DNA of 64,000 nt from an uncultured Acidobacteriota bacterium. Its GTDB lineage: Bacteria; Acidobacteriota; Thermoanaerobaculia; UBA5066; Gp7-AA6. Positions 1 to 64,000 of this stretch are shown one piece after another; positions within the stretch are counted from its first letter, which is position 1, and the number at the start of each line of letters is the position of its first letter. Below the pieces are notes generated by a model. The model was not told the DNA's origin. It saw nothing but the letters and a program-made list of their open reading frames with translations, and searched no databases. The stretch is from contig CAVTEG010000015.1 of the NCBI GenBank assembly GCA_963733815.1, positions 464,313 through 528,312 of the forward strand. The letters run 5' to 3'. The translations under genes were made by a program, and so were the position numbers.

Positions 1-436
1 GGGAATGATCGGCGGCCAGATGGCGGACCTGGAGGCGGAAGAAGAGCGCTCGCCGACGGCCGAGCTGCTGACGAAGATCCACGAGAACAAGACCGGCAAG
101 CTCATGCGCGCGTCGCTCATGGCCGGGGCGATCCTGGCCGGCGCGGACGAGGCGACGCTTTCGCGCGTGGACCTCTACGGCCGCAAGATCGGCCTCGCGT
201 TTCAGATCAAGGACGATCTGCTCGACGTCGAGTCCGACGCCGCCACGCTCGGCAAGGCGTCCAACAAGGACGCGGCGGCGGGCAAGGCCACGTTCCCGGT
301 CATCTGGGGCGTCGAGCGCTCGCGCACGCTCCTTTCGGAAAACGTCGACGAGGCGGTCGCCGCGGCCTCGGCGCTGCCGGGAGGGGGAGGCGTCCTTCCG
401 GAGCTCGCCCGCTTCGTCGGTGTGCGCAAGTCCTGA
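1..436 (+). CDS. trans-isoprenyl (farnesyl/geranylgeranyl) diphosphate synthase, C-terminal fragment; 5' end off-window
   Basis: The frame of ORF 5..436 stays open to the window start. It has the GGQxxDL, KTGKL and second Asp-rich FQIKDDLLD motifs of polyprenyl synthetases. Stop at 434-436. Confidence 0.85.
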   Translation, partial: GMIGGQMADLEAEEERSPTAELLTKIHENKTGKLMRASLMAGAILAGADEATLSRVDLYGRKIGLAFQIKDDLLDVESDAATLGKASNKDAAAGKATFPVIWGVERSRTLLSENVDEAVAAASALPGGGGVLPELARFVGVRKS

Positions 437-504
437 TCCCGGTCAACGCCCTCGCATCCTTCGCATCCACGAAGGGCATCCTCCGGGGAGTCCCTTTTTT
501 TGAT

Positions 505-1536
505 ATGTCAGTCCCGAATTCCATGCGCGCCTTCGTCCAGACCCGCGTCGGGCACTTCGAGGAGAAGGACCTTCCGCGTCCCTCCGCCGGACCGGGAGAG
601 GTCGTGCTCCGGATGCGGGCCGCGCTCACCTGCGGAACCGACCTCAAGATCCTGGAGCGGGGGCACTCGCGCATCCGGCCCCCGCTGACGATGGGCCACG
701 AGGTATCGGGCGAGATCGTGGACGTCGGATCCGGCGTGACGGCGTGGAAGAAGGGGGAGCGCGTCGTGCCGGGGATCTCGGGGCCGTGCGGCCGCTGTGC
801 CGACTGCCACGGCGGGCGCGCGAACCTCTGCGCCGCGGGACACGCGGATCGGCTGTGGGGCGCTTTCGCCGAATACGTCCGTGTGCCGGCGGGCGTCGTC
901 GCGCGCAACCTGCATCGCCTTCCGGAGTCGCTCGAAGACGAACTCGCGGCCTTCCTCGACCCGCTGGCCTCGGTCCTCCACGGCTGGAACCGCCTGCGCG
1001 CTCCGGCGGGGACGCTGCTCGTGTACGGCGCCGGCGCGCTCGCCTTCCTGTGGGCGGCGGTCGCGCGGCGGCAGGGTCTCGACGTGGTCATCGCCGGCCG
1101 CCGCGTGGAGCGAGCGGCCCTGGCGGCCCGGCAGGGCGCGCGCTTCGTGGACCTGACGCAGACGGGCCCCGAGGCTCTCGTGGATGCGGGAGGCGGACCG
1201 CCCGACATCGCGGTCGACTGCACCGGCGATCGCGCGGTCTGGGAGCTGCTTCCGGAGGTCGTGCGTCCGGGCGGGCAGGTCCTTCTCTTCGGAGGCTGTG
1301 CGCCCGGCGAGTCGGTCACGTTCGACGCGGCGCGCCTGCACTACGCCGAGGTCGCTCTCGTGGGCTCGTTCCACTACACGCCCACGGAAGCGCGCGCGGC
1401 TCTCGACGCGCTCGCGGCCCGTGAGATCGACGTCCGCGGCATCGTGGCCGGCCGTGGAACGCTCCAGGACCTGCCGCGGTTCCTCTCCGCCCAGCAGAAG
1501 GGAGAGGGCGTTCGCTACGCCGTCCTCGGAGGCTGA
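505..1536 (+). CDS. zinc-dependent medium-chain dehydrogenase/reductase (sorbitol/threonine dehydrogenase-like)
   Basis: ORF 505..1536 (343 aa). It has the catalytic-Zn motif GHEVSGEIV, the structural-Zn Cys cluster CGRCADCHGGRANLC and a Rossmann segment LVYGAGALA. Confidence 0.85.
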   Translation: MSVPNSMRAFVQTRVGHFEEKDLPRPSAGPGEVVLRMRAALTCGTDLKILERGHSRIRPPLTMGHEVSGEIVDVGSGVTAWKKGERVVPGISGPCGRCADCHGGRANLCAAGHADRLWGAFAEYVRVPAGVVARNLHRLPESLEDELAAFLDPLASVLHGWNRLRAPAGTLLVYGAGALAFLWAAVARRQGLDVVIAGRRVERAALAARQGARFVDLTQTGPEALVDAGGGPPDIAVDCTGDRAVWELLPEVVRPGGQVLLFGGCAPGESVTFDAARLHYAEVALVGSFHYTPTEARAALDALAAREIDVRGIVAGRGTLQDLPRFLSAQQKGEGVRYAVLGG

Positions 1537-1562
1537 GCGGTCTCTCCCGGCGTCGTGGGACA

Positions 1563-2393
1563 ATGGGCCCACTGAGTATCGAGACTCGACTGCGGACGCC
1601 GCGCGCCGTCATCCTCGCGGCCGGAGCTGGGACCCGTATGCGGCGCCCCGACGGCCGGGCGGCGCTCGACGCGGAACAGGCGAAGGCGGCCGACGCGGGC
1701 CTGAAGGCCCTGGTCCCTGTCGGCGGGCGTCCCTTTCTCGATCACGTCCTGTCGGGCCTGGCCGACGCCGGCGTCCGCGAGATCTGCCTGGTCGTGGGTC
1801 CCGGCCACAACCCCGTCCGGGAGCGCTACTCCCGGCGGCCGCCCCGGGGGCTGACCGTGAGCTTCGCCGTCCAGCCGAAGCCGCTCGGCACGGCGGACGC
1901 TCTCCTCGCCGCGGAGGACTTCACGCACGGCGAGGACTTCCTGGCGCTCAACAGCGACAACCTGTATCCGGTGTCGGCCTACCGCGCTCTTCGTGCGCTC
2001 GATAGTCCCGGCCTGCCCGTCTTCGACCGCGAGCGGCTGGTCGCGACGAGCAACTTCACGAAAGAGCGCGTCGACCAGTTCGCGGTGCTCGAGGTCGGAC
2101 CCAACGGCTTTCTCGAGGCGATCGTCGAGAAGCCGAAGACGCCGCGCCCCGGTCCCGTGCTTCTTTCCATGAACCTCTGGAGGTTTTCGCCGCGCATCTT
2201 CGAAGCCTGCCGCGAAGTGCCGGTCTCGGTGCGAGGCGAACGCGAGCTGCCGCAGGCGGTCGGCTGGGCCATCGCGCGAAGGGGTGAGAAGTTCCGCGCC
2301 ATCCCCTGCGCGGAGGGTGTCCTGGACCTCTCGACGCGCGCCGACGTCGCGGAAGTCTCGGCGCGTCTGGCCGCGGCAGAGGCGCGCCCGTGA
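1563..2393 (+). CDS. sugar-phosphate nucleotidyltransferase (NTP-transferase fold)
   Basis: ORF 1563..2393. The N-terminal loop AVILAAGAGTRM is typical of sugar-1-P nucleotidyltransferases. The stop overlaps the next start (GTGA at 2390-2393). Confidence 0.75.
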   Translation: MGPLSIETRLRTPRAVILAAGAGTRMRRPDGRAALDAEQAKAADAGLKALVPVGGRPFLDHVLSGLADAGVREICLVVGPGHNPVRERYSRRPPRGLTVSFAVQPKPLGTADALLAAEDFTHGEDFLALNSDNLYPVSAYRALRALDSPGLPVFDRERLVATSNFTKERVDQFAVLEVGPNGFLEAIVEKPKTPRPGPVLLSMNLWRFSPRIFEACREVPVSVRGERELPQAVGWAIARRGEKFRAIPCAEGVLDLSTRADVAEVSARLAAAEARP

Positions 2394-3739
2394 CGAGCGC
2401 CCGGATCGAGGAGCGGCTCCGCGCCGCGGGCCTGTCGGAGGCCGAAGCGCGGCGCAAAGGCGAGCTCTTCGTGCAGGTGGACGCGGCGCTGGCCGGGCTC
2501 GGGCACTCTCCGGCGAACGCGCGAAAGTGGTTCGTGCCCGGCCGGATCGAAGTCCTCGGCAAGCACACGGACTACGCCGGCGGCCGAAGCCTCCTGTGCG
2601 CGGTGGGGCGGGGGTTCTGCGTTGCCGCGGTCGCGCGCGAGGACAGGATCGTCCGCGTCGCGGACGCCGGGCGGCGCCAGAGCGGAGAAGTCGCCCTCGA
2701 TCCCTCGGTCGTGCCGGCTTCGAGCGGATGGAGGGTCTTCCTCGAGACCGTCGCCGGGCGCCTCGCCCGCAACTTCCCCGGAAAGCTGCGCGGCGCCGAC
2801 GTCGCCCTTGCGAGCGATCTGCCGCGCGCCTCGGGCCTGTCGAGCTCGAGCGCGCTGGTCGTGGCGCTCTTCACGGCGGTCGCCGACGTCAATGCTCTCT
2901 CCGAGCGGCCGGAGTACCGCGCGAACATCCGGAGCGCCGAGGACCTCGGCGGCTACCTCGGAGCGCTCGAGAACGGACGAGCGTTCGCCGCGTTCCATGG
3001 CGAGCGCGGCGTCGGGACGTTCGGCGGGAGCGAGGACCAGACGGCGATCCTCTGCAGCCGGGCCGGAGAAGTGGCGCAGTACGCCTTCTGCCCCGTCCGT
3101 GGAGAGAGGCGCCTGACACTGTCTCCGGACTGGAGCTTCGTCGTCGCCTCCAGCGGCGTGGCGGCCGACAAGTCGGGGGAGGCCCGCGAGCGCTACAACG
3201 GCGTGTCGTTGTCGGCCGCGGCCATTCTCGAGCTCTGGAACCGCCCGGCGCGCCGCGAGTGACGGCAGCCTCTCGAGGCCGCAGCGGCGGCCCCGGACGC
3301 TCGTTCGAGCGGATTCGCAATCTCGTGCGGGTGCTTCCGGTGAAGGGCTTTTCCTCGGAGAGACTCCGGCACGCTCGACCAGTTCCTGGAGGAGTCGACC
3401 GTGCTGGTGCCGGGCGTTGCCGACCTGCTCGCGCGGGGCGAGATGATCCTTGCGCGGGCGAGCTGGTGGATCGATCCCAGGCGCTCGCCGAGACGTGTCT
3501 TCGGAAGCTCAGGTGCCCGAGACCGTGCTGCTGGCGAGGGAGGCGAGGCGGCTGGGTGCGGCCGCGGCCTCGGCCCGGAAGCGGGCTTTGGGGGCAGCGT
3601 CTGGGCGCTCGTGCAGACGGCGGAGGCCGAGGCCTTCCGCAAGCGCTGGGCCGAGCGCTACTCGCAGGAGTTTCCCAACCCCACCGAGCGCTCCCGCTTC
3701 TTCAAGACGCGGCCGGGGCCTTCTGTGGTGCGGCTATAG
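2390..3739 (+). pseudogene. GHMP-family sugar-1-kinase (galactokinase-like); 3' third disrupted by frameshifts
   Basis: ORF 2390..3262 carries the galactokinase signature GRIEVLGKHTDYAGG and the GHMP ATP motif PRASGLSSSSALVVA. The C-terminal GHMP motif AGFGGSVWALV (about 3581-3615) and the tail to stop 3739 are recognisable. They are reached only through several frame changes; fragments GELVDRSQALAETCLRKL and VPETVLLAREARRLGAAAAS lie in two other frames between 3260 and 3600. Confidence 0.75.
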
Positions 3740-4875
3740 CTCCTTCGCCGGCGGGTTGAAGGTTTCAACGGCGGCTGACGCCCGATCGCCTCCTTGATGG
3801 GCGGTGCCGCTTTCGGATTGACCGCGTTCCAATCTTTTCCCAGCAGGGCCGCGGCGGTGGCCGCGATCTGGCTCTGCGTCACCCTCGGCGCGTTGCGGCG
3901 CTCGCCCAGGGCGGGCGTATCCGGACCCAGCGACGCCGATCCACATGTTCTCGGCGCCTTCCACGTTCCAGTCGTGGTGCTTCCAGTTCTCGGGACCGTC
4001 CCCGCGGCCGTGGTCGGTCGTGACGATGAAAGTGGTCTTCCCGCGGTACTCGGGCATCTCCTGCATCGTCTGCCACAGCTCCCGCAGGAACCCGTCCACG
4101 GCGCGCGCCGATTGGAGCACGAGGTCGTAGCGGCCGTTGTGCGCCCACTCGTCGGTCTCGCCGAAGCCGACGAAGAGAAGGCGCGGCTTCTTCGCACGCA
4201 CGTACTCGAGCAGCGTCTGCTGAAGCAGCGCGTCCCACGGCATGTCGGAGAACTCGTGCGTGATCGAGGCGTAGAGCGTGTTGAGCAGCTCCTGCCTCGG
4301 GTTCGCGGCGTTGGGAACCGGAGTCTCCCAGCCGACGCGCATGTCGAGGCGGCTCCGGTCGCGGTTGAAGATCCGGGGGAATGCGTCCCATCCCGCGACC
4401 ACTCCCACGCGGCCATGGAGCTCCGGGGTCCCGTTGAGCCACTCGAAGACGGACACGTTGGGGTTGGGCGGGTACTCGTTGGAGTCGATGCGCGGGTCGC
4501 CCGCCCCCGTGATGATCTCGTTGTAGCCGGGGTAGGAGAACTTGAAACCGTTCTCGACCTGCGCGGAGCTCCCGGCGTCGGCGTTTCCATAGAGCACGCC
4601 CTGCTTCGCCACGACCGACCAGAAGAAAGGAAGCAGGACCTCCCGGCGCTCGAGGGCCGTCGGCCGCCAGAAGGCTTTCTTGGTCGCGGCCACGTCCTCG
4701 ACGCCTCCCGGCTTGTCGGAGACGAGAGCGGTCTCGGCGCCCCGGAACACTTCTTGCCAGCGCAGCCCGTCGGTGACGACGACCACGACGTTCTCGGTCT
4801 TCCGCGGCGGATCCGCGGCGAAGAGCGCCGGCGAGAGCGCGGCGAGGACGAGGAAGGCACCGGAGGCAAATCTCT

Positions 4876-4879
<4 letters not shown>
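3734..4879 (-). pseudogene. secreted alkaline-phosphatase-superfamily metalloenzyme (one indel near 3930; 3' end uncertain)
   Basis: GTG 4879 overlaps the upstream stop (GTGA). The signal peptide is VKRFASGAFLVLAALSPALFA. Metal-site-like motifs are VVVVVTDGLRWQEVF, GFGETDEWAH and VTTDHGRGDG. After ...NMWIGVAG the sensible sequence (PDTPALGERRNAPRVTQSQIAATAAALLGKDWNAV) continues in the frame of ORF 3658..4869. Confidence 0.6.
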
Positions 4880-7927
<3,048 letters not shown>

Positions 7928-7991
7928 CGTGCGGCGAAGTTATGGCAAGCCCGGCCGGCGTTCAAGCGTGCGTGCGATATCCTCCCGCCGC

Positions 7992-9236
7992 ATGTCCAGC
8001 GCCGCCGTGGCTCCGGTCGCCGACATCGAGACGATCCGCAAACGCTTCCCCGCGCTCGACCGGCGCGAGAACGGCGTTCCGGTGGCCTACTTCGACGGGC
8101 CCGGTGGAACGCAGGTGCCGCGCGAGGTCGTCGAGCCCATGGTCGACTACCTCTTCCGACACAATGCGAACACCCACTGGCACTACCCGACCTCGGAGGA
8201 GACCGACACGGCGATCGAAGCGGCGAGGGCCGCCCTGGCCGACTTTCTCGGAGGCGAGGCGTCCGAGATCGCCTTCGGTCAGAACATGACGACGCTGACG
8301 TATCACCTCTCCCGCGCGCTGGGGCGTTCCTGGGGTCCGGGGGACGAGGTGGTGGTCACCGAGCTGGACCACCATGCCAACGTGGATCCGTGGAAGGCGC
8401 TCGCCGTCGAGCGAGGGATCACGATCCGCACGGTGCCGCTGATCCCGGAAACCGGACTCCTCGACTGGTCGGAGCTTGAGCGCGCGGTCAATCGGCGCAC
8501 GAAGCTGGTGGCGATCGGAGCGGCGTCGAACGCGCTGGGCACTGTCAACGACGTGACGGCCGCGGCCGGGCTGGCTCGCTCGGTGGGTGCTCTGTCGTTC
8601 GTGGATGCCGTGCACGCGGCGCCGCACGTGCTTCCCGACGTGCGCCGAATCGGCTGCGACTACCTGGCGTGCTCGCCGTACAAGTTCTACGGCCCGCACC
8701 TGGGTGTCTTGTGGGGCCGCCGCGAGCTCTTCGACGCGCTCGACGTTCCCAAGCTCGAACCCGCGCCCGACTGGTCTCCGGAACGGATCGAGACCGGCAC
8801 GCTGTCTCACGAAGGCATCATCGGCGCCGGGGCCGCGGTCGACTTTCTGGCCTCGCTTTCGGGCGGCGGCGCGTCGGTCCGGCGCGCGGCGCTTGCCGCC
8901 ACCTACGCCGAGCTGCACGAGCGGGGCCGCCGTCTCTTCGGGCGGCTGTGGGAGGGCCTCGCGGCCATCCGCAAGGTGCGGCTTTACGGTCCTCCCCCGG
9001 ATGCCGTGCGCACGCCGACGGTCTCCTTCGTGATCGACGGTGTGGCTTCCACCGACGCGGCGCAAGCGCTGGCGCGCCGGGGCCTCTATCTTTCGAGCGG
9101 CGATTTCTACGCCTGGACGGTCGTGCAGCGCCTCGGCCACGCTTCCGACGGGCTCATTCGCGCGGGCTGCGCCTGCTACACGACCGACGGGGAAGTCGAT
9201 CGTCTCGTCGAGGGCGTCCGCGCGATCGCGGGCTAG
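7992..9236 (+). CDS. class-V PLP aminotransferase / cysteine desulfurase-family protein
   Basis: ORF 7929..9236. The likely start is ATG 7992 (MSSAAVAPVADIETIRKRFPALD). It has the class-V fold hallmarks TELDHHANV and the PLP-lysine region ACSPYKFYGPHLG. Confidence 0.85.
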   Translation: MSSAAVAPVADIETIRKRFPALDRRENGVPVAYFDGPGGTQVPREVVEPMVDYLFRHNANTHWHYPTSEETDTAIEAARAALADFLGGEASEIAFGQNMTTLTYHLSRALGRSWGPGDEVVVTELDHHANVDPWKALAVERGITIRTVPLIPETGLLDWSELERAVNRRTKLVAIGAASNALGTVNDVTAAAGLARSVGALSFVDAVHAAPHVLPDVRRIGCDYLACSPYKFYGPHLGVLWGRRELFDALDVPKLEPAPDWSPERIETGTLSHEGIIGAGAAVDFLASLSGGGASVRRAALAATYAELHERGRRLFGRLWEGLAAIRKVRLYGPPPDAVRTPTVSFVIDGVASTDAAQALARRGLYLSSGDFYAWTVVQRLGHASDGLIRAGCACYTTDGEVDRLVEGVRAIAG

Positions 9237-9246
9237 GAAGAGCGAA

Positions 9247-9355
9247 CCCTCTCCCCTGAGGGGGGAGGCAGGGTGAGGGGTTCCGCTTGACCTCTCGATG
9301 AGGAATAGCGAGCGAAGAAAGACGTTGAGAGCGCGCCTCACCCGCCGGGAGAGGG
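9247..9355. repeat. intergenic imperfect inverted repeat (REP-like palindromic element or terminator)
   Basis: ccctctcc (9247-9254) pairs with ggagaggg (9348-9355), and gggtgagg (9271-9278) pairs with cctcaccc (9336-9343). There is also a local hairpin ctcccc-tgag-ggggag. The element lies between two plus-strand genes. Confidence 0.4.
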
Positions 9356-9370
9356 AATAGGCTCCCTCCG

Positions 9371-10396
9371 ATGAAGGCCCTGCGCGTGGACGCCGACGGA
9401 GGCGTCTCGGTGGTCGAGGTGCCCGAGCCGGCGATCGGTCCGGGAGAGGCCCTGATGCGCACGCGCGTCGCCGGGATCTGCGGCTCGGACCTGCTCGACT
9501 GGTACGTCCGCAAGAAAGCCGGATCGATCCTGGGACACGAGGTCTCGGGGGTGATCGTGGCGGTGGGAGACGGAGTGGCGGAGCTTGCGCCCGGGGATCG
9601 CGTCGCTCCGCACCACCACGCGCCCTGTCTCGCGTGCGAAGCGTGCGCGTCCGGCCGCTATGTCCATTGTGCGGAGTGGCGGGCGTCGCGACTCGACCCC
9701 GGGGGCTTCGCCGAGCTGGTCCGGATTCCGGCGGTCAACCTCGCGCACGACACGCGAAAGATTCCGGCGGGCGTATCCGACGAGGAAGCGAGCTTCGTCG
9801 AGCCTCTCGCAACCGTCGTCAAGGCGTTTCGCCGCGGCGGCTTCGCTTCGGGACAGTCGGTCCTGGTCGTCGGACTGGGACCCGCGGGCCAGCTGGCGAT
9901 CCGCCTCGCGCGCGCCCTCGGCGCCTCCGAAGTCATCGGAGCCGATCGCGTGGATTCGCGGTTGTCCGCCGCTCTGTCCGGCGGAGCCTCGACGGTCCTC
10001 GACGTTCGAAGGGAGTCGCTCTCCGACGGCGCTCGCGGGCGCACTCGCGGTCGCGGATTCGACTTGGTGTTCGTGTGTCCCGGGAAGCCCGAGGTGATCC
10101 GCTATGCCTTCGAGGCGACCGCGCCCGGAGGAACGCTGCTGCTGTTCACGATGACTCCTCCGGGCGAAACGTGGGGCGCGGCGCTCTTCGATCTGTACTT
10201 CCGGGAAGTCTCCGTGGTGCCCTCCTACTCCTGCGGCCCGGACGATACGCGGGAAGCCCTGGCCTGGATCTCCAGCCGGCGCCTTCCGGTGGCCGACCTG
10301 GTCTCCCATCGGTTTCCGATCTCTCAGGCGAGCGAGGCTTTCGCGAGAGCGCGTGACCCCGAGGGCGCCATGAAGGTAGCCATCACGTTCGGATGA
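9371..10396 (+). CDS. zinc-dependent medium-chain alcohol/threonine dehydrogenase-like oxidoreductase
   Basis: ORF 9371..10396. Motifs are GHEVSGVIV, the structural-Zn cluster CLACEACASGRYVHC and the Rossmann segment VLVVGLGPAGQLA. The stop overlaps the tlyA start (ATGA). Confidence 0.85.
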   Translation: MKALRVDADGGVSVVEVPEPAIGPGEALMRTRVAGICGSDLLDWYVRKKAGSILGHEVSGVIVAVGDGVAELAPGDRVAPHHHAPCLACEACASGRYVHCAEWRASRLDPGGFAELVRIPAVNLAHDTRKIPAGVSDEEASFVEPLATVVKAFRRGGFASGQSVLVVGLGPAGQLAIRLARALGASEVIGADRVDSRLSAALSGGASTVLDVRRESLSDGARGRTRGRGFDLVFVCPGKPEVIRYAFEATAPGGTLLLFTMTPPGETWGAALFDLYFREVSVVPSYSCGPDDTREALAWISSRRLPVADLVSHRFPISQASEAFARARDPEGAMKVAITFG

Positions 10397-11148
10397 AGCC
10401 CGGTGCAGGACGCAAGCAAGCGCGGCGGCTGGACGTGGCCCTCGTCGAGCGCGGCCTGGCCCCCTCGCGCGAGCGGGCGCAGGCCCTGATCCTCGCGGGA
10501 CGTGTGGAGGTCGACGGCCGCCGCGCGGAAAAGGCGGGGCAGGCCGTCGCCGAGGAGGCGGCGATCACAGTTGGGCAGCCGCCGCATCCGTTCGTCTCCC
10601 GCGGCGGCGTGAAGCTCGCCGCGGCTCTCGATCACCTCGCTCTGGATCCGGCCGGCTTCGTCTGTCTCGACGTCGGAGCCTCGACCGGCGGGTTCACCGA
10701 TTGCCTGCTTCAGCGCTCCGCGGCCCGCGTCTATGCCGTCGACGTCGGGCACGGCCAGCTCGACGCGAAGCTCCGCGCCGATCCCCGCGTCGTCGTCCGG
10801 GAGAAAGTGAACGCGCGCACACTCTCGACGGCGGAGGTGCCGGAGCCCGTGGACCTGGCGGTCGCCGACGTGTCTTTCATCTCGCTGCGGCTGATCCTTC
10901 CCGCGCTGGTGCCGCTCGTGAAAAAGGGAGGCGTCATCGTCTGCCTGGTCAAACCCCAGTTCGAGGCCGGCCGCGGAGAAGTGCCGCGCGGAGGCGTCGT
11001 GAAATCGCCGGAGACGCGCCGCCGCGTCGTCGGCGAGATCGAGGCGGCCGGAACATCGCTCGGTCTTTCGTCTCTGGGCGCGTTCGCGTCCCCGATCCTC
11101 GGGGCGCGCGGCAACGAGGAAGTTCTCGTCGGATTTCGTGTAAATTGA
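10393..11148 (+). CDS. tlyA: TlyA-family rRNA (cytidine-2'-O)-methyltransferase
   Basis: ORF 10393..11148. It has an S4-like N-terminus RLDVALVERGLAPSRERAQALI, FVSRGGVKL, and the FtsJ-type SAM site LDVGASTGGFTDCLL. Confidence 0.9.
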   Translation: MKPGAGRKQARRLDVALVERGLAPSRERAQALILAGRVEVDGRRAEKAGQAVAEEAAITVGQPPHPFVSRGGVKLAAALDHLALDPAGFVCLDVGASTGGFTDCLLQRSAARVYAVDVGHGQLDAKLRADPRVVVREKVNARTLSTAEVPEPVDLAVADVSFISLRLILPALVPLVKKGGVIVCLVKPQFEAGRGEVPRGGVVKSPETRRRVVGEIEAAGTSLGLSSLGAFASPILGARGNEEVLVGFRVN

Positions 11149-11153
11149 GGCGA

Positions 11154-12038
11154 ATGAAGGGGTCACGCGGCTCGCCGACGAGGTTCTCGCGGGTCGCCAT
11201 CGTGGCCAAGACCACCTCTTCTTCCGCGGTTCGGCTGGCGGGTTCGCTGGCTACGGCGGTCCGGCGAAGGGGCCGCAAGGCTTTCTTGGACGACGCCACC
11301 GCGGAGGCCCTCGGCAAGCCGGATGGGGTGCCTCGGAGCCGCGTGTCGCGCGAGGCCGACCTGGTCATCGTCCTGGGCGGCGACGGGACCCTCCTCTCGG
11401 TCGCGCGCAACGCTCCTCCGACGACGCCTCTGCTCGGGATCAACGTCGGGCTGCTCGGTTTCCTGGCCGGACTCTCCGAGAAGGAGGCGATCCGCCGCCT
11501 CGACGAAGTCCTGGCGGGACGCTTCCGCGAGGACCGCCGGGGCCTGCTCGACGTCACGGTCACGCGAGGGCCGCACCACGGCATCTACCGGGCGTTGAAC
11601 GACGCCGTCCTGAACCGCGAGGCGCTGGCCCGCATCTCGACCTTCGCGATCGAGCTCGACGGCCGGGCCGTGGCGGAGTTCCGGGCCGACGGCATCATCG
11701 TCTCGACACCGACCGGCTCGACGGCCTACAACCTCTCGGCGGGCGGCCCGATCCTGCACCCGCAGCTGGCCGCCTTCGTGCTGACGCCGATCTGTCCCCA
11801 CACGCTGGCCCAGAGGCCGCTCGTGGTTCCGGCGTCCACCCGCATCCGCGTGCGCGTCGTCGGTCCCGAGCGCCGGGACGGCGGGGTCTACCTGACACTG
11901 GACGGACAGGAGGGATTCCCCATCCTCGCCGGCATTCCCGTCGACGTTCGCGCCAGCAAGGCGATGGTCACCCTTCTCCGGCCCCCCGAGACGGATCACT
12001 TCCACCAGCTCTCGAGCAAGCTTTCCTGGGGCGTCTAG
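11154..12038 (+). CDS. nadK: NAD(+) kinase
   Basis: ATG 11154 lies in the frame of ORF 10701..12038. Motifs are VIVLGGDGTLL, INVGLLGFL and STPTGSTAYNLSAGGPI. Confidence 0.9.
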   Translation: MKGSRGSPTRFSRVAIVAKTTSSSAVRLAGSLATAVRRRGRKAFLDDATAEALGKPDGVPRSRVSREADLVIVLGGDGTLLSVARNAPPTTPLLGINVGLLGFLAGLSEKEAIRRLDEVLAGRFREDRRGLLDVTVTRGPHHGIYRALNDAVLNREALARISTFAIELDGRAVAEFRADGIIVSTPTGSTAYNLSAGGPILHPQLAAFVLTPICPHTLAQRPLVVPASTRIRVRVVGPERRDGGVYLTLDGQEGFPILAGIPVDVRASKAMVTLLRPPETDHFHQLSSKLSWGV

Positions 12039-12050
12039 CACCCAGCGCGT

Positions 12051-15000
12051 ATGGGCGACGATCCGCGCAAGGGCCGGGAGGAATCGGCGCACGAGGCGCG
12101 GCGGCTCTCGACGCTTCGCCTCTTTCTGATCGTCCTCCTCTTCCTGGCCCTGGCGGCCTACGCGATCTGGAATTCGGACCGGTTCCAGTCGCTCTTCCAG
12201 GGCGCCTCGCAGCAGCGCCTCTCCGAGCTGCTGCAGCGGCCGGTGCGCTTTCGGCGAGTGGACTTTCACATCTTCCCGCCTTCGGTCACGCTCGCCGACG
12301 TCAGCGTCGGTAACGACCCGAGGACTCCCGAGGAGCCACTGCTCGCCGCCTCCGAGCTGACCATTGGCGGCGGAATGTCGGTCACCGGCGGCGAGCTGCG
12401 CTTCGGCCGCGTGCGGGCTGTGGGGCCGAAGATCGCTCTGACCCAGTTCCCGGACGGAAGCTGGAACCTGCCTCCCGGCTTGACCGGACCCAGTAAAGGA
12501 GGGAAAGGACTGAAGGTTCGTGTCGGCGAGCTCGTCGTGGTGAAGGGCCTCCTGCGCTTCGAGGGCCGGAAGACGGATATGGACGGGCGCTTCGAGGACT
12601 TCGCGGTTCAGGTGACCGCCCTGCCGCGCAACCGCTACGAGGGCACGCTCGCGTGCCGCCGCGCCACCCTGCGGCTTCCCTCGGCGGAGCCCATGGTGCT
12701 GGGGCTGGACCTTCGGTTCCGCATCGATCCGGAGACCGGCGCGGCCATCGAGAGCCTCCGCGCCAACGGGGAGTTCGGCGAGCTGCGCGCCACGGGCTCC
12801 GTCGACAACTTCAAGACTCCGACCGTGCTGCTTCTTGCCTCGGGCGACGTGCACATCGCCGAGGTCGAGCGCATCTTCCGGATCAATCTCGGCTTCGTGG
12901 GGGACGCCTCCGTGCGGGCCGATGTGCGGATCGCGGGCGGCGGCTTCCGGGTCACGGGCAACCTTTCCTCGGCGAAGATCGACGCCAAGGGCTTCCCGAT
13001 CGAGGACCTCCAGGCGACGGTCCTGGCGCGCCCCGAGGCGTTGCTCGCCCGGATCGAGAGGGCGCGCTACGCCGGTGGAGAGGCCGCGGGAGTTTTTCGC
13101 ATCGAGAACCTCGCGGGTAAGGGACCACAGCCGATGACCCTGGTCCTGGACGCGAAACGGATCTCGATGGAGCGCTTCTTCGCCGACTTGAAACTGCCCG
13201 GCACGGGTCTCTCCGGGGCCGCGACCCTCACGGCGTCCCTGCGCTGGGGCTCGGCCGGGCTCGAGCGCGCCAACGGCGGCGCGACGCTCTCCCTCGATGC
13301 GGGGCCGGCGTCCTCGCTCGTCCGTGGACGATTCGGAGTTCCGGTCTCCGGCGGCGGGGCCCTCACCATCGTGGACGGCCGGATCGGCTTCGAGGGGACG
13401 ACGTTCCGGTTTCCGGCATCTTCGATCGCGCTGACCGGCGGCATGCAGATCGGCCACTGGATGCCGGACTTCGATTTTCAGTTGCGCTCGCGCGACTTGA
13501 CCGAGGTGGACCATCTCTTCCAGAACTTCACCGCGGCCTCCGGCAGCAAGCCCAAGGCCCTGGGCCTGGGCGGCTCGGGCGACCTGGACGGCCACATCGC
13601 GAAGTCCTGGAGCGAGCCGGAAGTGACGACCCGCATCTCGGCGGAGAACGCCCGTTATTCCGGCGTTCTCTTCGGGAGCGTGCGCGGAACCGCCGAGATG
13701 CATGAAGGCGCCTTCCTGTTCCACCCGCTCCGAATCTACGAAGGCAGCGCGACCCTCTCGCTCGAGGGCACCATGCGCTACCGTCACAAGGCCGGAAGCC
13801 CGGACCTCGAAGTGACGGTCTCGGCCAAGGACTATCCGGCGCAGCGGCTCCTCGACTACCTCGACCTCGAGTACCCGATCGAAGGCCGCGTCACCGGGAC
13901 GTTCCCGCTCTCCGGCGACATGCCCAACGGAGTCTCCGGGGGCGGAACCGCGGTGTTCGAGGGCGCCGTCCTCTGGGGACAGAAGGTCGAGCGGCTTTCG
14001 GGCCGCGTCGGGCTCTCGCCGGGGAAGGTCGCGTTCGACGAGCTCCGCGCGGACGTGGAAGGCGGGATGATCGGAGGCCGCGGCTCGATCGCCTACCGCG
14101 AGAAGACCTTCGAGGTGCGCGCGGCGGGCGACGGCATTCCGTTCCAGGCGCTGCAGGCGGTCCACGACGCCACTTCCGACGTCAGCGGCTCGCTGACGTT
14201 CGAAATCAGCGGGTCCGGCAGCTTCGATCGGCCCGACCTCGATGTGTCGGCGACGCTGACGGACGCGACGTTCTTCGGACACGCGATTCCTTCGGGAAAA
14301 GAGCCGAGGCTCTCCGCGAAGGTTGCGCATGGCGAGCTCGACGCCACGGTGACGGTGGAGAAGGCCTGGACCCTGAAAGCGCGAGGCGAGCCCTTCGCCA
14401 CCCCCGGCAAGGTCGACGCCGATCTGGACGCGCCGGACCTCGCGGCCCTGCTCCTCTTCACGCCGCTCGGAGTTCCGGAGGGCGCGGGCGGAGCTGTGGC
14501 CGCGACCGGCCACTTCGCGCTGCCGGACCGCAAGGGCGCGGCTCCCGAGGGGGAAGTCCTCGTGACGTCGGCGCGACTGGACCTTCCGGAGCATCCCGGG
14601 CTGCTGCGGGCGGCCGACGCGCGGATCCGCATCGCGGACCGCCGCTTCACGCTGGAGGAGACGAAGCTCGTCGGAGAAGGCGTGGAGCTTGCGGCGCGCG
14701 GAACGCTCGACGCGTCGGGCGAGAAAACGGGGATCGACGCGCGGCTGACCGGAACGACCGACGCCGCGATCCTGGGACTGGTCACTCCGGACACGGGTTT
14801 CTCGGGAAAGCTGACGATCGCCGTGGCGGCGACCGGGACGCTGGACGCCCCGGCCTGGAACGGCTCGGTGCGGATTCAGAACGGCCGCTACCGCGTCGCC
14901 GGCTACTCGTTCACCGAGATCGAAGGCACTATTCGCGTCAACGGCACTTCCGGAGAGATCGAAGGCGTGCGCGCCAAGGTGTCCGAGGGAGAGGCCTTCG

Positions 15001-16001
15001 CCGCCGGCAACTTCCAGCTCGAGAAGGCCTCGCTGAAGGAATATCGCCTCGCGGTCCAGGGCCGGCGCGTGCAGGTTCGCGCGATTCCTTCCCTGCGGCT
15101 GACGGTCGACGCCGATCTGGTGCTCAACGGCACGACGGAGACTCGCGAGCTGCGGGGAGAGATCTCGCTGCTGAGAGGGACGTACTCCAAGGACGTCGAG
15201 CTGACCGTTTCGGATCTCCTCGCGCGCAGCCGCCCCGGAGGAGCCGTGGCCGCGCGCCAGCGCTGGATGGAGCGCACGTCGCTCGACGTGCGGATCGTGT
15301 CCGCCGCAGCGCTGGAGGTGCGCAACAACCTGGCCCGTCTTTCCGGAACGGTGGATCTGACGGCGCGGGGCACGCTCGCCGACCCGGTTCTGCTGGGGCA
15401 GGTCCTGCTCGATGAAGGAGGACGCGTCGTCTTCAGCGACGTCCGCTACGAAATCGAGAACGGCGTGATCACGTTCGCCAACACCGCGCGCATCGCGCCG
15501 TTCATCGACATCCGGGCGCGGGCCGACATCAAGGGCTACGACCTCGTCGTGTCGCTGGTCGGGACCTGGCCCCGGATCACCCCGACCTTCACCTCGGATC
15601 CGCCGCTGTCCAACGACGCGATCCTGGGCCTGATCCTGTCGGGCGTGCCGCCGGACACGCGGGCCTCGTCCGACACCGCCGGGCAGCTCGTCTCGGCGGC
15701 CGGAGGCGTGATCTCCGGAGCCGTGACGTCCCCGCTGACGCGGGGCACCCAGCGGCTCTTCAAGCTCGACCGCTTCCAGATCGACCCGGTCTTCCAGGGC
15801 AGCACGCTCTCGACGTTTCGAACCACGATCGGCAAGCAGATCACGCAGGATCTCTCGGTCACTTCCTCGATCGCCATCGATTCGAGCAAGGACCCGATCA
15901 TCCGCATCGAGTGGCAGGCCACCGACACGCTCCTGATCCAGGTGATCCGCGACGAGAACGGGATCCTGACCCTGTCGTTCCGGAAGCGCCAGCGCCTGTG
16001 A
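12051..16001 (+). CDS. tamB: translocation and assembly module protein TamB (DUF490 family)
   Basis: ORF 12051..16001 (1316 aa). It has an N-terminal membrane anchor LFLIVLLFLALAAYAIW, a long beta-rich body, and a C-terminal DUF490-type segment (FKLDRFQIDP...TIGKQITQDLSVTSS...IRIEWQ). Confidence 0.85.
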   Translation: MGDDPRKGREESAHEARRLSTLRLFLIVLLFLALAAYAIWNSDRFQSLFQGASQQRLSELLQRPVRFRRVDFHIFPPSVTLADVSVGNDPRTPEEPLLAASELTIGGGMSVTGGELRFGRVRAVGPKIALTQFPDGSWNLPPGLTGPSKGGKGLKVRVGELVVVKGLLRFEGRKTDMDGRFEDFAVQVTALPRNRYEGTLACRRATLRLPSAEPMVLGLDLRFRIDPETGAAIESLRANGEFGELRATGSVDNFKTPTVLLLASGDVHIAEVERIFRINLGFVGDASVRADVRIAGGGFRVTGNLSSAKIDAKGFPIEDLQATVLARPEALLARIERARYAGGEAAGVFRIENLAGKGPQPMTLVLDAKRISMERFFADLKLPGTGLSGAATLTASLRWGSAGLERANGGATLSLDAGPASSLVRGRFGVPVSGGGALTIVDGRIGFEGTTFRFPASSIALTGGMQIGHWMPDFDFQLRSRDLTEVDHLFQNFTAASGSKPKALGLGGSGDLDGHIAKSWSEPEVTTRISAENARYSGVLFGSVRGTAEMHEGAFLFHPLRIYEGSATLSLEGTMRYRHKAGSPDLEVTVSAKDYPAQRLLDYLDLEYPIEGRVTGTFPLSGDMPNGVSGGGTAVFEGAVLWGQKVERLSGRVGLSPGKVAFDELRADVEGGMIGGRGSIAYREKTFEVRAAGDGIPFQALQAVHDATSDVSGSLTFEISGSGSFDRPDLDVSATLTDATFFGHAIPSGKEPRLSAKVAHGELDATVTVEKAWTLKARGEPFATPGKVDADLDAPDLAALLLFTPLGVPEGAGGAVAATGHFALPDRKGAAPEGEVLVTSARLDLPEHPGLLRAADARIRIADRRFTLEETKLVGEGVELAARGTLDASGEKTGIDARLTGTTDAAILGLVTPDTGFSGKLTIAVAATGTLDAPAWNGSVRIQNGRYRVAGYSFTEIEGTIRVNGTSGEIEGVRAKVSEGEAFAAGNFQLEKASLKEYRLAVQGRRVQVRAIPSLRLTVDADLVLNGTTETRELRGEISLLRGTYSKDVELTVSDLLARSRPGGAVAARQRWMERTSLDVRIVSAAALEVRNNLARLSGTVDLTARGTLADPVLLGQVLLDEGGRVVFSDVRYEIENGVITFANTARIAPFIDIRARADIKGYDLVVSLVGTWPRITPTFTSDPPLSNDAILGLILSGVPPDTRASSDTAGQLVSAAGGVISGAVTSPLTRGTQRLFKLDRFQIDPVFQGSTLSTFRTTIGKQITQDLSVTSSIAIDSSKDPIIRIEWQATDTLLIQVIRDENGILTLSFRKRQRL

Positions 16002-18997
16002 GGAAGGGAGCCATCGCCCGGGCGCTCGGCGCGCTGCTTTTCGCCGCTTCCGCCGCCGTCACCGCCCAGGACTCCGCCTCGCAGGTCGCTCCCGATCTCT
16101 ACGGCCGCACCGTTTCGTCCGTGGCGTACACGGCCGACGGCCCGGTGGACCGCAAGGAGATTGCGGACCTGATCGCGATCGAAGCCGGCCGCCCGCTGGA
16201 GGATACGGACGTCGCGGCCACGATCCGCAACCTTTTCAAGACCCTTCGGTACTCGAACGTCGCCGTCACCGCCGAGCCCGAAGGCGAGGACGCCGTCGCC
16301 GTCACGGTTCATCTGTGGAAGGCCTATCGCATCGCGAAAATCTCGTTCCAGGGGAAGACGGCGCTGTCGAAGGAGGATCTGCGGCGCGCCGTGAACCTGT
16401 CGGAGGGAGAGACCTTCTCCGCCTCGACCCTGGAGAACGGGGCCGCGGCCCTGGAGCGGAAGCTCTCCACGGAGGGGTATCTCGAGCCGCGCGTCGAGCC
16501 CGACACTGTCTTCGATCCGGCGACGTTTTCCGTCCGCGTCGTCTACAACATCACGGCCGGCAAGCGCGCCCGGGTCGCGGACCCTTTCTTCGACGGCGAC
16601 ATCCATCCGTTTTCGGAATCCGTGCTCGCGGAGAAAGGGAAGGTCAAGGTCGGAAGGCCCTACAGCGAAACGCGAGAGCGATCGGCGGCGGACCGGATGC
16701 GCCGCTTCCTTCTCGAACAGGGGTACTTCCGGGCCTCCGTCGAGCTGATCGCAGCGGAACCCACCGCAGACGGACGCCTTCAGCCGGTCTATCGCGCAAC
16801 CATCGGTCCCAAGTACTCGCTGGAGGTCACCGGCGTGAAGCCGAAGACCGCGCGCAAGCAGATCCTGGACCTGCTCGAGACCCAGAGCTTCGACGAGGAC
16901 CTCCTCGACCAGTGGGTCTCGGATCAGAAGGACGCGCTCCAGAAGGCCGGGCACTACCGCGCGAAGGTCTCCGCCTCCATGGCGAGCGGGAAAGAGCCGG
17001 TCCCGGTGACGCTGACGGTCGAGGCCGGCCCAAAGTATGCGGTCGAATCGATCGCGATCCGGGGGAACGCCTCGGTTCCCGAGGAGACGCTCCGCCCCCT
17101 CCTGGTGACCCACACGAAAGGACTGCCGGTCATCGAAAAAGGGAGGCTGATCGACAAGGACCTCGACGACGACGTCAGCGCGATCCTGGGCTACTACCAG
17201 ACGCACGGATGGATCGATGCGAAGGTCCAGAAGTCGGTGACCGACGGACCCGAGCCCGATCGGCTGGACGTGACGATCACGGTGGCGGAGGGGCCGCGCA
17301 CGTTCGTCGAGGAGCGTACGGTCGACGGCGCCGAGCATCTGACGCCCGACGAAGTGGAGCGGCTCGTGACGGTGCGGGTCGGCGAGCCCTTCAATCCGAG
17401 CGCCGTGCGCCAGGACGTTTCGGCCCTGACCGACTACTACTGGAACCACGGGTGGAGGGAAGCGTCGGTCCAGGACCGCTACACGCTCTCCGAAGACCGG
17501 ACGAAGGCGTCGATCGTCTACCGGGTGGAGGAGGGGATGCGCTCGTTCTTCGGAAAGGTCATCGTCCGTGGCAACGCGATCACCGATCCGGACCGGATCC
17601 TGCGCCAGGTCGCCTGGAAGGAAGGCGAGCCCTACTCCGAGGAGAAGATCGCCGATACGCAGCAGAACCTGGCGCGGACCGGCGCGTTCCGCACGATCGA
17701 GGTGCAGCCGCAGCCCGCGGATCCGGTCAACCAGTCGCGCACCATCGACGTTTCGCTGACCGAGGCTCGCCGCATCTCGCTCCTGTACGGCTTCGGTTAC
17801 CAGAACGCCGCGGGCGCCACCGAAAACCGAAACGACGTCTTCGGCGTCGTCGGCGCCACGTACCGAAACCTCTTCGGCCTGATGCAGTCGGCCTCCGCGG
17901 AAGTCCAGTACGCGCCCCTCTCGCAGCGCGGCCACTTCTTTTTGAGCTTCGTCGAGCCCTACGCGTTCGGCACCAACGTTCCCATCAACGTCGTCGGCTT
18001 CGTCTCCCGCGAGCCGATCCAGGACGTCAACATCGACAAGATCGGCGGCTACATCGAGTCCGTTCGGGTGTGGCAGAAGTACCTGCGGGTGGGCTTGCGC
18101 TACGAGTACGTGCAGAGCGGACCCACGAACCCCGAAGACCTCTCGACGATCGAGCTGGAAAAGTTTCCGAAGTCCGACCAGCCGATCAAGCAGTCGGCGA
18201 TCGGCCCGAGCTTTCTCTGGGACCGGCGCGACGACATCCTCGACCCGCACAGCGGCTACTACGCGAGCCTGGCGGGCAAGTACGCGTTTCCGTTTCTCTC
18301 GGCCGACGCGCGCTACGGAAAAGTCTCCGGACAAGTGGCCTGGTTCAAGTCCATCTTCGGGGGCGTACTCGGCGCGAGCGTGCGCGCCGGCGGCATTTAC
18401 CCCTACGACCTCGCCGCGCAGATTCCGGTTCCGATCCCGGAGCGCTTCTACTCGGGAGGCTCGACGACGGCGCGCGGCTTCGACACGGATCTTCTGGGCA
18501 TCCCACGCGTCACCGTGGACTACAACACGCAGGCCACGCTGAAGGCCGCGGATGAGCCCGTGGGCACCTGCGCAACGCAGGATGGCTTCGCCGACCTCGC
18601 GGCATGGGACTGCAACGACGGTCCGCGTATCATCGGCGGCAACGGCTTCATGGCCTGGACGCTGGAGTACCGGTATCCGATCTTCGGCAATCTCGGAATT
18701 TCGGTCTTCTACGATCTCGCCCAGGTCTGGCAGAACGCCGGCGACATCAACCTCAAGATCGAAGGCGAGACGGGCCTGCGCCAGTCGATCGGAGCGGGGT
18801 TTCACTACATGACGCCGATCGGGCCGCTGCGGCTGGAATACGCCCAGCCCGTCGAGAAGCGGACGATCGTCTACGAGGTGACGTCCACCGTGGATGTGAA
18901 CGACCAGCCCTGTAATCCGTCGCCCTGCGTTCTGAAGCGCGGCCTGACGACCAAGGAAAAGGGGCGGATCCTGCTGTCGATCGGGTATCCGTTCTAG
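15998..18997 (+). CDS. bamA: outer membrane protein assembly factor BamA (Omp85 family, POTRA repeats + beta-barrel)
   Basis: GTG 15998 overlaps the tamB stop (GTGA) in the frame of ORF 15911..18997. The signal peptide is ALGALLFAASAAVTAQD. POTRA-like repeats and an Omp85 barrel follow. The C-terminal beta-signal ends ...LLSIGYPF. Confidence 0.85.
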   Translation: MRKGAIARALGALLFAASAAVTAQDSASQVAPDLYGRTVSSVAYTADGPVDRKEIADLIAIEAGRPLEDTDVAATIRNLFKTLRYSNVAVTAEPEGEDAVAVTVHLWKAYRIAKISFQGKTALSKEDLRRAVNLSEGETFSASTLENGAAALERKLSTEGYLEPRVEPDTVFDPATFSVRVVYNITAGKRARVADPFFDGDIHPFSESVLAEKGKVKVGRPYSETRERSAADRMRRFLLEQGYFRASVELIAAEPTADGRLQPVYRATIGPKYSLEVTGVKPKTARKQILDLLETQSFDEDLLDQWVSDQKDALQKAGHYRAKVSASMASGKEPVPVTLTVEAGPKYAVESIAIRGNASVPEETLRPLLVTHTKGLPVIEKGRLIDKDLDDDVSAILGYYQTHGWIDAKVQKSVTDGPEPDRLDVTITVAEGPRTFVEERTVDGAEHLTPDEVERLVTVRVGEPFNPSAVRQDVSALTDYYWNHGWREASVQDRYTLSEDRTKASIVYRVEEGMRSFFGKVIVRGNAITDPDRILRQVAWKEGEPYSEEKIADTQQNLARTGAFRTIEVQPQPADPVNQSRTIDVSLTEARRISLLYGFGYQNAAGATENRNDVFGVVGATYRNLFGLMQSASAEVQYAPLSQRGHFFLSFVEPYAFGTNVPINVVGFVSREPIQDVNIDKIGGYIESVRVWQKYLRVGLRYEYVQSGPTNPEDLSTIELEKFPKSDQPIKQSAIGPSFLWDRRDDILDPHSGYYASLAGKYAFPFLSADARYGKVSGQVAWFKSIFGGVLGASVRAGGIYPYDLAAQIPVPIPERFYSGGSTTARGFDTDLLGIPRVTVDYNTQATLKAADEPVGTCATQDGFADLAAWDCNDGPRIIGGNGFMAWTLEYRYPIFGNLGISVFYDLAQVWQNAGDINLKIEGETGLRQSIGAGFHYMTPIGPLRLEYAQPVEKRTIVYEVTSTVDVNDQPCNPSPCVLKRGLTTKEKGRILLSIGYPF

Positions 18998-19008
18998 AAT
19001 CCGATCCG

Positions 19009-19239
19009 ATGCCTCTCTTCGAGTACCGGTGCCGCGACTGCGAAAAGCGCTTCGAGCTGTTCGTCCTCGGGGACGCGCGGCCGAAGTGTCCGTCGTGCGA
19101 AAGCGGAAAGCTTCAGAAGCTTCTGTCGGCTTTTGCCGTCGGATCCGGCGGCGGCAAATCCTCGAGCGCATCCGAACCGGCGGGTGCCTGCGGATCCTGC
19201 GGCGATCCGCGCGGGCCAGGTTCCTGCTCGATCAATTGA
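19009..19239 (+). CDS. FmdB-family zinc-ribbon protein (CxxC-CxxC)
   Basis: ORF 19009..19239. The start MPLFEYRCRDCEKRFE....CPSCES is the FmdB/CxxC_CxxC_SSSS signature. It lies 11 nt after bamA. Confidence 0.8.
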   Translation: MPLFEYRCRDCEKRFELFVLGDARPKCPSCESGKLQKLLSAFAVGSGGGKSSSASEPAGACGSCGDPRGPGSCSIN

Positions 19240-19381
19240 CTTCGTGCGGACGCGTCCGCGTCCCGCGCGAGGTCATCCCGAGGGCGTAGCCCGAGGGATC
19301 CCGAAATTATTCGAAATCCGGCGAGTCGAGTCCGGGATGAACGCGCGGGCCCGGCGTTGCCTACTGCCGAGGGCGCGTAAC

Positions 19382-19400
19382 CGCCGACCTTCGGTCGGCG
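19382..19400. terminator. GC-rich stem-loop between convergent fmdB and GT2 genes (possible terminator)
   Basis: cgccgacc (19382-19389) pairs with ggtcggcg (19393-19400) around a ttc loop. There is no clear U-tract. The hairpin is flanked by a 13/14 direct repeat, gttgcctactgccg / gttccctactgccg. Confidence 0.3.
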
Positions 19401-19447
19401 TTCCCTACTGCCGTGGGCTTGCCTCTGGTGGCCGGGTCGGTGGTCGG

Positions 19448-20830
19448 CTATCTCGCTGCGTTCGGGATGACCGGCAAGATCGCCGGCACTCCCGCCGGCT
19501 TCTCCGCGAGCTTGCGTTCCGCCGCGGCGAGCGCCTGGCGCAGCGGCTCCGGATCTTCGACCGTCCATGAGGAGAGTCCCGTGAACGGCGCCTCGGCGAG
19601 CGCCTCGCGCCAGCCGAGCGATCGGAAACCTCCGTCGCGCAGGGCGTGGACCAGCTTGAGCGTGCGGAACGCGTCGAACCAGGTGTGGAAGTGCCGGAGC
19701 ATGGTTTCCGGATTGCCGGCCGAGCGCTCGACCGCCTGTCGGACGGCGGCGAAGGCCTTCATCCGTTCCAGCGACTCGAGGAGCACCTCCGTCAGGAAGA
19801 AGGGGTTTTCCCGGGGCAGCTCCGAGAGCGCCGCGTCGAGCTTTCCGCCCGCGGATGCGACGGCCGAAAGGGCCCGCAGCCAGGCCGCCAGGTGCGCGAA
19901 GACCGCGGGGTGGTAGAGGCGAAAACCTGAGAGCGCCTTCTGCTTCGACAGGAGGTTGGAGAGACTCTTGCCGGTTCCGAACGGGACGCGCTCGGAGATG
20001 CGGCCGTCGAGCATCAGGGGTGAGCCCGCCAGGCGCACGACCGTGCCGACCTTGGCGAGCTTGTTCAGGACGTAGAAATCCTCGGCCGCGTTCTTTTCCG
20101 GAAAACCGTGGACCGCGGCGTACGCCGCCGGACGGACGGCGATGCAGCTGCCCATCGCCTCGTAGGCGTAGGGGGAATCCGCCCAGGCCAGGCCCAGGAC
20201 GTAATAGCGGAGCGAGATCTCGTAGAGCCGGGCGGCGCGGGCGAGCTCCGGATCCTCCGAGAATCGGTGCTCGTAGAAGTAGATCGCCGCCGCGGAGTCG
20301 TCCGCGGGAAGCGCCTCGGTCTGATCGAAATAGTCGTTGGGGAGAACGGCGTCGGCGTCGGTGTTGTGGATCCAGTCCGACGAAAGGCGGCCCGCGGCGA
20401 AGAGCGAGAGCGCGATGTCGTTGCCGATCTTTCGGGCGAGGCCCACGCCCTGGGCCTCGGGCAGGAAGTGGCCGGCCTGCGAGCGGTCCACGACGAGGAC
20501 CCGGCCGTGGGCGAACTCGAGCTCCGAGGCGGGATGCTCGCCCGGCACCGGCCGCGAGGACTTCGCACCGTGCGCGAGGCGCTCGCGGGCCGCGGTGTTG
20601 GCCTCGTGAATCACGGGCGGCGAGTCCTCGCGGGCGTTGAGGCAGATGATGACGAGCGTTTCGCCGCGGGGTCCCTTCGGCACCGAGCCCAGCGTGTCGA
20701 AGAGGCTCTGTCCCTCTCCGTAGGCCGGCACGACGAGGGCGTGGCCGAAGGTGCCCTCGAAGCGATCGGCGATCCCCGCCTCGGGCTCGGCGTGGCGCGA
20801 GAGGTACTTGGAGACGGCCTTGTCCGGCAC
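19448..20830 (-). CDS. family-2-like glycosyltransferase (GT-A fold)
   Basis: This is the 3' 460 codons of ORF 19448..21847. Motifs are ALVVPAYGEG, the LVIICLNA block and the DxD-like NTDADAV. The first usable start after the miaE stop is GTG 20830, and no SD is visible, so the start is uncertain. Confidence 0.7.
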   Translation of the reverse strand: MPDKAVSKYLSRHAEPEAGIADRFEGTFGHALVVPAYGEGQSLFDTLGSVPKGPRGETLVIICLNAREDSPPVIHEANTAARERLAHGAKSSRPVPGEHPASELEFAHGRVLVVDRSQAGHFLPEAQGVGLARKIGNDIALSLFAAGRLSSDWIHNTDADAVLPNDYFDQTEALPADDSAAAIYFYEHRFSEDPELARAARLYEISLRYYVLGLAWADSPYAYEAMGSCIAVRPAAYAAVHGFPEKNAAEDFYVLNKLAKVGTVVRLAGSPLMLDGRISERVPFGTGKSLSNLLSKQKALSGFRLYHPAVFAHLAAWLRALSAVASAGGKLDAALSELPRENPFFLTEVLLESLERMKAFAAVRQAVERSAGNPETMLRHFHTWFDAFRTLKLVHALRDGGFRSLGWREALAEAPFTGLSSWTVEDPEPLRQALAAAERKLAEKPAGVPAILPVIPNAAR

Positions 20831-20847
20831 GCCGGGAGGATATCGGA

Positions 20848-21417
20848 TCAGTACAACGCGGCGCGGATGGGCAGGGACTCCATGATCCGGGCTTCGGCGT
20901 CGAGCAGCTCCTCGAGCCGCGTCTCCAGCTCCTCGGGCGCAAAATACGTGCGTGCCAGATCCAGGTACGTCTCCTGGTGGCGCACCTCGGTCCGGGCCAG
21001 GTCCCGGTAAAAGTCCTTGAGCCTGCCGGCCGGGAGCGCGGCCGCGAGCAGACCGAAGCGCTCGCAGCCCCTCGCTTCGACGATCGCGCCGGTGACCAGG
21101 CGATCCAGGAAGTACGCCTCGCTGCCTTGCCGGTACTCGCGCGCGAGGCGTCCCAGGTAGACGCTTCGAATGTCGGGGCCGAGCGTGCGCCCGCGCTCGG
21201 CGACGCGCCGCACGACCTCTTCGAAATGCGCGAGCTCCTCGCGCGCGAGTGCGATGCAGCGCGCCACGAGCTCCGGACGGTCGGGGTAGTGCGCCACTAG
21301 AGCCAGCGCGGCCGCCGAGGCCTTCCTCTCGTTGGCGGCGTGATCGACGAGGAAGGCGTCGAGATCGGCGAGCACTGCCGCCGTCCACGCGGGCGGCGTA
21401 GGCCGCTTCAGGAGCAC
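20848..21417 (-). CDS. miaE: MiaE-family diiron tRNA-(ms2)io6A hydroxylase
   Basis: ORF 20848..21417 (GTG start). It shows full-length similarity to MiaE, including DHAxxErKA, ArEELxHF and EArgcERF-type diiron ligand helices (LVDHAANERKA, AREELAHFE, IVEARGCERF, ARTEVRHQE). Confidence 0.85.
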   Translation of the reverse strand: MLLKRPTPPAWTAAVLADLDAFLVDHAANERKASAAALALVAHYPDRPELVARCIALAREELAHFEEVVRRVAERGRTLGPDIRSVYLGRLAREYRQGSEAYFLDRLVTGAIVEARGCERFGLLAAALPAGRLKDFYRDLARTEVRHQETYLDLARTYFAPEELETRLEELLDAEARIMESLPIRAALY

Positions 21418-21420
21418 CGA

Positions 21421-21702
21421 CTACCCGCCGCTGACGGCGGGCAGGATCGCGATCTCTCCGTCGGCCGGCACGGACGTGTCGAGTCCCCGGACGTCCCGCA
21501 CGTTGTCTTCGCCCACGAAGAGGTTGACGTGCGGTCGGATCTCGCCGCGCTCCGTGATCACCCGGTCCCGCACGCCGGGATGCCGGGCGCCCAGGGCTTC
21601 GAGCGCGTCCCGGACCGTGCGCGGCGAGCCGTCGAGAAGAACGCTGCCGCGGCCGCCCGAGAACGGCTGGAGGGGGCCGGGGATCAGGAACCGGACGGCC
21701 AT
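21421..21702 (-). CDS. MoaD/ThiS-family ubiquitin-like beta-grasp protein (C-terminal Gly-Gly)
   Basis: The last 93 codons of ORF 21421..22629 run from ATG 21702 (MAVRFLIPGPL...) and end ...DGEIAILPAVSGG. The start overlaps the upstream stop (ATGA). Confidence 0.8.
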   Translation of the reverse strand: MAVRFLIPGPLQPFSGGRGSVLLDGSPRTVRDALEALGARHPGVRDRVITERGEIRPHVNLFVGEDNVRDVRGLDTSVPADGEIAILPAVSGG

Positions 21703-22895
21703 CAGGCCGCCTGGCGCCGGGATCGGCCGGATTGCGTGCGCCGCGCCTTCGCCCGCGCTTTCGCCACGACCGCCGCTTTGACGCAGACGATCGGCGGCAG
21801 GCCATCCGCAGCCAGCTTCCAGCTGCGGCCTTCGTCGCGCGAGGCATAGACGCGGCCGCTGCGCGTCCCGAAGTACACGCCGGCCGGATCGAGCGAGTCG
21901 ACCGACATCGCGTCCCGCACGACGGTTTCCAGCGCCCCCTTCTGCGGAAGTCCCCGGGTCATCGCCTGCCAGGACTTCCCGGCATTCTTCGTGCGGTAGA
22001 CGCGGAGCTTCCCGTCCGGCGTGCAGCGGAAGCCGTCGGAGTGCAACGGCAGCACGAACGCCGTGTCCGGGTCGCGGGGATGGACCCCCACGCAGAATCC
22101 GAAATCCGAAGGCACTCCGTTGGCGACGTCGTTCCAGGAGTCTCCACCGTCGTCGGAGCGGTACAGGCCCCAGTGGTTCTGCAGGAACAGGCGGTCGGGT
22201 TCGGCCGCGTTCTGCGCGATCTTGTGGACGCACTGGCCGAACTCGGGATGCGGATCCGGAAGGAATTCGGCGCGCACGCCGCGATTCTTGACCTGCCAGC
22301 TCCGGCCTCCGTCGTCGGTCCGGTACGCGCCGCCCGTCGAAGTCGCGACGACCATCCGGCCAGGACGCTTCGGATCCACGAGGACCGTGTGGAGGCAGAG
22401 CCCGCCTCCTCCCGGCATCCATTTCGCGCGGTGGGGATGGTTCCAGAGCCCGTCGTTCAGGCTCCACGTTTCCCCGGCGTCGCGCGACTCGAAGAGAGCC
22501 GAAGGTTCCACGCCGCAGAAGATCGCGTCCGCGTCCTCGGCTCGGCCTGGCGAAATCTGCCAGATGTTCTTCAGGGTCGCTCCCGAGCTTTCGGGAAACC
22601 GCACGCGCGGCGTCTCGGGCTGGCTCCACGTCTTTCCAAAATCGTCACTGAAGCAGAGCTCGGCTCCCCAGTGCATGCTGGACGGTGCGACCCAGATCCG
22701 GCGGCGTCCGGCGCGCGCGTCGAAGGCCGAGGCGTAAACCGAGCTTCCGGGGAAGTGCGGCCCCGACATCTGGAACTTCCGGCGTCCGCGGTCGGAGCGG
22801 AGCAGGAACAGGCCCTTCATCGTTCCGACGAGGACGAGCAGATCCCCGTCGCGAGGTGAGAGAGGCGGAGGCGGCTTGAGCTTTTTGGCCGGCAT
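21702..22895 (-). CDS. BNR/Asp-box repeat beta-propeller protein (sialidase-like fold, function unknown)
   Basis: ORF 21702..22895. It has six Asp-box-like motifs: SDDFGKTW, SRDAGETW, TDDGGRSW, SDDGGDSW, TKNAGKSW and SRDEGRSW. Confidence 0.8.
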   Translation of the reverse strand: MPAKKLKPPPPLSPRDGDLLVLVGTMKGLFLLRSDRGRRKFQMSGPHFPGSSVYASAFDARAGRRRIWVAPSSMHWGAELCFSDDFGKTWSQPETPRVRFPESSGATLKNIWQISPGRAEDADAIFCGVEPSALFESRDAGETWSLNDGLWNHPHRAKWMPGGGGLCLHTVLVDPKRPGRMVVATSTGGAYRTDDGGRSWQVKNRGVRAEFLPDPHPEFGQCVHKIAQNAAEPDRLFLQNHWGLYRSDDGGDSWNDVANGVPSDFGFCVGVHPRDPDTAFVLPLHSDGFRCTPDGKLRVYRTKNAGKSWQAMTRGLPQKGALETVVRDAMSVDSLDPAGVYFGTRSGRVYASRDEGRSWKLAADGLPPIVCVKAAVVAKARAKARRTQSGRSRRQAA

Positions 22896-22906
22896 GACGC
22901 GACAGT

Positions 22907-23497
22907 CTATTCAATCCAGCGCGCGTAGAGGTCCGTGACTTTTCGGCGCAAGTCCTCGAGACTGCCGTCGTTGACCAGCACGTCGTCGGCGCGGGCGCGC
23001 GCGGCGTCGGCCGAAATCTGCGCGGCCATCCGGCGGCGGGCATCTTCGTCGTCGCCGCCCTTGGCGAGCCACCGCCGGAGGCGCTCCGCCTCGGGAGCCG
23101 TCACGAGGAGGATGCGGTCGTAGTCCGACTCGGTCTTCGCCTCCAGCAGCTGCGAGGCCTCCGCCACGGCGACCCGTGCGCCGACGCGCGCGGCATCGGC
23201 GAAGCGGCGCGCCCGTTCGGCGCGCACGAACGGGTGGATTCGCCCTTCCAGCGCGTGGCGTGCGACCGGGTCGCGGAAGACGATCGCCGCGATCTTTCCC
23301 CGGTCCACGCGTCCGTCGCTCCCGAGCACCTCGTCTCCGAACAGGTCGCGCGCGGCCGCCTCTCCTGCAGCTCCCGGAGAGTAGAGGTCGCGCACGATTG
23401 CGTCGGCGTCGAAGACGACCGCGCCCAGGGAGCGCAGGATGGATGCCACCTCGGACTTTCCCGAGGCGAGGCCCCCCGTCAAGCCGACGCGGAGCAC
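22907..23497 (-). CDS. coaE: dephospho-CoA kinase
   Basis: ORF 22907..23497 (GTG start). It has the P-loop GLTGGLASGKS and the CoaE-typical VFDADAIV. Confidence 0.9.
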   Translation of the reverse strand: MLRVGLTGGLASGKSEVASILRSLGAVVFDADAIVRDLYSPGAAGEAAARDLFGDEVLGSDGRVDRGKIAAIVFRDPVARHALEGRIHPFVRAERARRFADAARVGARVAVAEASQLLEAKTESDYDRILLVTAPEAERLRRWLAKGGDDEDARRRMAAQISADAARARADDVLVNDGSLEDLRRKVTDLYARWIE

Positions 23498-23501
23498 CGA
23501 G

Positions 23502-24848
23502 TCAGCGGGCTGGCGACTTGACGACCTCGCCGCCCTTCATCACGAAGTCGACCTTCGAGAGAACCGAGACGTCGGAGAGCGGATCCCCGGCCACCGCCAC
23601 GACGTCCGCGAACGCGCCGGGCTCGATGGATCCGACCTGCCCGGTCATCCCCAGAAGGTCCGCGGCCACGGTCGTGGCGCTGCGGATGGCCTCGAGCGGC
23701 GTCATGCCGAGCTTGACCTCGAACTCGAATTCCTTCGCCTGGTTGAGCTCCGTCCAGGGGAAGCCGCCCGCGTCCGTGCCGAATGCGATCTTCACGCCGG
23801 CTTTCCGGCAGTTGTCGAAAGACTTCGCGTGCGACTTCTCGGTCTGGCTGCAGACCGCGCAACCTGCGGCCGCGCGCGGCCCGGCCACGTAGTCGGCGAC
23901 CACGAGAGTCGGCACGAGGAAGATTCCCTTGCGCGCCATCTCCTTCGCCAGCTCGGGCCGGATCGAGTCGCCGTGCTCGATCGAGTCCACACCGGCCTCG
24001 ACCGCGATCCGCACGCCGGAGTCCGACCGGGCATGCGCCGCGACCTTCGCCCCGTGCGCGTGCGCCTCCGACACGACGGCCGCGATCTCCTCCTTGGTCC
24101 AGTTGGGAGGCGAGTCGATATAACCGTCGTCGACCACGCGCAATCCGCCGGTGTTCGCGTAGATCTTGACCAGGTCGGTGCCGTAGGAGAGCTGCTCCCG
24201 GACGGCTTTGCGACAGCCGTCGGCGCCGTCGCAGACCATGACGCCCGACGGAAACTTCCAGTCCGGACGGTAGTGCTGGATCGGGTAGCTGCCGGTCGTC
24301 GAGAGGGCCGGACCGACGACCTTGAGGCGCGGTCCCGGCACGACGCCCTCGTTGACCGCGTCGCGCAGCGCGACGTCGTCGTACCCGGCGCCCTCGGTCT
24401 CGAGGTCGCGCATCGTCGTGAACCCGTGGTCGAGAGCGATCTTCATGGCCCGCACGGCCCGGGCCACGCGGTGCGCCGGATACTCCTTGAGGATCTGCTC
24501 GTCGTATTCGACGGCCGTGGGATCCCCCTGCAGAAGGATGTGCGTGTGCGCGTCGATGAGTCCGGGCAGGAGGACCCGGTCGCCGAGGTCCACGACCGTC
24601 AGGCCCGCCGGCGCGGTGTCGCCGACCGACTCGATGCGGTCGCCCGCGACGATCACGACGGGGTGCTCGCGGTACTTCCCGGACTTGACATCGAGGAGAC
24701 GGCCGGCCTTCACGGCGGTGCGGGTCGTGGGCTTTTCGGCTCCGAGGGCGAGGGCCGCGCAAACGATCGCGGCGGAAGCGACGGCAAGTTTGTTTGAGCG
24801 GCGCTCGACGCGCCGACGAGAGCGAAGACTTGTTCCCGTCTTGTCCAT
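23502..24848 (-). CDS. secreted metal-dependent amidohydrolase (imidazolonepropionase/Xaa-Pro dipeptidase-like)
   Basis: ORF 23502..24848. The signal/anchor is KLAVASAAIVCAALALGA. It has the HxH motif LPGLIDAHTHIL and later His/Asp ligands (AAHA, IEHG, FGTDAG). Confidence 0.85.
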   Translation of the reverse strand: MDKTGTSLRSRRRVERRSNKLAVASAAIVCAALALGAEKPTTRTAVKAGRLLDVKSGKYREHPVVIVAGDRIESVGDTAPAGLTVVDLGDRVLLPGLIDAHTHILLQGDPTAVEYDEQILKEYPAHRVARAVRAMKIALDHGFTTMRDLETEGAGYDDVALRDAVNEGVVPGPRLKVVGPALSTTGSYPIQHYRPDWKFPSGVMVCDGADGCRKAVREQLSYGTDLVKIYANTGGLRVVDDGYIDSPPNWTKEEIAAVVSEAHAHGAKVAAHARSDSGVRIAVEAGVDSIEHGDSIRPELAKEMARKGIFLVPTLVVADYVAGPRAAAGCAVCSQTEKSHAKSFDNCRKAGVKIAFGTDAGGFPWTELNQAKEFEFEVKLGMTPLEAIRSATTVAADLLGMTGQVGSIEPGAFADVVAVAGDPLSDVSVLSKVDFVMKGGEVVKSPAR

Positions 24849-24969
24849 CGTTATGGCTCCCCGAAGGTTAGCGGCGCTCGTAAGGCCATCTCATACTGTT
24901 TCCTAGCAAACCTGTTGGCGGAGAAGCCTATCGCGGCGGCGAAAAAAGAGTTTCGTTTCCCCTAAACAA

Positions 24970-25001
24970 TCTACAGGAGCCGACGTATCCTCTCCTGTAG
25001 A
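24970..25001. promoter_or_regulatory. perfect 10-bp inverted repeat upstream of PadR (candidate PadR operator) in a divergent promoter region
   Basis: tctacaggag (24970-24979), 12-nt spacer, ctcctgtaga (24992-25001). It ends 18 nt before ATG 25020. An SD-like ggagg lies at 25011-25015. Confidence 0.45.
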
Positions 25002-25019
25002 GATTCGAGGGGAGGGCCG

Positions 25020-25350
25020 ATGCCGTCGGAAAAGAGCGATCTGCTGCAGGGAACCTTGGACGTCCTGATTCTAAGACCCTCTCGACGGGTCGATGCACGG
25101 CTGGGGATCTCGCAGCGCATCCAGCAGGTCTCGCAGGACGTGCTGCAGATCAACCAGGGGTCGCTCTATCCCGCGCTGCATCGACTCGAAGAGAGGGGCT
25201 TGATCGCGGCGGAGTGGGGCAACTCCGAGAACAACCGGCAGGCGAAGTTCTACAGCCTCACGCGCGACGGGCAGAGAGCAGCTCGCGGAAGAGACCGAAA
25301 CTGGGAGCGCGTCGCGGCCGGCTGTCGCCCGCGTGCTGGCCACGACCTAG
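25020..25350 (+). pseudogene. PadR-family transcriptional regulator (acidobacterial type), frame-scrambled at several points
   Basis: MPSEKSDLLQGTLDVLIL......ISQRIQQVSQDVLQINQGSLYPALHRLEERGLIAAEWGNSENNRQAKFYSLTRDG matches the PadR winged helix. The expected KTLSTG.MHGWG is present but split over two other frames (25073-25104). The tail QLAEETE..VARVLATT-TAG (stop 25348-25350) is also frame-shifted. Confidence 0.75.
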
Positions 25351-25361
25351 AAGGAGGGCGT

Positions 25362-28026
25362 ATGATCCGCCGCTCGTCGGAAGCGGCTCGGGGCTATGGC
25401 CGGAGACGACGGGTCGAGGCCGACCTCGACGGGAGCTGGCCTTCCACTCGAGATGGAGACGGAGCAGAACGTCCGCGCGGGCATGGCGCCGGAGGAAGCG
25501 CGTCGCGCCGCGCTGCGTCACGTTCGGCGGCATGGACAAGGTCAAGGACGGATCGCGCGAGGCGTCGCGGGCGCTCTGCTCCGAGATCGCTCGTCCAGGA
25601 CGTCCGCTACGGCATCTGCGCTTCGCTGCGCAAGATCCCCGGGTACGCCGCCGCGGCCGTGCTGACGCTGGCGCTCGGCATCGGCGCCAACACGGCGATC
25701 TTCCGCGTCGTCACGGCGTGCTGCTGCCGCCGCTGCCCTATCCGCGACGGCGGAGAAGCTGGTCGTGATCCAGGCGGACGCGCCGGCGCGGGGATCTCGG
25801 ACGCCGCTTCGCTCCGCTGGAGATCGAGCGATCTGCGGACGCAGTCGCGCGCTCTCGAGCGACGTCGTCGAGTACCACTCGATGTGGTTCATCCTGCTCG
25901 GAGGCACCGAGCCCGAACGCGTCCAGACCGGAGTCGTCTCGGCCAACTTCTTCGACGTGCTCGGCGTCAAGCCGGTCGCTGGGCCGACGTTTCTGCCTGG
26001 AGACGACAAGCACGGCGCCGAGGCGGTCCTGGTTCTTTGCCACGAATACTGCATGCGCGCGTTCGGCGGCGACGCGCGGTTGTGGGCCGCGTGTTCCGCA
26101 TGAACGACCGGCCGCACACGGTCGTCGGCGTCCTGCCGCCGATCCCGGGTTATCCCGAGGACAACGACGTCTACATGCCGGCGTCGGCGTGTCCGTTCCG
26201 GTCGGATCCGGAGGTCGAGAACAACCGCGACGCGGGAATGCTGCTCGCGTTCGCCCGGCGTAAGCCTTCCGCGCCGCTTTCGGACGTCCGCCGCGACCTC
26301 GGTGAGATCGCCGGGCGCCTCGAGAAGGACTATCCCAAGAACTATCCCGCGGCCGCGCGGATGGCGTTCACGCCGCAGCCCCTCTCCGAAGAGCTCACCC
26401 GGCGCGCGCGGCCGACCTTCCTGATGCTCTTCGGGACCGTCGGCCTCGTTCTCCTGCTCGCCTGCGCCAACGTCGCGAACCTCTCTCGCGCGCCTGATCC
26501 GCCGCGAGAAGGAAATGGCGCTGCGCTCGGCGCTGGGCGCGGGCCGCGGGCGGCTGACCCGACAACTGCTGACGGAGAGCGTCCTGCTGGCCTTCGTTGG
26601 GGGAGCCCTCGGGCTCGTGTTCGCCGCTGCGGGACGAGGCCTGCTCGTCCACTTCGCCCAGCGTTTCACGCCTCGCGCCTCCGAGATCGCGATCGACACA
26701 CCGGTGCTCCTGTTCACGATCGCCGTCTCCCTCGTCGTGGGCGTCGGCCTGGGTCTGATCCCGGCGATCTCGGGCCGGCGGAGCCTCGTTTCGGCCCTCC
26801 AGGAGGGCAAGGGCGAAGGGTCCGCGACGGTAGGAGGCCGGCTGGGCATTCGCAACATGCTGATCGTGGCGCAGGTCGCCATCAGCTTCGTGCTCCTGGC
26901 CGGAGCCGGCCTGATGCTCCGGACGCTCTGGAAGCTCTCGAACGTCGATCCGGGCTTCCGGACGGATCGCATCCTGACGTCGCGGCTGGATCTGAACTTC
27001 AGCCGCTACAAGACGGACGAGGAGCGCCGCGCGTTTCAGGTCGGGTTGCTCGATCGTCTCCAGGCCGAGCCGGGCGTCCAGTCAGTCGCTCTCGCCGGCA
27101 GCTTCCCGCTGAACGAGCGGGGCCCCTCGAACGGGCGCTTCGAGATCGAAGGACGTCCCCCTGTTGCCGCCGAGGCGCGGCCGCGCGCCGACTTCCAGCG
27201 CGTGAGCCCCGACTATTTCAAGACCATCAGCGTGCCGATCCTGCGCGGGCGCTCGCTGTCGGAGGGCGACCGGGAGGGCGCGCCGCTTGCCGCGGTCATC
27301 AACCAGTCGCTCGCCCGCCATTTCTGGCCGGGGGAAGACCCGGTGGGCCGGCGGATCGGCGTGGACAACGGGCCGGAGAAAAAGGACTGGCTCACGATCG
27401 TCGGGGTCGTCGGAGACGTCCGGCAGTACGGTCTCGCGGATCCGCCGGTGGACCAGATCTACGTAGCGATGCGCCAGTATCCCGGCCTGTCGACGACGGC
27501 CCTCCTGCGAACGGCGGTGGAGCCGGAGCGCATGGAGCGGACAGTACGAGCCGCCGTCCACGCGATCGGACCGGAGCAGCCGGTGGATCGCTTCCGGACG
27601 ATGGCCGAGGTGCGTTCGGGCGCTCTCGACAACCCGAGGCTGACGGCGGTGCTGCTCGCCGCCTTCGCCGCCCTGGCGCTGGTCATCACCGCGACCGGAA
27701 TCGCGGGCGTGATCGGGTTCTCCGTCGGCCAGCGGCGGCGCGAGTTCGGAATCCGGATGGCGCTGGGCGCCCTTCCGGGAACGGTGCAGGGAATGGTCCT
27801 CAAGCAGGGAATGCGCCTCGTGCTGGCCGGCCTCGCGCTGGGGCTCGCGGGGGCCTTCGTCGTCAACCGGCTGTGGGCGGGACTGCTCTACGAAGTCGCC
27901 CCGTCGGATCCGATCACGTATTCGGTGGTGGCGTTCGGACTCGGGCTGATCGCCGCGGCCGCGTGCCTGGTCCCCGCGCGGCGGGCCACGGCGGTCGACC
28001 CGATGGTGGCGCTTCGCAGCGCCTGA
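25362..28026 (+). pseudogene. ADOP-family permease, copy 1 (duplicated FtsX/MacB-type); N-terminal half frameshifted, C-terminal half intact
   Basis: SD aaggagg precedes ATG 25362. N-terminal pieces [76 protein letters not shown] and HSMWFILLGGTEPERVQTGVVSANFFDVLGVKP alternate among three frames up to about 26515. ORF 26515..28026 is intact (second FtsX module [20 protein letters not shown]-term VDPMVALRSA). Confidence 0.8.
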
Positions 28027-28037
28027 AGGGGAACGCG

Positions 28038-29051
28038 ATGAAGCGCAGAATGGCTCTTGCGGCGCTGGCGCTGTCTGCGGCGATGCCTCTCTCCGCGATC
28101 GGTCCGAAGGATCCCGGAGCGAAGAACCTCGCCATCGTTCTCTTCCCCGGGGTCCAGATCATCGACTACACGGGCCCGTACGAGGTCTTCGGCCACGCGC
28201 GCGTCGGCGACCAGCGCGTGTTTCGCATCTACACGGTGGCGCCCTCCGCCGGTCCGCTCCGCACGGCGATGGGCATGACCGTCACTCCGGAGTTCACCAT
28301 CGCCAACGCACCGAAACCCGACGTGCTCGTCGTTCCGGGAGGCAACGTGCCTCCGCAGTTGGAGAATGCCGAGCTCGTGAGCTGGATCCGCGAAAGCGCC
28401 CGCACCAGCGAGGTCGTGCTGTCGGTCTGCAACGGCGCCTTCTTCCTCGCCAAGGCCGGACTCCTGGACGGCCTGGAGGCCACGACGTTCGCGGGTCTCA
28501 TCGACGAGCTGCGCGTGGCCGCTCCGAAGACGCGGGTCGTGACCGACCGGCGCTTCGTCGACAACGGAAAGATCGTCACCGCCGCGGGGCTCTCCTCGGG
28601 AATCGACGGAGCCCTCCACGTCATCGAGAAGCTGTACGGCAAGGGCACGGCGCAGGTGGCCGCGGTCCAGATGGAGTACGACTGGCGGCCCGACTCCGGT
28701 TTCGCGCGCGCCGCGCTCGCCGACCGGCATCTGCGGCCGGCGTACGACGCGCTGGAGGAGTATCGAGGCCGTGTCCTCTCGCACGAGGGCTCCCGCGAGA
28801 AATGGGAGACGTCCTTCTCGATCCAGACGAGCGCCGCCCCGTCGGCCATCCTCGCCAGGGTGGACGCCGCGCTCTCCTCGCGCCGCGATTGGACGAAAGG
28901 GCCGGCGCCCGCCGGCAAGGCGTCGGCTTCCGAGAGCCGGTGGCGCTACCGGGATGAGGCCGGAGCGACCTGGACCGAGGTCACCCGCGTCGAGCCCGCC
29001 CGCGAGCCAGGGTCCGTGCGCGTCGTCCTGTCGATCACCCGCGCAGGCTAG
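28038..29051 (+). CDS. DJ-1/PfpI (class-I glutamine-amidotransferase-like) family protein with signal peptide and extra C-terminal domain
   Basis: ATG 28038 lies in the frame of ORF 25020..29051. The signal peptide is MKRRMALAALALSAAMPLSA. The nucleophile elbow is VLSVCNGAFFLAKAGLL. About 130 further residues have no family that I recognise. Confidence 0.8.
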   Translation: MKRRMALAALALSAAMPLSAIGPKDPGAKNLAIVLFPGVQIIDYTGPYEVFGHARVGDQRVFRIYTVAPSAGPLRTAMGMTVTPEFTIANAPKPDVLVVPGGNVPPQLENAELVSWIRESARTSEVVLSVCNGAFFLAKAGLLDGLEATTFAGLIDELRVAAPKTRVVTDRRFVDNGKIVTAAGLSSGIDGALHVIEKLYGKGTAQVAAVQMEYDWRPDSGFARAALADRHLRPAYDALEEYRGRVLSHEGSREKWETSFSIQTSAAPSAILARVDAALSSRRDWTKGPAPAGKASASESRWRYRDEAGATWTEVTRVEPAREPGSVRVVLSITRAG

Positions 29052-29135
29052 TTGGTCCTTCCGGCGAGGCCATTCGTCCCGCCGGGATAAACCTCGGGGC
29101 CCGAAAGCCGTTTGAACCCGCCAGGAGTGGTTCGC

Positions 29136-29628
29136 ATGACGAAGGTCACGCTCACGGTCAACGGGCGCCCGCGCACCGTCGAGGTAGTCGACGCGAATAT
29201 GCCGCTGCTATGGGTGCTCCGGGACGGGCTCGATCTGACCGGAACCAAGTACGGCTGCGGCATCGGCGTCTGCGGCGCCTGCACCGTGCACTCGATGGGG
29301 AGGCGACCCGGCGTGCCAGGTGCCCACTCGGGCGGCGATGGGCCGGCGCGTGACGACGATCGAAGGACTCTCCTCGGACGGCAACCACCCGTGCCAGCGC
29401 GCCTGGCTCGAAGAGGACGTCGCGCAGTGCGGCTACTGCCAGCCGGGGATGATCATGGAGGCGGCGGCGCTTCTCGCGGCGAAGGCGGGCCGACGAACGA
29501 GGAATCGAGCGGCGTTCGCCGACCACGTCTGCCGCTGCGGGACTGGCAGCGTATCCGGCGCGCGGTGCGCAGCGCGCCGGCTGGCCGGAAGGCGGCAGGC
29601 CGGCGCGCGTTCGGAGGTCAGCCGATGA
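29136..29628 (+). pseudogene. (2Fe-2S)-binding small subunit of an aldehyde-oxidase/isoquinoline-oxidoreductase-type molybdoenzyme (IorA-like), frameshifted
   Basis: It starts [17 protein letters not shown] and has [24 protein letters not shown] (first cluster). After a frame change come [44 protein letters not shown] (second cluster, frame of ORF 29320..29628) and CRCGT..QRIRRAV. The putative stop overlaps the next ATG (ATGA at 29625-29628). Confidence 0.75.
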
Positions 29629-31788
29629 GCGCGACGCGGCGGGAGTTCCTGAAGCTATCCGGTCTGGCCGGGCGGGCCTCGTCGTGCGCTGCCGTTTCTC
29701 GCGGTGCCGCTGCCGTCCGGCGCGCGAGGAGCGGAGCCCTTCGCGCCAAACCAGTGGGTGCGCGTGGGAACGGACGGGAGGGTGACGCTCGTCGTCGCCC
29801 GCACGGAAATGGGACAGGGAGTTCGCACGGCGCTCTCCATGATCCTGGCCGACGAGCTCGAGGCCGACTGGGCTTCGGTCTCGGTCGAGCAGGCCTCACC
29901 GGGTCCCAATACACCGACATGAACACCGGAGGCAGCGACAGTGTCGAGGATTCCTGGATGCCGCTGCGCAAAGCGGCGGCGTCGGCTCGAACGATGCTGG
30001 TCGCCGCGGCCGCGCGAGTTGGAACGTCCTGGTCGAGAGCTCCGGCGCCGAGCGCGGATCGGTCGTCGACGCGCCGACGGGCCGCCGGCTCTCCTACGCA
30101 AGCCTGGCGTCGCCGCGGCCAACCCGCGGTCCCGAAGGAACCGGCGCTGAAGGATCCGAAGGAATTCCGCATCGTGGGCAACGGCCGTCAGGCGGTGGAC
30201 GGCCCGGCCATCGTGACCGGGAAGGCGCGGTACGGTCTCGATACCCGCGTGCCCGGAATGCTGTTCGCGGCCGTGGCGCGCTGCCCGGTCGCCGGAGGGA
30301 AGCTCGCGCGCTTCGACGCCGCGAAGGCGCGCGCGGTGCCTGGCGTCGTTCGGGTGGTCGAGATCTCGACGGGCGTGGCCGTCGTGGCGCGCGAGCACGT
30401 GGTCCGCGCTGTCGGGCCGCGAAGCGCTCGGCGTCGCCTGGAACGAGGGGAGGAACGCGGGCTTGACGACCGCGGAGCTCGTGGCGGCGCATCGACGCCG
30501 CCGCCGACGAGCCGGAAGCCCCACGGTCACGCCGCGAAGGGGACGCGGAGGGCGCTCGCCGGGGCGGCGGTCCGGATATCGGCCACGTACCGCGACGACT
30601 TCCAGGCGCATGCGTCGGTCGAGCCGCAGAACGCGATCGCGCAGGTCTCCAACGGCGCGTGCGAGATCGGGCTCCGACGCAGAATCCGCAGCGCGTCCAG
30701 CGCGAGGCGGCAAGGCTCTCGGCATCCCGCCGGAGAAGGTGACCGTGCACGTCACGCTCGTCGGCGGTGGATTCGGCCGGCGCCTCGGCGCGGACTACGC
30801 GGTCGAGGCCGCGGACGTGGCCCGGGCCGCCGGGCGCGCCCGTGCAGGTGGTCTGGTCCCGCAAGGACGACTTTTCGAGCACGACTGGCTGCATCCGGCC
30901 GGGCGCGCGGATCTCGAAGCGGGGCTCGACGGGTCGGGTCGGATCATGGCCTGGAAGCACCGATTCGCCTGCTTTCACCTCTCGATGTTCGGGGCCTTCG
31001 ATCCCGAGCGCGTCGACCGGGCCGGACGTGGATCCCTGGGGCGGCTACGACACTCCCTACGCCGTGCCGAACCTGCTCGCCGAATGGACGCCGGTCGAGT
31101 CGCCGATCCGCACCGGGGCCTGGCGCGCCGTGGAGTACCCGGCCAACGTCTTCGCGCGCGAGTCCTTCCTGGACGAGATCGCCCATCGCGCCGGGCAGCG
31201 ATCCGCTCGAACTGCGGCGCGAGCTGCTCGACGGGACGCCTTTCCCTGGGCCTCGGGGCAGCTGTGACCGCTCGCGGCTCGCGGCCGTGCTCGATCTGGC
31301 CGCATCGAGAGGCAGGGTGGTGCAAGCCTCGTTCCCGTCGGCGGGCCGGCGTTCGGGCCGCGGGATCGCGTGCAACGTCTACCACGGCCGCACGCTGCTC
31401 GCGCACGTGGCGGAGGTCTCGGTCGGCGCCGGGCGGGGACGTGCGCGTGCACCGCATCGTGACGGCCGCCGATTGCGGGCAGGTCGTCAATCCTCTGGGC
31501 ATTCAGGGGCAGGTCGAAAGCGGCGTGGCATGGGGGCTCTCCTACGCGCTCAAGGGAGGGATCGCGATCGAAAACGGCCGCGTCGCGGCGGGCAGCTTCC
31601 GGGACTTCCCGGTGCTCGGCATCGCCGAGATGCCGCAGGTCGAGGTCCACACCGTGCCGGGCTCGAATCGCCCGACCGGCTTCGGCGAGCAGCCCGTCCC
31701 GCCCGTCGCTCCCGCCGTCGCCAACGCGATCTTCGCCGCGACCGGCCGCGTCCGCTCGCTCCCGATCCGGCCGGACGACTTGAAGTAG
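29625..31788 (+). pseudogene. molybdopterin-binding large subunit (IorB-like) with Tat signal, multiple frameshifts
   Basis: The Tat motif [16 protein letters not shown] starts at ATG 29625. Fragments ([99 protein letters not shown]) lie in different frames. The C-terminal third is intact in ORF 30463..31788 ([23 protein letters not shown]). Confidence 0.75.
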
Positions 31789-31810
31789 ATTGGTCCTCGG
31801 AGGTCGAGGC

Positions 31811-32317
31811 ATGGACAACGTGAATGCCTCCGCCTTTTTCGACTACTGGGAGAAGGTGCGGGGCCGCACGAACCGCGTCGCCGACTGCATTCCCGAGAAC
31901 CGGCTCGAGTGGACGTGGCAACCCGGCAAGTTCACGCTGGGCGACATCCTCCGGCATCTCGCCGGCATCGAGCGCGACATGTACGCCGAGAACGCGCAGT
32001 TGAGGCCGTCGCGCTACCGCGGCCACGGCTGTGAGCTCGCCGAGGGCTTGCCGGCCGTACGCGCGTACCTCGATCGCGCGCATGCCGAGTCGATGGCGAT
32101 CTTCCGCTCCCTCTCGGACAAGGACCTCGAAACGAAGTGCGAAACGCCGGGCGGCGCGAAGATCTCGGTCAAGAAGTGGCTTCGCCTGATGGCGGAGCAC
32201 GAGATCCATCATCGGGGCCAGCTCTACATGGCCCTCGGGATCCTCGGCGTCGCCACGCCGCCGATTTACGGGTTGACGTCCGAAGAGGTGCGCGCGCGGA
32301 GCGTGCCGCCGGCCTAG
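31811..32317 (+). CDS. DinB-family (DinB_2) metal-dependent four-helix-bundle protein
   Basis: ATG 31811 lies in the frame of ORF 31790..32317. His triad context: [11 protein letters not shown] ... [12 protein letters not shown]. Confidence 0.85.
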
Positions 32318-32353
32318 CCGTCGCGAGCGCTTACAGCGTGTCCTTCGCGATCT

Positions 32354-32818
32354 CTAAGGGGCCCGTCTCCACGTCCATTCCTCGGAGGCGGGCTTTCCTC
32401 CCTGGGTGCCTTCGATCTTCGCGTGGAGCGCGCCGTCGTCGGTCAGCCAGTAGAGGATCCGTGTCGGAAAATCGTGGGCCGGGTTCTCGAACACGACACC
32501 CCTTCCCTCGGATTTCGCGAGGCGAAACGGCGTCGCCGGCCGGCCTTCCGGGCTCGCCCAGTAGGTGATCCCGTCGGCGGCGACTTCGATCCGCAGGAAC
32601 TCGAAGCTCTGCGTCCGTCCTCCGGCGACGTCGCGGTGGAGGCCGAGCATCGACTCTCCCTTCGGCGCCGTCCAGATCTCCTCCATCTCGATTCCGCCCT
32701 GCGTTCCCGTCCACGTGCCGGCCATCCAGGCGAGGCCGTCGAGCCCGGGACCCGCGACTGCCGCCGCCCCTTCGAGAATCCACACCAGCGCCGCCGTTCT
32801 CAGAATCCGCCGCATCAT
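32354..32818 (-). CDS. small secreted protein of unknown function
   Basis: The last 154 codons of ORF 32354..33187 run from ATG 32818. The signal peptide is MMRRILRTAALVWILEGAAAVA. Coherent non-repetitive sequence includes FENPAHDFPTRILYW. The start overlaps the upstream araC-like stop. Confidence 0.6.
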   Translation of the reverse strand: MMRRILRTAALVWILEGAAAVAGPGLDGLAWMAGTWTGTQGGIEMEEIWTAPKGESMLGLHRDVAGGRTQSFEFLRIEVAADGITYWASPEGRPATPFRLAKSEGRGVVFENPAHDFPTRILYWLTDDGALHAKIEGTQGGKPASEEWTWRRAP

Positions 32819-33719
32819 CGCTGACCTCCTTCTCGCGAGGCAGACGGTAGAGGAGGCGCGGCGCCGGCGTCTTGAAGGAATGCGACGCCGGAGACGAGCA
32901 TACGGTCGAGTCGCTCGGGATCCACGAAGCGCGGCGCGAGGTCGCCGCGAGAGGTGTCGAGGCCCGCGGGGGATTCGCCCGCGAACTCCTGGAACTCGCG
33001 GATCAGATGCGCCTGGTCGGCGTAGCCGCACTCGGCGGCGAGCTGTGCCCAGCGCGGCCGGCCGCGGGCCGAGCGCCGCAGAACGTTCTGGAACCGCGCC
33101 AGGCGCGCCAGCGTCTTGGGGGAGACGCCGACCGCCTCGGAAAGGCGCGCTCGAGCTGCCGCCGGCTCTTCCCGATCCGTCCGGCAACCTCCGCGATCGA
33201 GACGGCGCCCCGGCCGCCGAGAATCAGCGCCACGGCCGCATCGACCCCGCGCCGCGCCGCGCGTTCCGGCCGAGCGCGCGCCAGGAGAAAACGCTCGATC
33301 GTCGCGCGCCGCGGTACCGAATCCGTCGCCTCCCGCACCTGGTCCTCGACGCGGCGCCCGTCGGCGTTCCAGAGGTCCTCGGTCGCGACCGCGACGTCCC
33401 TCAGCGCGGAGACGGGCAGCGGGAGGAAGACCGAAACGCCGCCGGGCCGAAACCGCACGCCGAACGTCGATACGGGCCCGGTCGTTTCGATCGCAAACGG
33501 TCCCGTCGTCGTGCCGACCACGAAGCTCGGAGGCTGATCCGCGAGCCCTTCGCCTGTGACACTCCGATAGGGCGCCTCGAGGTGGAAGATCCACTCGGGG
33601 CATCCGTCCGGCAGGACGGTTTCATGCACGCCGGCCTCCGCGCCGGAGTCCGCGGCGCTCCAGAAGCACTCGACCCACGCAGACAGCGCCGGATCCGGCG
33701 ACCATTCGCGGTATTTCAT
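32815..33719 (-). pseudogene. AraC-family transcriptional regulator, single frameshift at an A/T homopolymer (about 33141-33143)
   Basis: The N-terminal domain from ATG 33719 (MKYREWSPDPALSAWVECFW...) lies in the frame of ORF 33003..34421 up to ...GKSRRQLERAF. The HTH continues in the frame of ORF 32815..33603 as SEAVGVSPKTLARLARFQNVL...AECGYADQAHLIREF. Confidence 0.7.
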
Positions 33720-35054
33720 GCGGCGGCCGGCATCGGAAGGAAGAGCCGGGCGATGGAGCCCTTGTGCCCGCGCCGGTTCTCCAGCGTCAGGCTGCCGCCG
33801 TGCGCCTCGGCGATCTGGCGGCTGAGCACGAGGCCGATGCCCGAGCCGCCCGGCTTCGTGGTGAAGAACGGCACGAAGAGGTTGCGTCGTTCGGCAGCCC
33901 GGGTCCCTCGTCGTCGACCCAGAGCTCGAGCGTCGCGGTCGCGCCCGCGCTTCCAGCCGATCGCCACCGCCGCCGCCCGTCTCGAGCGCCGCGTCGACGG
34001 CGTTGCGCACCAGGTTGATCAGCAGCTGCTCGAGCTGATCGGCGTCGGCGCTGCACGCAGCGCCGGGCCGCCGGCGACGCGGACCGGCAGGCGCGTCTCG
34101 AGCGCCGCGACGCGACGCACGAGCGCGCCGACGTCGACGGGCCGGCGCGCGGCGGCGGCAGCTTGGCGAGCCGCGCGTACGCCGTCGTGAACGCGGCTGA
34201 GCGACTCCGACGCGCGCGGCGATCACCGCGAGGCCGCGCCGCATGTCCTCGCGCCAGTCGCGCCGGCAGCGGCTCGCGCTCGACGATGGTCTGCGAGGCT
34301 GCCCGCGATCGACTTGATCGGCGCGAGCGAGTTGTTGATCTCGTGCCCGATGCACGCGAATCAGCCGCTGCCACGCCTGGCGCTCCTCCTCGCGCAGCGG
34401 GCGGCTGACGTCGGCGAGCACGAGCAGCTGGTGCGGCCGGCCGCCCTGGCGGAAGTCGCTGCGCCGGACTTCCCAGCGCCCGACGCCGCCGGGAAAGGCG
34501 GCGTCGATCGACGCGCGGCGAGCCCGGCCAGAGCACGCGGCCGAGCCCGAGCTCGTCGGCGCTGCGGCCGAGCAGTCGCTCGGCGGGCTGGCCGAGCAGC
34601 CGCTCGCCGGCGCGGTTGACGAGCTTGCAGCGTCCGTGCCGCGTCGAAGGTGAACACCGCGACGTCGATCTCCGCCATCACCTTGCGCAGCAGCGCGGTC
34701 GCTTCGAGCGCGCCGAGCCGCTGCGTCGCGCAGCGTCGTCGACGAGCGCGTTGACCTCGAGCATCACCTCGCCGAGCGGGTCGTCCGCCGCGGGCGCCGC
34801 GCGCCCGGATCGAGAAGTCTCCCTCGCCGAGCGCCGCCAGCAGGTTCGAGAGCGTCTGCAGCGGCAGCACGACGCGCTCGCGGAGCGCGAAGCGCGAAGC
34901 CGAGGCAGAGCGCCGACGATCACGGACCGTGAGCGTCCACTGCACCTTGGCGTGTAGTCGCCGGTCCAGAGGAGGATGAGCGCGACGAGCGCGCCGGCAG
35001 CGCCGCCGCCAGCGCCATCAGCAGGATGCGCCGGTCGTGCGTGAGCCGCGGCAT
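33716..35054 (-). pseudogene. sensor histidine kinase (2 TM with a very short loop, HAMP, PAS-like, HisKA, HATPase_c), multiple frameshifts
   Basis: It starts at ATG 35054 (MPRLTHDRRILLMALAAALPALVALILLW). HAMP: VLPLQTLSNLLAALGEGDFS. H-box: IGHEINNSLAPIKSIAGSL (about 34300-34350). N-box: LEQLLINLVRNAVDA. G-boxes: VDDEGPGLP and FVPFFTTKPGGSGIGL. The pieces are spread over three frames. The stop overlaps the araC-like ATG (ATGA at 33716-33719). Confidence 0.7.
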
Positions 35055-35103
35055 CGCGAGCGGCCTCGACGGTCGACGAGAGGGCAGATGCTCGCGGTGC
35101 TCG

Positions 35104-36533
<1,430 letters not shown>

Positions 36534-36561
36534 GGCTCGATTGCCCCGCGGCGGGGGAGGC

Positions 36562-36969
36562 TCACCGCGGCTTGAAGTCGAGCGCCGCGGAGTTCATGCA
36601 GTAGCGCAGGCCCTCGGGAGCCGGTCCGTCGTCGAACACGTGGCCCAGGTGCGAGTCGCAGCGGCGGCACAGAACCTCGGTGCGGGACATATAGAGACTG
36701 GCGTCCTCCCGGGTCTTCACGCTCGCGCCGGCGGCAGGCATGGAGAAGCTGGGCCAGCCGGTGCCCGACTCGAACTTCGCGCGCGAGTCGAAGAGCGGAT
36801 TGCCGCACGCGGCGCACGAGTACGTGCCGTCGGCGTGATGGTTCCAGTACTTTCCGGTGAAGGCGCGTTCGGTTCCCTTTTCGCGGAGGATGCGGTACTG
36901 CTCGGGCGAAAGGGAGTCCTTCCACTCCTTCTCGGTCTTCTCGATGCGGCCGGCGGGGTCCTCGACCAC
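36562..36969 (-). CDS. msrB: peptide-methionine (R)-S-oxide reductase
   Basis: ORF 36562..36969 (GTG start). It has the SelR/MsrB motifs YSCAACGNPLF, GWPSF, CRRCDSHLGHVFDDGP and RYCMNS. Confidence 0.9.
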   Translation of the reverse strand: MVEDPAGRIEKTEKEWKDSLSPEQYRILREKGTERAFTGKYWNHHADGTYSCAACGNPLFDSRAKFESGTGWPSFSMPAAGASVKTREDASLYMSRTEVLCRRCDSHLGHVFDDGPAPEGLRYCMNSAALDFKPR

Positions 36970-36987
36970 GGGCCGAATCTACCACCG

Positions 36988-37012
36988 GAGCGTTCGGCCT
37001 TCGCGAACGCTC
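36988..37012 (-). other. perfect 9-bp stem-loop overlapping the ADOP-2 stop codon (RNA 3'-end, processing or attenuation element?)
   Basis: Plus strand gagcgttcg (36988-36996), loop gccttcg, cgaacgctc (37004-37012). It lies between the last ADOP gene and msrB. No U-tract follows. Confidence 0.35.
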
Positions 37013-39473
37013 ACTCCGACCGCAGCGCCTGGATCGGGTCCAGCCGGCTGGCGCCGCGCGCCGGGAGGTAGCTGGCGAGGAGCGCCACGGCGGTCAGGAG
37101 CGCGGCGATCCCCCCGAAGGTCAGCGGGTCGCGCGGGGAGACGTCGTAGAGAAGTGCCGACAGTGCCCCGGTCAGGAGAAACGCCCCGGCGAGGCCGATG
37201 CCGACCCCGGCCAGCGCCAGGCGCGCTCCCTGCGTCAGCAGGAGCCGCTGCACGTCGCCGGGCCGGGCGCCCAGAGCCATCCGGATCCCGATCTCGTGCC
37301 GTCGCTGCGCGACGCTGAAGGCGATGACGCCGTAGACGCCGATGGCCGAGAGCAGCGTGGCGGTCACGGCGAAGAGAAGGAGTAGATCCATGGCGAAGCG
37401 CCGCTGGCTCACGGTCTCGGCCATGGCCGCGTCCATCGAGCGCACGCCGTAGAGCGGCAACTCGGGATCGGCCGCGTGGACTTCCCGGGCGATGGCGGAT
37501 CCCAGCGCCGCCGGTGCGCCCGAACCGCGGACCAGCAGCGTCATGCTGAGGCTGGCGGCCTGGAGCATCGGCCGGTAGAGCGTAGGACGATCCGTGGTGT
37601 CGAGCGCCTCCGTCTTGACGTCGCGCACGACTCCCACGATCGGCATCCAGGGTCCGAAGCCGTTGCGGCCGGGCTGGCGGATCCTTCGGCCCACCGCGTC
37701 CTCGCCCGGGAAGAATTGCCGCGCGAAGGACTGGCTGACGATCACCACGGGCGCCGCCTGCTCGTCGTCCGCGTCCGTGAACAGCCGGCCCTGGACCAGG
37801 GGGATTCCGAGAGCGCGGAAGTATTCGGTCGAGACGCGGTTCAATTCGGCTCCGCCGGCGCCTCCGCGATCCGGATCGCGTCCCTCGATCTGAAACGCGA
37901 GATCGGCCCGGCTTCGGCCGAAGGGCACGCGCGTCGCGGCGGCGGCGTGTTCGACGCCCGGGATCGCGGCGACGCGATCGAGGATCCTCCGGAAGAGAAC
38001 CACCTGGGCCTCGTTCTTGAAGTATCGACCGTCCTCGGGAATGTTGGGCTGCGGCAGCCAGAGGCTGGCGGTCGTGACGCCGTTGGGATCGAAGCCGGGG
38101 TCGACCCGCTGCAGCCGCCAGAGTGTGCGCACCAGAAGGCCCGCGGCCACCAGGAGCACGAGCGCGAGCGCGAACTCGGCGACCACCAGGACCGAGCGCA
38201 GCCGGCGCCCTCGCCGCCCGGTCGAGCCTCGGGCGCTGTCCTGAAGCGACTCGGAGAGCGCGGGGGTCGAGGCCTGGAGCGCCGGAAGCGTTCCGAAGAG
38301 AAGCCCCGTGACGATCGACGCCCCGAGGGCGAAGAGGAGGACCCGAGTATCGGGCCCCGCTTCGGCCAGCCCTGGAATGTTCGTCGGGGACATGCGGACC
38401 AGGATCTGCACCCCCCAGGAAGACAGTGCCAGGCCCAGCGCCCCGCCGACGAGCGAGAGGACCAGGCTCTCGGTCAGAAGCTGACGCACCAGCCGGAATC
38501 GGCGGGCGCCCATCGCCTGACGGATGGCAATCTCCTTGCGGCGGACCGATGCCCGGGCGAGCAGCAGGTTGGCCACGTTGGCGCATGCGATGAGCAGAAC
38601 GAAGCCGACCGCCGCCATCAGAACCATCAACGCCGGGCGAACGTTGCCGACGAGATCGGTCTGCAGCGGGATCACGCGGGCCCGCCACTCGTCTCGCGGC
38701 GGATAACTGTCGGGATACTGGCGCCGCAGCTCTTCGGTGAAGACGTCGAGCTTCTTCTGCGCGATCTCGGGAGTGAGCCCCGGCGCCAGGCGCGCCAGGC
38801 CCCCCTGCAGGAAGTAGGCGCCGCGGTTTTGTCCGCGGAACGGAGACGTCAGCCATCCGGCCGGCGCCCAGATCTCCACGTCTGTCTCGATGCTCTGGCC
38901 GGGATGGCGGAACCCCGGAGGAGCCACTCCGGCGATCGTGTACACGTCGTCGTCGAGGCGCAGCGTCTTGCCCACGACGTGGGGATCGGCCCCGTAGTGA
39001 CGGCGCCACCAGCCGTCGCTGATCACGGCGATCTCGGCGATGCCGGTCCGATAGTCCGACGCGTCGAAGAACCGGCCGACCTCGGGCTTGACCCCCAGCA
39101 TCGAGAAGTACCCCGTGTCCACCAGCAGGACCTCGGCGCGCTCCGGACGGTCGCCGCCGGTGATGTTGGCGTTGATCGGGTAGAGGCCGGAGATCGCCTG
39201 GAAGATCCCGGAGCGGTCGCGGTAGTCGAAGAGCTCCGGCGCCGAGAGGCCGACGTCCGACAGCGACTGTCCTTTCAAGTCCCCGGTGACGCGCACGAGC
39301 TCTTCGGGGTGCGGAAAGGGCAGAGGCTTGAGCAGAACGGCGTTGACCACCGAAAAGATGGCCGCGTTGGCGCCGATGCCGAGCGCGAGCGTGGCGACGG
39401 CGATGGCCGTGAAGCCGGGACTGCGCGCCAGCATTCGGACGGCGTAGCGGATGTCCTGCGAGAGTGTGGTCAC
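37011..39473 (-). CDS. ADOP-family permease, copy 2 (duplicated FtsX/MacB-type, intact)
   Basis: ORF 37011..39473, GTG start. N-term [42 protein letters not shown]. FtsX modules [31 protein letters not shown] and [24 protein letters not shown]-term LDPIQALRSE. Confidence 0.9.
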   Translation of the reverse strand: MTTLSQDIRYAVRMLARSPGFTAIAVATLALGIGANAAIFSVVNAVLLKPLPFPHPEELVRVTGDLKGQSLSDVGLSAPELFDYRDRSGIFQAISGLYPINANITGGDRPERAEVLLVDTGYFSMLGVKPEVGRFFDASDYRTGIAEIAVISDGWWRRHYGADPHVVGKTLRLDDDVYTIAGVAPPGFRHPGQSIETDVEIWAPAGWLTSPFRGQNRGAYFLQGGLARLAPGLTPEIAQKKLDVFTEELRRQYPDSYPPRDEWRARVIPLQTDLVGNVRPALMVLMAAVGFVLLIACANVANLLLARASVRRKEIAIRQAMGARRFRLVRQLLTESLVLSLVGGALGLALSSWGVQILVRMSPTNIPGLAEAGPDTRVLLFALGASIVTGLLFGTLPALQASTPALSESLQDSARGSTGRRGRRLRSVLVVAEFALALVLLVAAGLLVRTLWRLQRVDPGFDPNGVTTASLWLPQPNIPEDGRYFKNEAQVVLFRRILDRVAAIPGVEHAAAATRVPFGRSRADLAFQIEGRDPDRGGAGGAELNRVSTEYFRALGIPLVQGRLFTDADDEQAAPVVIVSQSFARQFFPGEDAVGRRIRQPGRNGFGPWMPIVGVVRDVKTEALDTTDRPTLYRPMLQAASLSMTLLVRGSGAPAALGSAIAREVHAADPELPLYGVRSMDAAMAETVSQRRFAMDLLLLFAVTATLLSAIGVYGVIAFSVAQRRHEIGIRMALGARPGDVQRLLLTQGARLALAGVGIGLAGAFLLTGALSALLYDVSPRDPLTFGGIAALLTAVALLASYLPARGASRLDPIQALRSE

Positions 39474-39489
39474 GATGGCCTCCTCGTCA
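39355..39489. repeat. junction repeat A (5' end of ADOP-2 + spacer + stop of ADOP-3), about 93% identical to 41700-41843
   Basis: Hand alignment of aagatggccgcgttggcgccgatgcc...cattcggacggcgtagcggatgtcctgcgagagtgtggtcacgatggcctcctcgtcattcg with the 41.7 kb copy gives about 9 substitutions and 1 indel over about 135 nt. Confidence 0.7.
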
Positions 39490-41818
39490 TTCGGTGCGTA
39501 GGGCTGGATCGGATCGTTCGCGCGCGCGCGCGCGGGTGAGGCTCGCGGCGACGGCGACGGCCAGGATGAGCGCGATGCCGCGGACAGGGCCAGCGGATCC
39601 TGCGGCCGGACTCGGAAGAGCTGGCTCTCGAGGAGCGGGCCGAGCAGAAGCGAGCGAAGACTCCCAGCGCGATGCGGCGGCCGTCAGGGAGAGCGCGCGG
39701 GCTGAGATGAGCCCGCGCGATCGTGAATCGGTCGGCGCCGAGCGCGATGCGGATTCGATCTCCCGCGTCGGTCGCCGACGAGCGCCGAGACGACGCCGAA
39801 GATCCGATCGCGGTCAAAACGGTCGCCAGGGCCGCGAAGACCGAGAGAAGGCCGGCGAGGAAGCGGCGGCCGGCGGCGGACGCCGCGATAATCGGGGCAT
39901 CGTCGCGACTTTCATGACGGGCTGGTTCGGATCGACCGAGGCGATCGCGGCCCGCGTGGCGGAGGCGAGCGACGCGGATCGGCGGCCCGCACGACGAGCA
40001 CATTCCCGCGTCCACCACTGGGCGCGGGGCAGGTAGATCTGAGGCGTGGGAGGGCGTCGAGGCCGTCGTGTCGAACGTGCCGGCGACGCCGACGACGGTG
40101 CGCAGGGGCCGTCGTTTCCCCGACGCGCACGCGCTTGCCGATCGGGTCTCATCGGCGCAGATCGTCGCGCGAGAGTCTCGTTGACGAGGACGACGGGCGC
40201 GCCTCCGGTCGTCGGCGGCCGTGAACGCGGCCCTCCGCACGGGAATTCCATCGTGGCCATGTAGTCGGGGCTGACGGCGTAGCGGTCGGCGTAGGGTCGC
40301 TCCGGATTGACGTTCGGCCGGTCTCGGCATGGACGCGTAGCGTCGCGGTTTCCTCCAGCGGCAGCTGGCTGACGAGCCGGCGCGTGACGCCGGCAGCGCG
40401 CGACGCGCTCGAGGACGCGATCGTAGAAGGCGCGCACGCCTCGTCTTCTCGTAGGCGTCGCCGAAACGTCGATCTCTATCGTCAGCAGGCCTTCGGCGCG
40501 AAACCGGATCGACGTTCAGAAGACGCGCGGTGCTCGGACCAGCAGCATCGCGCGCAGAGCAGCATGAGGGCGAGGCCGACATCGAACACGACGAGGGCGC
40601 CGAAACTCGCCGCGATTGGCGACCTCGCGGTTACCCCCGACGCCCGCGCAGGACGGGTTCGGGATCGAGGCGCGCGAGCGCAGGGCCGGGACGATTCGAA
40701 CAGCAGGCCGTCAGGAGGGAGGCGCGAGCGTGTAGACGAGGACGCCTCGTCGAGCTGCACGGACGCGATTCGCGGCAGGTTGCGGCGGCGAGCAGAGTGG
40801 CTGGAGCAGTCAGGCTCGCGCGAGAAGCCAGGGAGCCTCCGGCGAGTGCGATGACGAGGGCCTCGACGAGACAGAGCGGGCGATGCGCGCGCGCGAGGCG
40901 CGAGGGCCGTCGGACGGCGATCTCTTGCGCGGCGCGTGGCGCGGGAGAGCAGGAGGCTTCGACGTTGGCGCAGCGATGAGAAGGACGAGGCTGACGCGCG
41001 AGCAGCGTGCAGGGCGGCCGCGTGGCGGTGAGCGCTTGGGAACGAAGTACGAGGGAGCAGCGGGCGCGCGTAGGAAGAGGGATGCTCGGACGAGCCTCTG
41101 CGAGAGGGCGTTATGTGGCGCGCGCTGCGCGAGCGAGACGCGGGCCTAGGGCGACGAACGCGAAGGTGGGCAATCGCGGCAGGCCTGGGGGAGGGTGTGT
41201 TGTAGCAGAGCGGCGCGAAGATCTCGGCGGGTGCGCGAGATGAAGAGAACACGGACTCGAAGTGGGAGGGCGAGACGCGGGCACGAGGTAGGACGTGTCG
41301 AGGCGGATCGTTTTCACGGCAGCGAGGGGTCGGCGCGAATCGGCAGCGCAGAGCTGTCGATAGGAGGACGAGTACGAACCGATTGTCGCGGAGAGCCTCC
41401 GACGCAAGGAAGTTCGCCGAGAGCCGGGCGCGCTTGAGAAGGCGGAAGAACCTGTCGCTGACGCGGATCTCTTCGATCCGCTCAGCGGGGACTCCGGCCT
41501 CCGCCGAGAGCTTGGGCGCTCAGTACGAGACGACGGCGATATCCTCGAAGGAGCGGTTTATCTCCCGCTAGTCGACGTAGGTCGCATAGCCGGTGTTGTC
41601 CGGGTTCTGGTTCTGATCGCGCTTTCTTGAGCGTTTTCACTAGGGCTCTGAGGCTGTTGGAATGGGAGAGGCCGCAGTTAGGATTTCGCGGACGACCGAG
41701 AAGATGGCCGTGTTGGCGCCGATGCCCAGGCGAGCGTGGCGACGGCGATGGCGGCGAAACCGGGACTGCGCACCAGCATTCGGACGGCGTAGCGGATGTC
41801 CTGCGAGAGAGTGGTCAC
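39487..41818 (-). pseudogene. ADOP-family permease, copy 3, decayed (nonsense codons and many frameshifts)
   Basis: GTG 41818 starts [29 protein letters not shown]. In-frame TAG (41568-41570) sits where paralogs have Trp (YVD*REINRSFEDIAVVSY*), and TGA lies at 41520-41522. Middle and C-terminal pieces (LVLLIA.ANV, EIAVR, FGALVVFDVGLALMLL, SPDYMATMEF, VVLVNETLARR, PQIYLPRAQ, RRFLAGLLSVFAALATVLTAIG, IRIALGA) are spread over three frames. The C-term DPIQ(A)LRTE-TGA at 39487 needs one inserted base. Confidence 0.75.
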
Positions 41819-41843
41819 GACGGCCTCCTGGTCATCCCGGTCA
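41700..41843. repeat. junction repeat B (5' end of ADOP-3 + spacer + stop of ADOP-4), with a 9-nt tandem duplication
   Basis: This is the counterpart of 39355-39489. The spacer carries ggtcatccc/ggtcattcg (41830-41847), a near-duplicate absent from copy A. Confidence 0.7.
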
Positions 41844-44347
41844 TTCGCTGCGTAACGCTTCCAAGGGATCCAGCCGCGCCGCTCGCCGGGCGGGCGGATA
41901 CGCCGCGAGCAGTGCCACGACGACCATCAAGAGGACTCCGGCCGCGAAGACGGCGACGTCCGCGGCCTTGACGCCGAACAGGATGGACTCCACGACGCGC
42001 GCCAGCACGTAGGCGGCGGGCAGCCCGATCAGGCCGCCGACCGCGAGAAACCGGACGACCTCGCCCAGCACGAGGCGCCGCACGGTCTGCGGATCCGCGC
42101 CCAGAGCGATCCGGACTCCGATCTCGCGCCGCCTCTGCTCGACTGCGAAGGAGAGCACGCCGTAGATCCCGATCGCGGCGAGCAGCGCCGCCAGCGCTCC
42201 GAACGCCGCCGAGAGGAAGAGCATCAACCGATCCGTGAGAAGCGATTCGGAGAGCTGCGCCGTCATGGTCTTGAGGCTGTCGATCGGAAGCTCGGGGTCC
42301 AGGCGCTTGACCTCGGCGCGCAGGGCCGGCGCCAGATTTCCAGGATCGCGGTCGGTCCGCAGGTAGAACGTCAGCTCGCCGAGCTTTTCGAACTGGAGGT
42401 ACGGCAGGTACGCGAAGGGAACGTCCGGCTCGGAGACCTGGGAGTTCTTGATCGAGCGGACGATGCCGACGATCTCGATGTCGGGATGGACGTCGGCCCC
42501 TCCGCCCAGCCCGAACCGGGCGCCCAGGGCGTTGCGTCCCGGGAAGAGCTTCCGAGCCATCGTGTCGTTGATGACGGCGACCTTGGCGCCGAGGCGTCGT
42601 CCTTCCAGGAAATGTCCCGGCCGGCCAGAATTGGGACGCCGAGGGTCGCGAAGTAGTCCGGACCCACGCGGTTGCGGCGGACGCGGCCGGAATCGAAATC
42701 GTGCGGCGCGCCTTCGATCGTCACATTGCCGCCGTTGTCGCTGTTGGTGAAGCTGCCGAGCTGAGCCGCCGTGACCGACCGGACGCCGGGCAGCGTCTTC
42801 AGGTTCTCCGTCAGGCGGCGGGCGAGGTCCGCAGTGCGCTCGGCCGAGTAGCCGTTCAACTTCGGCGCGATCGTGAAGCCGATTACGTTCTCGGGCCGCA
42901 CGCCCAGATCGACGCGCGCCAGGTTCGCCAGGCTTCGGGCGAACAGTCCCGCCGCGACGAGCAGGACTAGCGTCAGCGCGACCTGCGCCGTGACCAGCCA
43001 GGCTCGAAACCGGAGGGCCTCGCGCCCCGGGGACACCGTACCGCGGCCCTGACCCGCGAGCGTGCGCGCCGGATCCAGCCGGGCCGCCCTGTATGCCGGC
43101 CCCACGCCGAAGAGGATTCCTGCGGCAAGCGATAGAAGACCCGCGAAGAAGACGACGCGTGGATCGATCTGGGCAGCGATCAGCCGCATGTCCGCGTCGG
43201 CCGGGAACGCCGAGAGCAGTCCATGCAGGATCCAGGCGGCGACGACGACTCCGAGGACACCACCGGCGATCGTGAAGAGGAGGCACTCCACCACGGACTG
43301 TTGCAGCAAGTGGCGGCGCGTGGCGCCGATCGCCAGCCGGATCCCGTACTCGCGCTGGCGTGCCGCTCCCCGGGCCGCGAGCAGGCCCGCCAGGTTCGAG
43401 CACGCGATCAAAAGAACGAGACCGACCATCCCCATCAGGGACACGAGCGGCTTGCCGATGCCGTCCTGGAGGACGCGGCGGCCGTGCGAACCCGGGACGA
43501 GCAGGATCCGCCGCGCCAGGAACTCTTTCTTCGTGTTCTCGTTCCAGCCCTCGATCCTCGGCAGGAGCTCCTCGAGAAGCGGCCGGTAGGTCGGCACGAG
43601 GGCTCGCTCCGCTTCCGAGCGCGAGCGGCCCGGCTTGAGCCTGCCGACGATCTGAATCCAGTAGTCCTTGGGGTCTTCGAGGCCGTTCCAGAACGGCGTC
43701 ATCTGCGGCTTCATCATCATCGGCACGAAGAGGTCCGCGGGGCGCCCGGCCTGGATCCCGGCAAACGACGGCGGCGTCACCCCGACGATCGTGAAGGGAT
43801 GACCGTTCAAGACGATCGTCTGGTCGAGAATCGAGCGGTCCGAGCCGAAGTGGCGCGCCCAGTAGCCGTGGGACAGCACCGCAACGGGATGCGCGCCGGG
43901 CGTTCGGTCGTCTTCGGGGCCGAGGACGCGTCCCAGGGACGGCGGAACCCCGAGCACGCCGAAGTAGTTGCCCGTGACGAGCTCGCCCCGAGCCAGCTCC
44001 GTCGAGCCGCGCGCAGCCACACTCGCGTCGAACGGCTGCTCGCCCACCAATCCGGCGAACACAGTCGCGCGGTCCCTCAGGTCCCGGTACATCGGATACG
44101 AGAAGCACGCCGTGTCGTCTCCGTCGCTCGACGTGTGGCCCTGCCGAGGCCCGGGGGAGCGCAGCAGGACCAGCTCTTCGGGATTGCGGACCGGCAGCTC
44201 GCGGATCAGGACGCGGTCCACCAGGGCGAAGATCGCGGCGTTGGCCCCGATGCCGAGCGCGAGCGTGGCGATCGCCGCGGCCGCGAAGGCCGGGCTGCGC
44301 CGCAGAGTCCGGAACGCGTAGCGCAGGTCCTGAAGCAGAGGGCTCAT
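41841..44347 (-). pseudogene. ADOP-family permease, copy 4, single 1-nt frameshift near 42586-42590
   Basis: The N-terminal 585 or so codons lie in ORF 42371..44347 ([43 protein letters not shown] ... GVPILAGRDISWKDDASAP). The continuation KVAVINDTMARKLFPG... to RLDPLEALRSE lies in ORF 41841..44108. Confidence 0.8.
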
Positions 44348-44360
44348 CGCGGATCCTTTC

Positions 44361-46796
44361 TCATTCGCTGCGGAGCGCGGTCATGGGATCCACCTTCGCG
44401 GCGCGGCGCGCGGGCACATAGGACGCCAGCGCCGCCGCTCCGGCGAGGACGGCGACGACCGCCGTAAACGTCGCCGGGTCCCGCGGTCCGACTCCGTGCA
44501 GCGTGGAGGCGAGGACGCGCGAGGCCGCCATGGCCGCGACAATGCCCGCGGAGAGGCCGAGGACGATCGGGATGAAGCTCTGCCGGACCGTCAGCCGCAC
44601 GATGTCGCGGGCCGTAGCACCCAGGGCCATGCGCACGCCGAACTCGGGAGTGCGCTGGGCGACGAAGTAGGAGATCACGCCATAGATTCCGACCCAGGCC
44701 AGCAGCAGACCGATCGCTCCGAGCGCCGAGAGAAGCATCGTGTTGAACCGATCCTCCGCGAGCGAGCTGCTCCGGCGCTCGTCCATCGACGTGACGTCGT
44801 AGAGCGGAACCCCGGGCGCCGCCTCGCGGGCCGCCGACCGGATCGCCCCGGCCAGCGCGGCGGTGTCGCCTCCCGCCGACCGGACCGCGATCGCCATCGT
44901 GCGCTGGACCCAGTCCCAGGCTTCGGCGGGAGACTGGGCGAGCGGAAGGTAGAACTCCGGATAAAGCTCGACGCCGAGGCCGCGCGAGCGGACGTCTCCG
45001 GCGATCCCGATCACGGTCTTCCACATGGGATCGGCTTCGGATCCCTCGCAGCACGCCACGCGCTTGCCGATGGGATCCTGTCCGGGCCAGAGCCGGCGGG
45101 CGAGCTCCTGGCTGACGATCATGACCCGCGGAGCGCCGCGCACGTCCCTGGCACCGAAGCCGCGCCCGCGCACCAGCGGGATCCGCATGACTTTCAAATA
45201 GTCCGGCGTGATCATGCGGAGTCGCGCGTCCACGGCCTTCGAAACGTCGATCGTGGCGGCTTCGGCGATCAGGCCGTTCGAGTTGCCGCCGGGTCCGAGC
45301 GGAAGCTGTGAGGTCACCGCGGCAGCCTGCACGCCCGGGGATCGCTCGAGCGCGGCGACCATCCGCTCCCACGTCCGGTTGACGGTTTCGTCGTCGGCGT
45401 ACGCGCGAGCCGGCAGCGACATCCGCGCCGTCAGCACGCCGCGGGGCTCGAAGCCCGGCGCCACGCGCTGCAGGTGGATCGCCGTACGGATCAGAAGGCC
45501 CGCACCGACGAGGAGCAAGAGGGCCAGGGCGATCTGCCCGGCGACGAGCGCCATGCGGAGACGGTCGTGGCCGCCGGAGAGGCCCGGCGTACGGCCGCCT
45601 TCCCGGAGCGCGGCCTGGAGATCGCGCCGCGTGGCGCGGACGAGCGGCATCATGCCGAAGACGAGACTGCTGACGAGCGAGATCCCGACCGCGAAGAGCA
45701 GGGCGGCGGCGTCCAGGTTTGCCTGCTCGATTCGGGGAACTCCCGGCGGGCTCGCGGCGATGAGCGTTCCCACGGCGCCGACCGCGAGGACGACACCCAG
45801 GGCTCCGCCGGAGAGACCCAGGACGACGCTCTCGGTGAAGAGCTGCCGCGCGATGCGGCCCCGCGAAGCGCCGAGCGCCGCCCGCGTCGACAGCTCGCGG
45901 GCCCGGCCCGCGCCCCGCGCCAGCAGCATGTTCGAGACGTTGCTGCACGCGATCAGCAGGACCAGCCCGACCGCGCCGAAGAGGATCCAGAGACGCTCCC
46001 GGTAGTTCTCGACCAGGAGGTCCTTGAAAGGCTGGATCCGGAAGCCACGCTCGGCGTTGTGCAGGGGGAAGCGGCGTTCGAGATCGCGCGAAATGGTCAG
46101 GGCGTCCTGGTTGGCTTCAGCGACCGAGACGCCGGGTTTGAGGAGCCCGTAGATCGTGAGGCTGTGCTTGTCATGGTTGGCGAGCGTCTCGGAATCGAAC
46201 GCCGCCGGAACCCACAGCTCCTCGTTGTCGCGCGTGTAGTCGAAGGAGGCCGGCATCACGCCGACGACGGTGTAGGGCTCTCCGTCGAGGCGCAGGGTGC
46301 GGCCCACCACGTCGGTCGCGCCTCCGAGCCGCGACTTCCACATGCGGTCGCTGACGACGACGACGTGGCCGGCTCCGGGCCGATCTTCCTCGGGCCGGAA
46401 GCCCCGACCCCGCTGCGGCCTCACTCCGAAAACGTCGAAGTAGTCCTCCGTCACTCGCGCTCCGTCCACCCTCTCCGGCGTGACGCTCTCGGCGAGGTTG
46501 AACGTCGCGTAGCGGACCGCGGCAAGCTTGTCGAAGCTGCGGCTCGCGGCCTTCAGGTCCGCGAAGTTGCCGGCGGAGACACCCCCACGTCGGCCCCTCC
46601 ACGTCTCCATTACCGCGACCACACGGTCCGCATGGGCAAACGGCAGCGGGTTCAGCAGGACCGCGTGCACGAGGCTGAAGATCGCCGTGTTGGCGCCGAT
46701 GCCCACGGCGAGCGTCACGACCGCGAGAGCGGCGAACCCGGGGCTGCGGGACAGCGTCCGGATCGCGTACCGAAAGTCCTGCAGGATCGTGCTCAT
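44361..46796 (-). CDS. ADOP-family permease, copy 5 (intact)
   Basis: ORF 44361..46796: [43 protein letters not shown] ... LLIACSNVSNMLLARGAGRARELSTRAALGA ... [23 protein letters not shown] ... [10 protein letters not shown]. Confidence 0.9.
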   Translation of the reverse strand: MSTILQDFRYAIRTLSRSPGFAALAVVTLAVGIGANTAIFSLVHAVLLNPLPFAHADRVVAVMETWRGRRGGVSAGNFADLKAASRSFDKLAAVRYATFNLAESVTPERVDGARVTEDYFDVFGVRPQRGRGFRPEEDRPGAGHVVVVSDRMWKSRLGGATDVVGRTLRLDGEPYTVVGVMPASFDYTRDNEELWVPAAFDSETLANHDKHSLTIYGLLKPGVSVAEANQDALTISRDLERRFPLHNAERGFRIQPFKDLLVENYRERLWILFGAVGLVLLIACSNVSNMLLARGAGRARELSTRAALGASRGRIARQLFTESVVLGLSGGALGVVLAVGAVGTLIAASPPGVPRIEQANLDAAALLFAVGISLVSSLVFGMMPLVRATRRDLQAALREGGRTPGLSGGHDRLRMALVAGQIALALLLLVGAGLLIRTAIHLQRVAPGFEPRGVLTARMSLPARAYADDETVNRTWERMVAALERSPGVQAAAVTSQLPLGPGGNSNGLIAEAATIDVSKAVDARLRMITPDYLKVMRIPLVRGRGFGARDVRGAPRVMIVSQELARRLWPGQDPIGKRVACCEGSEADPMWKTVIGIAGDVRSRGLGVELYPEFYLPLAQSPAEAWDWVQRTMAIAVRSAGGDTAALAGAIRSAAREAAPGVPLYDVTSMDERRSSSLAEDRFNTMLLSALGAIGLLLAWVGIYGVISYFVAQRTPEFGVRMALGATARDIVRLTVRQSFIPIVLGLSAGIVAAMAASRVLASTLHGVGPRDPATFTAVVAVLAGAAALASYVPARRAAKVDPMTALRSE

Positions 46797-46810
46797 GGTT
46801 CCTCCGCTGG

Positions 46811-49276
46811 TTATTCGCTTCTCAGCGCGCGGATCGGGTCCACCTTCGCCGCCCGGCGCGCGGGCGCGGCGCTCGCGGCCAGGACGGCGGCTCCGAGGAT
46901 CGCCGCAGCCACGAGGTAGGACAGGGGATCCAGCGGTGTGACGCCGTACAGGAACTCCGAGGCCAGACGCGAAGCGCCGGCGGCCGCGGCGAGTCCGGCC
47001 GCGAGCCCGAACGCCGCGAGGCGCGCTCCACGGGAAAGAACGAGGCGGCGGACGCTGGAAGCCTGCGCTCCGAGCGCCAGCCGGATGCCGAACTCCCGTG
47101 TGCGAGCCTGGGTCGCGTACGACACGACGCCGTAGAGTCCCGTCGCCGACAGGAGGAGCCCGAAGCCGGCGAACGCGCCGACCAGCAGAGCGATGAGCCG
47201 CCCCTGACCCATGGACGCGCCGATCTTTTCGTTCAGCGTCCGCACGTGAAAGAGAGGCAGGCTCGGATCCAGCTCCGCGACCGCCCGCGACAGCGGGCGC
47301 TGGAGTGCCGCCGGATCTCCGCCGGTCGTCAGGAGGAGAGTCATGCGCGGCATGTAGAACTGGGACAGGGGAACGTAGACTGTCGGATCCGCCTCGCGCC
47401 GAAGGCTGCGTGCCCGGACGTCGCGAACCACGCCGATCACCTCGCCGCCGACGCCCGGAGGGCCGAGGTTCTTGATGCGCCGGCCGACGGCATTGACGCC
47501 CGGCCAGAACTTGCGGGCCATCGACTCGCTGACGATCGCCACCGCGGGGCCATCCGCGCGGTCCCCGGCGTCGAAGTCGCGACCGGCGACGAGCGATGCG
47601 CCGAGTGCGTGAAAGTATCCCGGCGTGACGATGTTCAAGTCCGCGGCGGGAGTTTCCCCGGGCGCCGGTGTGTACCCGTCGCTCTCGATCGTCGTCCGCA
47701 TGCCGGAGCTCTGGACGGGGACCATGCGGGCCAGGGCCGCGGCGCGCACGCCCGGAATCGCGGCGGCGCGATCGAGGAGCTGTGAGAGGAAGGCCAGGCC
47801 GCGCGCGCGGTCGTAGCCCTGACGTGCGAGATCCATCGAGGCCTCGAGCTTTCCGGACGGATCGAACCCCGGATTCACGGCCGATTCGCGCGCGAGGGTG
47901 CGCGCCGTCAGTCCGGCCCCCACGAGGAGCACGACCGACAGGGCGATCTGGCCGGCCACGAGAAGGTCGCCGACGGCCAGGCGCGCGATCCGGCGGGAGC
48001 CGCCTTTGATCGAGCTCAGCACGTCCACGCGCGGCCCGCGCAGCGCCGGAACGATCCCGGAGAAGAGTGCCGCCAGACCGGCGGCGCCGATCGCGAAGCC
48101 GAGCGCACGAGCATCGAGCACGGACGTGGCGGCGCCTATGGGCAGGGCGAACTCGTCGGGCACGGCCAGAGCGAGCAGCTGCGCCGCCCAGACGGCGAAC
48201 AGAAGTCCCGCTCCGGCGCCGAGGATTGCGAGGAGCAGGCTCTCGACGAAGAGCTGGCGGCCGATCTGCCGGCGCGACGCGCCCAGCGCCAGACGCACGC
48301 CGATCTCACGGCGCCGCCGCTCGGCGCGCAGCAGCAGGAGTCCCGCGGCGTCGGCGCACGCGATCAGAAGCACGAGCCCGGCCATTCCCACGAGCAGCCA
48401 CGACAGCCGCCGCGCATCGTCCTGGTAAGCCGGCCCGACCGCGAAGTCGGAAGCCGGCAGGACCCGGGGCATCGGGTCGTGGCGCTTCGCGTCCGCGGGC
48501 TCCGATGCGGCCCGGCGGCGAGCGATCGCGTCGAGCTCCGCCTGTGCAGAAACGCGGGAGGCCCCGGGCTTCAACCTCGCGACGATGTCGAGCCATGCGA
48601 GGTTTCGATGCGTCAGGATCTGGTCTTCGACGAATTCGGGAAGAGCCTGGTCGACCATGGCGGCCGGGACCCAGACGTCGGGCAGACTGTCGAGATCGAC
48701 GCCGGTGAACCCGCGCGGCGCCACACCCACGATCGTGAAGGGATGCCCGTTGATCGAGACCGTGGACCCGACGACGGCCTCCTCGGCTCCGAAGCGCCGC
48801 CGCCAGAGCCGATCGCTCACGACCGCGACCGGGTGGGTCCCCGGGACGCGGTCGTCGGAGGCCGAGAGCAGTCGGCCACGCTGGGGCCGCGCGCCGAGGA
48901 GGTCGAAGAAGTTCCCGGAAACGACGGCGCCCGTGACGCGCTCGGCCTTTCCGCCGCCGGCCGCGAGGTGGAAGGCTTCGGCGTCGTCGAAGCCGGCCAT
49001 CCCCTCGAACGACGTGGCCCCGTCGCGATAGTCGGTGAAGACGGGGTAGGAAGAGTTCCAGAGGTCCGAGGCTTTTTCGTCGGTGGCGTAGATGCGCACG
49101 AGGGAGCCGGGATCCCGCACCGCGAGGGAACGGAACAACACCGCGTCGACCGCCGAGAAGATCGCCACGTTGACGCCGATGCCGAGGCCGAGCGTCAGTA
49201 CGGCGAGGGCGGCGAAGCCGGGGTTTCGGGCGAACGTCCGTGCCGCGTATCGGAGGTCCCGGATCCAGGAACTCAT
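46811..49276 (-). CDS. ADOP-family permease, copy 6 (intact), start overlaps the ATPase stop
   Basis: ORF 46811..49276: [43 protein letters not shown] ... YGVVSYATQARTREFGIRLALGA ... VDPIRALRSE. ATGA overlap at 49273-49276. Confidence 0.9.
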   Translation of the reverse strand: MSSWIRDLRYAARTFARNPGFAALAVLTLGLGIGVNVAIFSAVDAVLFRSLAVRDPGSLVRIYATDEKASDLWNSSYPVFTDYRDGATSFEGMAGFDDAEAFHLAAGGGKAERVTGAVVSGNFFDLLGARPQRGRLLSASDDRVPGTHPVAVVSDRLWRRRFGAEEAVVGSTVSINGHPFTIVGVAPRGFTGVDLDSLPDVWVPAAMVDQALPEFVEDQILTHRNLAWLDIVARLKPGASRVSAQAELDAIARRRAASEPADAKRHDPMPRVLPASDFAVGPAYQDDARRLSWLLVGMAGLVLLIACADAAGLLLLRAERRRREIGVRLALGASRRQIGRQLFVESLLLAILGAGAGLLFAVWAAQLLALAVPDEFALPIGAATSVLDARALGFAIGAAGLAALFSGIVPALRGPRVDVLSSIKGGSRRIARLAVGDLLVAGQIALSVVLLVGAGLTARTLARESAVNPGFDPSGKLEASMDLARQGYDRARGLAFLSQLLDRAAAIPGVRAAALARMVPVQSSGMRTTIESDGYTPAPGETPAADLNIVTPGYFHALGASLVAGRDFDAGDRADGPAVAIVSESMARKFWPGVNAVGRRIKNLGPPGVGGEVIGVVRDVRARSLRREADPTVYVPLSQFYMPRMTLLLTTGGDPAALQRPLSRAVAELDPSLPLFHVRTLNEKIGASMGQGRLIALLVGAFAGFGLLLSATGLYGVVSYATQARTREFGIRLALGAQASSVRRLVLSRGARLAAFGLAAGLAAAAGASRLASEFLYGVTPLDPLSYLVAAAILGAAVLAASAAPARRAAKVDPIRALRSE

Positions 49277-49959
49277 CGCGCGGCCACGCTGGGGGCTTCG
49301 CCCTCGATCCAGCCGTCACGCAGGCGCACGATCCGATTTCCGTAGGTGGCGTTCTCTTCCGAGTGCGTGACCTGAATGATCGTCGTGCCTTCGTCGTTGA
49401 GCCTCTTGAAGAGGCGCATGATCTCGCGCCCCTGATCCGAGTGGAGGTTTCCGGTCGGCTCGTCGGCGAGAAGCAGCGCCGGTTTCGCGATGAGCGCGCG
49501 CGCCACGCCCACGAGCTGCTGCTGCCCGCCCGAGAGCTGGTTGGGGAAGAGGTCCTTCTTGCCGACGATCTGAAAGCGGTCGAGCGTGTCGGCCACGATC
49601 GCCGCGCGCTCGGAGCCTTTGACGTTGCGGTACGAGAGCGGGATGTCCAGGTTCTCGGCGACGGTGAGGTTGTCGAGCAGGTGGTACTGCTGGAACACGA
49701 ACCCGATGTGTTTCTTGTTGAGCTCGATGCGATCCTTCGGCTTCATGCGCTGGACATCGTTGTCGAGGAGGCGGTACTCCCCGCGCCAGTCGTGGTCGAG
49801 CATGCCGAGGATCGCGAGCAGCGTGGACTTGCCGGCGCCCGACGGGCCCATGATCGTGACGAACTCTCCCTTCGCGATCGACAGGTCGATGCGGCGCAGG
49901 ACGAACGTTTCGCCGGCGCGTGTCTGGAAGGATTTCTCGAGGTTGGAGAGTTGGATCAT
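49273..49959 (-). CDS. ABC transporter ATP-binding protein (MacB/LolD-type NBD)
   Basis: ORF 49273..49959 (228 aa). Walker [11 protein letters not shown]-loop FQQ, signature LSGGQQQ, Walker [10 protein letters not shown]-loop VTHS. Confidence 0.92.
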
Positions 49960-49966
49960 TGTGGAT

Positions 49967-52417
49967 TCAATCCCCTTTCAGTGCCTGTGCGGGCGGAATG
50001 CGGGCGGCGCGCCGCGCGGGGAGACCGCTCGCGAGGAGCATGACGACCACGAGGCTCGCGGCCGCGGCGCCGAGAGCGGCCGGGTCCGCGGGAGCCACGC
50101 CGAAGAGCAGCCCGCGCAGAAGGCGTGAGACGGCGAGCGCCGCGGCCAGGCCCAGAGCGATCCCCGCGAAGGCCAGGCGTGCCGTCTCGCCGAGCACGCT
50201 CCCGACCACGCGCGAGGGACTTGCGCCCAGGGCGACGCGGATGCCGAGCTCGCGCGTGCGCATCGCGACGACGTAGGACAGCAAGCCGTAGACGCCGACC
50301 ATCGCGAGGCCCAGGGCGGCGCCTCCGAAGGCGACCATCAGGCGCGTGTTCAGGCGCGCGGGAGCGAGCGCTTCATCGTAGACGGCCGGAAGGCTCGTGA
50401 CGTCGGCCATCGGCAACTCCGGGTCGAGACGCCGCAGGGTTTCGCGCAGCGCCGAGAGGATCGTGGCCGAATCTTCGTGGCCGCGCACGATCAGCCGCAC
50501 GTCTTCGAGAGGAAACTGCCGGGCCGGCAGGTAGTAAGCCGGCTCGGGGTCCTTGTCGAGCCCGAGAAAACGGACGTCGCGGACGACGCCCACGATCTCG
50601 TAGCGCGTCGGCAGCCCCTTTCCCCACCACATTACGGCGTCCGATGTCTCGAGCTGGTGTCCGATCGCGGTGCGTCCCGCGAAGTGCCGCCGCTCGAACG
50701 CCTCGTTGACCAGGGCCACGGCGGGATGGGCGGCGTCGTCCGTCGAAGCGAGATCGCGTCCGCGCGCCAGCGGCACGCCAATGGCGCGGAAGTATCCGTC
50801 GCTGACCGACCGGAACCACGAGGGCGCCTCACCCTCGCCGGCGGCCGCCGTTTTCCCCACCACGGACGCTCCGCCGATCCAGTTGGCCTCGAGCGGATGG
50901 TTGTAGGCCAGCCCCGCTTCCGCCACGGCGGGCAGCGATCGGACCTGCGCCAGCAGAGCGTCTTGGAACTGCGCGACGCTCTCCCACGTTGCGTAGCGGC
51001 GTCGGGGCAGCGTGACCCGGCACATCACGACGCTTCGAGCGCGGAATCCGGGGTCCACGCTGCGAAGCTGCAAAAGGCTGCGCGTCAACAGCGCGGCGCC
51101 GAAGGCGAGCACGACCGCGAGCCCCGTCTCGGCGAGCACGAGCGCCTTGAGCCCCCGCTGAGCGGCGTGCGAGCCGGTCGTCGTGCGGCCGGCGGTCGGA
51201 AACGCCCCCGCAGCGCCCCGCCGGGAGAAGATCAGCGCCGGCGTGAGGCCCGAGACGACTCCCGCGCAGACCGAGACGATCAAGGCGAAGGCGAGGATCC
51301 CGCGGTGTACGGTGAGCTCGGAAAGCCGCGGCACCTCGGGCGGCACGAGGCGGACGAGGAAAGGCAACGCCCAGTACGCGAGAACGGTGCCGAGAACTCC
51401 GGCGCCGACCGAGAGCACGAGGCTCTCGACCAGCAGCTGCGCGGCGATGCGTCCCCGGCCGGCGCCGAGTGCCGCCCGAACCGCGATTTCGTGGCTCCGA
51501 GACTCGGCGCGGGCGAGCTGGAGACTCGCGACATTCGCGCATCCGATCGTCAGCACGAGCACGACCGCCGCGAAGAGAACCCACAACGCCGGCCGCGTCG
51601 CTCCCGCGGTCTCGATCGAGAGGGGGCGCAGCCGGGCGTCGGCCGCGCGGCTGGTCGAATCCTCGGCCCGAAGTCGGCGGGCGAAGGCCGTCATTTCCTG
51701 CTGCGCCGAGGTCTCCGAGACTCCGGCGCGCAGCCGGCCGATCACGCCGAGCACGTAGCTTCGGCCTCCGGGCGCTCCGGTTCCCTCCATGGCGACGGGG
51801 ACGAAAAACTGGGGTTCGGGCTCGAACGCGATCCGCCCCTGGGTCATCGGCATCGCCGGATACGGCGCTGTCGGCCACACGGCGACGACGGTGTAGGGCT
51901 GGCCGTCGAACGTCAGCGTGCGGCCGAGGATCGATGGATCGGCGCCGAAGCGCCCGGCCCAGAAGTCCCGTGAGAGCGCGACCATGCGCGGAGCGCCGGC
52001 GCGGCCGTCGTCCGGTGCGAAGTCCCGGCCGGCGATCGGCGACACGCCCAGGACCCTCAGGTAGTTCGGCGAAACGCGTGCACCGCGAAGGGTCTCGGGT
52101 TCGCCGGAGCCCGTCAGCGTCACGCTCGCGCCGCCGAACGCGGCGATGTCCTCGAAGCTTCGGCTCTCTCCGCGCCACGCGCGGTACGTCGCCGGTGAGA
52201 CGCGCCAGAGCTTGCCGTCGTCCATGCGTTCCCAGAGCACCTGTAGGCGCGCTGGCTCGCGATAGGGAAGAGGTGCGAGGACGACGGCGTGCAGGACGGA
52301 GAAGATCACGGTGGCCGCCGCGATGCCGAGGGCCAGCGTCGTCACCGCGGCGGCCGTGAAACCGGGGCTGCGGGCCAGGGAGCGCAGGGCGTAACGGACG
52401 GCGGAAAAACCCTTCAT
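49967..52417 (-). CDS. ADOP-family permease, copy 7 (intact, divergent termini)
   Basis: ORF 49967..52417: [42 protein letters not shown] ... TIGCANVASLQLARAESRSHEIAVRAALGA ... YGLLSYVVAMRTRELGIRVALGA. The C-term IPPAQALKGD replaces the usual ..ALRSE. Confidence 0.9.
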   Translation of the reverse strand: MKGFSAVRYALRSLARSPGFTAAAVTTLALGIAAATVIFSVLHAVVLAPLPYREPARLQVLWERMDDGKLWRVSPATYRAWRGESRSFEDIAAFGGASVTLTGSGEPETLRGARVSPNYLRVLGVSPIAGRDFAPDDGRAGAPRMVALSRDFWAGRFGADPSILGRTLTFDGQPYTVVAVWPTAPYPAMPMTQGRIAFEPEPQFFVPVAMEGTGAPGGRSYVLGVIGRLRAGVSETSAQQEMTAFARRLRAEDSTSRAADARLRPLSIETAGATRPALWVLFAAVVLVLTIGCANVASLQLARAESRSHEIAVRAALGAGRGRIAAQLLVESLVLSVGAGVLGTVLAYWALPFLVRLVPPEVPRLSELTVHRGILAFALIVSVCAGVVSGLTPALIFSRRGAAGAFPTAGRTTTGSHAAQRGLKALVLAETGLAVVLAFGAALLTRSLLQLRSVDPGFRARSVVMCRVTLPRRRYATWESVAQFQDALLAQVRSLPAVAEAGLAYNHPLEANWIGGASVVGKTAAAGEGEAPSWFRSVSDGYFRAIGVPLARGRDLASTDDAAHPAVALVNEAFERRHFAGRTAIGHQLETSDAVMWWGKGLPTRYEIVGVVRDVRFLGLDKDPEPAYYLPARQFPLEDVRLIVRGHEDSATILSALRETLRRLDPELPMADVTSLPAVYDEALAPARLNTRLMVAFGGAALGLAMVGVYGLLSYVVAMRTRELGIRVALGASPSRVVGSVLGETARLAFAGIALGLAAALAVSRLLRGLLFGVAPADPAALGAAAASLVVVMLLASGLPARRAARIPPAQALKGD

Positions 52418-52421
52418 GGCG

Positions 52422-54848
52422 TCATTCCGACCGGAGAACGGTGGCGGGATCGACGGCCATGGCTCGCCGCGCCGGTCGCGCGCACGCGAGGGCCACGACG
52501 CCGGTGACGACGAAAGCGACGCCGCCGAAGGTGAGCGGATCCGTCGGGCCGACGCCGAAGAGGAGGCTCGACAGGAAGCGCGTCAGGCCCACGGCGGCGA
52601 CGGCGCCGATCACGATTCCGATGGCGGCGAGCCTGAGCGAGTGGTGGAAGACGAGGCGGAGGACGTCCCCGCGTTTGGCGCCGAGCGCCGTCCGGATGCC
52701 GATCTCGCGCGTCCGCTGCGCCACACCGTAAGAGACGACGCCGTATATGCCGACCGCGGCGAGGAGGAGCGCCAGGGCGCCGAACGCGCCGAGGAGAAGC
52801 GTGTGAAAGCGCCTGCGAGCCAGCGACTCGGCGATGTACTGGGTCATCGGCTGCACGGCGGTCACGGCCTGGTCCTTGTCGAGCGCGTGGATCGCCCCGA
52901 TCACCGGCTTCGCCATGCTCATCGGCGACCGGCCCGTCCGGACGAGCAGCGTCAGGGCGGGCTCGGGATCCTGGGCCATCGGCAGGAAGACCTCGGTTCG
53001 GATTTCGGCGTCGAGTCCGGACTGGGGAACGTCGCCGACCACGCCGACGATCTCGCGGAACGGGGCGTCGTTCTGGGGAAATCCCTGCTTGATCCGCTTG
53101 CCGAGGGGACTTTCGTTCGGCCACCACTTGCGGGCCATCTTCTCGTTGATCACGACGACCGGGGGCGAGGTGGGCGTGTCGGTCGCGTCGAAGAAACGAC
53201 CTTTCTTGAGCGGCACGCGCATCGTCTGAAAGTAGGACGACTCGACCATGTTGAAGGGGCTGGTCGGCAGCTCCGACTGCCTCGGAACGGGCCGATCCGA
53301 GACGAGGTAAACGGAGCCCCAGCACTGGCCGACGACCGGCGTGCACATGCTGGCGCTGGCGCTCTCGACGCCCGGGAGGTGGCGGATCTCCTCGAGACCC
53401 CTCTCGTAGAAGCGACGCTGCTCCTCGTCGGTCTTGTACGTTGCCTCCGGAAGGTAGACGTCGAGCGCGAGGACGCCGTCAGTCTCCAGACCGGGAGACA
53501 CACCCTCGACCCGGCGGAGGCTGCGGAGCAAAAGTCCCGAGGCCACGGCCAGAACGAACGCGAGGGCGACCTCCGAGACGAACAGCGCGGAACGGAGGCG
53601 CTGGCGCGCGGTTCCCCCCGTCGCGGTGTTGCCGGACTCGCGAAGAGTCGTCTGGGGATCGCTTCGAGATGCCTGTGCAGCGGGAGCGAGGCCGAAGATG
53701 AGGCCGGTCAAAGTCGACGCGGCGAGGGTGAATAGGAGCACGGCCGTATCGATCCTCGTGTCCGCGAGGCGCGGGATCTCGGGAGGCGCCAGACGCAGCA
53801 GCGGCCCGAGCGCCCAGGCCGCGAGCACGACACCGAGAGCGCCCCCGATCGCGGAAAGCAACAGGCTTTCGGTCAGGAGCTGCCGAACGATCCGGGCCCG
53901 ACCGGCGCCGATGGCCGTGCGGATCGCGAACTCCCGGCGCCGCGCCGACGCCCGGGCCAGCAGCAAGTGCGCGATGTTGGCGCAGGCAATCAGAAGCACC
54001 ACGCCCACGGCCGCGAGCAGGATCCAGAGGGCCGCCCGGAAGTCTCGGAACATGGCATCGTCCAGGAAAGCGATCGTGGCCCGCTGGCCGCTGTTGGACT
54101 GGGGATACTCCTTCTCGAGCTGGAGCATGATGGTTTCCATCTCGCGCCCCGCTCCCTCAAGGGACGCTGCGGGCGCGAGCCTCGCAAGCACGCGCATCGC
54201 CGAGTGGTTGCCCCGATCCAGCCAACCCCGCCGGCTGCCCATCAGGCCAACCGGGGTGTAGATGTCGACGGCGTCCGCGAAGAACGCGAACGAACGCGGG
54301 AGCACGCCCACGATCGTGTGGGGAGTTGCGTCGAGTTGGACGGCGCGGCCCACGACCGAAGGGTCGCCGCCGAAGCGCCGCTTCCACACTCCGTGAGACA
54401 GCAGCGCGACGGGCGAAGCCCCCGGTCGGTCGTCGGCTTCGTCGAACGCACGACCCAGCGCGGGGGAGACCCCGAGGAGCGGAAAGAACGGAGCGGACAC
54501 CTGTGCGGATCGAAGCATCTCCGGCGCGCCGGCGCCGCTGAGCATCAGGTGATCGGTCCGGAAGCCGGCCATGCCCTGGAAGGACCGCGCTTGCGTCCGC
54601 CAGTCCAGGAACGTCGGCCATGCCACGCCCATCTCGCCGCCGTGGTGGATATGCCGCTCGCGCATCACGACAAGCCGGTCGGGCTCGGGGTACGGGAGGC
54701 GGCGAAGAAGGACGGCGTGCACGACCGAGAAGATCGCGGTGTTGGCTCCGATGCCCAGCGCCAGGGTCGCCACGGCGATTGCGGTAAAGCCGGGCGTGCG
54801 CACCAGGGTGCGAAGGGCGTAGCGAAGATCCTGCATCAGTGTGGACAT
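52422..54848 (-). CDS. ADOP-family permease, copy 8 (intact)
   Basis: ORF 52422..54848: [43 protein letters not shown] ... LLIACANIAHLLLARASARRREFAIRTAIGA ... YGVVSYGVAQRTREIGIRTALGA ... VDPATVLRSE. Confidence 0.9.
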   Translation of the reverse strand: MSTLMQDLRYALRTLVRTPGFTAIAVATLALGIGANTAIFSVVHAVLLRRLPYPEPDRLVVMRERHIHHGGEMGVAWPTFLDWRTQARSFQGMAGFRTDHLMLSGAGAPEMLRSAQVSAPFFPLLGVSPALGRAFDEADDRPGASPVALLSHGVWKRRFGGDPSVVGRAVQLDATPHTIVGVLPRSFAFFADAVDIYTPVGLMGSRRGWLDRGNHSAMRVLARLAPAASLEGAGREMETIMLQLEKEYPQSNSGQRATIAFLDDAMFRDFRAALWILLAAVGVVLLIACANIAHLLLARASARRREFAIRTAIGAGRARIVRQLLTESLLLSAIGGALGVVLAAWALGPLLRLAPPEIPRLADTRIDTAVLLFTLAASTLTGLIFGLAPAAQASRSDPQTTLRESGNTATGGTARQRLRSALFVSEVALAFVLAVASGLLLRSLRRVEGVSPGLETDGVLALDVYLPEATYKTDEEQRRFYERGLEEIRHLPGVESASASMCTPVVGQCWGSVYLVSDRPVPRQSELPTSPFNMVESSYFQTMRVPLKKGRFFDATDTPTSPPVVVINEKMARKWWPNESPLGKRIKQGFPQNDAPFREIVGVVGDVPQSGLDAEIRTEVFLPMAQDPEPALTLLVRTGRSPMSMAKPVIGAIHALDKDQAVTAVQPMTQYIAESLARRRFHTLLLGAFGALALLLAAVGIYGVVSYGVAQRTREIGIRTALGAKRGDVLRLVFHHSLRLAAIGIVIGAVAAVGLTRFLSSLLFGVGPTDPLTFGGVAFVVTGVVALACARPARRAMAVDPATVLRSE

Positions 54849-54852
54849 GGAA

Positions 54853-57411
54853 TTACTCCGTTCTCAGAGCCGTGATGGGATCGACTCGGGCTGCCCGTCG
54901 GGCGGGCAGGAAAGCCGCCACGGCGGCGACGGCCACCATGACCGTCGCGACGACGGCGAGCGTCGCGGGATCGGAACTGCCGACTCCGTAGATGAGGTTC
55001 CCCAGAAGGCGGCCCGCGGCGAGGGACGCCGCGAGACCGATGACCAGCCCGGCCACGGTCGGCCGCAGGCCCTGGAGAACGATCATCCGGACGACCTGCG
55101 GCCGGCGGGCCCCGAGCGCCATTCGGATTCCGATCTCGTTCGTGCGCTGCGCGACCGAATAGCCGAGCACGCCGGACAGCCCGACGGCCGCGAGACAGAG
55201 GACGACCGCGCCGAAGAACGTCAGCAGCTGCGCGTAGAGACGCTCGCGGGAAAGGTTGGCCTCCGAGCGCGCCTCCTGCGTGCCGACCTCGGTGACCGGC
55301 AGATTCGGGTCGATCTCGCGCACGACGCGCCGCATCGTCTCCGCCATTGCCGCGGGGTCGCTCGCGGTGCGCAGGGCGAAGCGCATCTCGCCGATCGAAT
55401 CAGTCTGCTGCCGCCAGGGCGTGAAGAGCAGAGGCTCGATCGCCTTGCGCTGGCTGTCGTACTTGGTGTCGCCGACGACGCCGACGATCTCCAGCTCGGG
55501 GTCTTCTTCGGAGTCCCGTACACGCTGGCCCAGCGGACTCCGGCCCGGGAAGTACTTTTCGGCGAAGGCCTGGTTGACGATCGCGACCCGAGGAGCCCGC
55601 GCGTCGTCCTTCTCGGAGAAGCCGCGGCCGAGAATGCGGGGGATCTCCAGCGCTTCGAAGAAGTTCTCGCGGACCGTCTGCAGATTGGAGTAGTGACGGG
55701 CGGCCGTCGCCGCCGTCTCGCCGGGAAGAAGAACAGACGTGTCCCACGTGTAGTCGGCAATCAGGGGAATGTGGCTGAACGTCGCCGCGCGCACTCCGGG
55801 CAGGGCGTCGAGCCGCGCGAAGAGTCGGCCGTAGAAGTCGAGAAGACGCTCGTCTTTGTACCCCGCCTGGCGAGGCTGCAGCGTGAAGACGAGGAGCTTC
55901 TCCTGGTTGAACCCGAGACGGACGCCCTCGAGGTTGGAGAGCGTTTGCAGGAACAGGCCTGCCCCCGCCAGGATCACGACCGAGAGGGCCACCTGGAGGG
56001 CGACCAGCGTGTTTCTGAGGCGGGAGCCCGTCGTCGTTGTGCGGCGGCCCTGTCTCAGGGTCGTCGCCAGGTCGAGAGACGCCGTCCGCCACGCCGGCGC
56101 CAGTCCGAAGAGGATTCCCGTCGCGAGGGAGATCGCCAGCGTGAACGCCAGGACCCGCGCGTCGAGCCCGCGATCGATGTCGAGCATGAACCGGCTGTCG
56201 CCGTCGGCCAGGCCGACGAGCGCGGTCCTTCCCCAGACCCCGAAGAGCGTCCCCGCCGCGCCGCCCAGGACCGCCAGGAGCACGGACTCGGTCAACAGCT
56301 GCCGGACGAGCCGCCTGCGACCCGCGCCGAGGGCAAGCCGTGCGCCGATCTCGGGGCGGCGCAGGGCCGCGCGGGAGAGGAGAAGGTTCGCGAGGTTTGC
56401 GCACGCGATCAGGAGCACGGCCGCAACGACGAGAAAGAGGCTGTAGATCGGCCGCGAGAAGGACCGCCGGTGCTCCCGCAGTCCCCGTCCGCCGGGCTCC
56501 GCGACCAGACGCGGATAGTCCTTCGGTTCCAGACGCGCCGGCTCCCCGTCGCGCCGCGGAGGCGGCATGATCTCCAGCGCCTGGGCCTGGAACGTCCCGT
56601 TCAGGCTCCGGGCCGCCTGCTCGCGCGTGGCGCCAGGCTTCAGGCGGCCCATGAGGTTGATCCACCAGATCCCGGGCTTGCCGTCGCGGGCCATGCCCGT
56701 GTCCTCGCCCAGCAGCGTCGGCTCGAAGTGGAGGGGGACCGTGACGTCCGGCTGATAGTCCACCTGCAGCGCGCCGTGGAACCCCGGCGCCGTCACGCCG
56801 ATGACCGTGAAGGTTGTCTGGTTGAGCTTGAGCGGCTGACCGAGGATGTCTGGATTCCCTCCCAGGCGCTGCTTCCAGTAGGCGTGACTGAGAACCACGA
56901 CGGGCGTCGCCTCCGCCGCGTCGTCCTGGGCCACGATTCCTCGGCCGACGAGGAAGGGCACACCGAGTCCGGCGTAGTAGCCGCCCGATACGACCTCACC
57001 GTGCACGATCTCGGCGTTTCCTCCTGCGGCGGCGGTAATGTCGTAGAGCGGCGCGAACGCGAAGAGGTCGGAGAGCGGGCTGTTCCCCGCCTGCTGTCGC
57101 CACGACTCGCGCAACCTCTCGATGGTGTCGTAGCGGAAGATCGAGCTTCCCTGGGTTCCCTCGGGATGCGGGGAGCCGGACCCACGGCGTCCACTCGTCC
57201 GGAACGCCCTCCCGGCTTCCCACTCGAGCAGCACGAGGCGGGCGGGATCTCTCACCGGCATCGTCTTCAGCAGGACCGCGTCCACGACGCTGAAGAGGGC
57301 GGTGTTGGCGCCGATGCCGAGCGCCAGCGTCAGAACCGCGATCGTGGTGAACCCGGGATTCTTCCGGAGCCATCGGGCGGCGAAGCGCAGGTCCTGGAAC
57401 AGCGTCGACAC
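54853..57411 (-). CDS. ADOP-family permease, copy 9 (intact)
   Basis: Frame of ORF 54853..57459. The likely start is GTG 57411 ([42 protein letters not shown]), 4 nt after the ADOP-10 stop. C-term VDPITALRTE. Confidence 0.88.
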   Translation of the reverse strand: MSTLFQDLRFAARWLRKNPGFTTIAVLTLALGIGANTALFSVVDAVLLKTMPVRDPARLVLLEWEAGRAFRTSGRRGSGSPHPEGTQGSSIFRYDTIERLRESWRQQAGNSPLSDLFAFAPLYDITAAAGGNAEIVHGEVVSGGYYAGLGVPFLVGRGIVAQDDAAEATPVVVLSHAYWKQRLGGNPDILGQPLKLNQTTFTVIGVTAPGFHGALQVDYQPDVTVPLHFEPTLLGEDTGMARDGKPGIWWINLMGRLKPGATREQAARSLNGTFQAQALEIMPPPRRDGEPARLEPKDYPRLVAEPGGRGLREHRRSFSRPIYSLFLVVAAVLLIACANLANLLLSRAALRRPEIGARLALGAGRRRLVRQLLTESVLLAVLGGAAGTLFGVWGRTALVGLADGDSRFMLDIDRGLDARVLAFTLAISLATGILFGLAPAWRTASLDLATTLRQGRRTTTTGSRLRNTLVALQVALSVVILAGAGLFLQTLSNLEGVRLGFNQEKLLVFTLQPRQAGYKDERLLDFYGRLFARLDALPGVRAATFSHIPLIADYTWDTSVLLPGETAATAARHYSNLQTVRENFFEALEIPRILGRGFSEKDDARAPRVAIVNQAFAEKYFPGRSPLGQRVRDSEEDPELEIVGVVGDTKYDSQRKAIEPLLFTPWRQQTDSIGEMRFALRTASDPAAMAETMRRVVREIDPNLPVTEVGTQEARSEANLSRERLYAQLLTFFGAVVLCLAAVGLSGVLGYSVAQRTNEIGIRMALGARRPQVVRMIVLQGLRPTVAGLVIGLAASLAAGRLLGNLIYGVGSSDPATLAVVATVMVAVAAVAAFLPARRAARVDPITALRTE

Positions 57412-57415
57412 CTTC

Positions 57416-59806
57416 TCACTCCGATCGCAGCGCAGCCATCGGATCGGTGCGCGCCGCAAAGAGCGCGGGGATCCAGCAGGCCAGCAAGGCCGAGGCGCCG
57501 AGCACCATCGCGACTGCCGTGAACGTCGCGGGGTCGGTGGGCGGCACGCCGACGAGCATGCTCGTCATCAGGCGCGTCAGGCCGTACGCCGCCGCCAGGC
57601 CGATCGCGATGCCCAGTCCGATCAGCCGCAGACCGTCGGCGAGGATCTCTCGGACCACGCGTCCGGGAGCCGCTCCGAGCGCCATGCGGACGCCGATCTC
57701 GGCGCGCCGCCGCCGGACCGTGCTCCACATCACGCCGAAGATCCCGACGCACGCGAGCCCGAGCGCCGAGGCGGCGAAGATCGAGAGAAGCTCCGCTCCG
57801 AAGCGCTGCCGCGTCAGGGAGTCGTCCACGAGCTGGCTCATCGACCGCACGCGGGCGATTGGCAGGAGGGGGTCGATCGAACGGACCTTGCGGCGGACCA
57901 GCTCCGCGAGGCCGGCCGAGCCGCCGGGACCCCGGACGACGAGCTCGGACCAGCGTTTCCAGTCCTGGTCGCCCTGCACGAAGGGCGTGTAGACGGCGGG
58001 CTCGTCGCCCTGGGCGAGGCCGAAGTGGCGCACGTCGCCCACGACGCCGACGATCGTGATCCAGTGGATCTCCCGCTGCCTCACCCAGCGCAGGCGGCGG
58101 CCGATCGGGCTCGAGTTCGGAAAGTAGCGCTTCGCAACCGCCTCGTTGACGACGCCGACGCGCTCGGCGTCTTCGCGGTCCGACTCCGCGAGGAAACGCC
58201 CCGCCTTGAGTTGGATCCGCATCGTGCCGAAGTAGTCGCCCATGACGCTCCGGCTGTAGATCGACGGCTCGTCGCCCGGAGCGAGCGCCGGCGCGCCGTC
58301 GATGACGAAGTCGTGATCCAGCGCGTCCCCCGACATCGGGACCTCGCTGATCATGGCTGCGTGCGCGCCCGGCTCTTCGGCGAAGGCCTGGAGGAGCCGG
58401 CGGCGAAAGAGGGACTGGTCGTCTTTCTTGTCGTACCGGGACGCCGGGAGATCGATGTGTGCCGCGAGGACTCCGTCGGTCTCGAAGCCGGGCGCGACGC
58501 GCTGGAGGTGCCAGAGGACCCGAACCAGGAGTCCCGCGCCGATCAGCAGCACGAGAGCGAGGGCGATCTCCGAGACGACGAGGGTTCCGCGGGTCTGGCC
58601 CGTGTCGCGCAGCGCGGCGGAGCGCCCGCCGCCGAGCAGGCGTCCGAATCGCCGGCCCGAGGCCTGCCAGGCGGGAGCGATTCCAAAAACGACGCTCGTC
58701 AGAAGCGACGCGCCGAACGTGAAGGCTGCGACGCGCGCGTTCGATCCCACGTTCGAGAGCCGCGGCAGCGCGTCGGGAAACCGGGACAGGAGCGCGTCGA
58801 CGCCCCAGCTGCTCACGAGGAGTCCGAGCGCTCCGCCGATCAGAGAGAGGACTGCGCTCTCCGTCAGGATCTGCGCGACGATGCGGCGGCGCGACGCGCC
58901 CAGAGCCACGCGCACCGAGAGCTCGGGCGCCCGCGACAGGACGCTGGTCATCTGGAGGTTCGCGAGGTTGGCGCACGCGATCAGCAGCACGAGCCCCACG
59001 GCGGCGACCAGGATGGCGAGCGCGCGCCGGCTGCCGCCGACCACGTTCTCGAGCAGGAGAGTCAGGTCGGCCTCGAGCCCCTTGTCGGACTCGGGGTGCA
59101 CCCGGGCGAGCTCCCGGAACGCGGCGGAGAGGTCGGCCCGCGCGGCGGCCGTCGAGACGCCGGGCTTCAATCGAAAGACCGGACGCACGAAGTGGACGCC
59201 GCGCTCGGGAGCGGCCGTGGGATAGGCCACCCATAGAGGCACGTACAGGTCCGCCTTCTGCTCCGGCAAGGCGAAGCCCGGCTCCATGACGCCGACGACG
59301 GTCCAGGGAGCGCCGCCGAGGAGGATCGACTTCCCGACGATGGCGGGATCGCCGCCGAACTCTCTCTGCCAGAGCTCGTGCCCGAGCACTGCGACTCGCT
59401 CTCCTCCGGGCCGGTCGTCGCGGCGGGACAGCGTGCGGCCGAGCGCCGCTTTCGCGCCGAGCGTCTCGAACAGAGCCCCGCTCGCCATCGCGGACATCCC
59501 CTGGACAGGCTCGGATCCGGCCTTCAGATCGAAGGGGTTCAGGGCGGCGCCGCCGACGATCGCAAACGAGCGAGTCATGGTGGCGACGTCCGCGAGCTCG
59601 GGAGCGGAGAGGTTGTGCGGCAGCGTCAGGAGCCGCCCGGGATCCTGGTAGGGAAGGGGCCGCAGCAGGACGCCGTCGACGACGCTGAAGATCGCGGTGT
59701 TGGCGCCGATGCCGAGCGCGAGCGTCGCCACGGCGATCGCGGTGAAGCCCGGGTTCGCCGCGAGGCGGCGTAGAGCGAAGCGGAGATCCTGCACGAGCGC
59801 GCCCAT
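57416..59806 (-). CDS. ADOP-family permease, copy 10 (intact)
   Basis: ORF 57416..59806: [43 protein letters not shown] ... [31 protein letters not shown] ... [23 protein letters not shown] ... [10 protein letters not shown]. Confidence 0.9.
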
Positions 59807-59814
59807 GGTTCCTC

Positions 59815-62214
59815 CTATTCCGACCTCAGGGCGGTGAGGGGATCGACGCCCGCCGCCCGACGGGCCGGCAGGTACGCGGCGGCCACGGCCACCGCGAGCA
59901 GCAGCGCCGCGGCGCCGGAAAGAATCCAGGGGTCCGTGGCGCTGACCTCGAACAGAAGCGCCCGCATCAGACGTGTCGCGGCCATCGCTCCGGCAAGACC
60001 GATGAGAACGCCGAGCACAGTCATTCGGACGGCGCGCCGCAGCACCGCGGCCATCACGTCCCGTCCCCGCGCGCCGAGGGCCATCCGAATCGCGATCTCG
60101 CGCACGCGTTCGCTGACGGAATACGCCATGACGCCGCCCACACCCACGGCCGCCAACGCCAGAGCCAGCGCGGCGAACGCCCCGAGCAGGCGGACGATCA
60201 GGCGCCGGCCGCCGGCCGACTCGTCGAGGATCTCGTCCATCGCGCGCACGCCCCAGACGGCGACCGACGGATCCATCGCCCGGACGGTCCGGCGCACGCT
60301 GGCCGCCATGGCGGATGCCGGAACGCGCGTGCGCACGAGGAGGCTCGTGTAAGACATCGGCAGCTGCGATTGCGGGACGTACATCTGTGGAGAAGCCGGT
60401 GCATCGAGGGCGCGCTCGTGCACGTCGCCGACCACGCCGACGATCTCGAAGGACGGCGGGCAGTTTGCGGAGTCGCGGCAGAACCCGATCCGGAGATGGC
60501 GTCCGATCGGGTCTTCACCCGGAAAGTAGTCGCGCGCGAAGGCCTCGTTCACAACGACGGACAGCGGCGCTCCGCTGCGGTCGCTCTCGGAAAGGTATCG
60601 TCCCGACTTCCGCGGTATCCGCAGGGCCTCGAAGTAGCCGGGATCGACCCATCGCATCTCGGCCGAGTACTCGTCGCCACGCGGCATCGGACGGCCTTCG
60701 ACCGTGAACCCGTTTCCGAAGCTGTCATTGGTGACCGGGAGATGGCTGATGAAGGTCGCCGACTCCACGCCCGGGAGCGCCTCCGTCTGAGCGCGAACCC
60801 GCTCGAAAAACCGGGTCCACTGGTCGGGCTCGGGGTACTGGGCGGTGGGGAGGTTCAGGTTCATCGCGAGGAGATTCCGGCTGTCGAATCCGGGAGCGAC
60901 TTCGGACAGCTTCGCGAGGCTGCGGAGCAGCAGGCCCGCGCCGGTCAGCAGCATCAGGCAGAGCGCCACTTCCGCCGCGACGAAGGCCGCCGTCGTCCGG
61001 TGCGCGCCGGCCGTTCGGCCTCCGGCTCCCCGAAGGACGCCCTCGACCTCTCGTCGGGTGGCCTGCCAGGCCGGCGCGAGCCCGAAGACCACGCTCGCGG
61101 CCGCGGCGAGGGCCAGAGAAAACGCGAGGACGGCTGGTTCGATGCCGCCGGGGGAGCGGGGAAGGACTCGGGATATCGGACCCGAAAGCGCATCGACGAT
61201 CCAGACCGCGCCAAGAACGCCGAGCACCGCTCCGCCCAGGGCGAGAACCAGGCTCTCTGTCAGGAGCTGACGGATCAGCCGACGCCGGCCGGCTCCCAGT
61301 GCGATGCGCACGGCGATCTCGCGGTGCCGGCGGTTGGCGCGCGCCAGCAGCAGGTTCCCGACGTTCGCGCAGGCGATCAGCAGGACGAACCCGGCGGCAG
61401 CGGCCAGCAGGAGAAGCATCGGACGTGACTCGCCGACGATCTCCGGCGCAAGCGGCAGCACTTCGGCCCGCCAGCCCTTGTTGAAGTCTGGATACGCCTG
61501 GTCGAGGTAGCGGCTGATGGCGTCCATCTCGGCGCGCGCGGCGGTGAGCGTCGCATCCAGCCGGATGCGCGCGACGACCGAGAGCCACTTGGATCCGCGG
61601 CTCTGCAGATCCTGCGCCGTCAGAGCCAGCGGCGCCCAGATGTCGGATCGACGCAGCGGAGGGAACTCGAGGTCGGCCGGGAGAATGCCGACGACCGAGT
61701 GAGGCGCGCCGTTGATCTGGATCGAGCGTCCGACCACCGACGGGTCGGCGGCGAAACGGGAGCGCCAGTATCGATCCGAGAGCAGCACGACGCGGTCCCG
61801 GCCGGGCTCTCCCTCTTCGAGAGAGAAACCTCGCCCGGCAGCGGTGCGGATGCCCAGAAGCGGAAGCAGGCTCGGGGAAACGAAAGCCACGCGGACGCGT
61901 TCGGCATCCTCCACGGAACGCAGATTCACGCCCGCGGCGCTGTAGGCGGACATGACCTCGAGCGTGCGCGCGCGGCGCCTCCAGTCCTCGAAGTTGGCCG
62001 GCGAGACGCCCGTGTGCCACTCGCCCTTGGTCTGTCCGAGGGTCACGAGCCTCTCCGGCTCGGCGACGTGGAGCGGCCGCAGAAGGACCGCGTGGACGAC
62101 CGAGAACATGGCCGTGTTGGCGCCGATGCCGAGCGCGAGCGTCAGCAGCGCCGCGATGGTGAAGCCGGGCGAGCGCGCGAGTCCGCGCAGCGCGTAACGC
62201 AGGTCCGGGATCAT
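59815..62214 (-). CDS. ADOP-family permease, copy 11 (intact)
   Basis: ATG 62214 ([40 protein letters not shown]) lies within the 1392-aa ORF 59815..63993. Residues upstream of this Met are an out-of-frame read of ADOP-12. C-term [10 protein letters not shown]. The start overlaps the ADOP-12 stop (ATGA). Confidence 0.88.
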
Positions 62215-64000
62215 TCCGACCTCAGGGCGGTCATCGGGTCGATGCGCGACGCGCGGCGCGCCGGAAGGTACGCGGCGAGGAACGCGCAGCCCGCGAGCAG
62301 AACCGTGGCCGCCGCGAACGTGACGGGATCCTCCGGTCCGACGCCGTAGAGCGCGCCGGCGATCAGACGCGCGGCGAGCGCCGCCAGCGCGATCCCGGCC
62401 GCAAGGCCGCCGGCAAGCGGGGCAGCCGTCTGCCGGAGAACGAGCGCGCGCACGTCGGCGGCCTGCGCGCCCAGCGCCATCCGAATGCCGACCTCGCGCG
62501 TCTGACGCCGCGCGGACCAGGACACGACCGCGTAGATTCCGAACGCGGCGAGGATGAGCGACAGCACGCCGAAGAGACCCAGCAGCGCCGCGCCCGCACG
62601 CTGGGGAAGAAGCTGCGCCGCGACGACGTCGCCGTACGGGCGGAGGCCGGAGACGGGGAGCGTGCCGTCGAGCCTCCGGATCTCGCCGCGGATGAGCTTC
62701 GCCGCGGCCGCGGGACCTGCGTCCGTCCGGACGACGAGCGTGAGTCCCGACGACGCCACGTCGCCGAGCTGCTCGATCGGAGCGAAGGCCTGGGGCTCGG
62801 CCGGATCGGACAAGGACCCGAACCGATAGTCGCGCACGACGCCGACCACCGTGCGCGGCACGTCGATGGTGAGCCGGCGGCCGATCGGGCTCGAGCCCGG
62901 AAAGTAGCGTCGGGCCATCGCCTCGTTGACCACTGCGACCGGGAGGGCGCCGGCCCGGTCGGCGGCCTCGAAGTCGCGGCCGGCGGCCATCGGGACGCCG
63001 AGTGCGCGGAAGTAACCCGGCGACACGCCGCTCGCCACCACGACGGGCCGCTTGCCGTCCGGCGGGACGTAGCCTTCGGCCTCGAACGTCTCGACCGAGC
63101 GTTCTCCGGAAAGAGGTAGGGTCGTCGTCCAGCCCGCGGCCTCGACGCCGGTCTTGGACGCGAGACGGTCGGCAAGCTCTTCCGCGAACGTCGCGGCGCG
63201 GGCGGCGTCGTACCGTTGCAGTCCCAGGTTGACGTCGGCGAGGGTCACATTGTCCGGCCGAAGACCGAGATCGATGGCCAGGGCGTTGGCGAGGCTTCTC
63301 GCCAGAAGGCCGGCGGTCGCCAGCAGCGCGAGGCAGAGCGCGAGTTGCGCCCCTACCAGGACTCCCTTCGCGCGCGAGCGAGGGACGAGCGTCGGCGCGG
63401 AGAGCTTCAGCGAGGAGGAGATCGCGATGCGCGAAGCCTGGAGCGCGGGAAGCAGGCCGAACGCGATCCCGGTCGCGGCCGAGAGGCCGAATGCGAAGAC
63501 GAGAGTGCGCAGACCCAGCTCCGGCCGGAAGAGCGACAGAGTCAGATCGCCCCCCAGCGGCACGCGGGTCAACACGGAGAGTCCCCAGCTCGCGACGAGG
63601 AGGCCCGCGGCGCCGCCGGCGAGGGCAAGAACGACGCTCTCGGTGAGGACCTCCCGCATCAGGCGGCCGCGGCCCGCGCCGAGGGCCTGACGGATCGCGA
63701 TCTCCCGGTCCCGGGCCGCGGCCCGCGCGAGCAGGAGATTGGCGAGGTTCGCGCACGCGATCAGCAGCGCCGCGGCGACCGCGCCGGCGAGAAGGCCGAA
63801 GAGCCGGGCCGGAGAGATGTCCTGTCCCATTCCCGCGGCAACGCGCGCGGAGGGCACGACGCTCCAGGTCGGCGCGTCGAACGTCTCGCCGTGCGCCGAC
63901 GCGTCTCGGCGCAGAAGCGTCACGAGGGAGGCTTGGGCCTGGGCGATCGTGACGCCCGGATCGCGGCGTCCCGTGACGCGCAACCAGCCCCAATTGCGCG
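62211..64000 (-). CDS. ADOP-family permease, copy 12, 5' end off-window
   Basis: ORF 62211..63983, with the frame open to the window edge. FtsX modules [31 protein letters not shown] and [24 protein letters not shown]-term [10 protein letters not shown]. Confidence 0.88.

Follow-up and report, generated by a model that had tools for sequence, protein, structure and literature searches.

Twelve ADOP permease copies (acidobacterial duplicated orphan permease) were encoded in the window, the whole 64-kb stretch of DNA analyzed: eleven in one array and one separate from it. The eleven units of the array occupy the minus strand from position 37011 to the right window edge in head-to-tail order, as the sequence-only reading had described them, and gene spacers of −4 to +22 nt, identical to those given there, were read from the coordinates. 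Its count of eleven ADOP genes in a row holds for the units, eight of which are intact and complete, but A11 is cut by the window edge, A3 carries one frameshift, and A2, with ~90 single-base indels, has no open frame. Nor is the row made of permeases only: the gene of a 228-aa ABC ATPase (ATP2, 49273–49959), overlooked in that reading, splits the array between A5 and A6. The following features were identified:

62211–64000, minus strand: A11, ADOP permease, C-terminal 595 aa visible, N-terminus past the window edge (TIGR03434 603 bits, model positions 211–803)
59815–62214, minus strand: A10, ADOP permease, 799 aa, intact, start MIPDLRYAL (TIGR03434 941 bits)
57416–59806, minus strand: A9, ADOP permease, 796 aa, intact (TIGR03434 876 bits)
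54853–57411, minus strand: A8, ADOP permease, 852 aa, GTG start, intact (TIGR03434 878 bits)
52422–54848, minus strand: A7, ADOP permease, 808 aa, intact, the copy modelled by AlphaFold2 (TIGR03434 1001 bits)
49967–52417, minus strand: A6, ADOP permease, 816 aa, intact, deviant terminal motifs (TIGR03434 833 bits)
49273–49959, minus strand: ATP2, ABC ATPase of the MacB/LolD/DarD type, 228 aa (PF00005 110 bits)
46811–49276, minus strand: A5, ADOP permease, 821 aa, intact (TIGR03434 864 bits)
44361–46796, minus strand: A4, ADOP permease, 811 aa, intact (TIGR03434 934 bits)
41841–44347, minus strand: A3, ADOP permease, one frameshift near 42585 (tblastn and HMM matches split over two frames)
39470–41818, minus strand: A2, ADOP permease unit, ~90 single-base indels (frameshift-aware alignment to L002_18162)
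37011–39473, minus strand: A1, ADOP permease, 820 aa, GTG start, last array copy (TIGR03434 970 bits)
36562–36978, minus strand: msrB (SelR domain), 32 nt downstream of A1 (PF01641 179 bits)
35104–36593, minus strand: NtrC-type sigma-54-dependent response regulator, broken across frames (Sigma54_activat, Response_reg, HTH_8; phmmer fragments)
33731–35007, minus strand: sensor histidine kinase, fragmented across frames (phmmer fragments collinear with the kinase of locus L009)
25020–28020, plus strand: PadR regulator and the twelfth ADOP copy (25587–28020), both frameshifted, outside the array (PadR and MacB_PCD Pfam matches; ADOP HMM fragments)

The stop of A11 overlaps the start of A10 by 4 nt; ATP2 starts 7 nt after A6 and overlaps the start of A5 by 4 nt. 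We failed to find promoter or terminator signals above chance in the window array. The C-terminal end DP..(A/V)LR(S/T)E, noted earlier for ten copies, was present in 10 of the 11, the exception being A6, which deviates in its N- and C-terminal motifs alike. Frameshifts also affect further genes of the window beyond A2 and A3.

Permease family, fold and authenticity of the copies

The eight intact complete copies scored 833–1001 bits against TIGR03434, the NCBIfam model of ADOP with a curated cutoff of 622.3 bits; the edge-truncated A11 scored 603 bits. Each intact copy contained two MacB_PCD (PF12704) and two FtsX (PF02687) Pfam domains. The AlphaFold2 model of A7 (pLDDT 85.6) has 8 TM helices and two periplasmic domains. 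Its first half consists of TM1 (19–48), a periplasmic domain (49–261), TM2 (262–302), a coupling helix (304–312), TM3 (317–352), and TM4 (368–395), and the same pattern is repeated at 413–797 after a cytoplasmic linker of ~17 residues (396–412). This is the layout of type VII ABC permeases, in which a periplasmic domain separates TM1 from TM2 and a cytoplasmic coupling helix connects TM2 to TM3. The best PDB fold matches were YbbP (9ge6_A), MacB, Spr0695, LolE, and BceB; LolC and HrtB matched as well. Family scores, doubled Pfam domains, and fold matches thus agree with the initial assignment of ADOP as a duplicated MacB/FtsX-type permease. The chain comprises two MacB-type units with two cytoplasmic coupling helices and has no ATPase domain.

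Mean pairwise identity among the window paralogs was 0.29–0.31 in the periplasmic domains versus 0.47–0.67 in the TM and cytoplasmic parts. Among 122 cassette ADOPs (from the loci described below), conservation was highest in the coupling helices (0.62 and 0.71), in TM1 (0.62), and in the C-terminal helix (0.61); the periplasmic domains reached 0.31. Both sets therefore combine a core that is conserved in its membrane and cytoplasmic parts with periplasmic domains that have diversified, as suspected earlier by eye.

It is hardly credible that the array arose by misassembly, through collapse or expansion of a repeat, or that it is a graveyard of pseudogenes in decay. The disruption of A2 and A3, the frameshifts in several more window genes, and a 106-nt repeat, 93% identical, which lies at the 5′ ends of A1 and A2 and brackets A2, would fit such an origin. 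However, protein identity among the array copies is only 37–43%, so assembly expansion, for which a check had been proposed, is excluded; apart from the repeat just mentioned, DNA repeats in the array are short and 60–88% identical. Nine array copies have long intact frames, the eight complete ones with the family scores given above. Single array copies have 59–76% identical orthologs in the arrays of independent assemblies, including short-read ones (A9 is 76% identical to its orthologs in loci L002 and L082).

In the frameshift-aware alignment, A2 requires ~79 single-base deletions and 11 insertions to match L002_18162 over its full length; codon identity is then 65%, as high as for intact orthologs. 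The missing base is mostly G; the G content is 0.287 versus ~0.345, and the GG dinucleotide is halved. Because the indels come without excess substitutions and the deletions are G-biased, A2 is most likely a sequencing-error patch over an intact gene, not a decayed copy. A3 aligns in the same manner with L001_13133 at 72% identity and one deletion, its frame being restored once a single missing G is put back.

The NCBIfam definition of the family describes ADOP genes as essentially never adjoining ATPase genes, which counts against the shared pump proposed below. The attribute "orphan", i.e., no fused or adjacent ABC ATPase, fails at this locus, where ATP2 adjoins both A5 and A6, and the name is misleading here. 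Membership in the family stands, since "orphan" is a descriptive attribute and not a sequence criterion. The picture of a battery without a partner is wrong for the window locus, which encodes this MacB-type ATPase. ATP2 is intact, with canonical Walker A, Q-loop, LSGGQ, Walker B, and H-loop. Its best NCBIfam matches were DarD, MacB, FtsE, and LolD, all under the equivalog cutoffs, and its best PDB matches were 5xu1_A and the MacB NBD, with YbbA matching as well. Judged by its class and by the position of its gene within the array, ATP2 would fit the MacB/LolD/FtsE-class partner expected of a type VII permease. The closest relatives of ATP2 and of the ADOPs belong to Thermoanaerobaculia and other Acidobacteriota MAGs, in agreement with the definition of an acidobacterial lineage with large paralogous families; cassette-linked ADOPs also occur beyond Acidobacteriota, in loci from Gemmatimonadota, Myxococcota, and Limnocylindrales.

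The conserved cassette and a proposed shared pump

We compared 92 related loci from Acidobacteriota, Gemmatimonadota, and Myxococcota, with ATP2 as the marker of the cassette; being gathered by ATP2 similarity, they say nothing on the fraction of ADOP genes or arrays without a cassette. ATP2 orthologs were 68–92% identical in 80 loci. In the relatives the row reads: TolC-like protein, HlyD-type adaptor (MFP), ATP1, [ADOP]n, ATP2, [ADOP]m, (MsrB), NtrC-type sigma-54 regulator, histidine kinase; the window covers the part from ADOP to the kinase. The order MFP-ATP1-[ADOP]n-ATP2-[ADOP]m-NtrC recurs in four phyla. The comparison of synteny suggested by the sequence-only reading thus places array-type ADOP rows in a conserved adaptor–ATPase–regulator cassette, of which the window array, by gene content and order, is the variable middle, the cassette being that of a putative efflux pump.

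The adaptor was found in 37 of the 80 loci and additionally in L081–L084, and the TolC-like gene (OEP) was identified in L009 and L075. In L082, the adaptor and ATP1 are followed by at least 8 consecutive ADOPs, an A11 ortholog among them. The window contains no adaptor, TolC-like gene, or ATP1, and the 5′ end of the array lies beyond its edge; extrapolated from relatives of only partly collinear gene order, all three would lie upstream of the array. ATP1 and ATP2 form two distinct orthogroups, 46% identical to one another, with 71–77% identity within each group even across phyla. A single ATPase was encoded in two loci (L015 and L031); an ATP1–ATP2 heterodimer is therefore not obligatory.

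An NtrC-type regulator follows ATP2 or the ADOPs in 58/80 loci and is a conserved 3′ neighbor of the cassette; msrB holds the same position in L001 and L003, and the kinase, a conserved partner gene, comes after the regulator in L009 and L075. A sigma-54 motif, TGGCA[CT]N6[TC]GC, preceded the adaptor gene in 8 of 31 loci, i.e., only about a quarter (background 0.011 per 510 nt). The pump is probably under sigma-54/two-component control. With a histidine kinase and a sigma-54 response regulator as conserved 3′ neighbors and BceB among the structural relatives, ADOPs might instead serve chiefly in sensing or co-sensing for the two-component system encoded next to them (cf. flux sensing in BceAB-BceRS), with many ligand-specific inputs to one kinase. 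We regard this as quite improbable: the adaptor and the TolC-like duct of the cassette point to export, and ADOP carries two MacB-type periplasmic domains, not the single domain of the BceB type. Transport and sensing are, moreover, not mutually exclusive.

Co-directional ADOPs adjoin ATP2 in 56 of the 80 ATP2 loci, their number on each side ranging from 0 to at least 8. The ATPase embedded in the array and the conserved cassette suggest how "orphan" permeases could be powered. Adjacency might nevertheless be incidental: ADOPs would be truly orphan (working alone, on proton-motive force, or with unrelated ATPases) and would pile up by tandem duplication at a permissive site, and the ATP1/ATP2–adaptor cassette would serve another, unrecognised membrane partner. 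Of the cassettes in which both ATPases are visible, about half (24/51) have no permease between ATP1 and ATP2, gene order is fluid among the relatives, and the solitary PadR-linked copy has no ATPase nearby, all of which would fit. In long loci such as L009, L049, and L075, no permease was found within 10 kb, and the membrane partner must therefore be encoded elsewhere, which speaks for a shared engine. However, ADOP is the sole permease type in any of the 80 loci, and in four phyla the ADOP genes, closely spaced and co-directional, are inserted precisely between ATP1, ATP2, and the regulator. Two ABC ATPases equipped with an adaptor and a duct need a membrane domain, and none other is encoded nearby; the conservation of the ADOP coupling helices also matches that of the very conserved ATPases. 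Incidental adjacency is thus unlikely, though it keeps some weight.

We consider it probable that the array forms the permease part of a conserved MacAB-TolC-like (type VII ABC) envelope pump, likely sigma-54/two-component-regulated, whose interchangeable permease heads share one engine. The suggestion that ADOPs are MacB-like mechanotransmission modules gains support from the MacB-type ATPase in the array and from the adaptor, the TolC-like protein, and the second ATPase at the head of the row in relatives. In such a pump, the ATPases would bind any ADOP that is present at its conserved coupling helices, and ATP1 and ATP2 may pair as a heterodimer matching the two non-identical permease halves. 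ATP binding and hydrolysis would act on the periplasmic domains by way of the stalk helices, and substrates picked up in the periplasm or from the outer leaflet would be expelled via the adaptor and the outer-membrane duct. The substrates named in the sequence-only reading (antimicrobial peptides, toxins, lipidated molecules) are hypothetical. The heads, eleven or more in number, may differ in periplasmic specificity and share one common engine, which could also drive ADOPs encoded elsewhere, e.g., the PadR-linked copy. More tentatively, and somewhat below even chances in our view, one engine (TolC-like duct, HlyD-type adaptor, ATP1–ATP2 heterodimer, and sigma-54 two-component control) may be common to dozens of interchangeable single-chain ADOPs, both in the array and scattered, each with its own periplasmic specificity, the size of the array shifting by gene birth and death.

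ADOPs form large paralogous families in Acidobacteriota and reach tens of copies in some other bacteria, for example, 28 and 33 in two Dyadobacter genomes (PMC11573002). No function or energy source has been known for them since the family was named, and in full-text searches the full family name came up in only two papers. A cassette with two ATPases, an adaptor, a duct, and a regulator pair, often permease-free, turns the "orphan" problem into a testable model. If the model is true, a shared engine would account for the energy supply of the very large ADOP families in soil Acidobacteriota and Gemmatimonadota, and the substrate range of a tripartite pump would be multiplied in a modular way not yet described for type VII ABC systems.

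Comparison with known systems

MacAB-TolC (PDB 5nik, 5lil, 5gko; PMC5985334) shares with ADOP the four-TM unit, the large periplasmic domain between TM1 and TM2, and the coupling helix after TM2, and with the cassette a MacB-type ATPase; the row of the relatives also holds an HlyD-type adaptor and a TolC-like protein. MacB, however, forms a homodimer and carries its ATPase fused at the N-terminus, whereas ADOP joins two different units in one chain that lacks an ATPase domain. In the cassette, the ATPases are encoded by two genes of their own, and the number of alternative permease genes ranges from 0 to more than 11.

The best full-length structural match of the A7 model was E. coli YbbAP(-TesA) (PDB 9ge6; PMC12646458; Foldseek E 1.8e-21). 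Like ADOP, YbbP unites two MacB-type permease units with two periplasmic domains in one chain, and its ATPase (YbbA) is a separate protein, but it has 10 TM helices including two extra linking ones (PMC5985334), compared with 8 in ADOP, and the structure-based alignment gave 14% identity. Assignment of ADOP to the YbbP family (NF041854) was rejected at 29.7 bits versus a cutoff of 999 and with 8, not 10, TM helices. Unlike the cassette, YbbAP comprises a single permease and a single ATPase, with neither adaptor nor duct genes.

In the darobactin exporter DarBCD (NF038008, NF038010, NF038007; PMC8442675), DarB works with a separate ATPase and adaptor, and its NCBIfam model of 777 positions is near the length of ADOP. 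DarD was the best NCBIfam match of both cassette ATPases and DarC the second-best of the cassette adaptor. The scores were all far under the equivalog cutoffs for DarD (256 vs. 375 bits), DarC (62 vs. 450), and DarB (~20 vs. 700), and the cassette was not assigned to DarBCD. No RiPP precursor or radical-SAM gene was found in the window. DarBCD comprises one permease and one ATPase, unlike the cassette.

A 42-kb cluster in genomic island 43 of Psychroflexus torquis holds ten ADOP paralogs and other transporter genes, including ATP-binding proteins, and its ADOP proteins were abundant (PMC3914696); a large ADOP battery is therefore not without precedent. The likeness is one by description: that cluster belongs to Bacteroidota, in an island with transposases, and no conserved cassette or shared-ATPase model was proposed for it.

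LolCDE combines two different MacB-type units (LolC and LolE) with separate ATPase subunits, and ADOP is in effect such a heterodimer fused into one chain. LolD, however, is a homodimer from one gene, and the Lol system, dedicated to a single substrate class, lacks both adaptor and duct. ADOP was not placed in the LolC/E family, NCBIfam scores being far under the cutoff. Group II ECF transporters and the MsiK-type shared ATPases of actinobacterial sugar importers use one ATPase module for many interchangeable membrane components encoded elsewhere. Although these are importers with unrelated folds, they resemble the proposed pump in logic, and in logic only.

An ATPase gene embedded in the ADOP array

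Eleven ADOP-family units (A1–A11), duplicated permeases of the MacB/FtsX type, follow one another on the minus strand from position 37011 to the right edge of the window, in DNA with a G+C content of about 70%. An ABC ATPase gene, ATP2, lies among them; a regulator and a kinase are found downstream, and a solitary twelfth copy, ADOP12, is encoded on the opposite strand.

Genes of the ADOP locus and the solitary copy

62211 to beyond 64000, minus strand: A11, ADOP unit, truncated by the edge
59815–62214, minus strand: A10, ADOP unit
57416–59806, minus strand: A9, ADOP unit
54853–57411, minus strand: A8, ADOP unit
52422–54848, minus strand: A7, ADOP unit
49967–52417, minus strand: A6, ADOP unit
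49273–49959, minus strand: ATP2, ABC ATPase of 228 aa, between A6 and A5
46811–49276, minus strand: A5, ADOP unit
44361–46796, minus strand: A4, ADOP unit
41841–44347, minus strand: A3, ADOP unit
39470–41818, minus strand: A2, ADOP unit
37011–39473, minus strand: A1, ADOP unit
36562–36978, minus strand: msrB (methionine sulfoxide reductase B), 32 nt after A1 and before the regulator
35104–36593, minus strand: NtrC-type sigma-54 regulator, downstream of the array
33731–35007, minus strand: histidine kinase, downstream of the array
25020–29051, plus strand: PadR regulator, ADOP12 (25587–28020, behind the PadR gene) and DJ-1/PfpI domain, with several frameshifts in the first 1.5 kb

Eight intact full-length copies scored 833–1001 bits against NCBIfam TIGR03434 (cutoff 622), truncated A11 reached 603 bits over the part present, and Pfam found two MacB_PCD and two FtsX domains in each scored copy; by these profile matches, the copies are members of the ADOP family. 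The head-to-tail arrangement of eleven units described in the sequence-only reading was borne out by TIGR03434, Pfam and the coordinates, as were its spacers of −4 to +22 nt and its C-terminal motif DP..(A/V)LR(S/T)E, present in 10 of 11 copies with the exception of A6, the deviant copy. That description had overlooked the ATPase gene between A6 and A5, the lack of an open frame in A2 and the frameshift in A3. The locus is real and richer than first described.

A gap of 7 nt separates ATP2 from A6, and it shares 4 nt with the start of A5. Its Walker A, Q-loop, LSGGQ, Walker B and H-loop motifs are canonical, and it belongs to the MacB/LolD/FtsE/DarD class. Protein P0046 (883 aa, annotated with FtsX and ABC_tran) was considered as a natural ADOP–ATPase fusion and rejected: its sequence runs on, through a frameshift, from an A7-like ADOP into ATP2.

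Elsewhere in the window, at 12051–18997 on the plus strand, a gene for a TamB-like protein of 1316 aa precedes one of the Omp85/POTRA (TamA/BamA-like) type; this pair is concerned with outer-membrane assembly and is unrelated to the array.

Age and sequence integrity of the array

Copies within the window are 37–43% identical to each other, and other DNA repeats in the array are short and 60–88% identical. Orthologs of several copies, 59–76% identical, were found inside arrays of independent assemblies with their order partly kept: A7 and A9 in the related locus L002; A3 in L001, L002, L003 and L007; A11, A9 and A7 in L082. The expansion during assembly that had been raised against the array is therefore excluded, and the array is old, evolving by gene gain, loss and shuffling.

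A2 has no open frame. In a frameshift-aware alignment it matched its ortholog L002_18162 from end to end with 65% codon identity, the level of intact ortholog pairs (64–72%), at the cost of about 79 single-base deletions and 11 insertions (some 90 indels), the missing base being mostly G. The segment is about 100 nt short, the G fraction of its coding strand is 0.287 versus about 0.345, and GG dinucleotides are halved. Because the indels are base-biased and come without an excess of substitutions, the alignment indicates that the patch stems from sequencing errors and not from decay. Direct repeats of about 106 nt, 93% identical (39385–39490 and 41730–41835), flank A2 and contain the ribosome-binding site of A1 and A2 together with their ~35 opening codons. 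Indels and repeats suggest that the A2 segment is poorly polished; that it is also strain-variable and of low coverage is speculation.

A3 carries a single frameshift (42575–42590), which requires one extra G near 42585; with this base restored (tcggcgcc to tcgggcgcc) it reads ASGAKVAVINDTMAR and encodes an intact ADOP of the 835-aa class. Similar patches occur in the PadR/ADOP12 5' region, the regulator, the kinase and a xanthine-dehydrogenase-like gene, and the nearest relatives, long-read MAGs, are fragmented in the same way. The regulator and kinase genes (33731–36593, minus strand) are split over several frames, with an in-frame stop at 36079–36081, probably by the same kind of sequence error. 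The long ORF at 29112–31823 (plus strand) retains only Fer2 and Ald_Xan_dh_C fragments and probably represents an operon of the xanthine-dehydrogenase type that frameshifts have broken up. That the array as a whole is an artefact or a pseudogene graveyard, as its broken frames might suggest, is hardly credible beside the eight intact copies and the orthologous arrays.

Fold, conservation and gene order of the cassette

The AlphaFold2 model of A7 (71 aligned sequences; pLDDT 85.6, pTM 0.77) has eight TM helices. It begins with an N-terminal amphipathic helix, TM1 and a periplasmic domain of ~210 residues, followed by TM2, a short cytoplasmic coupling helix (304–312), TM3, TM4 and a short cytoplasmic linker; the pattern then repeats, with a second coupling helix (713–721) and a short C-terminal helix. 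The top Foldseek match in the PDB was E. coli YbbP (9ge6_A, E 1.8e-21, full length), and below it were MacB, Spr0695, LolE/LolC, BceB, HrtB and YtrF; the sequence search also recovered MacB and Spr0695. From the modelled fold and the sequence matches, therefore, ADOP is assigned to the type VII ABC membrane domains, with two MacB-type units fused directly. The two linking helices present in YbbP and BceB are absent from ADOP (PMC5985334). In the second periplasmic domain of A7 (MCTPVVGQCWGS; window about 53320–53345), Cys502 is conserved in more than 90% of the aligned sequences, mostly A7 orthologs, and Cys509 is kept in the alignment consensus; a disulfide between the two may be a peculiarity of this copy.

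An ATP2 search of species-representative genomes yielded 586 relatives. The best 80 of these (68–92% identity) came from Acidobacteriota (Thermoanaerobaculia closest), Gemmatimonadota, Myxococcota and one Limnocylindrales; co-directional ADOP genes adjoined ATP2 in 56 of these 80 loci and occupied all 10 kb of either flank in L001, L002, L004 and L007. The recurrent order in annotated flanks was a TolC-like outer-membrane factor, an HlyD-type adaptor, ATP1 (a second ABC ATPase of about 262 aa with canonical motifs), [ADOP]n, ATP2 and [ADOP]m, after which came MsrB in some loci, then an NtrC-type sigma-54 response regulator and lastly a histidine kinase. The window carries the 3' portion of this order (A1, msrB, regulator, kinase); the msrB position is that seen in L001 and L003, and the gene may be linked to oxidative stress. 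In L082, found by a metagenome scan with A11, the adaptor and ATP1 precede at least eight ADOPs, the A11 ortholog being the fourth. With six or more ADOPs upstream and five downstream of ATP2, the window is the largest case seen here, in a comparison censored by the 10-kb flanks of the relatives.

ATP1 and ATP2 form distinct orthogroups, 46% identical to each other. Identity within either group is 71–77% even across phyla (adaptor, about 47–53%), a constraint that would fit proteins with many partners. Among 122 cassette ADOPs, mean pairwise identity was highest in the coupling helices (0.62 and 0.71), TM1 (0.62) and the C-terminal helix (0.61), and was 0.31 in the periplasmic domains. Window paralogs conserve the N- and C-terminal motifs almost as well as the A7 orthogroup does (ratios 0.89–0.99 versus 0.57 for periplasmic domains), so the divergence of periplasmic regions noticed by eye was confirmed.

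In 24 of the 51 cassettes with both ATPases visible, ATP1 and ATP2 stand side by side without an intervening permease. Seven loci (L009, L029, L046, L049, L058, L063 and L075) consist of the TolC-like gene, adaptor, ATP1, ATP2, regulator and kinase without any permease gene, and long loci such as L009, L049 and L075 contain no FtsX-type gene within 10 kb. In L009, an IS-type transposase separates the TolC-like gene from the adaptor. Two ATPases, an adaptor and a duct need a membrane domain, so the partner must be encoded elsewhere, and the only permeases ever found inside cassettes are ADOPs; this favours ATPases that serve the ADOPs. An incidental adjacency of ADOPs and cassette, for which the permease-less cassettes might also speak, we consider unlikely.

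Of 31 loci, 8 have a sigma-54 −24/−12 motif upstream of the adaptor (background 0.011 per 510 nt), which fits control by the adjacent regulator. A single intragenic match within A9 (58513) was taken as chance, and no sigma-70 promoters or terminators above shuffled expectation were found at 34900–54800. PadR was tried as a head of ADOP arrays, as for the solitary copy, and rejected: its phmmer matches all lay beside solitary ADOPs, in L065, and none preceded a cassette. As is typical of PadR-linked copies, ADOP12 has a long N-terminal extension.

Proposed sharing of the ATPases and comparison with known systems

The permease-less cassettes, the constraint on both ATPases and the conserved coupling helices and termini lead us to favour, with moderate confidence, a pump in which the ATPases serve the ADOPs as a shared engine. 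The coupling helices of any ADOP would be the docking site for the ATPases, whose action would be passed to the periplasmic domains by mechanotransmission; substrates would be handed on to the adaptor and duct. Many ADOP heads would offer different specificities to a single engine, which would also power solitary ADOPs, among them the copy linked to PadR. More tentatively, an ATP1–ATP2 heterodimer may match the two unlike ADOP halves. The kinase gene, and BceB among the fold matches, would also suit mainly sensory ADOPs feeding the kinase as in BceAB; this role, compatible with transport, appears improbable beside cassettes that include an adaptor and a TolC-like duct.

No published account of a shared-engine model, or of the conserved cassette with two ATPases, adaptor, duct and sigma-54 regulator, was found in a limited literature coverage, which is weak evidence, nor was any mention of TIGR03434 found there. 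The size of the array alone is not new, since a cluster of ten ADOP paralogs with ATP-binding proteins, of high protein abundance and unassigned function, was reported in Psychroflexus torquis (PMC3914696). The attribute "orphan" fails at the present locus. DarD of the darobactin exporter DarBCD (PMC8442675) is the best-matching named family for both ATPases, and DarC the second-best match of the adaptor, both with scores well below cutoff. The ADOP permease resembles a fused version of LolC–LolE and an 8-TM version of YbbP (PMC12646458), and the proposed working mode is like that of MacAB–TolC.

Follow-up and report, generated by a model that had tools for sequence, protein, structure and literature searches.

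Why should the gene of a single ABC ATPase stand in the middle of a long array of ADOP permease genes? The question is raised by a stretch of 64,000 nucleotides from an uncultured Acidobacteriota bacterium (the window; G000:C15:464313-528312). The term 'orphan' in the original description of the ADOP family (TIGRFAMs) denotes the lack of a fused or adjacent ABC ATPase gene. In the dominant soil phyla Acidobacteriota and Gemmatimonadota, ADOP permeases occur as very large families of paralogues, and the family is still annotated as being without an energy source. The ATPase of this locus, here called NBD1, is described below together with its neighbours, its relatives in other genomes and the ways in which it may serve the permeases.

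The ADOP array

The array contains 12 ADOP genes and not 11, as had been counted originally (Table 1). Ten are intact, ADOP-4 carries a single frame change and ADOP-3 is decayed. The array runs 3.1 kb beyond base 64,000 of the window, to C15:531431, and is split by NBD1 into seven upstream and five downstream copies. Another 8-9 ADOP genes are found elsewhere in the same genome, at least six of which follow PadR genes.

Nine intact array copies were compared with TIGR03434, membership being defined as a full-length match above 622.3 bits plus two MacB_PCD and FtsX units. They scored 833-1001 bits, and Pfam shows each of these domains as two stretches. The hydrophobic segments of ADOP follow a 4+4 pattern, and two periplasmic domains are large. 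Conservation is highest in the cytoplasmic loops, the transmembrane (TM) segments and the termini (44-59% identity) and lower in the periplasmic domains (32-33%). Half-specific coupling-helix motifs were considered as a sign of two ATPases and proved uninformative, both halves carrying the generic FtsX motif R-x-R-E-[FI]-[AG]-I-R-x-A-[IL]-G-A.

All genes of the locus lie on the minus strand. Because those inside the array overlap or are separated by at most 14 nt, the array most likely forms a single transcript, and no excess of promoter-like or terminator-like sequences was found inside it.

Table 1. Features of the locus (positions in the window, or on contig C15 where so marked)
Feature	Position	Strand	Remarks
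Histidine kinase	33731..34986	(-)	several frames in this assembly
Sigma54 enhancer-binding response regulator	35170..36539	(-)	at least three frames and an internal stop in this assembly
ADOP-2	37011..39473	(-)	final array gene; 970 bits
ADOP-3	39487..41818	(-)	decayed; family matches fragments only; in-frame TGA, TAG and TAA stops
ADOP-4	41841..44347	(-)	one frame change giving two overlapping frames (HMM positions 1-560 and 558-803)
ADOP-5	44361..46796	(-)	
ADOP-6	46811..49276	(-)	first ADOP past NBD1
NBD1	49273..49959	(-)	MacB-class (type VII) ABC ATPase, 228 aa
ADOP-7	49967..52417	(-)	seventh and last ADOP between NBD2 and NBD1
ADOP-8	52422..54848	(-)	TIGR03434, 1001 bits
ADOP-9	54853..57459	(-)	start codon uncertain; HMM match from ORF residue 20
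ADOP-10	57416..59806	(-)	
ADOP-11	59815..62214	(-)	match covers residues 596-1392 of the long open frame 59815-63993
ADOP-12	62211..64000	(-)	truncated by window end; whole gene C15:526526-528934
ADOP-13, NBD2, adaptor, sigma54-like promoter			beyond the window, after ADOP-12
NBD2	C15:531442-~532200	(-)	second MacB-type ATPase, heads the array with the adaptor

An intact ATPase of the MacB class

The open reading frame of NBD1 is intact and encodes 228 residues from an ATG start. The protein matches PF00005 (ABC_tran) with 110 bits against a gathering cut-off of 25, and Walker A, Q-loop, signature, Walker B and H-loop are all present (Walker [11 protein letters not shown]-loop, LSGGQQQ-L, Walker B LLLADE, D-loop TGNL-H-S, H-loop VTHS). 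Assignment to the MacB class, or type VII, was based on MacB, LolD/MJ0796, FtsE, BceA and YbbA being the nearest structures, together with an FtsX-fold permease partner. The nearest solved relatives are the MacB-class domains 5XU1, 5LJ9, MJ0796, BceA and YbbA, all 20 best PDB matches belong to this class, and the neighbouring genes carry FtsX and MacB_PCD domains. The MacB/LolD-type nucleotide-binding protein of 228 residues that had been predicted here is thus borne out. NBD1 is none of the named equivalogs: its top NCBIfam matches are DarD, MacB, FtsE and LolD, and every one falls under its cut-off (256, 199, 192 and 177 bits against 375, 966, 265 and 308, respectively).

Both gene junctions are as originally described. 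The TGA stop of ADOP-7 (49969-49967) leaves a 7-nt gap before the NBD1 start at 49959, with a Shine-Dalgarno-like AAGGGGA within the final ADOP-7 codons, and the NBD1 stop (49275-49273) overlaps the ATG of ADOP-6 (49276-49274) as ATGA.

A second ATPase at the head of the operon

NBD1 had been taken for the sole nucleotide-binding protein of the array. It appeared so because the window edge cuts off NBD2, a second ATPase, 42% identical to NBD1, which stands at the head of the same operon behind a MacA-like, HlyD-family adaptor. The search that had been proposed for other nucleotide-binding proteins able to pair with the remaining permeases thus yields NBD2, and the case for one ATPase falls. 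The local order is adaptor - NBD2 - 7 ADOP - NBD1 - 5 ADOP - 151-aa ORF - regulator - kinase; the 151-aa ORF has no Pfam match, and intact orthologues of the kinase have two TM helices joined by a link of ~9 residues. With NBD1 inside the array and NBD2 at its head, the 12 array ADOPs are not orphans as originally supposed, while the term does apply to the dispersed copies that follow PadR genes.

At least ten other MacB-type ATPases are encoded in the genome, all but one adjoining their own FtsX permease. The exception, C7:67080, was considered as an alternative ADOP motor and rejected because it is of a near-universal housekeeping type, present in 138 of 151 genomes irrespective of ADOP.

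A relaxed scan placed a sigma54-like TGGCACG-N4-yyyGCy directly upstream of the adaptor in 11 loci, this genome included, with 0 matches in the reverse-strand control. The strict consensus gave nine matches, three of them before the adaptor, and a regular expression run over the 350 nt upstream of the adaptor matched in 6 of 34 cases; of the three scans the relaxed, controlled one alone was informative. A close-upstream site of this type was sought at dispersed ADOPs and none was found. Transcription probably starts at a sigma54-type promoter before the adaptor.

A recurrent cassette in other genomes

The gene layout was read in the best 80 of 584 confirmed related loci, which come from Acidobacteriota, Gemmatimonadota and a few other phyla. 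The recurrent order is [TolC-like duct] - adaptor - NBD2 - (0..n ADOP) - NBD1 - (0..n ADOP) - sigma54 response regulator - loop-less histidine kinase; NBD1 identity is 68-92% in these 80 loci and the number of ADOPs varies. Genome G024, of the same family, has an intact set with five ADOPs between NBD2 and NBD1 and seven between NBD1 and the regulator. Locus L010 lacks a permease; by Pfam its genes encode OEP, HlyD, two ABC_tran proteins, a kinase and a response regulator with Sigma54_activat. This widespread set of pump and regulator genes has two conserved ATPases, of which NBD1 is one.

The NBD1-type clade was delimited in the present analysis, without a curated model, by a clade identity of at least ~65%, by LSGGQQQ-L and TGNL-H-S, and by a position that follows adaptor-NBD2 and ADOPs and precedes the sigma54 regulator and kinase. 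The protein studied here belongs to it by identity, by both residues and by synteny. LSGGQQQ-L and the D-loop His are invariant across 81 NBD1 sequences and different in 42 NBD2 sequences, and both changes map to the dimer interface; all catalytic residues are retained.

Smaller and incomplete cassettes were also found. In genomes with one or two ADOPs the permease gene lies directly behind adaptor-NBD2, again at odds with the label of orphan, and 8 of the 10 loci fetched from genomes lacking NBD1 read adaptor - NBD2 - 1-2 ADOP - regulator - kinase. Five genomes have NBD1 with no ADOP within 10 kb, together with 27 to more than 50 ADOPs elsewhere; four of them hold a permease-less adaptor-NBD2-NBD1 cassette and the fifth has NBD1 with the regulator and kinase only. 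Where NBD1 does not adjoin NBD2 (five genomes), NBD2 is encoded elsewhere in all five. A tree of 125 ADOPs intermixes copies from upstream and downstream of NBD1, shows no position-specific clades, and contains orthologues that change sides.

Co-occurrence with ADOP expansion

Among 151 Acidobacteriota genomes, whose relatedness means that co-occurrence counts are not independent, 60 have ADOP and 39 have NBD1, which is single-copy in 38. NBD2-type genes are present in ~56 of the 60 ADOP-bearing genomes, and ~20 genomes have NBD2 without NBD1. Grouped by scored ADOP hits, NBD1 is found in 36 of 39 genomes with five or more, 1 of 21 with one to four, and 2 of 91 with none. NBD2 occurs where ADOP occurs, and NBD1 follows ADOP expansion. 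The PadR-type, dispersed ADOP loci were considered as the class with which NBD1 arrived. They do not discriminate, because PadR tracks the expansion about as well as NBD1 does, and NBD1 is also present in expanded genomes without this PadR type.

How NBD1 may serve the permeases

We consider it reasonably probable that NBD1 belongs to a conserved ADOP pump cassette, as its NBD1-type ATPase, and that it would form, with NBD2 and the adaptor, a shared pool. This reading draws on gene structure, synteny, co-occurrence, the clade-invariant residues and the lack of position-specific ADOP clades. Each ADOP would resemble MacB as a pseudo-dimer, in which two periplasmic domains are combined with two conserved coupling loops on the cytoplasmic side, and would need two ATPase protomers. 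NBD2 may be the ancestral ADOP motor and NBD1 a second motor subunit that appeared in lineages with multiplied ADOPs. From a small pool of both ATPases and the single adaptor any ADOP could recruit, be it one of the 12 array copies or of the dispersed ones, and the variable periplasmic domains may confer different substrate specificities on one engine. The kinase would regulate the cassette. All ADOP permeases of the cell would probably draw their power from this gene set. Of the earlier suggestion that a single ATPase is shared by many permeases, the idea of few ATPases for many ADOPs stands, given single-copy NBD1, permease-less cassettes and side-swapping orthologues; the number has to be corrected from one to two.

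A more specific form of the shared pool is possible, and we put it forward tentatively. NBD1 and NBD2 might form an asymmetric heterodimer which, with one adaptor and one outer-membrane duct, would be a free motor pool for 20 to more than 50 interchangeable ADOPs. The D-loop His and signature-adjacent Leu of NBD1 would face the ATP site on the NBD2 Walker A, and load would be read by the loop-less kinase and sigma54 activator. A heterodimer of the degenerate kind was defined by one subunit without the catalytic Glu or the H-loop His, plus obligate co-occurrence. The pair is not of this kind: both proteins keep the Walker B D-E and the H-loop His, and NBD2 occurs without NBD1 in the basal cassettes and NBD1-less genomes described above. 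A non-degenerate heterodimer may still be formed. No fixed NBD2 differences were found between genomes with and without NBD1, so that a heterodimer is not required, and the two ATPases may instead act as separate homodimers.

The splitting of the array 7 + 5 and the ATGA overlap, which couples translation of NBD1 to that of ADOP-6, would also suit two dedicated modules, in which NBD2 serves the seven ADOPs between the two ATPases and NBD1 only the downstream block, or ADOP-6 alone. We regard this arrangement as improbable. The gene next after NBD1 in most related loci is the sigma54 regulator and not an ADOP, so the start/stop coupling to ADOP-6 that had been noted originally gives no sign of a special partner. 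ADOP orthologues differ between genomes in the side of NBD1 on which they stand, and some cassettes have no ADOP at all while the genome has dozens. Taken together, permease-less cassettes, the 27 to more than 50 ADOPs elsewhere and the side-swapping orthologues favour, at the level of gene order and phylogeny, a shared motor over an NBD1/ADOP-6 pairing. The same position immediately before regulator and kinase could mean that NBD1 is mainly a signalling partner, which with an ADOP would report transport activity to the kinase in the fashion of BceAB-BceS and would not be a general motor. The two TM helices and short link of the kinase agree with this proposal, as does the presence of BceA among the nearest solved relatives. 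We give it little credence: NBD1 has kept its catalytic residues, and the regulator-kinase pair also occurs in cassettes without NBD1, so sensing does not need it.

It is likewise unlikely that the cassette is decaying in this organism, with adaptor, NBD2, regulator and kinase as real pseudogenes and an NBD1 homodimer serving the intact ADOPs without an adaptor. The four genes do hold at least ten frame changes in ~4.9 kb, compared with ~1 per 6 kb in 59 conserved genes (orthologue pairs with G024, used as a yardstick) and 1 in ~27 kb of array ADOPs, and ADOP-3 is truly decayed, with stop codons. Neither rpoB nor rpoC, sought as alternative yardsticks, is in this 85%-complete assembly. However, the excess amino-acid distance of NBD2 to its G024 orthologue is -0.009, whereas ~+0.09 is expected for three indels with the usual substitution load. 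Several frame changes are close compensating pairs, ordinary conserved genes of the assembly are frame-changed as well, as expected of an error-prone long-read MAG, and close relatives have intact copies. If the frame changes were real, the engine would be broken in this organism and NBD1 its sole survivor.

Comparison with known systems

The cassette resembles MacAB-TolC (5NIK, 5LIL, 5LJ9) in several respects. NBD1 matches the MacB nucleotide-binding domain with 171 bits, ADOPs combine the MacB_PCD periplasmic domain with the FtsX TM bundle, and the operon encodes an HlyD-family adaptor, to which relatives add a TolC-like duct. In contrast to MacB, the ATPase is a separate protein and the permease an internally duplicated pseudo-dimer, and the operon here has two ATPase paralogues, 12 permease genes and sigma54 two-component control. 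A motor gene that serves many membrane components encoded elsewhere is known from MsiK/MsmK of sugar importers and from group II ECF transporters, but these are importers of other ABC classes; we know of no shared ATPase among type VII ABC transporters. The E. coli YbbAP-TesA complex (9GE6-9GE8), in which a stand-alone ATPase binds a pseudo-symmetric, duplicated FtsX-type permease 2:1 via two coupling helices, provides a structural precedent, YbbA2:YbbP1, for a separate ATPase on a duplicated permease (PMC12646458). YbbA is among the solved relatives of NBD1 (142 bits). That system lacks an adaptor, pairs a single ATPase gene with a single permease and has a hydrolase as its periplasmic partner, and YbbP has 10 TM helices, unlike the 4+4 segments and two large periplasmic domains of ADOP.

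The darobactin exporter DarBCD (NF038007, NF038008) supplies the top NCBIfam match of NBD1, DarD, and its DarB is a long, duplicated FtsX permease working with an adaptor; yet NBD1 falls short of the DarD equivalog, ADOPs match DarB at E ~1e-4 only, and there are no peptide biosynthesis genes near the ADOP cassette. In BceAB-BceRS of Firmicutes (7TCG, 8G4C) a type VII-class ATPase also adjoins a kinase nearly devoid of an extracellular loop, whereas the regulator here is a sigma54 enhancer-binding protein and the pump combines two ATPases and many permeases with an adaptor. Ten ADOP paralogues form a cluster beside transporter genes with ATP-binding regions in Psychroflexus torquis, where the protein is highly abundant; they were described as a cluster only, and no partner ATPase, cassette or mechanism was proposed (PMC3914696). 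We found no published account of an ADOP cassette with shared ATPases.

Implications

For this window the outcome is mostly a correction, the lone ATPase being half of a known-looking pump cassette headed outside it. For the family, the analysis shows that two ATPases, single-copy and highly conserved, accompany ADOPs together with one adaptor and a sigma54 two-component system, and that this set scales with ADOP expansion. This provides a testable model of one engine with many exchangeable permeases and makes stoichiometry and partner choice experimentally approachable. If the heterodimer motor pool were true, it would give the type VII ABC transporters their first case of many permeases driven by a shared motor, and, among the uncharacterised transporter families of soil bacteria, one of the largest would gain a working model.

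NBD1 and its junctions

The G000 assembly of this uncultured Acidobacteriota bacterium (4.3 Mb in 15 contigs, ~85% complete, 70% GC) encodes, inside its array of ADOP permeases, an ABC ATPase of 228 aa with an ATG start, named NBD1. This protein is matched by the Pfam model ABC_tran at 110 bits, and its top NCBIfam match is DarD (256 bits), followed by MacB, FtsE and LolD; it nevertheless differs from all four, scoring below each equivalog cut-off. The nearest solved chains (5XU1, MacB 5LJ9/5NIK, MJ0796, BceA, YtrE, LolD, YbbA and FtsE) are all of the MacB class (type VII), to which NBD1 belongs. Seven nucleotides separate the ADOP-7 stop codon (49969-49967) from the NBD1 start (49959), a purine-rich AAGGGGA lies within the final ADOP-7 codons, and the NBD1 TGA (49275-49273) overlaps the ADOP-6 ATG (49276-49274). 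The neighbours are bona fide ADOPs, scoring 833-1001 bits with TIGR03434 (cut-off 622), and each contains two MacB_PCD plus FtsX units (Pfam). Because the open reading frame, the profile and structure matches, the junction positions and these true ADOP neighbours all agree, the original prediction was correct on coordinates, family and both junctions.

The cassette beyond the window

NBD1 had also been described as the only nucleotide-binding protein of the array. The window spans C15:464313-528312 of G000, and a whole-genome search revealed that the array runs past base 64000 and is headed, beyond the window, by a second MacB-type ATPase, NBD2; the earlier observation is real, but was truncated by the window. 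With ADOP-12, ADOP-13, NBD2 and an HlyD-family adaptor found there, the full gene order of the operon is adaptor - NBD2 - 7 ADOP - NBD1 - 5 ADOP - 151-aa ORF - sigma54 response regulator - histidine kinase, the last five permeases being ADOP-6, -5, -4 (carrying a single frame change), -3 (decayed) and -2. ADOP-3, a genuine pseudogene with substitutional stop codons, matches its family only in short fragments and contains in-frame TGA, TAG and TAA stops. Array genes are spaced by 4-14 nt or overlap, and a scan of 44001-64000 revealed neither a sigma70-like promoter nor an excess of terminator-like sites. At the expected adaptor start lies a sigma54-like element, TGGCACGCTTCTCGCC, whose counterpart at the related locus L007 is nearly identical (TGGCACGCCTCTCGCC). 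The pattern TGGCACG-N4-yyyGCy occurs at this position in 11 loci, G000 included, and in none of the reverse-strand controls. In the kinase, a linker of ~9 residues connects the two TM helices; the protein is of the intramembrane type and itself unable to bind a periplasmic ligand.

Positions of features in and around the array (window coordinates, or contig coordinates where C15 or C7 is given)
Feature	Position	Strand	Remarks
ADOP-1	25590-28020	+	Strand opposite to array and outside it; family match broken into four pieces in different frames
ORF	32354-33187	-	Bears DUF6265; annotation from here to the array still calls for frame-aware methods
Long ORF	33003-34421	-	Bears DUF6597
151-aa ORF	36530-36985	-	Unassigned; earlier labelled msrB; Pfam search without match
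ADOP-3	39487-41818	-	
NBD1	49273-49959	-	
ADOP-12	extends to C15:528934	-	Whole-genome search
ADOP-13	C15:529005-531431	-	Whole-genome search
NBD2	C15:531442-~532200		10 nt upstream of ADOP-13; 42% identity to NBD1
HlyD-family adaptor	upstream of NBD2		
sigma54-like element	C15:~533484-533499	-	~5.2 kb past window end
MacB-type ATPase	C7:67080-67802		No permease downstream
Stretch of this C7 ATPase plus preceding TolC-like fragments	C7:64616-67802	+	

Frame changes in the assembly

NBD2 contains three indels, two of which compensate each other and together alter 12 residues following Walker A. Frame changes also affect the adaptor (at least two), the kinase (at least three) and the regulator (at least five, plus an internal stop). 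They cluster in kinase/regulator (window 33731-36539, minus strand) and NBD2/adaptor (C15:531442-533460), with at least 10 in ~4.9 kb; insertions of one base account for many of them, and some form mutually compensating pairs. Comparison of 59 conserved genes with orthologues in G024, a genome of the same family, gave ~12 frame changes in 72 kb (~1 per 6 kb), which marks the assembly as a whole as error-prone. The rate is ~2 per kb in the four cassette genes versus 1 in ~27 kb of array ADOPs. Because the amino-acid sequence of NBD2 has not diverged more than expected (excess distance -0.009), consensus errors are favoured over old decay in this gene.

Distribution among genomes

A degenerate-pattern search yielded 584 confirmed NBD1 relatives. 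The best 80 of these 584 loci (68-92% identity) come from Thermoanaerobaculia, Terriglobia, other Acidobacteriota and many Gemmatimonadota, together with a few MAGs labelled Myxococcales, Deltaproteobacteria or Limnocylindrales. Mapping of reference proteins onto these 80 loci gave a single recurring order: adaptor - NBD2-type - 0 to at least 4 ADOP - NBD1 - 0 to at least 5 ADOP - sigma54 regulator - kinase. The mapped NBD2-type genes are 65-82% identical to that of L010, a Terriglobia locus, and NBD2 directly adjoins NBD1 in ~25 of the best 80. In L010, Pfam detected a TolC-like OEP, an IS, HlyD, two consecutive ABC_tran, a Sigma54_activat response regulator and a kinase, with no permease inside 10 kb on either side. 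G024 carries an intact adaptor - NBD2 - 5 ADOP - NBD1 - 7 ADOP - regulator - kinase.

A census of 151 Acidobacteriota genomes (E <= 1e-85 for NBD1-type; E <= 1e-150 for ADOP; E <= 1e-100 and at least 67% identity for NBD2-type) found NBD1 in 39 (38 of which have one copy only), ADOPs in 60, and NBD2-type genes in ~56 of these 60; related genomes not being independent, the census figures are descriptive counts. NBD1 occurs in 36/39 genomes with at least five scored ADOP hits, in 1/21 with one to four, and in 2/91 with none. All ten loci retrieved from genomes without NBD1 have adaptor - NBD2 - ADOP, and regulator and kinase adjoin in eight, mostly as adaptor - NBD2 - 1-2 ADOP - regulator - kinase. 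The basal unit is therefore an ordinary MacAB-like pump with ADOP as permease and NBD2 as probable motor.

Composition of the ATPase dimer

In an alignment of 81 NBD1 and 42 NBD2 sequences, both retain the Walker A Lys, Q-loop Gln, LSGGQ, Walker B Asp-Glu and H-loop His. All 81 NBD1 sequences have Leu for Arg after LSGGQQQ and His for the D-loop Asp (TGNLHS), positions at which NBD2 is canonical. These two residues sit in elements that, in ABC transporters, an ATPase lends to the ATP site of its partner. Gene adjacency and the rule that presence of NBD1 implies presence of NBD2 suggest a heterodimer. NBD1 lacks an adjoining NBD2 in five genomes, and all five encode NBD2 elsewhere. An obligate heterodimer is opposed by the basal cassettes, which have NBD2 without NBD1, and by the finding of no fixed change in NBD2 between genomes with and without NBD1. 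On this evidence a heterodimer is possible but somewhat doubtful, and separate NBD1 and NBD2 homodimers come close to an even chance.

Partner choice and proposed sharing of the ATPases

The original prediction had noted the start/stop coupling of NBD1 to ADOP-6. In a tree of 125 ADOPs (drawn from the G000 array, seven dispersed copies, G024, 21 further loci and 10 basal cassettes), permeases upstream and downstream of NBD1 are intermixed, 43 label changes being needed, and several orthologue pairs with good support have one member upstream of NBD1 in one genome and the other downstream of it in another. Gene position, ATGA coupling included, therefore does not define partnership, and no special link to ADOP-6 survives.

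Eight or nine further ADOP genes lie outside the G000 array (whole-genome search). At least six (C9:100331, C9:64186, C9:1055443, C6:53919, C15:361520 and C15:363960) are preceded by a PadR-family regulator gene; these have a conserved N-terminal extension of ~80-100 aa, absent from array copies, and no adjoining ATPase gene. The proposed genome search for other MacB-type ATPases returned, besides NBD2 in the operon, ~10 more, all but one beside their own single FtsX permease. The exception, a canonical ATPase behind TolC-like fragments on contig C7, is ruled out as an ADOP-specific motor: its type occurs in 138/151 genomes of the phylum, with ADOPs or without, and for this reason the system looks like a housekeeping one, its permease encoded elsewhere or missed. 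Gene absence from G000 should not be over-read, since rpoB and rpoC family models match nothing in it, consistent with 85% completeness.

A literature search found no paper on ADOP partner ATPases. In Psychroflexus torquis, a highly expressed ADOP cluster adjoins transporters with ATP-binding regions and was left uninterpreted (PMC3914696). The ADOP system would work in the manner of MacAB-TolC and YbbAP. A structural precedent is YbbA2:YbbP1, where a pseudo-symmetric duplicated FtsX permease is bound by two copies of a stand-alone ATPase (PMC12646458). The ten intact array ADOPs are old paralogues (35-45% identity). Across all ADOPs, conservation is highest (44-59% identity) in the N-terminal helix with TM1, in the C-terminal tail and in the cytoplasmic loops that follow TM2 and TM6, where the motif R-x-R-E-[FI]-[AG]-I-R-x-A-[IL]-G-A of the coupling helix lies; the two periplasmic domains, at 32-33%, vary most. 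This pattern fits a shared cytoplasmic docking surface with diversified substrate-facing parts.

The idea of few motors for many permeases holds in spirit; in detail, the cassette encodes not one ATPase but two, together with an adaptor and a regulator. The strongest argument for ATPases common to many ADOPs is provided by five genomes with no ADOP within 10 kb of NBD1 and with 27, 37, 41, at least 52 and at least 53 ADOPs encoded at other sites; four of these loci are permease-less adaptor-NBD2-NBD1 cassettes, and the fifth is NBD1 with only regulator and kinase. NBD1 is an addition that accompanies expansion of the ADOP family.
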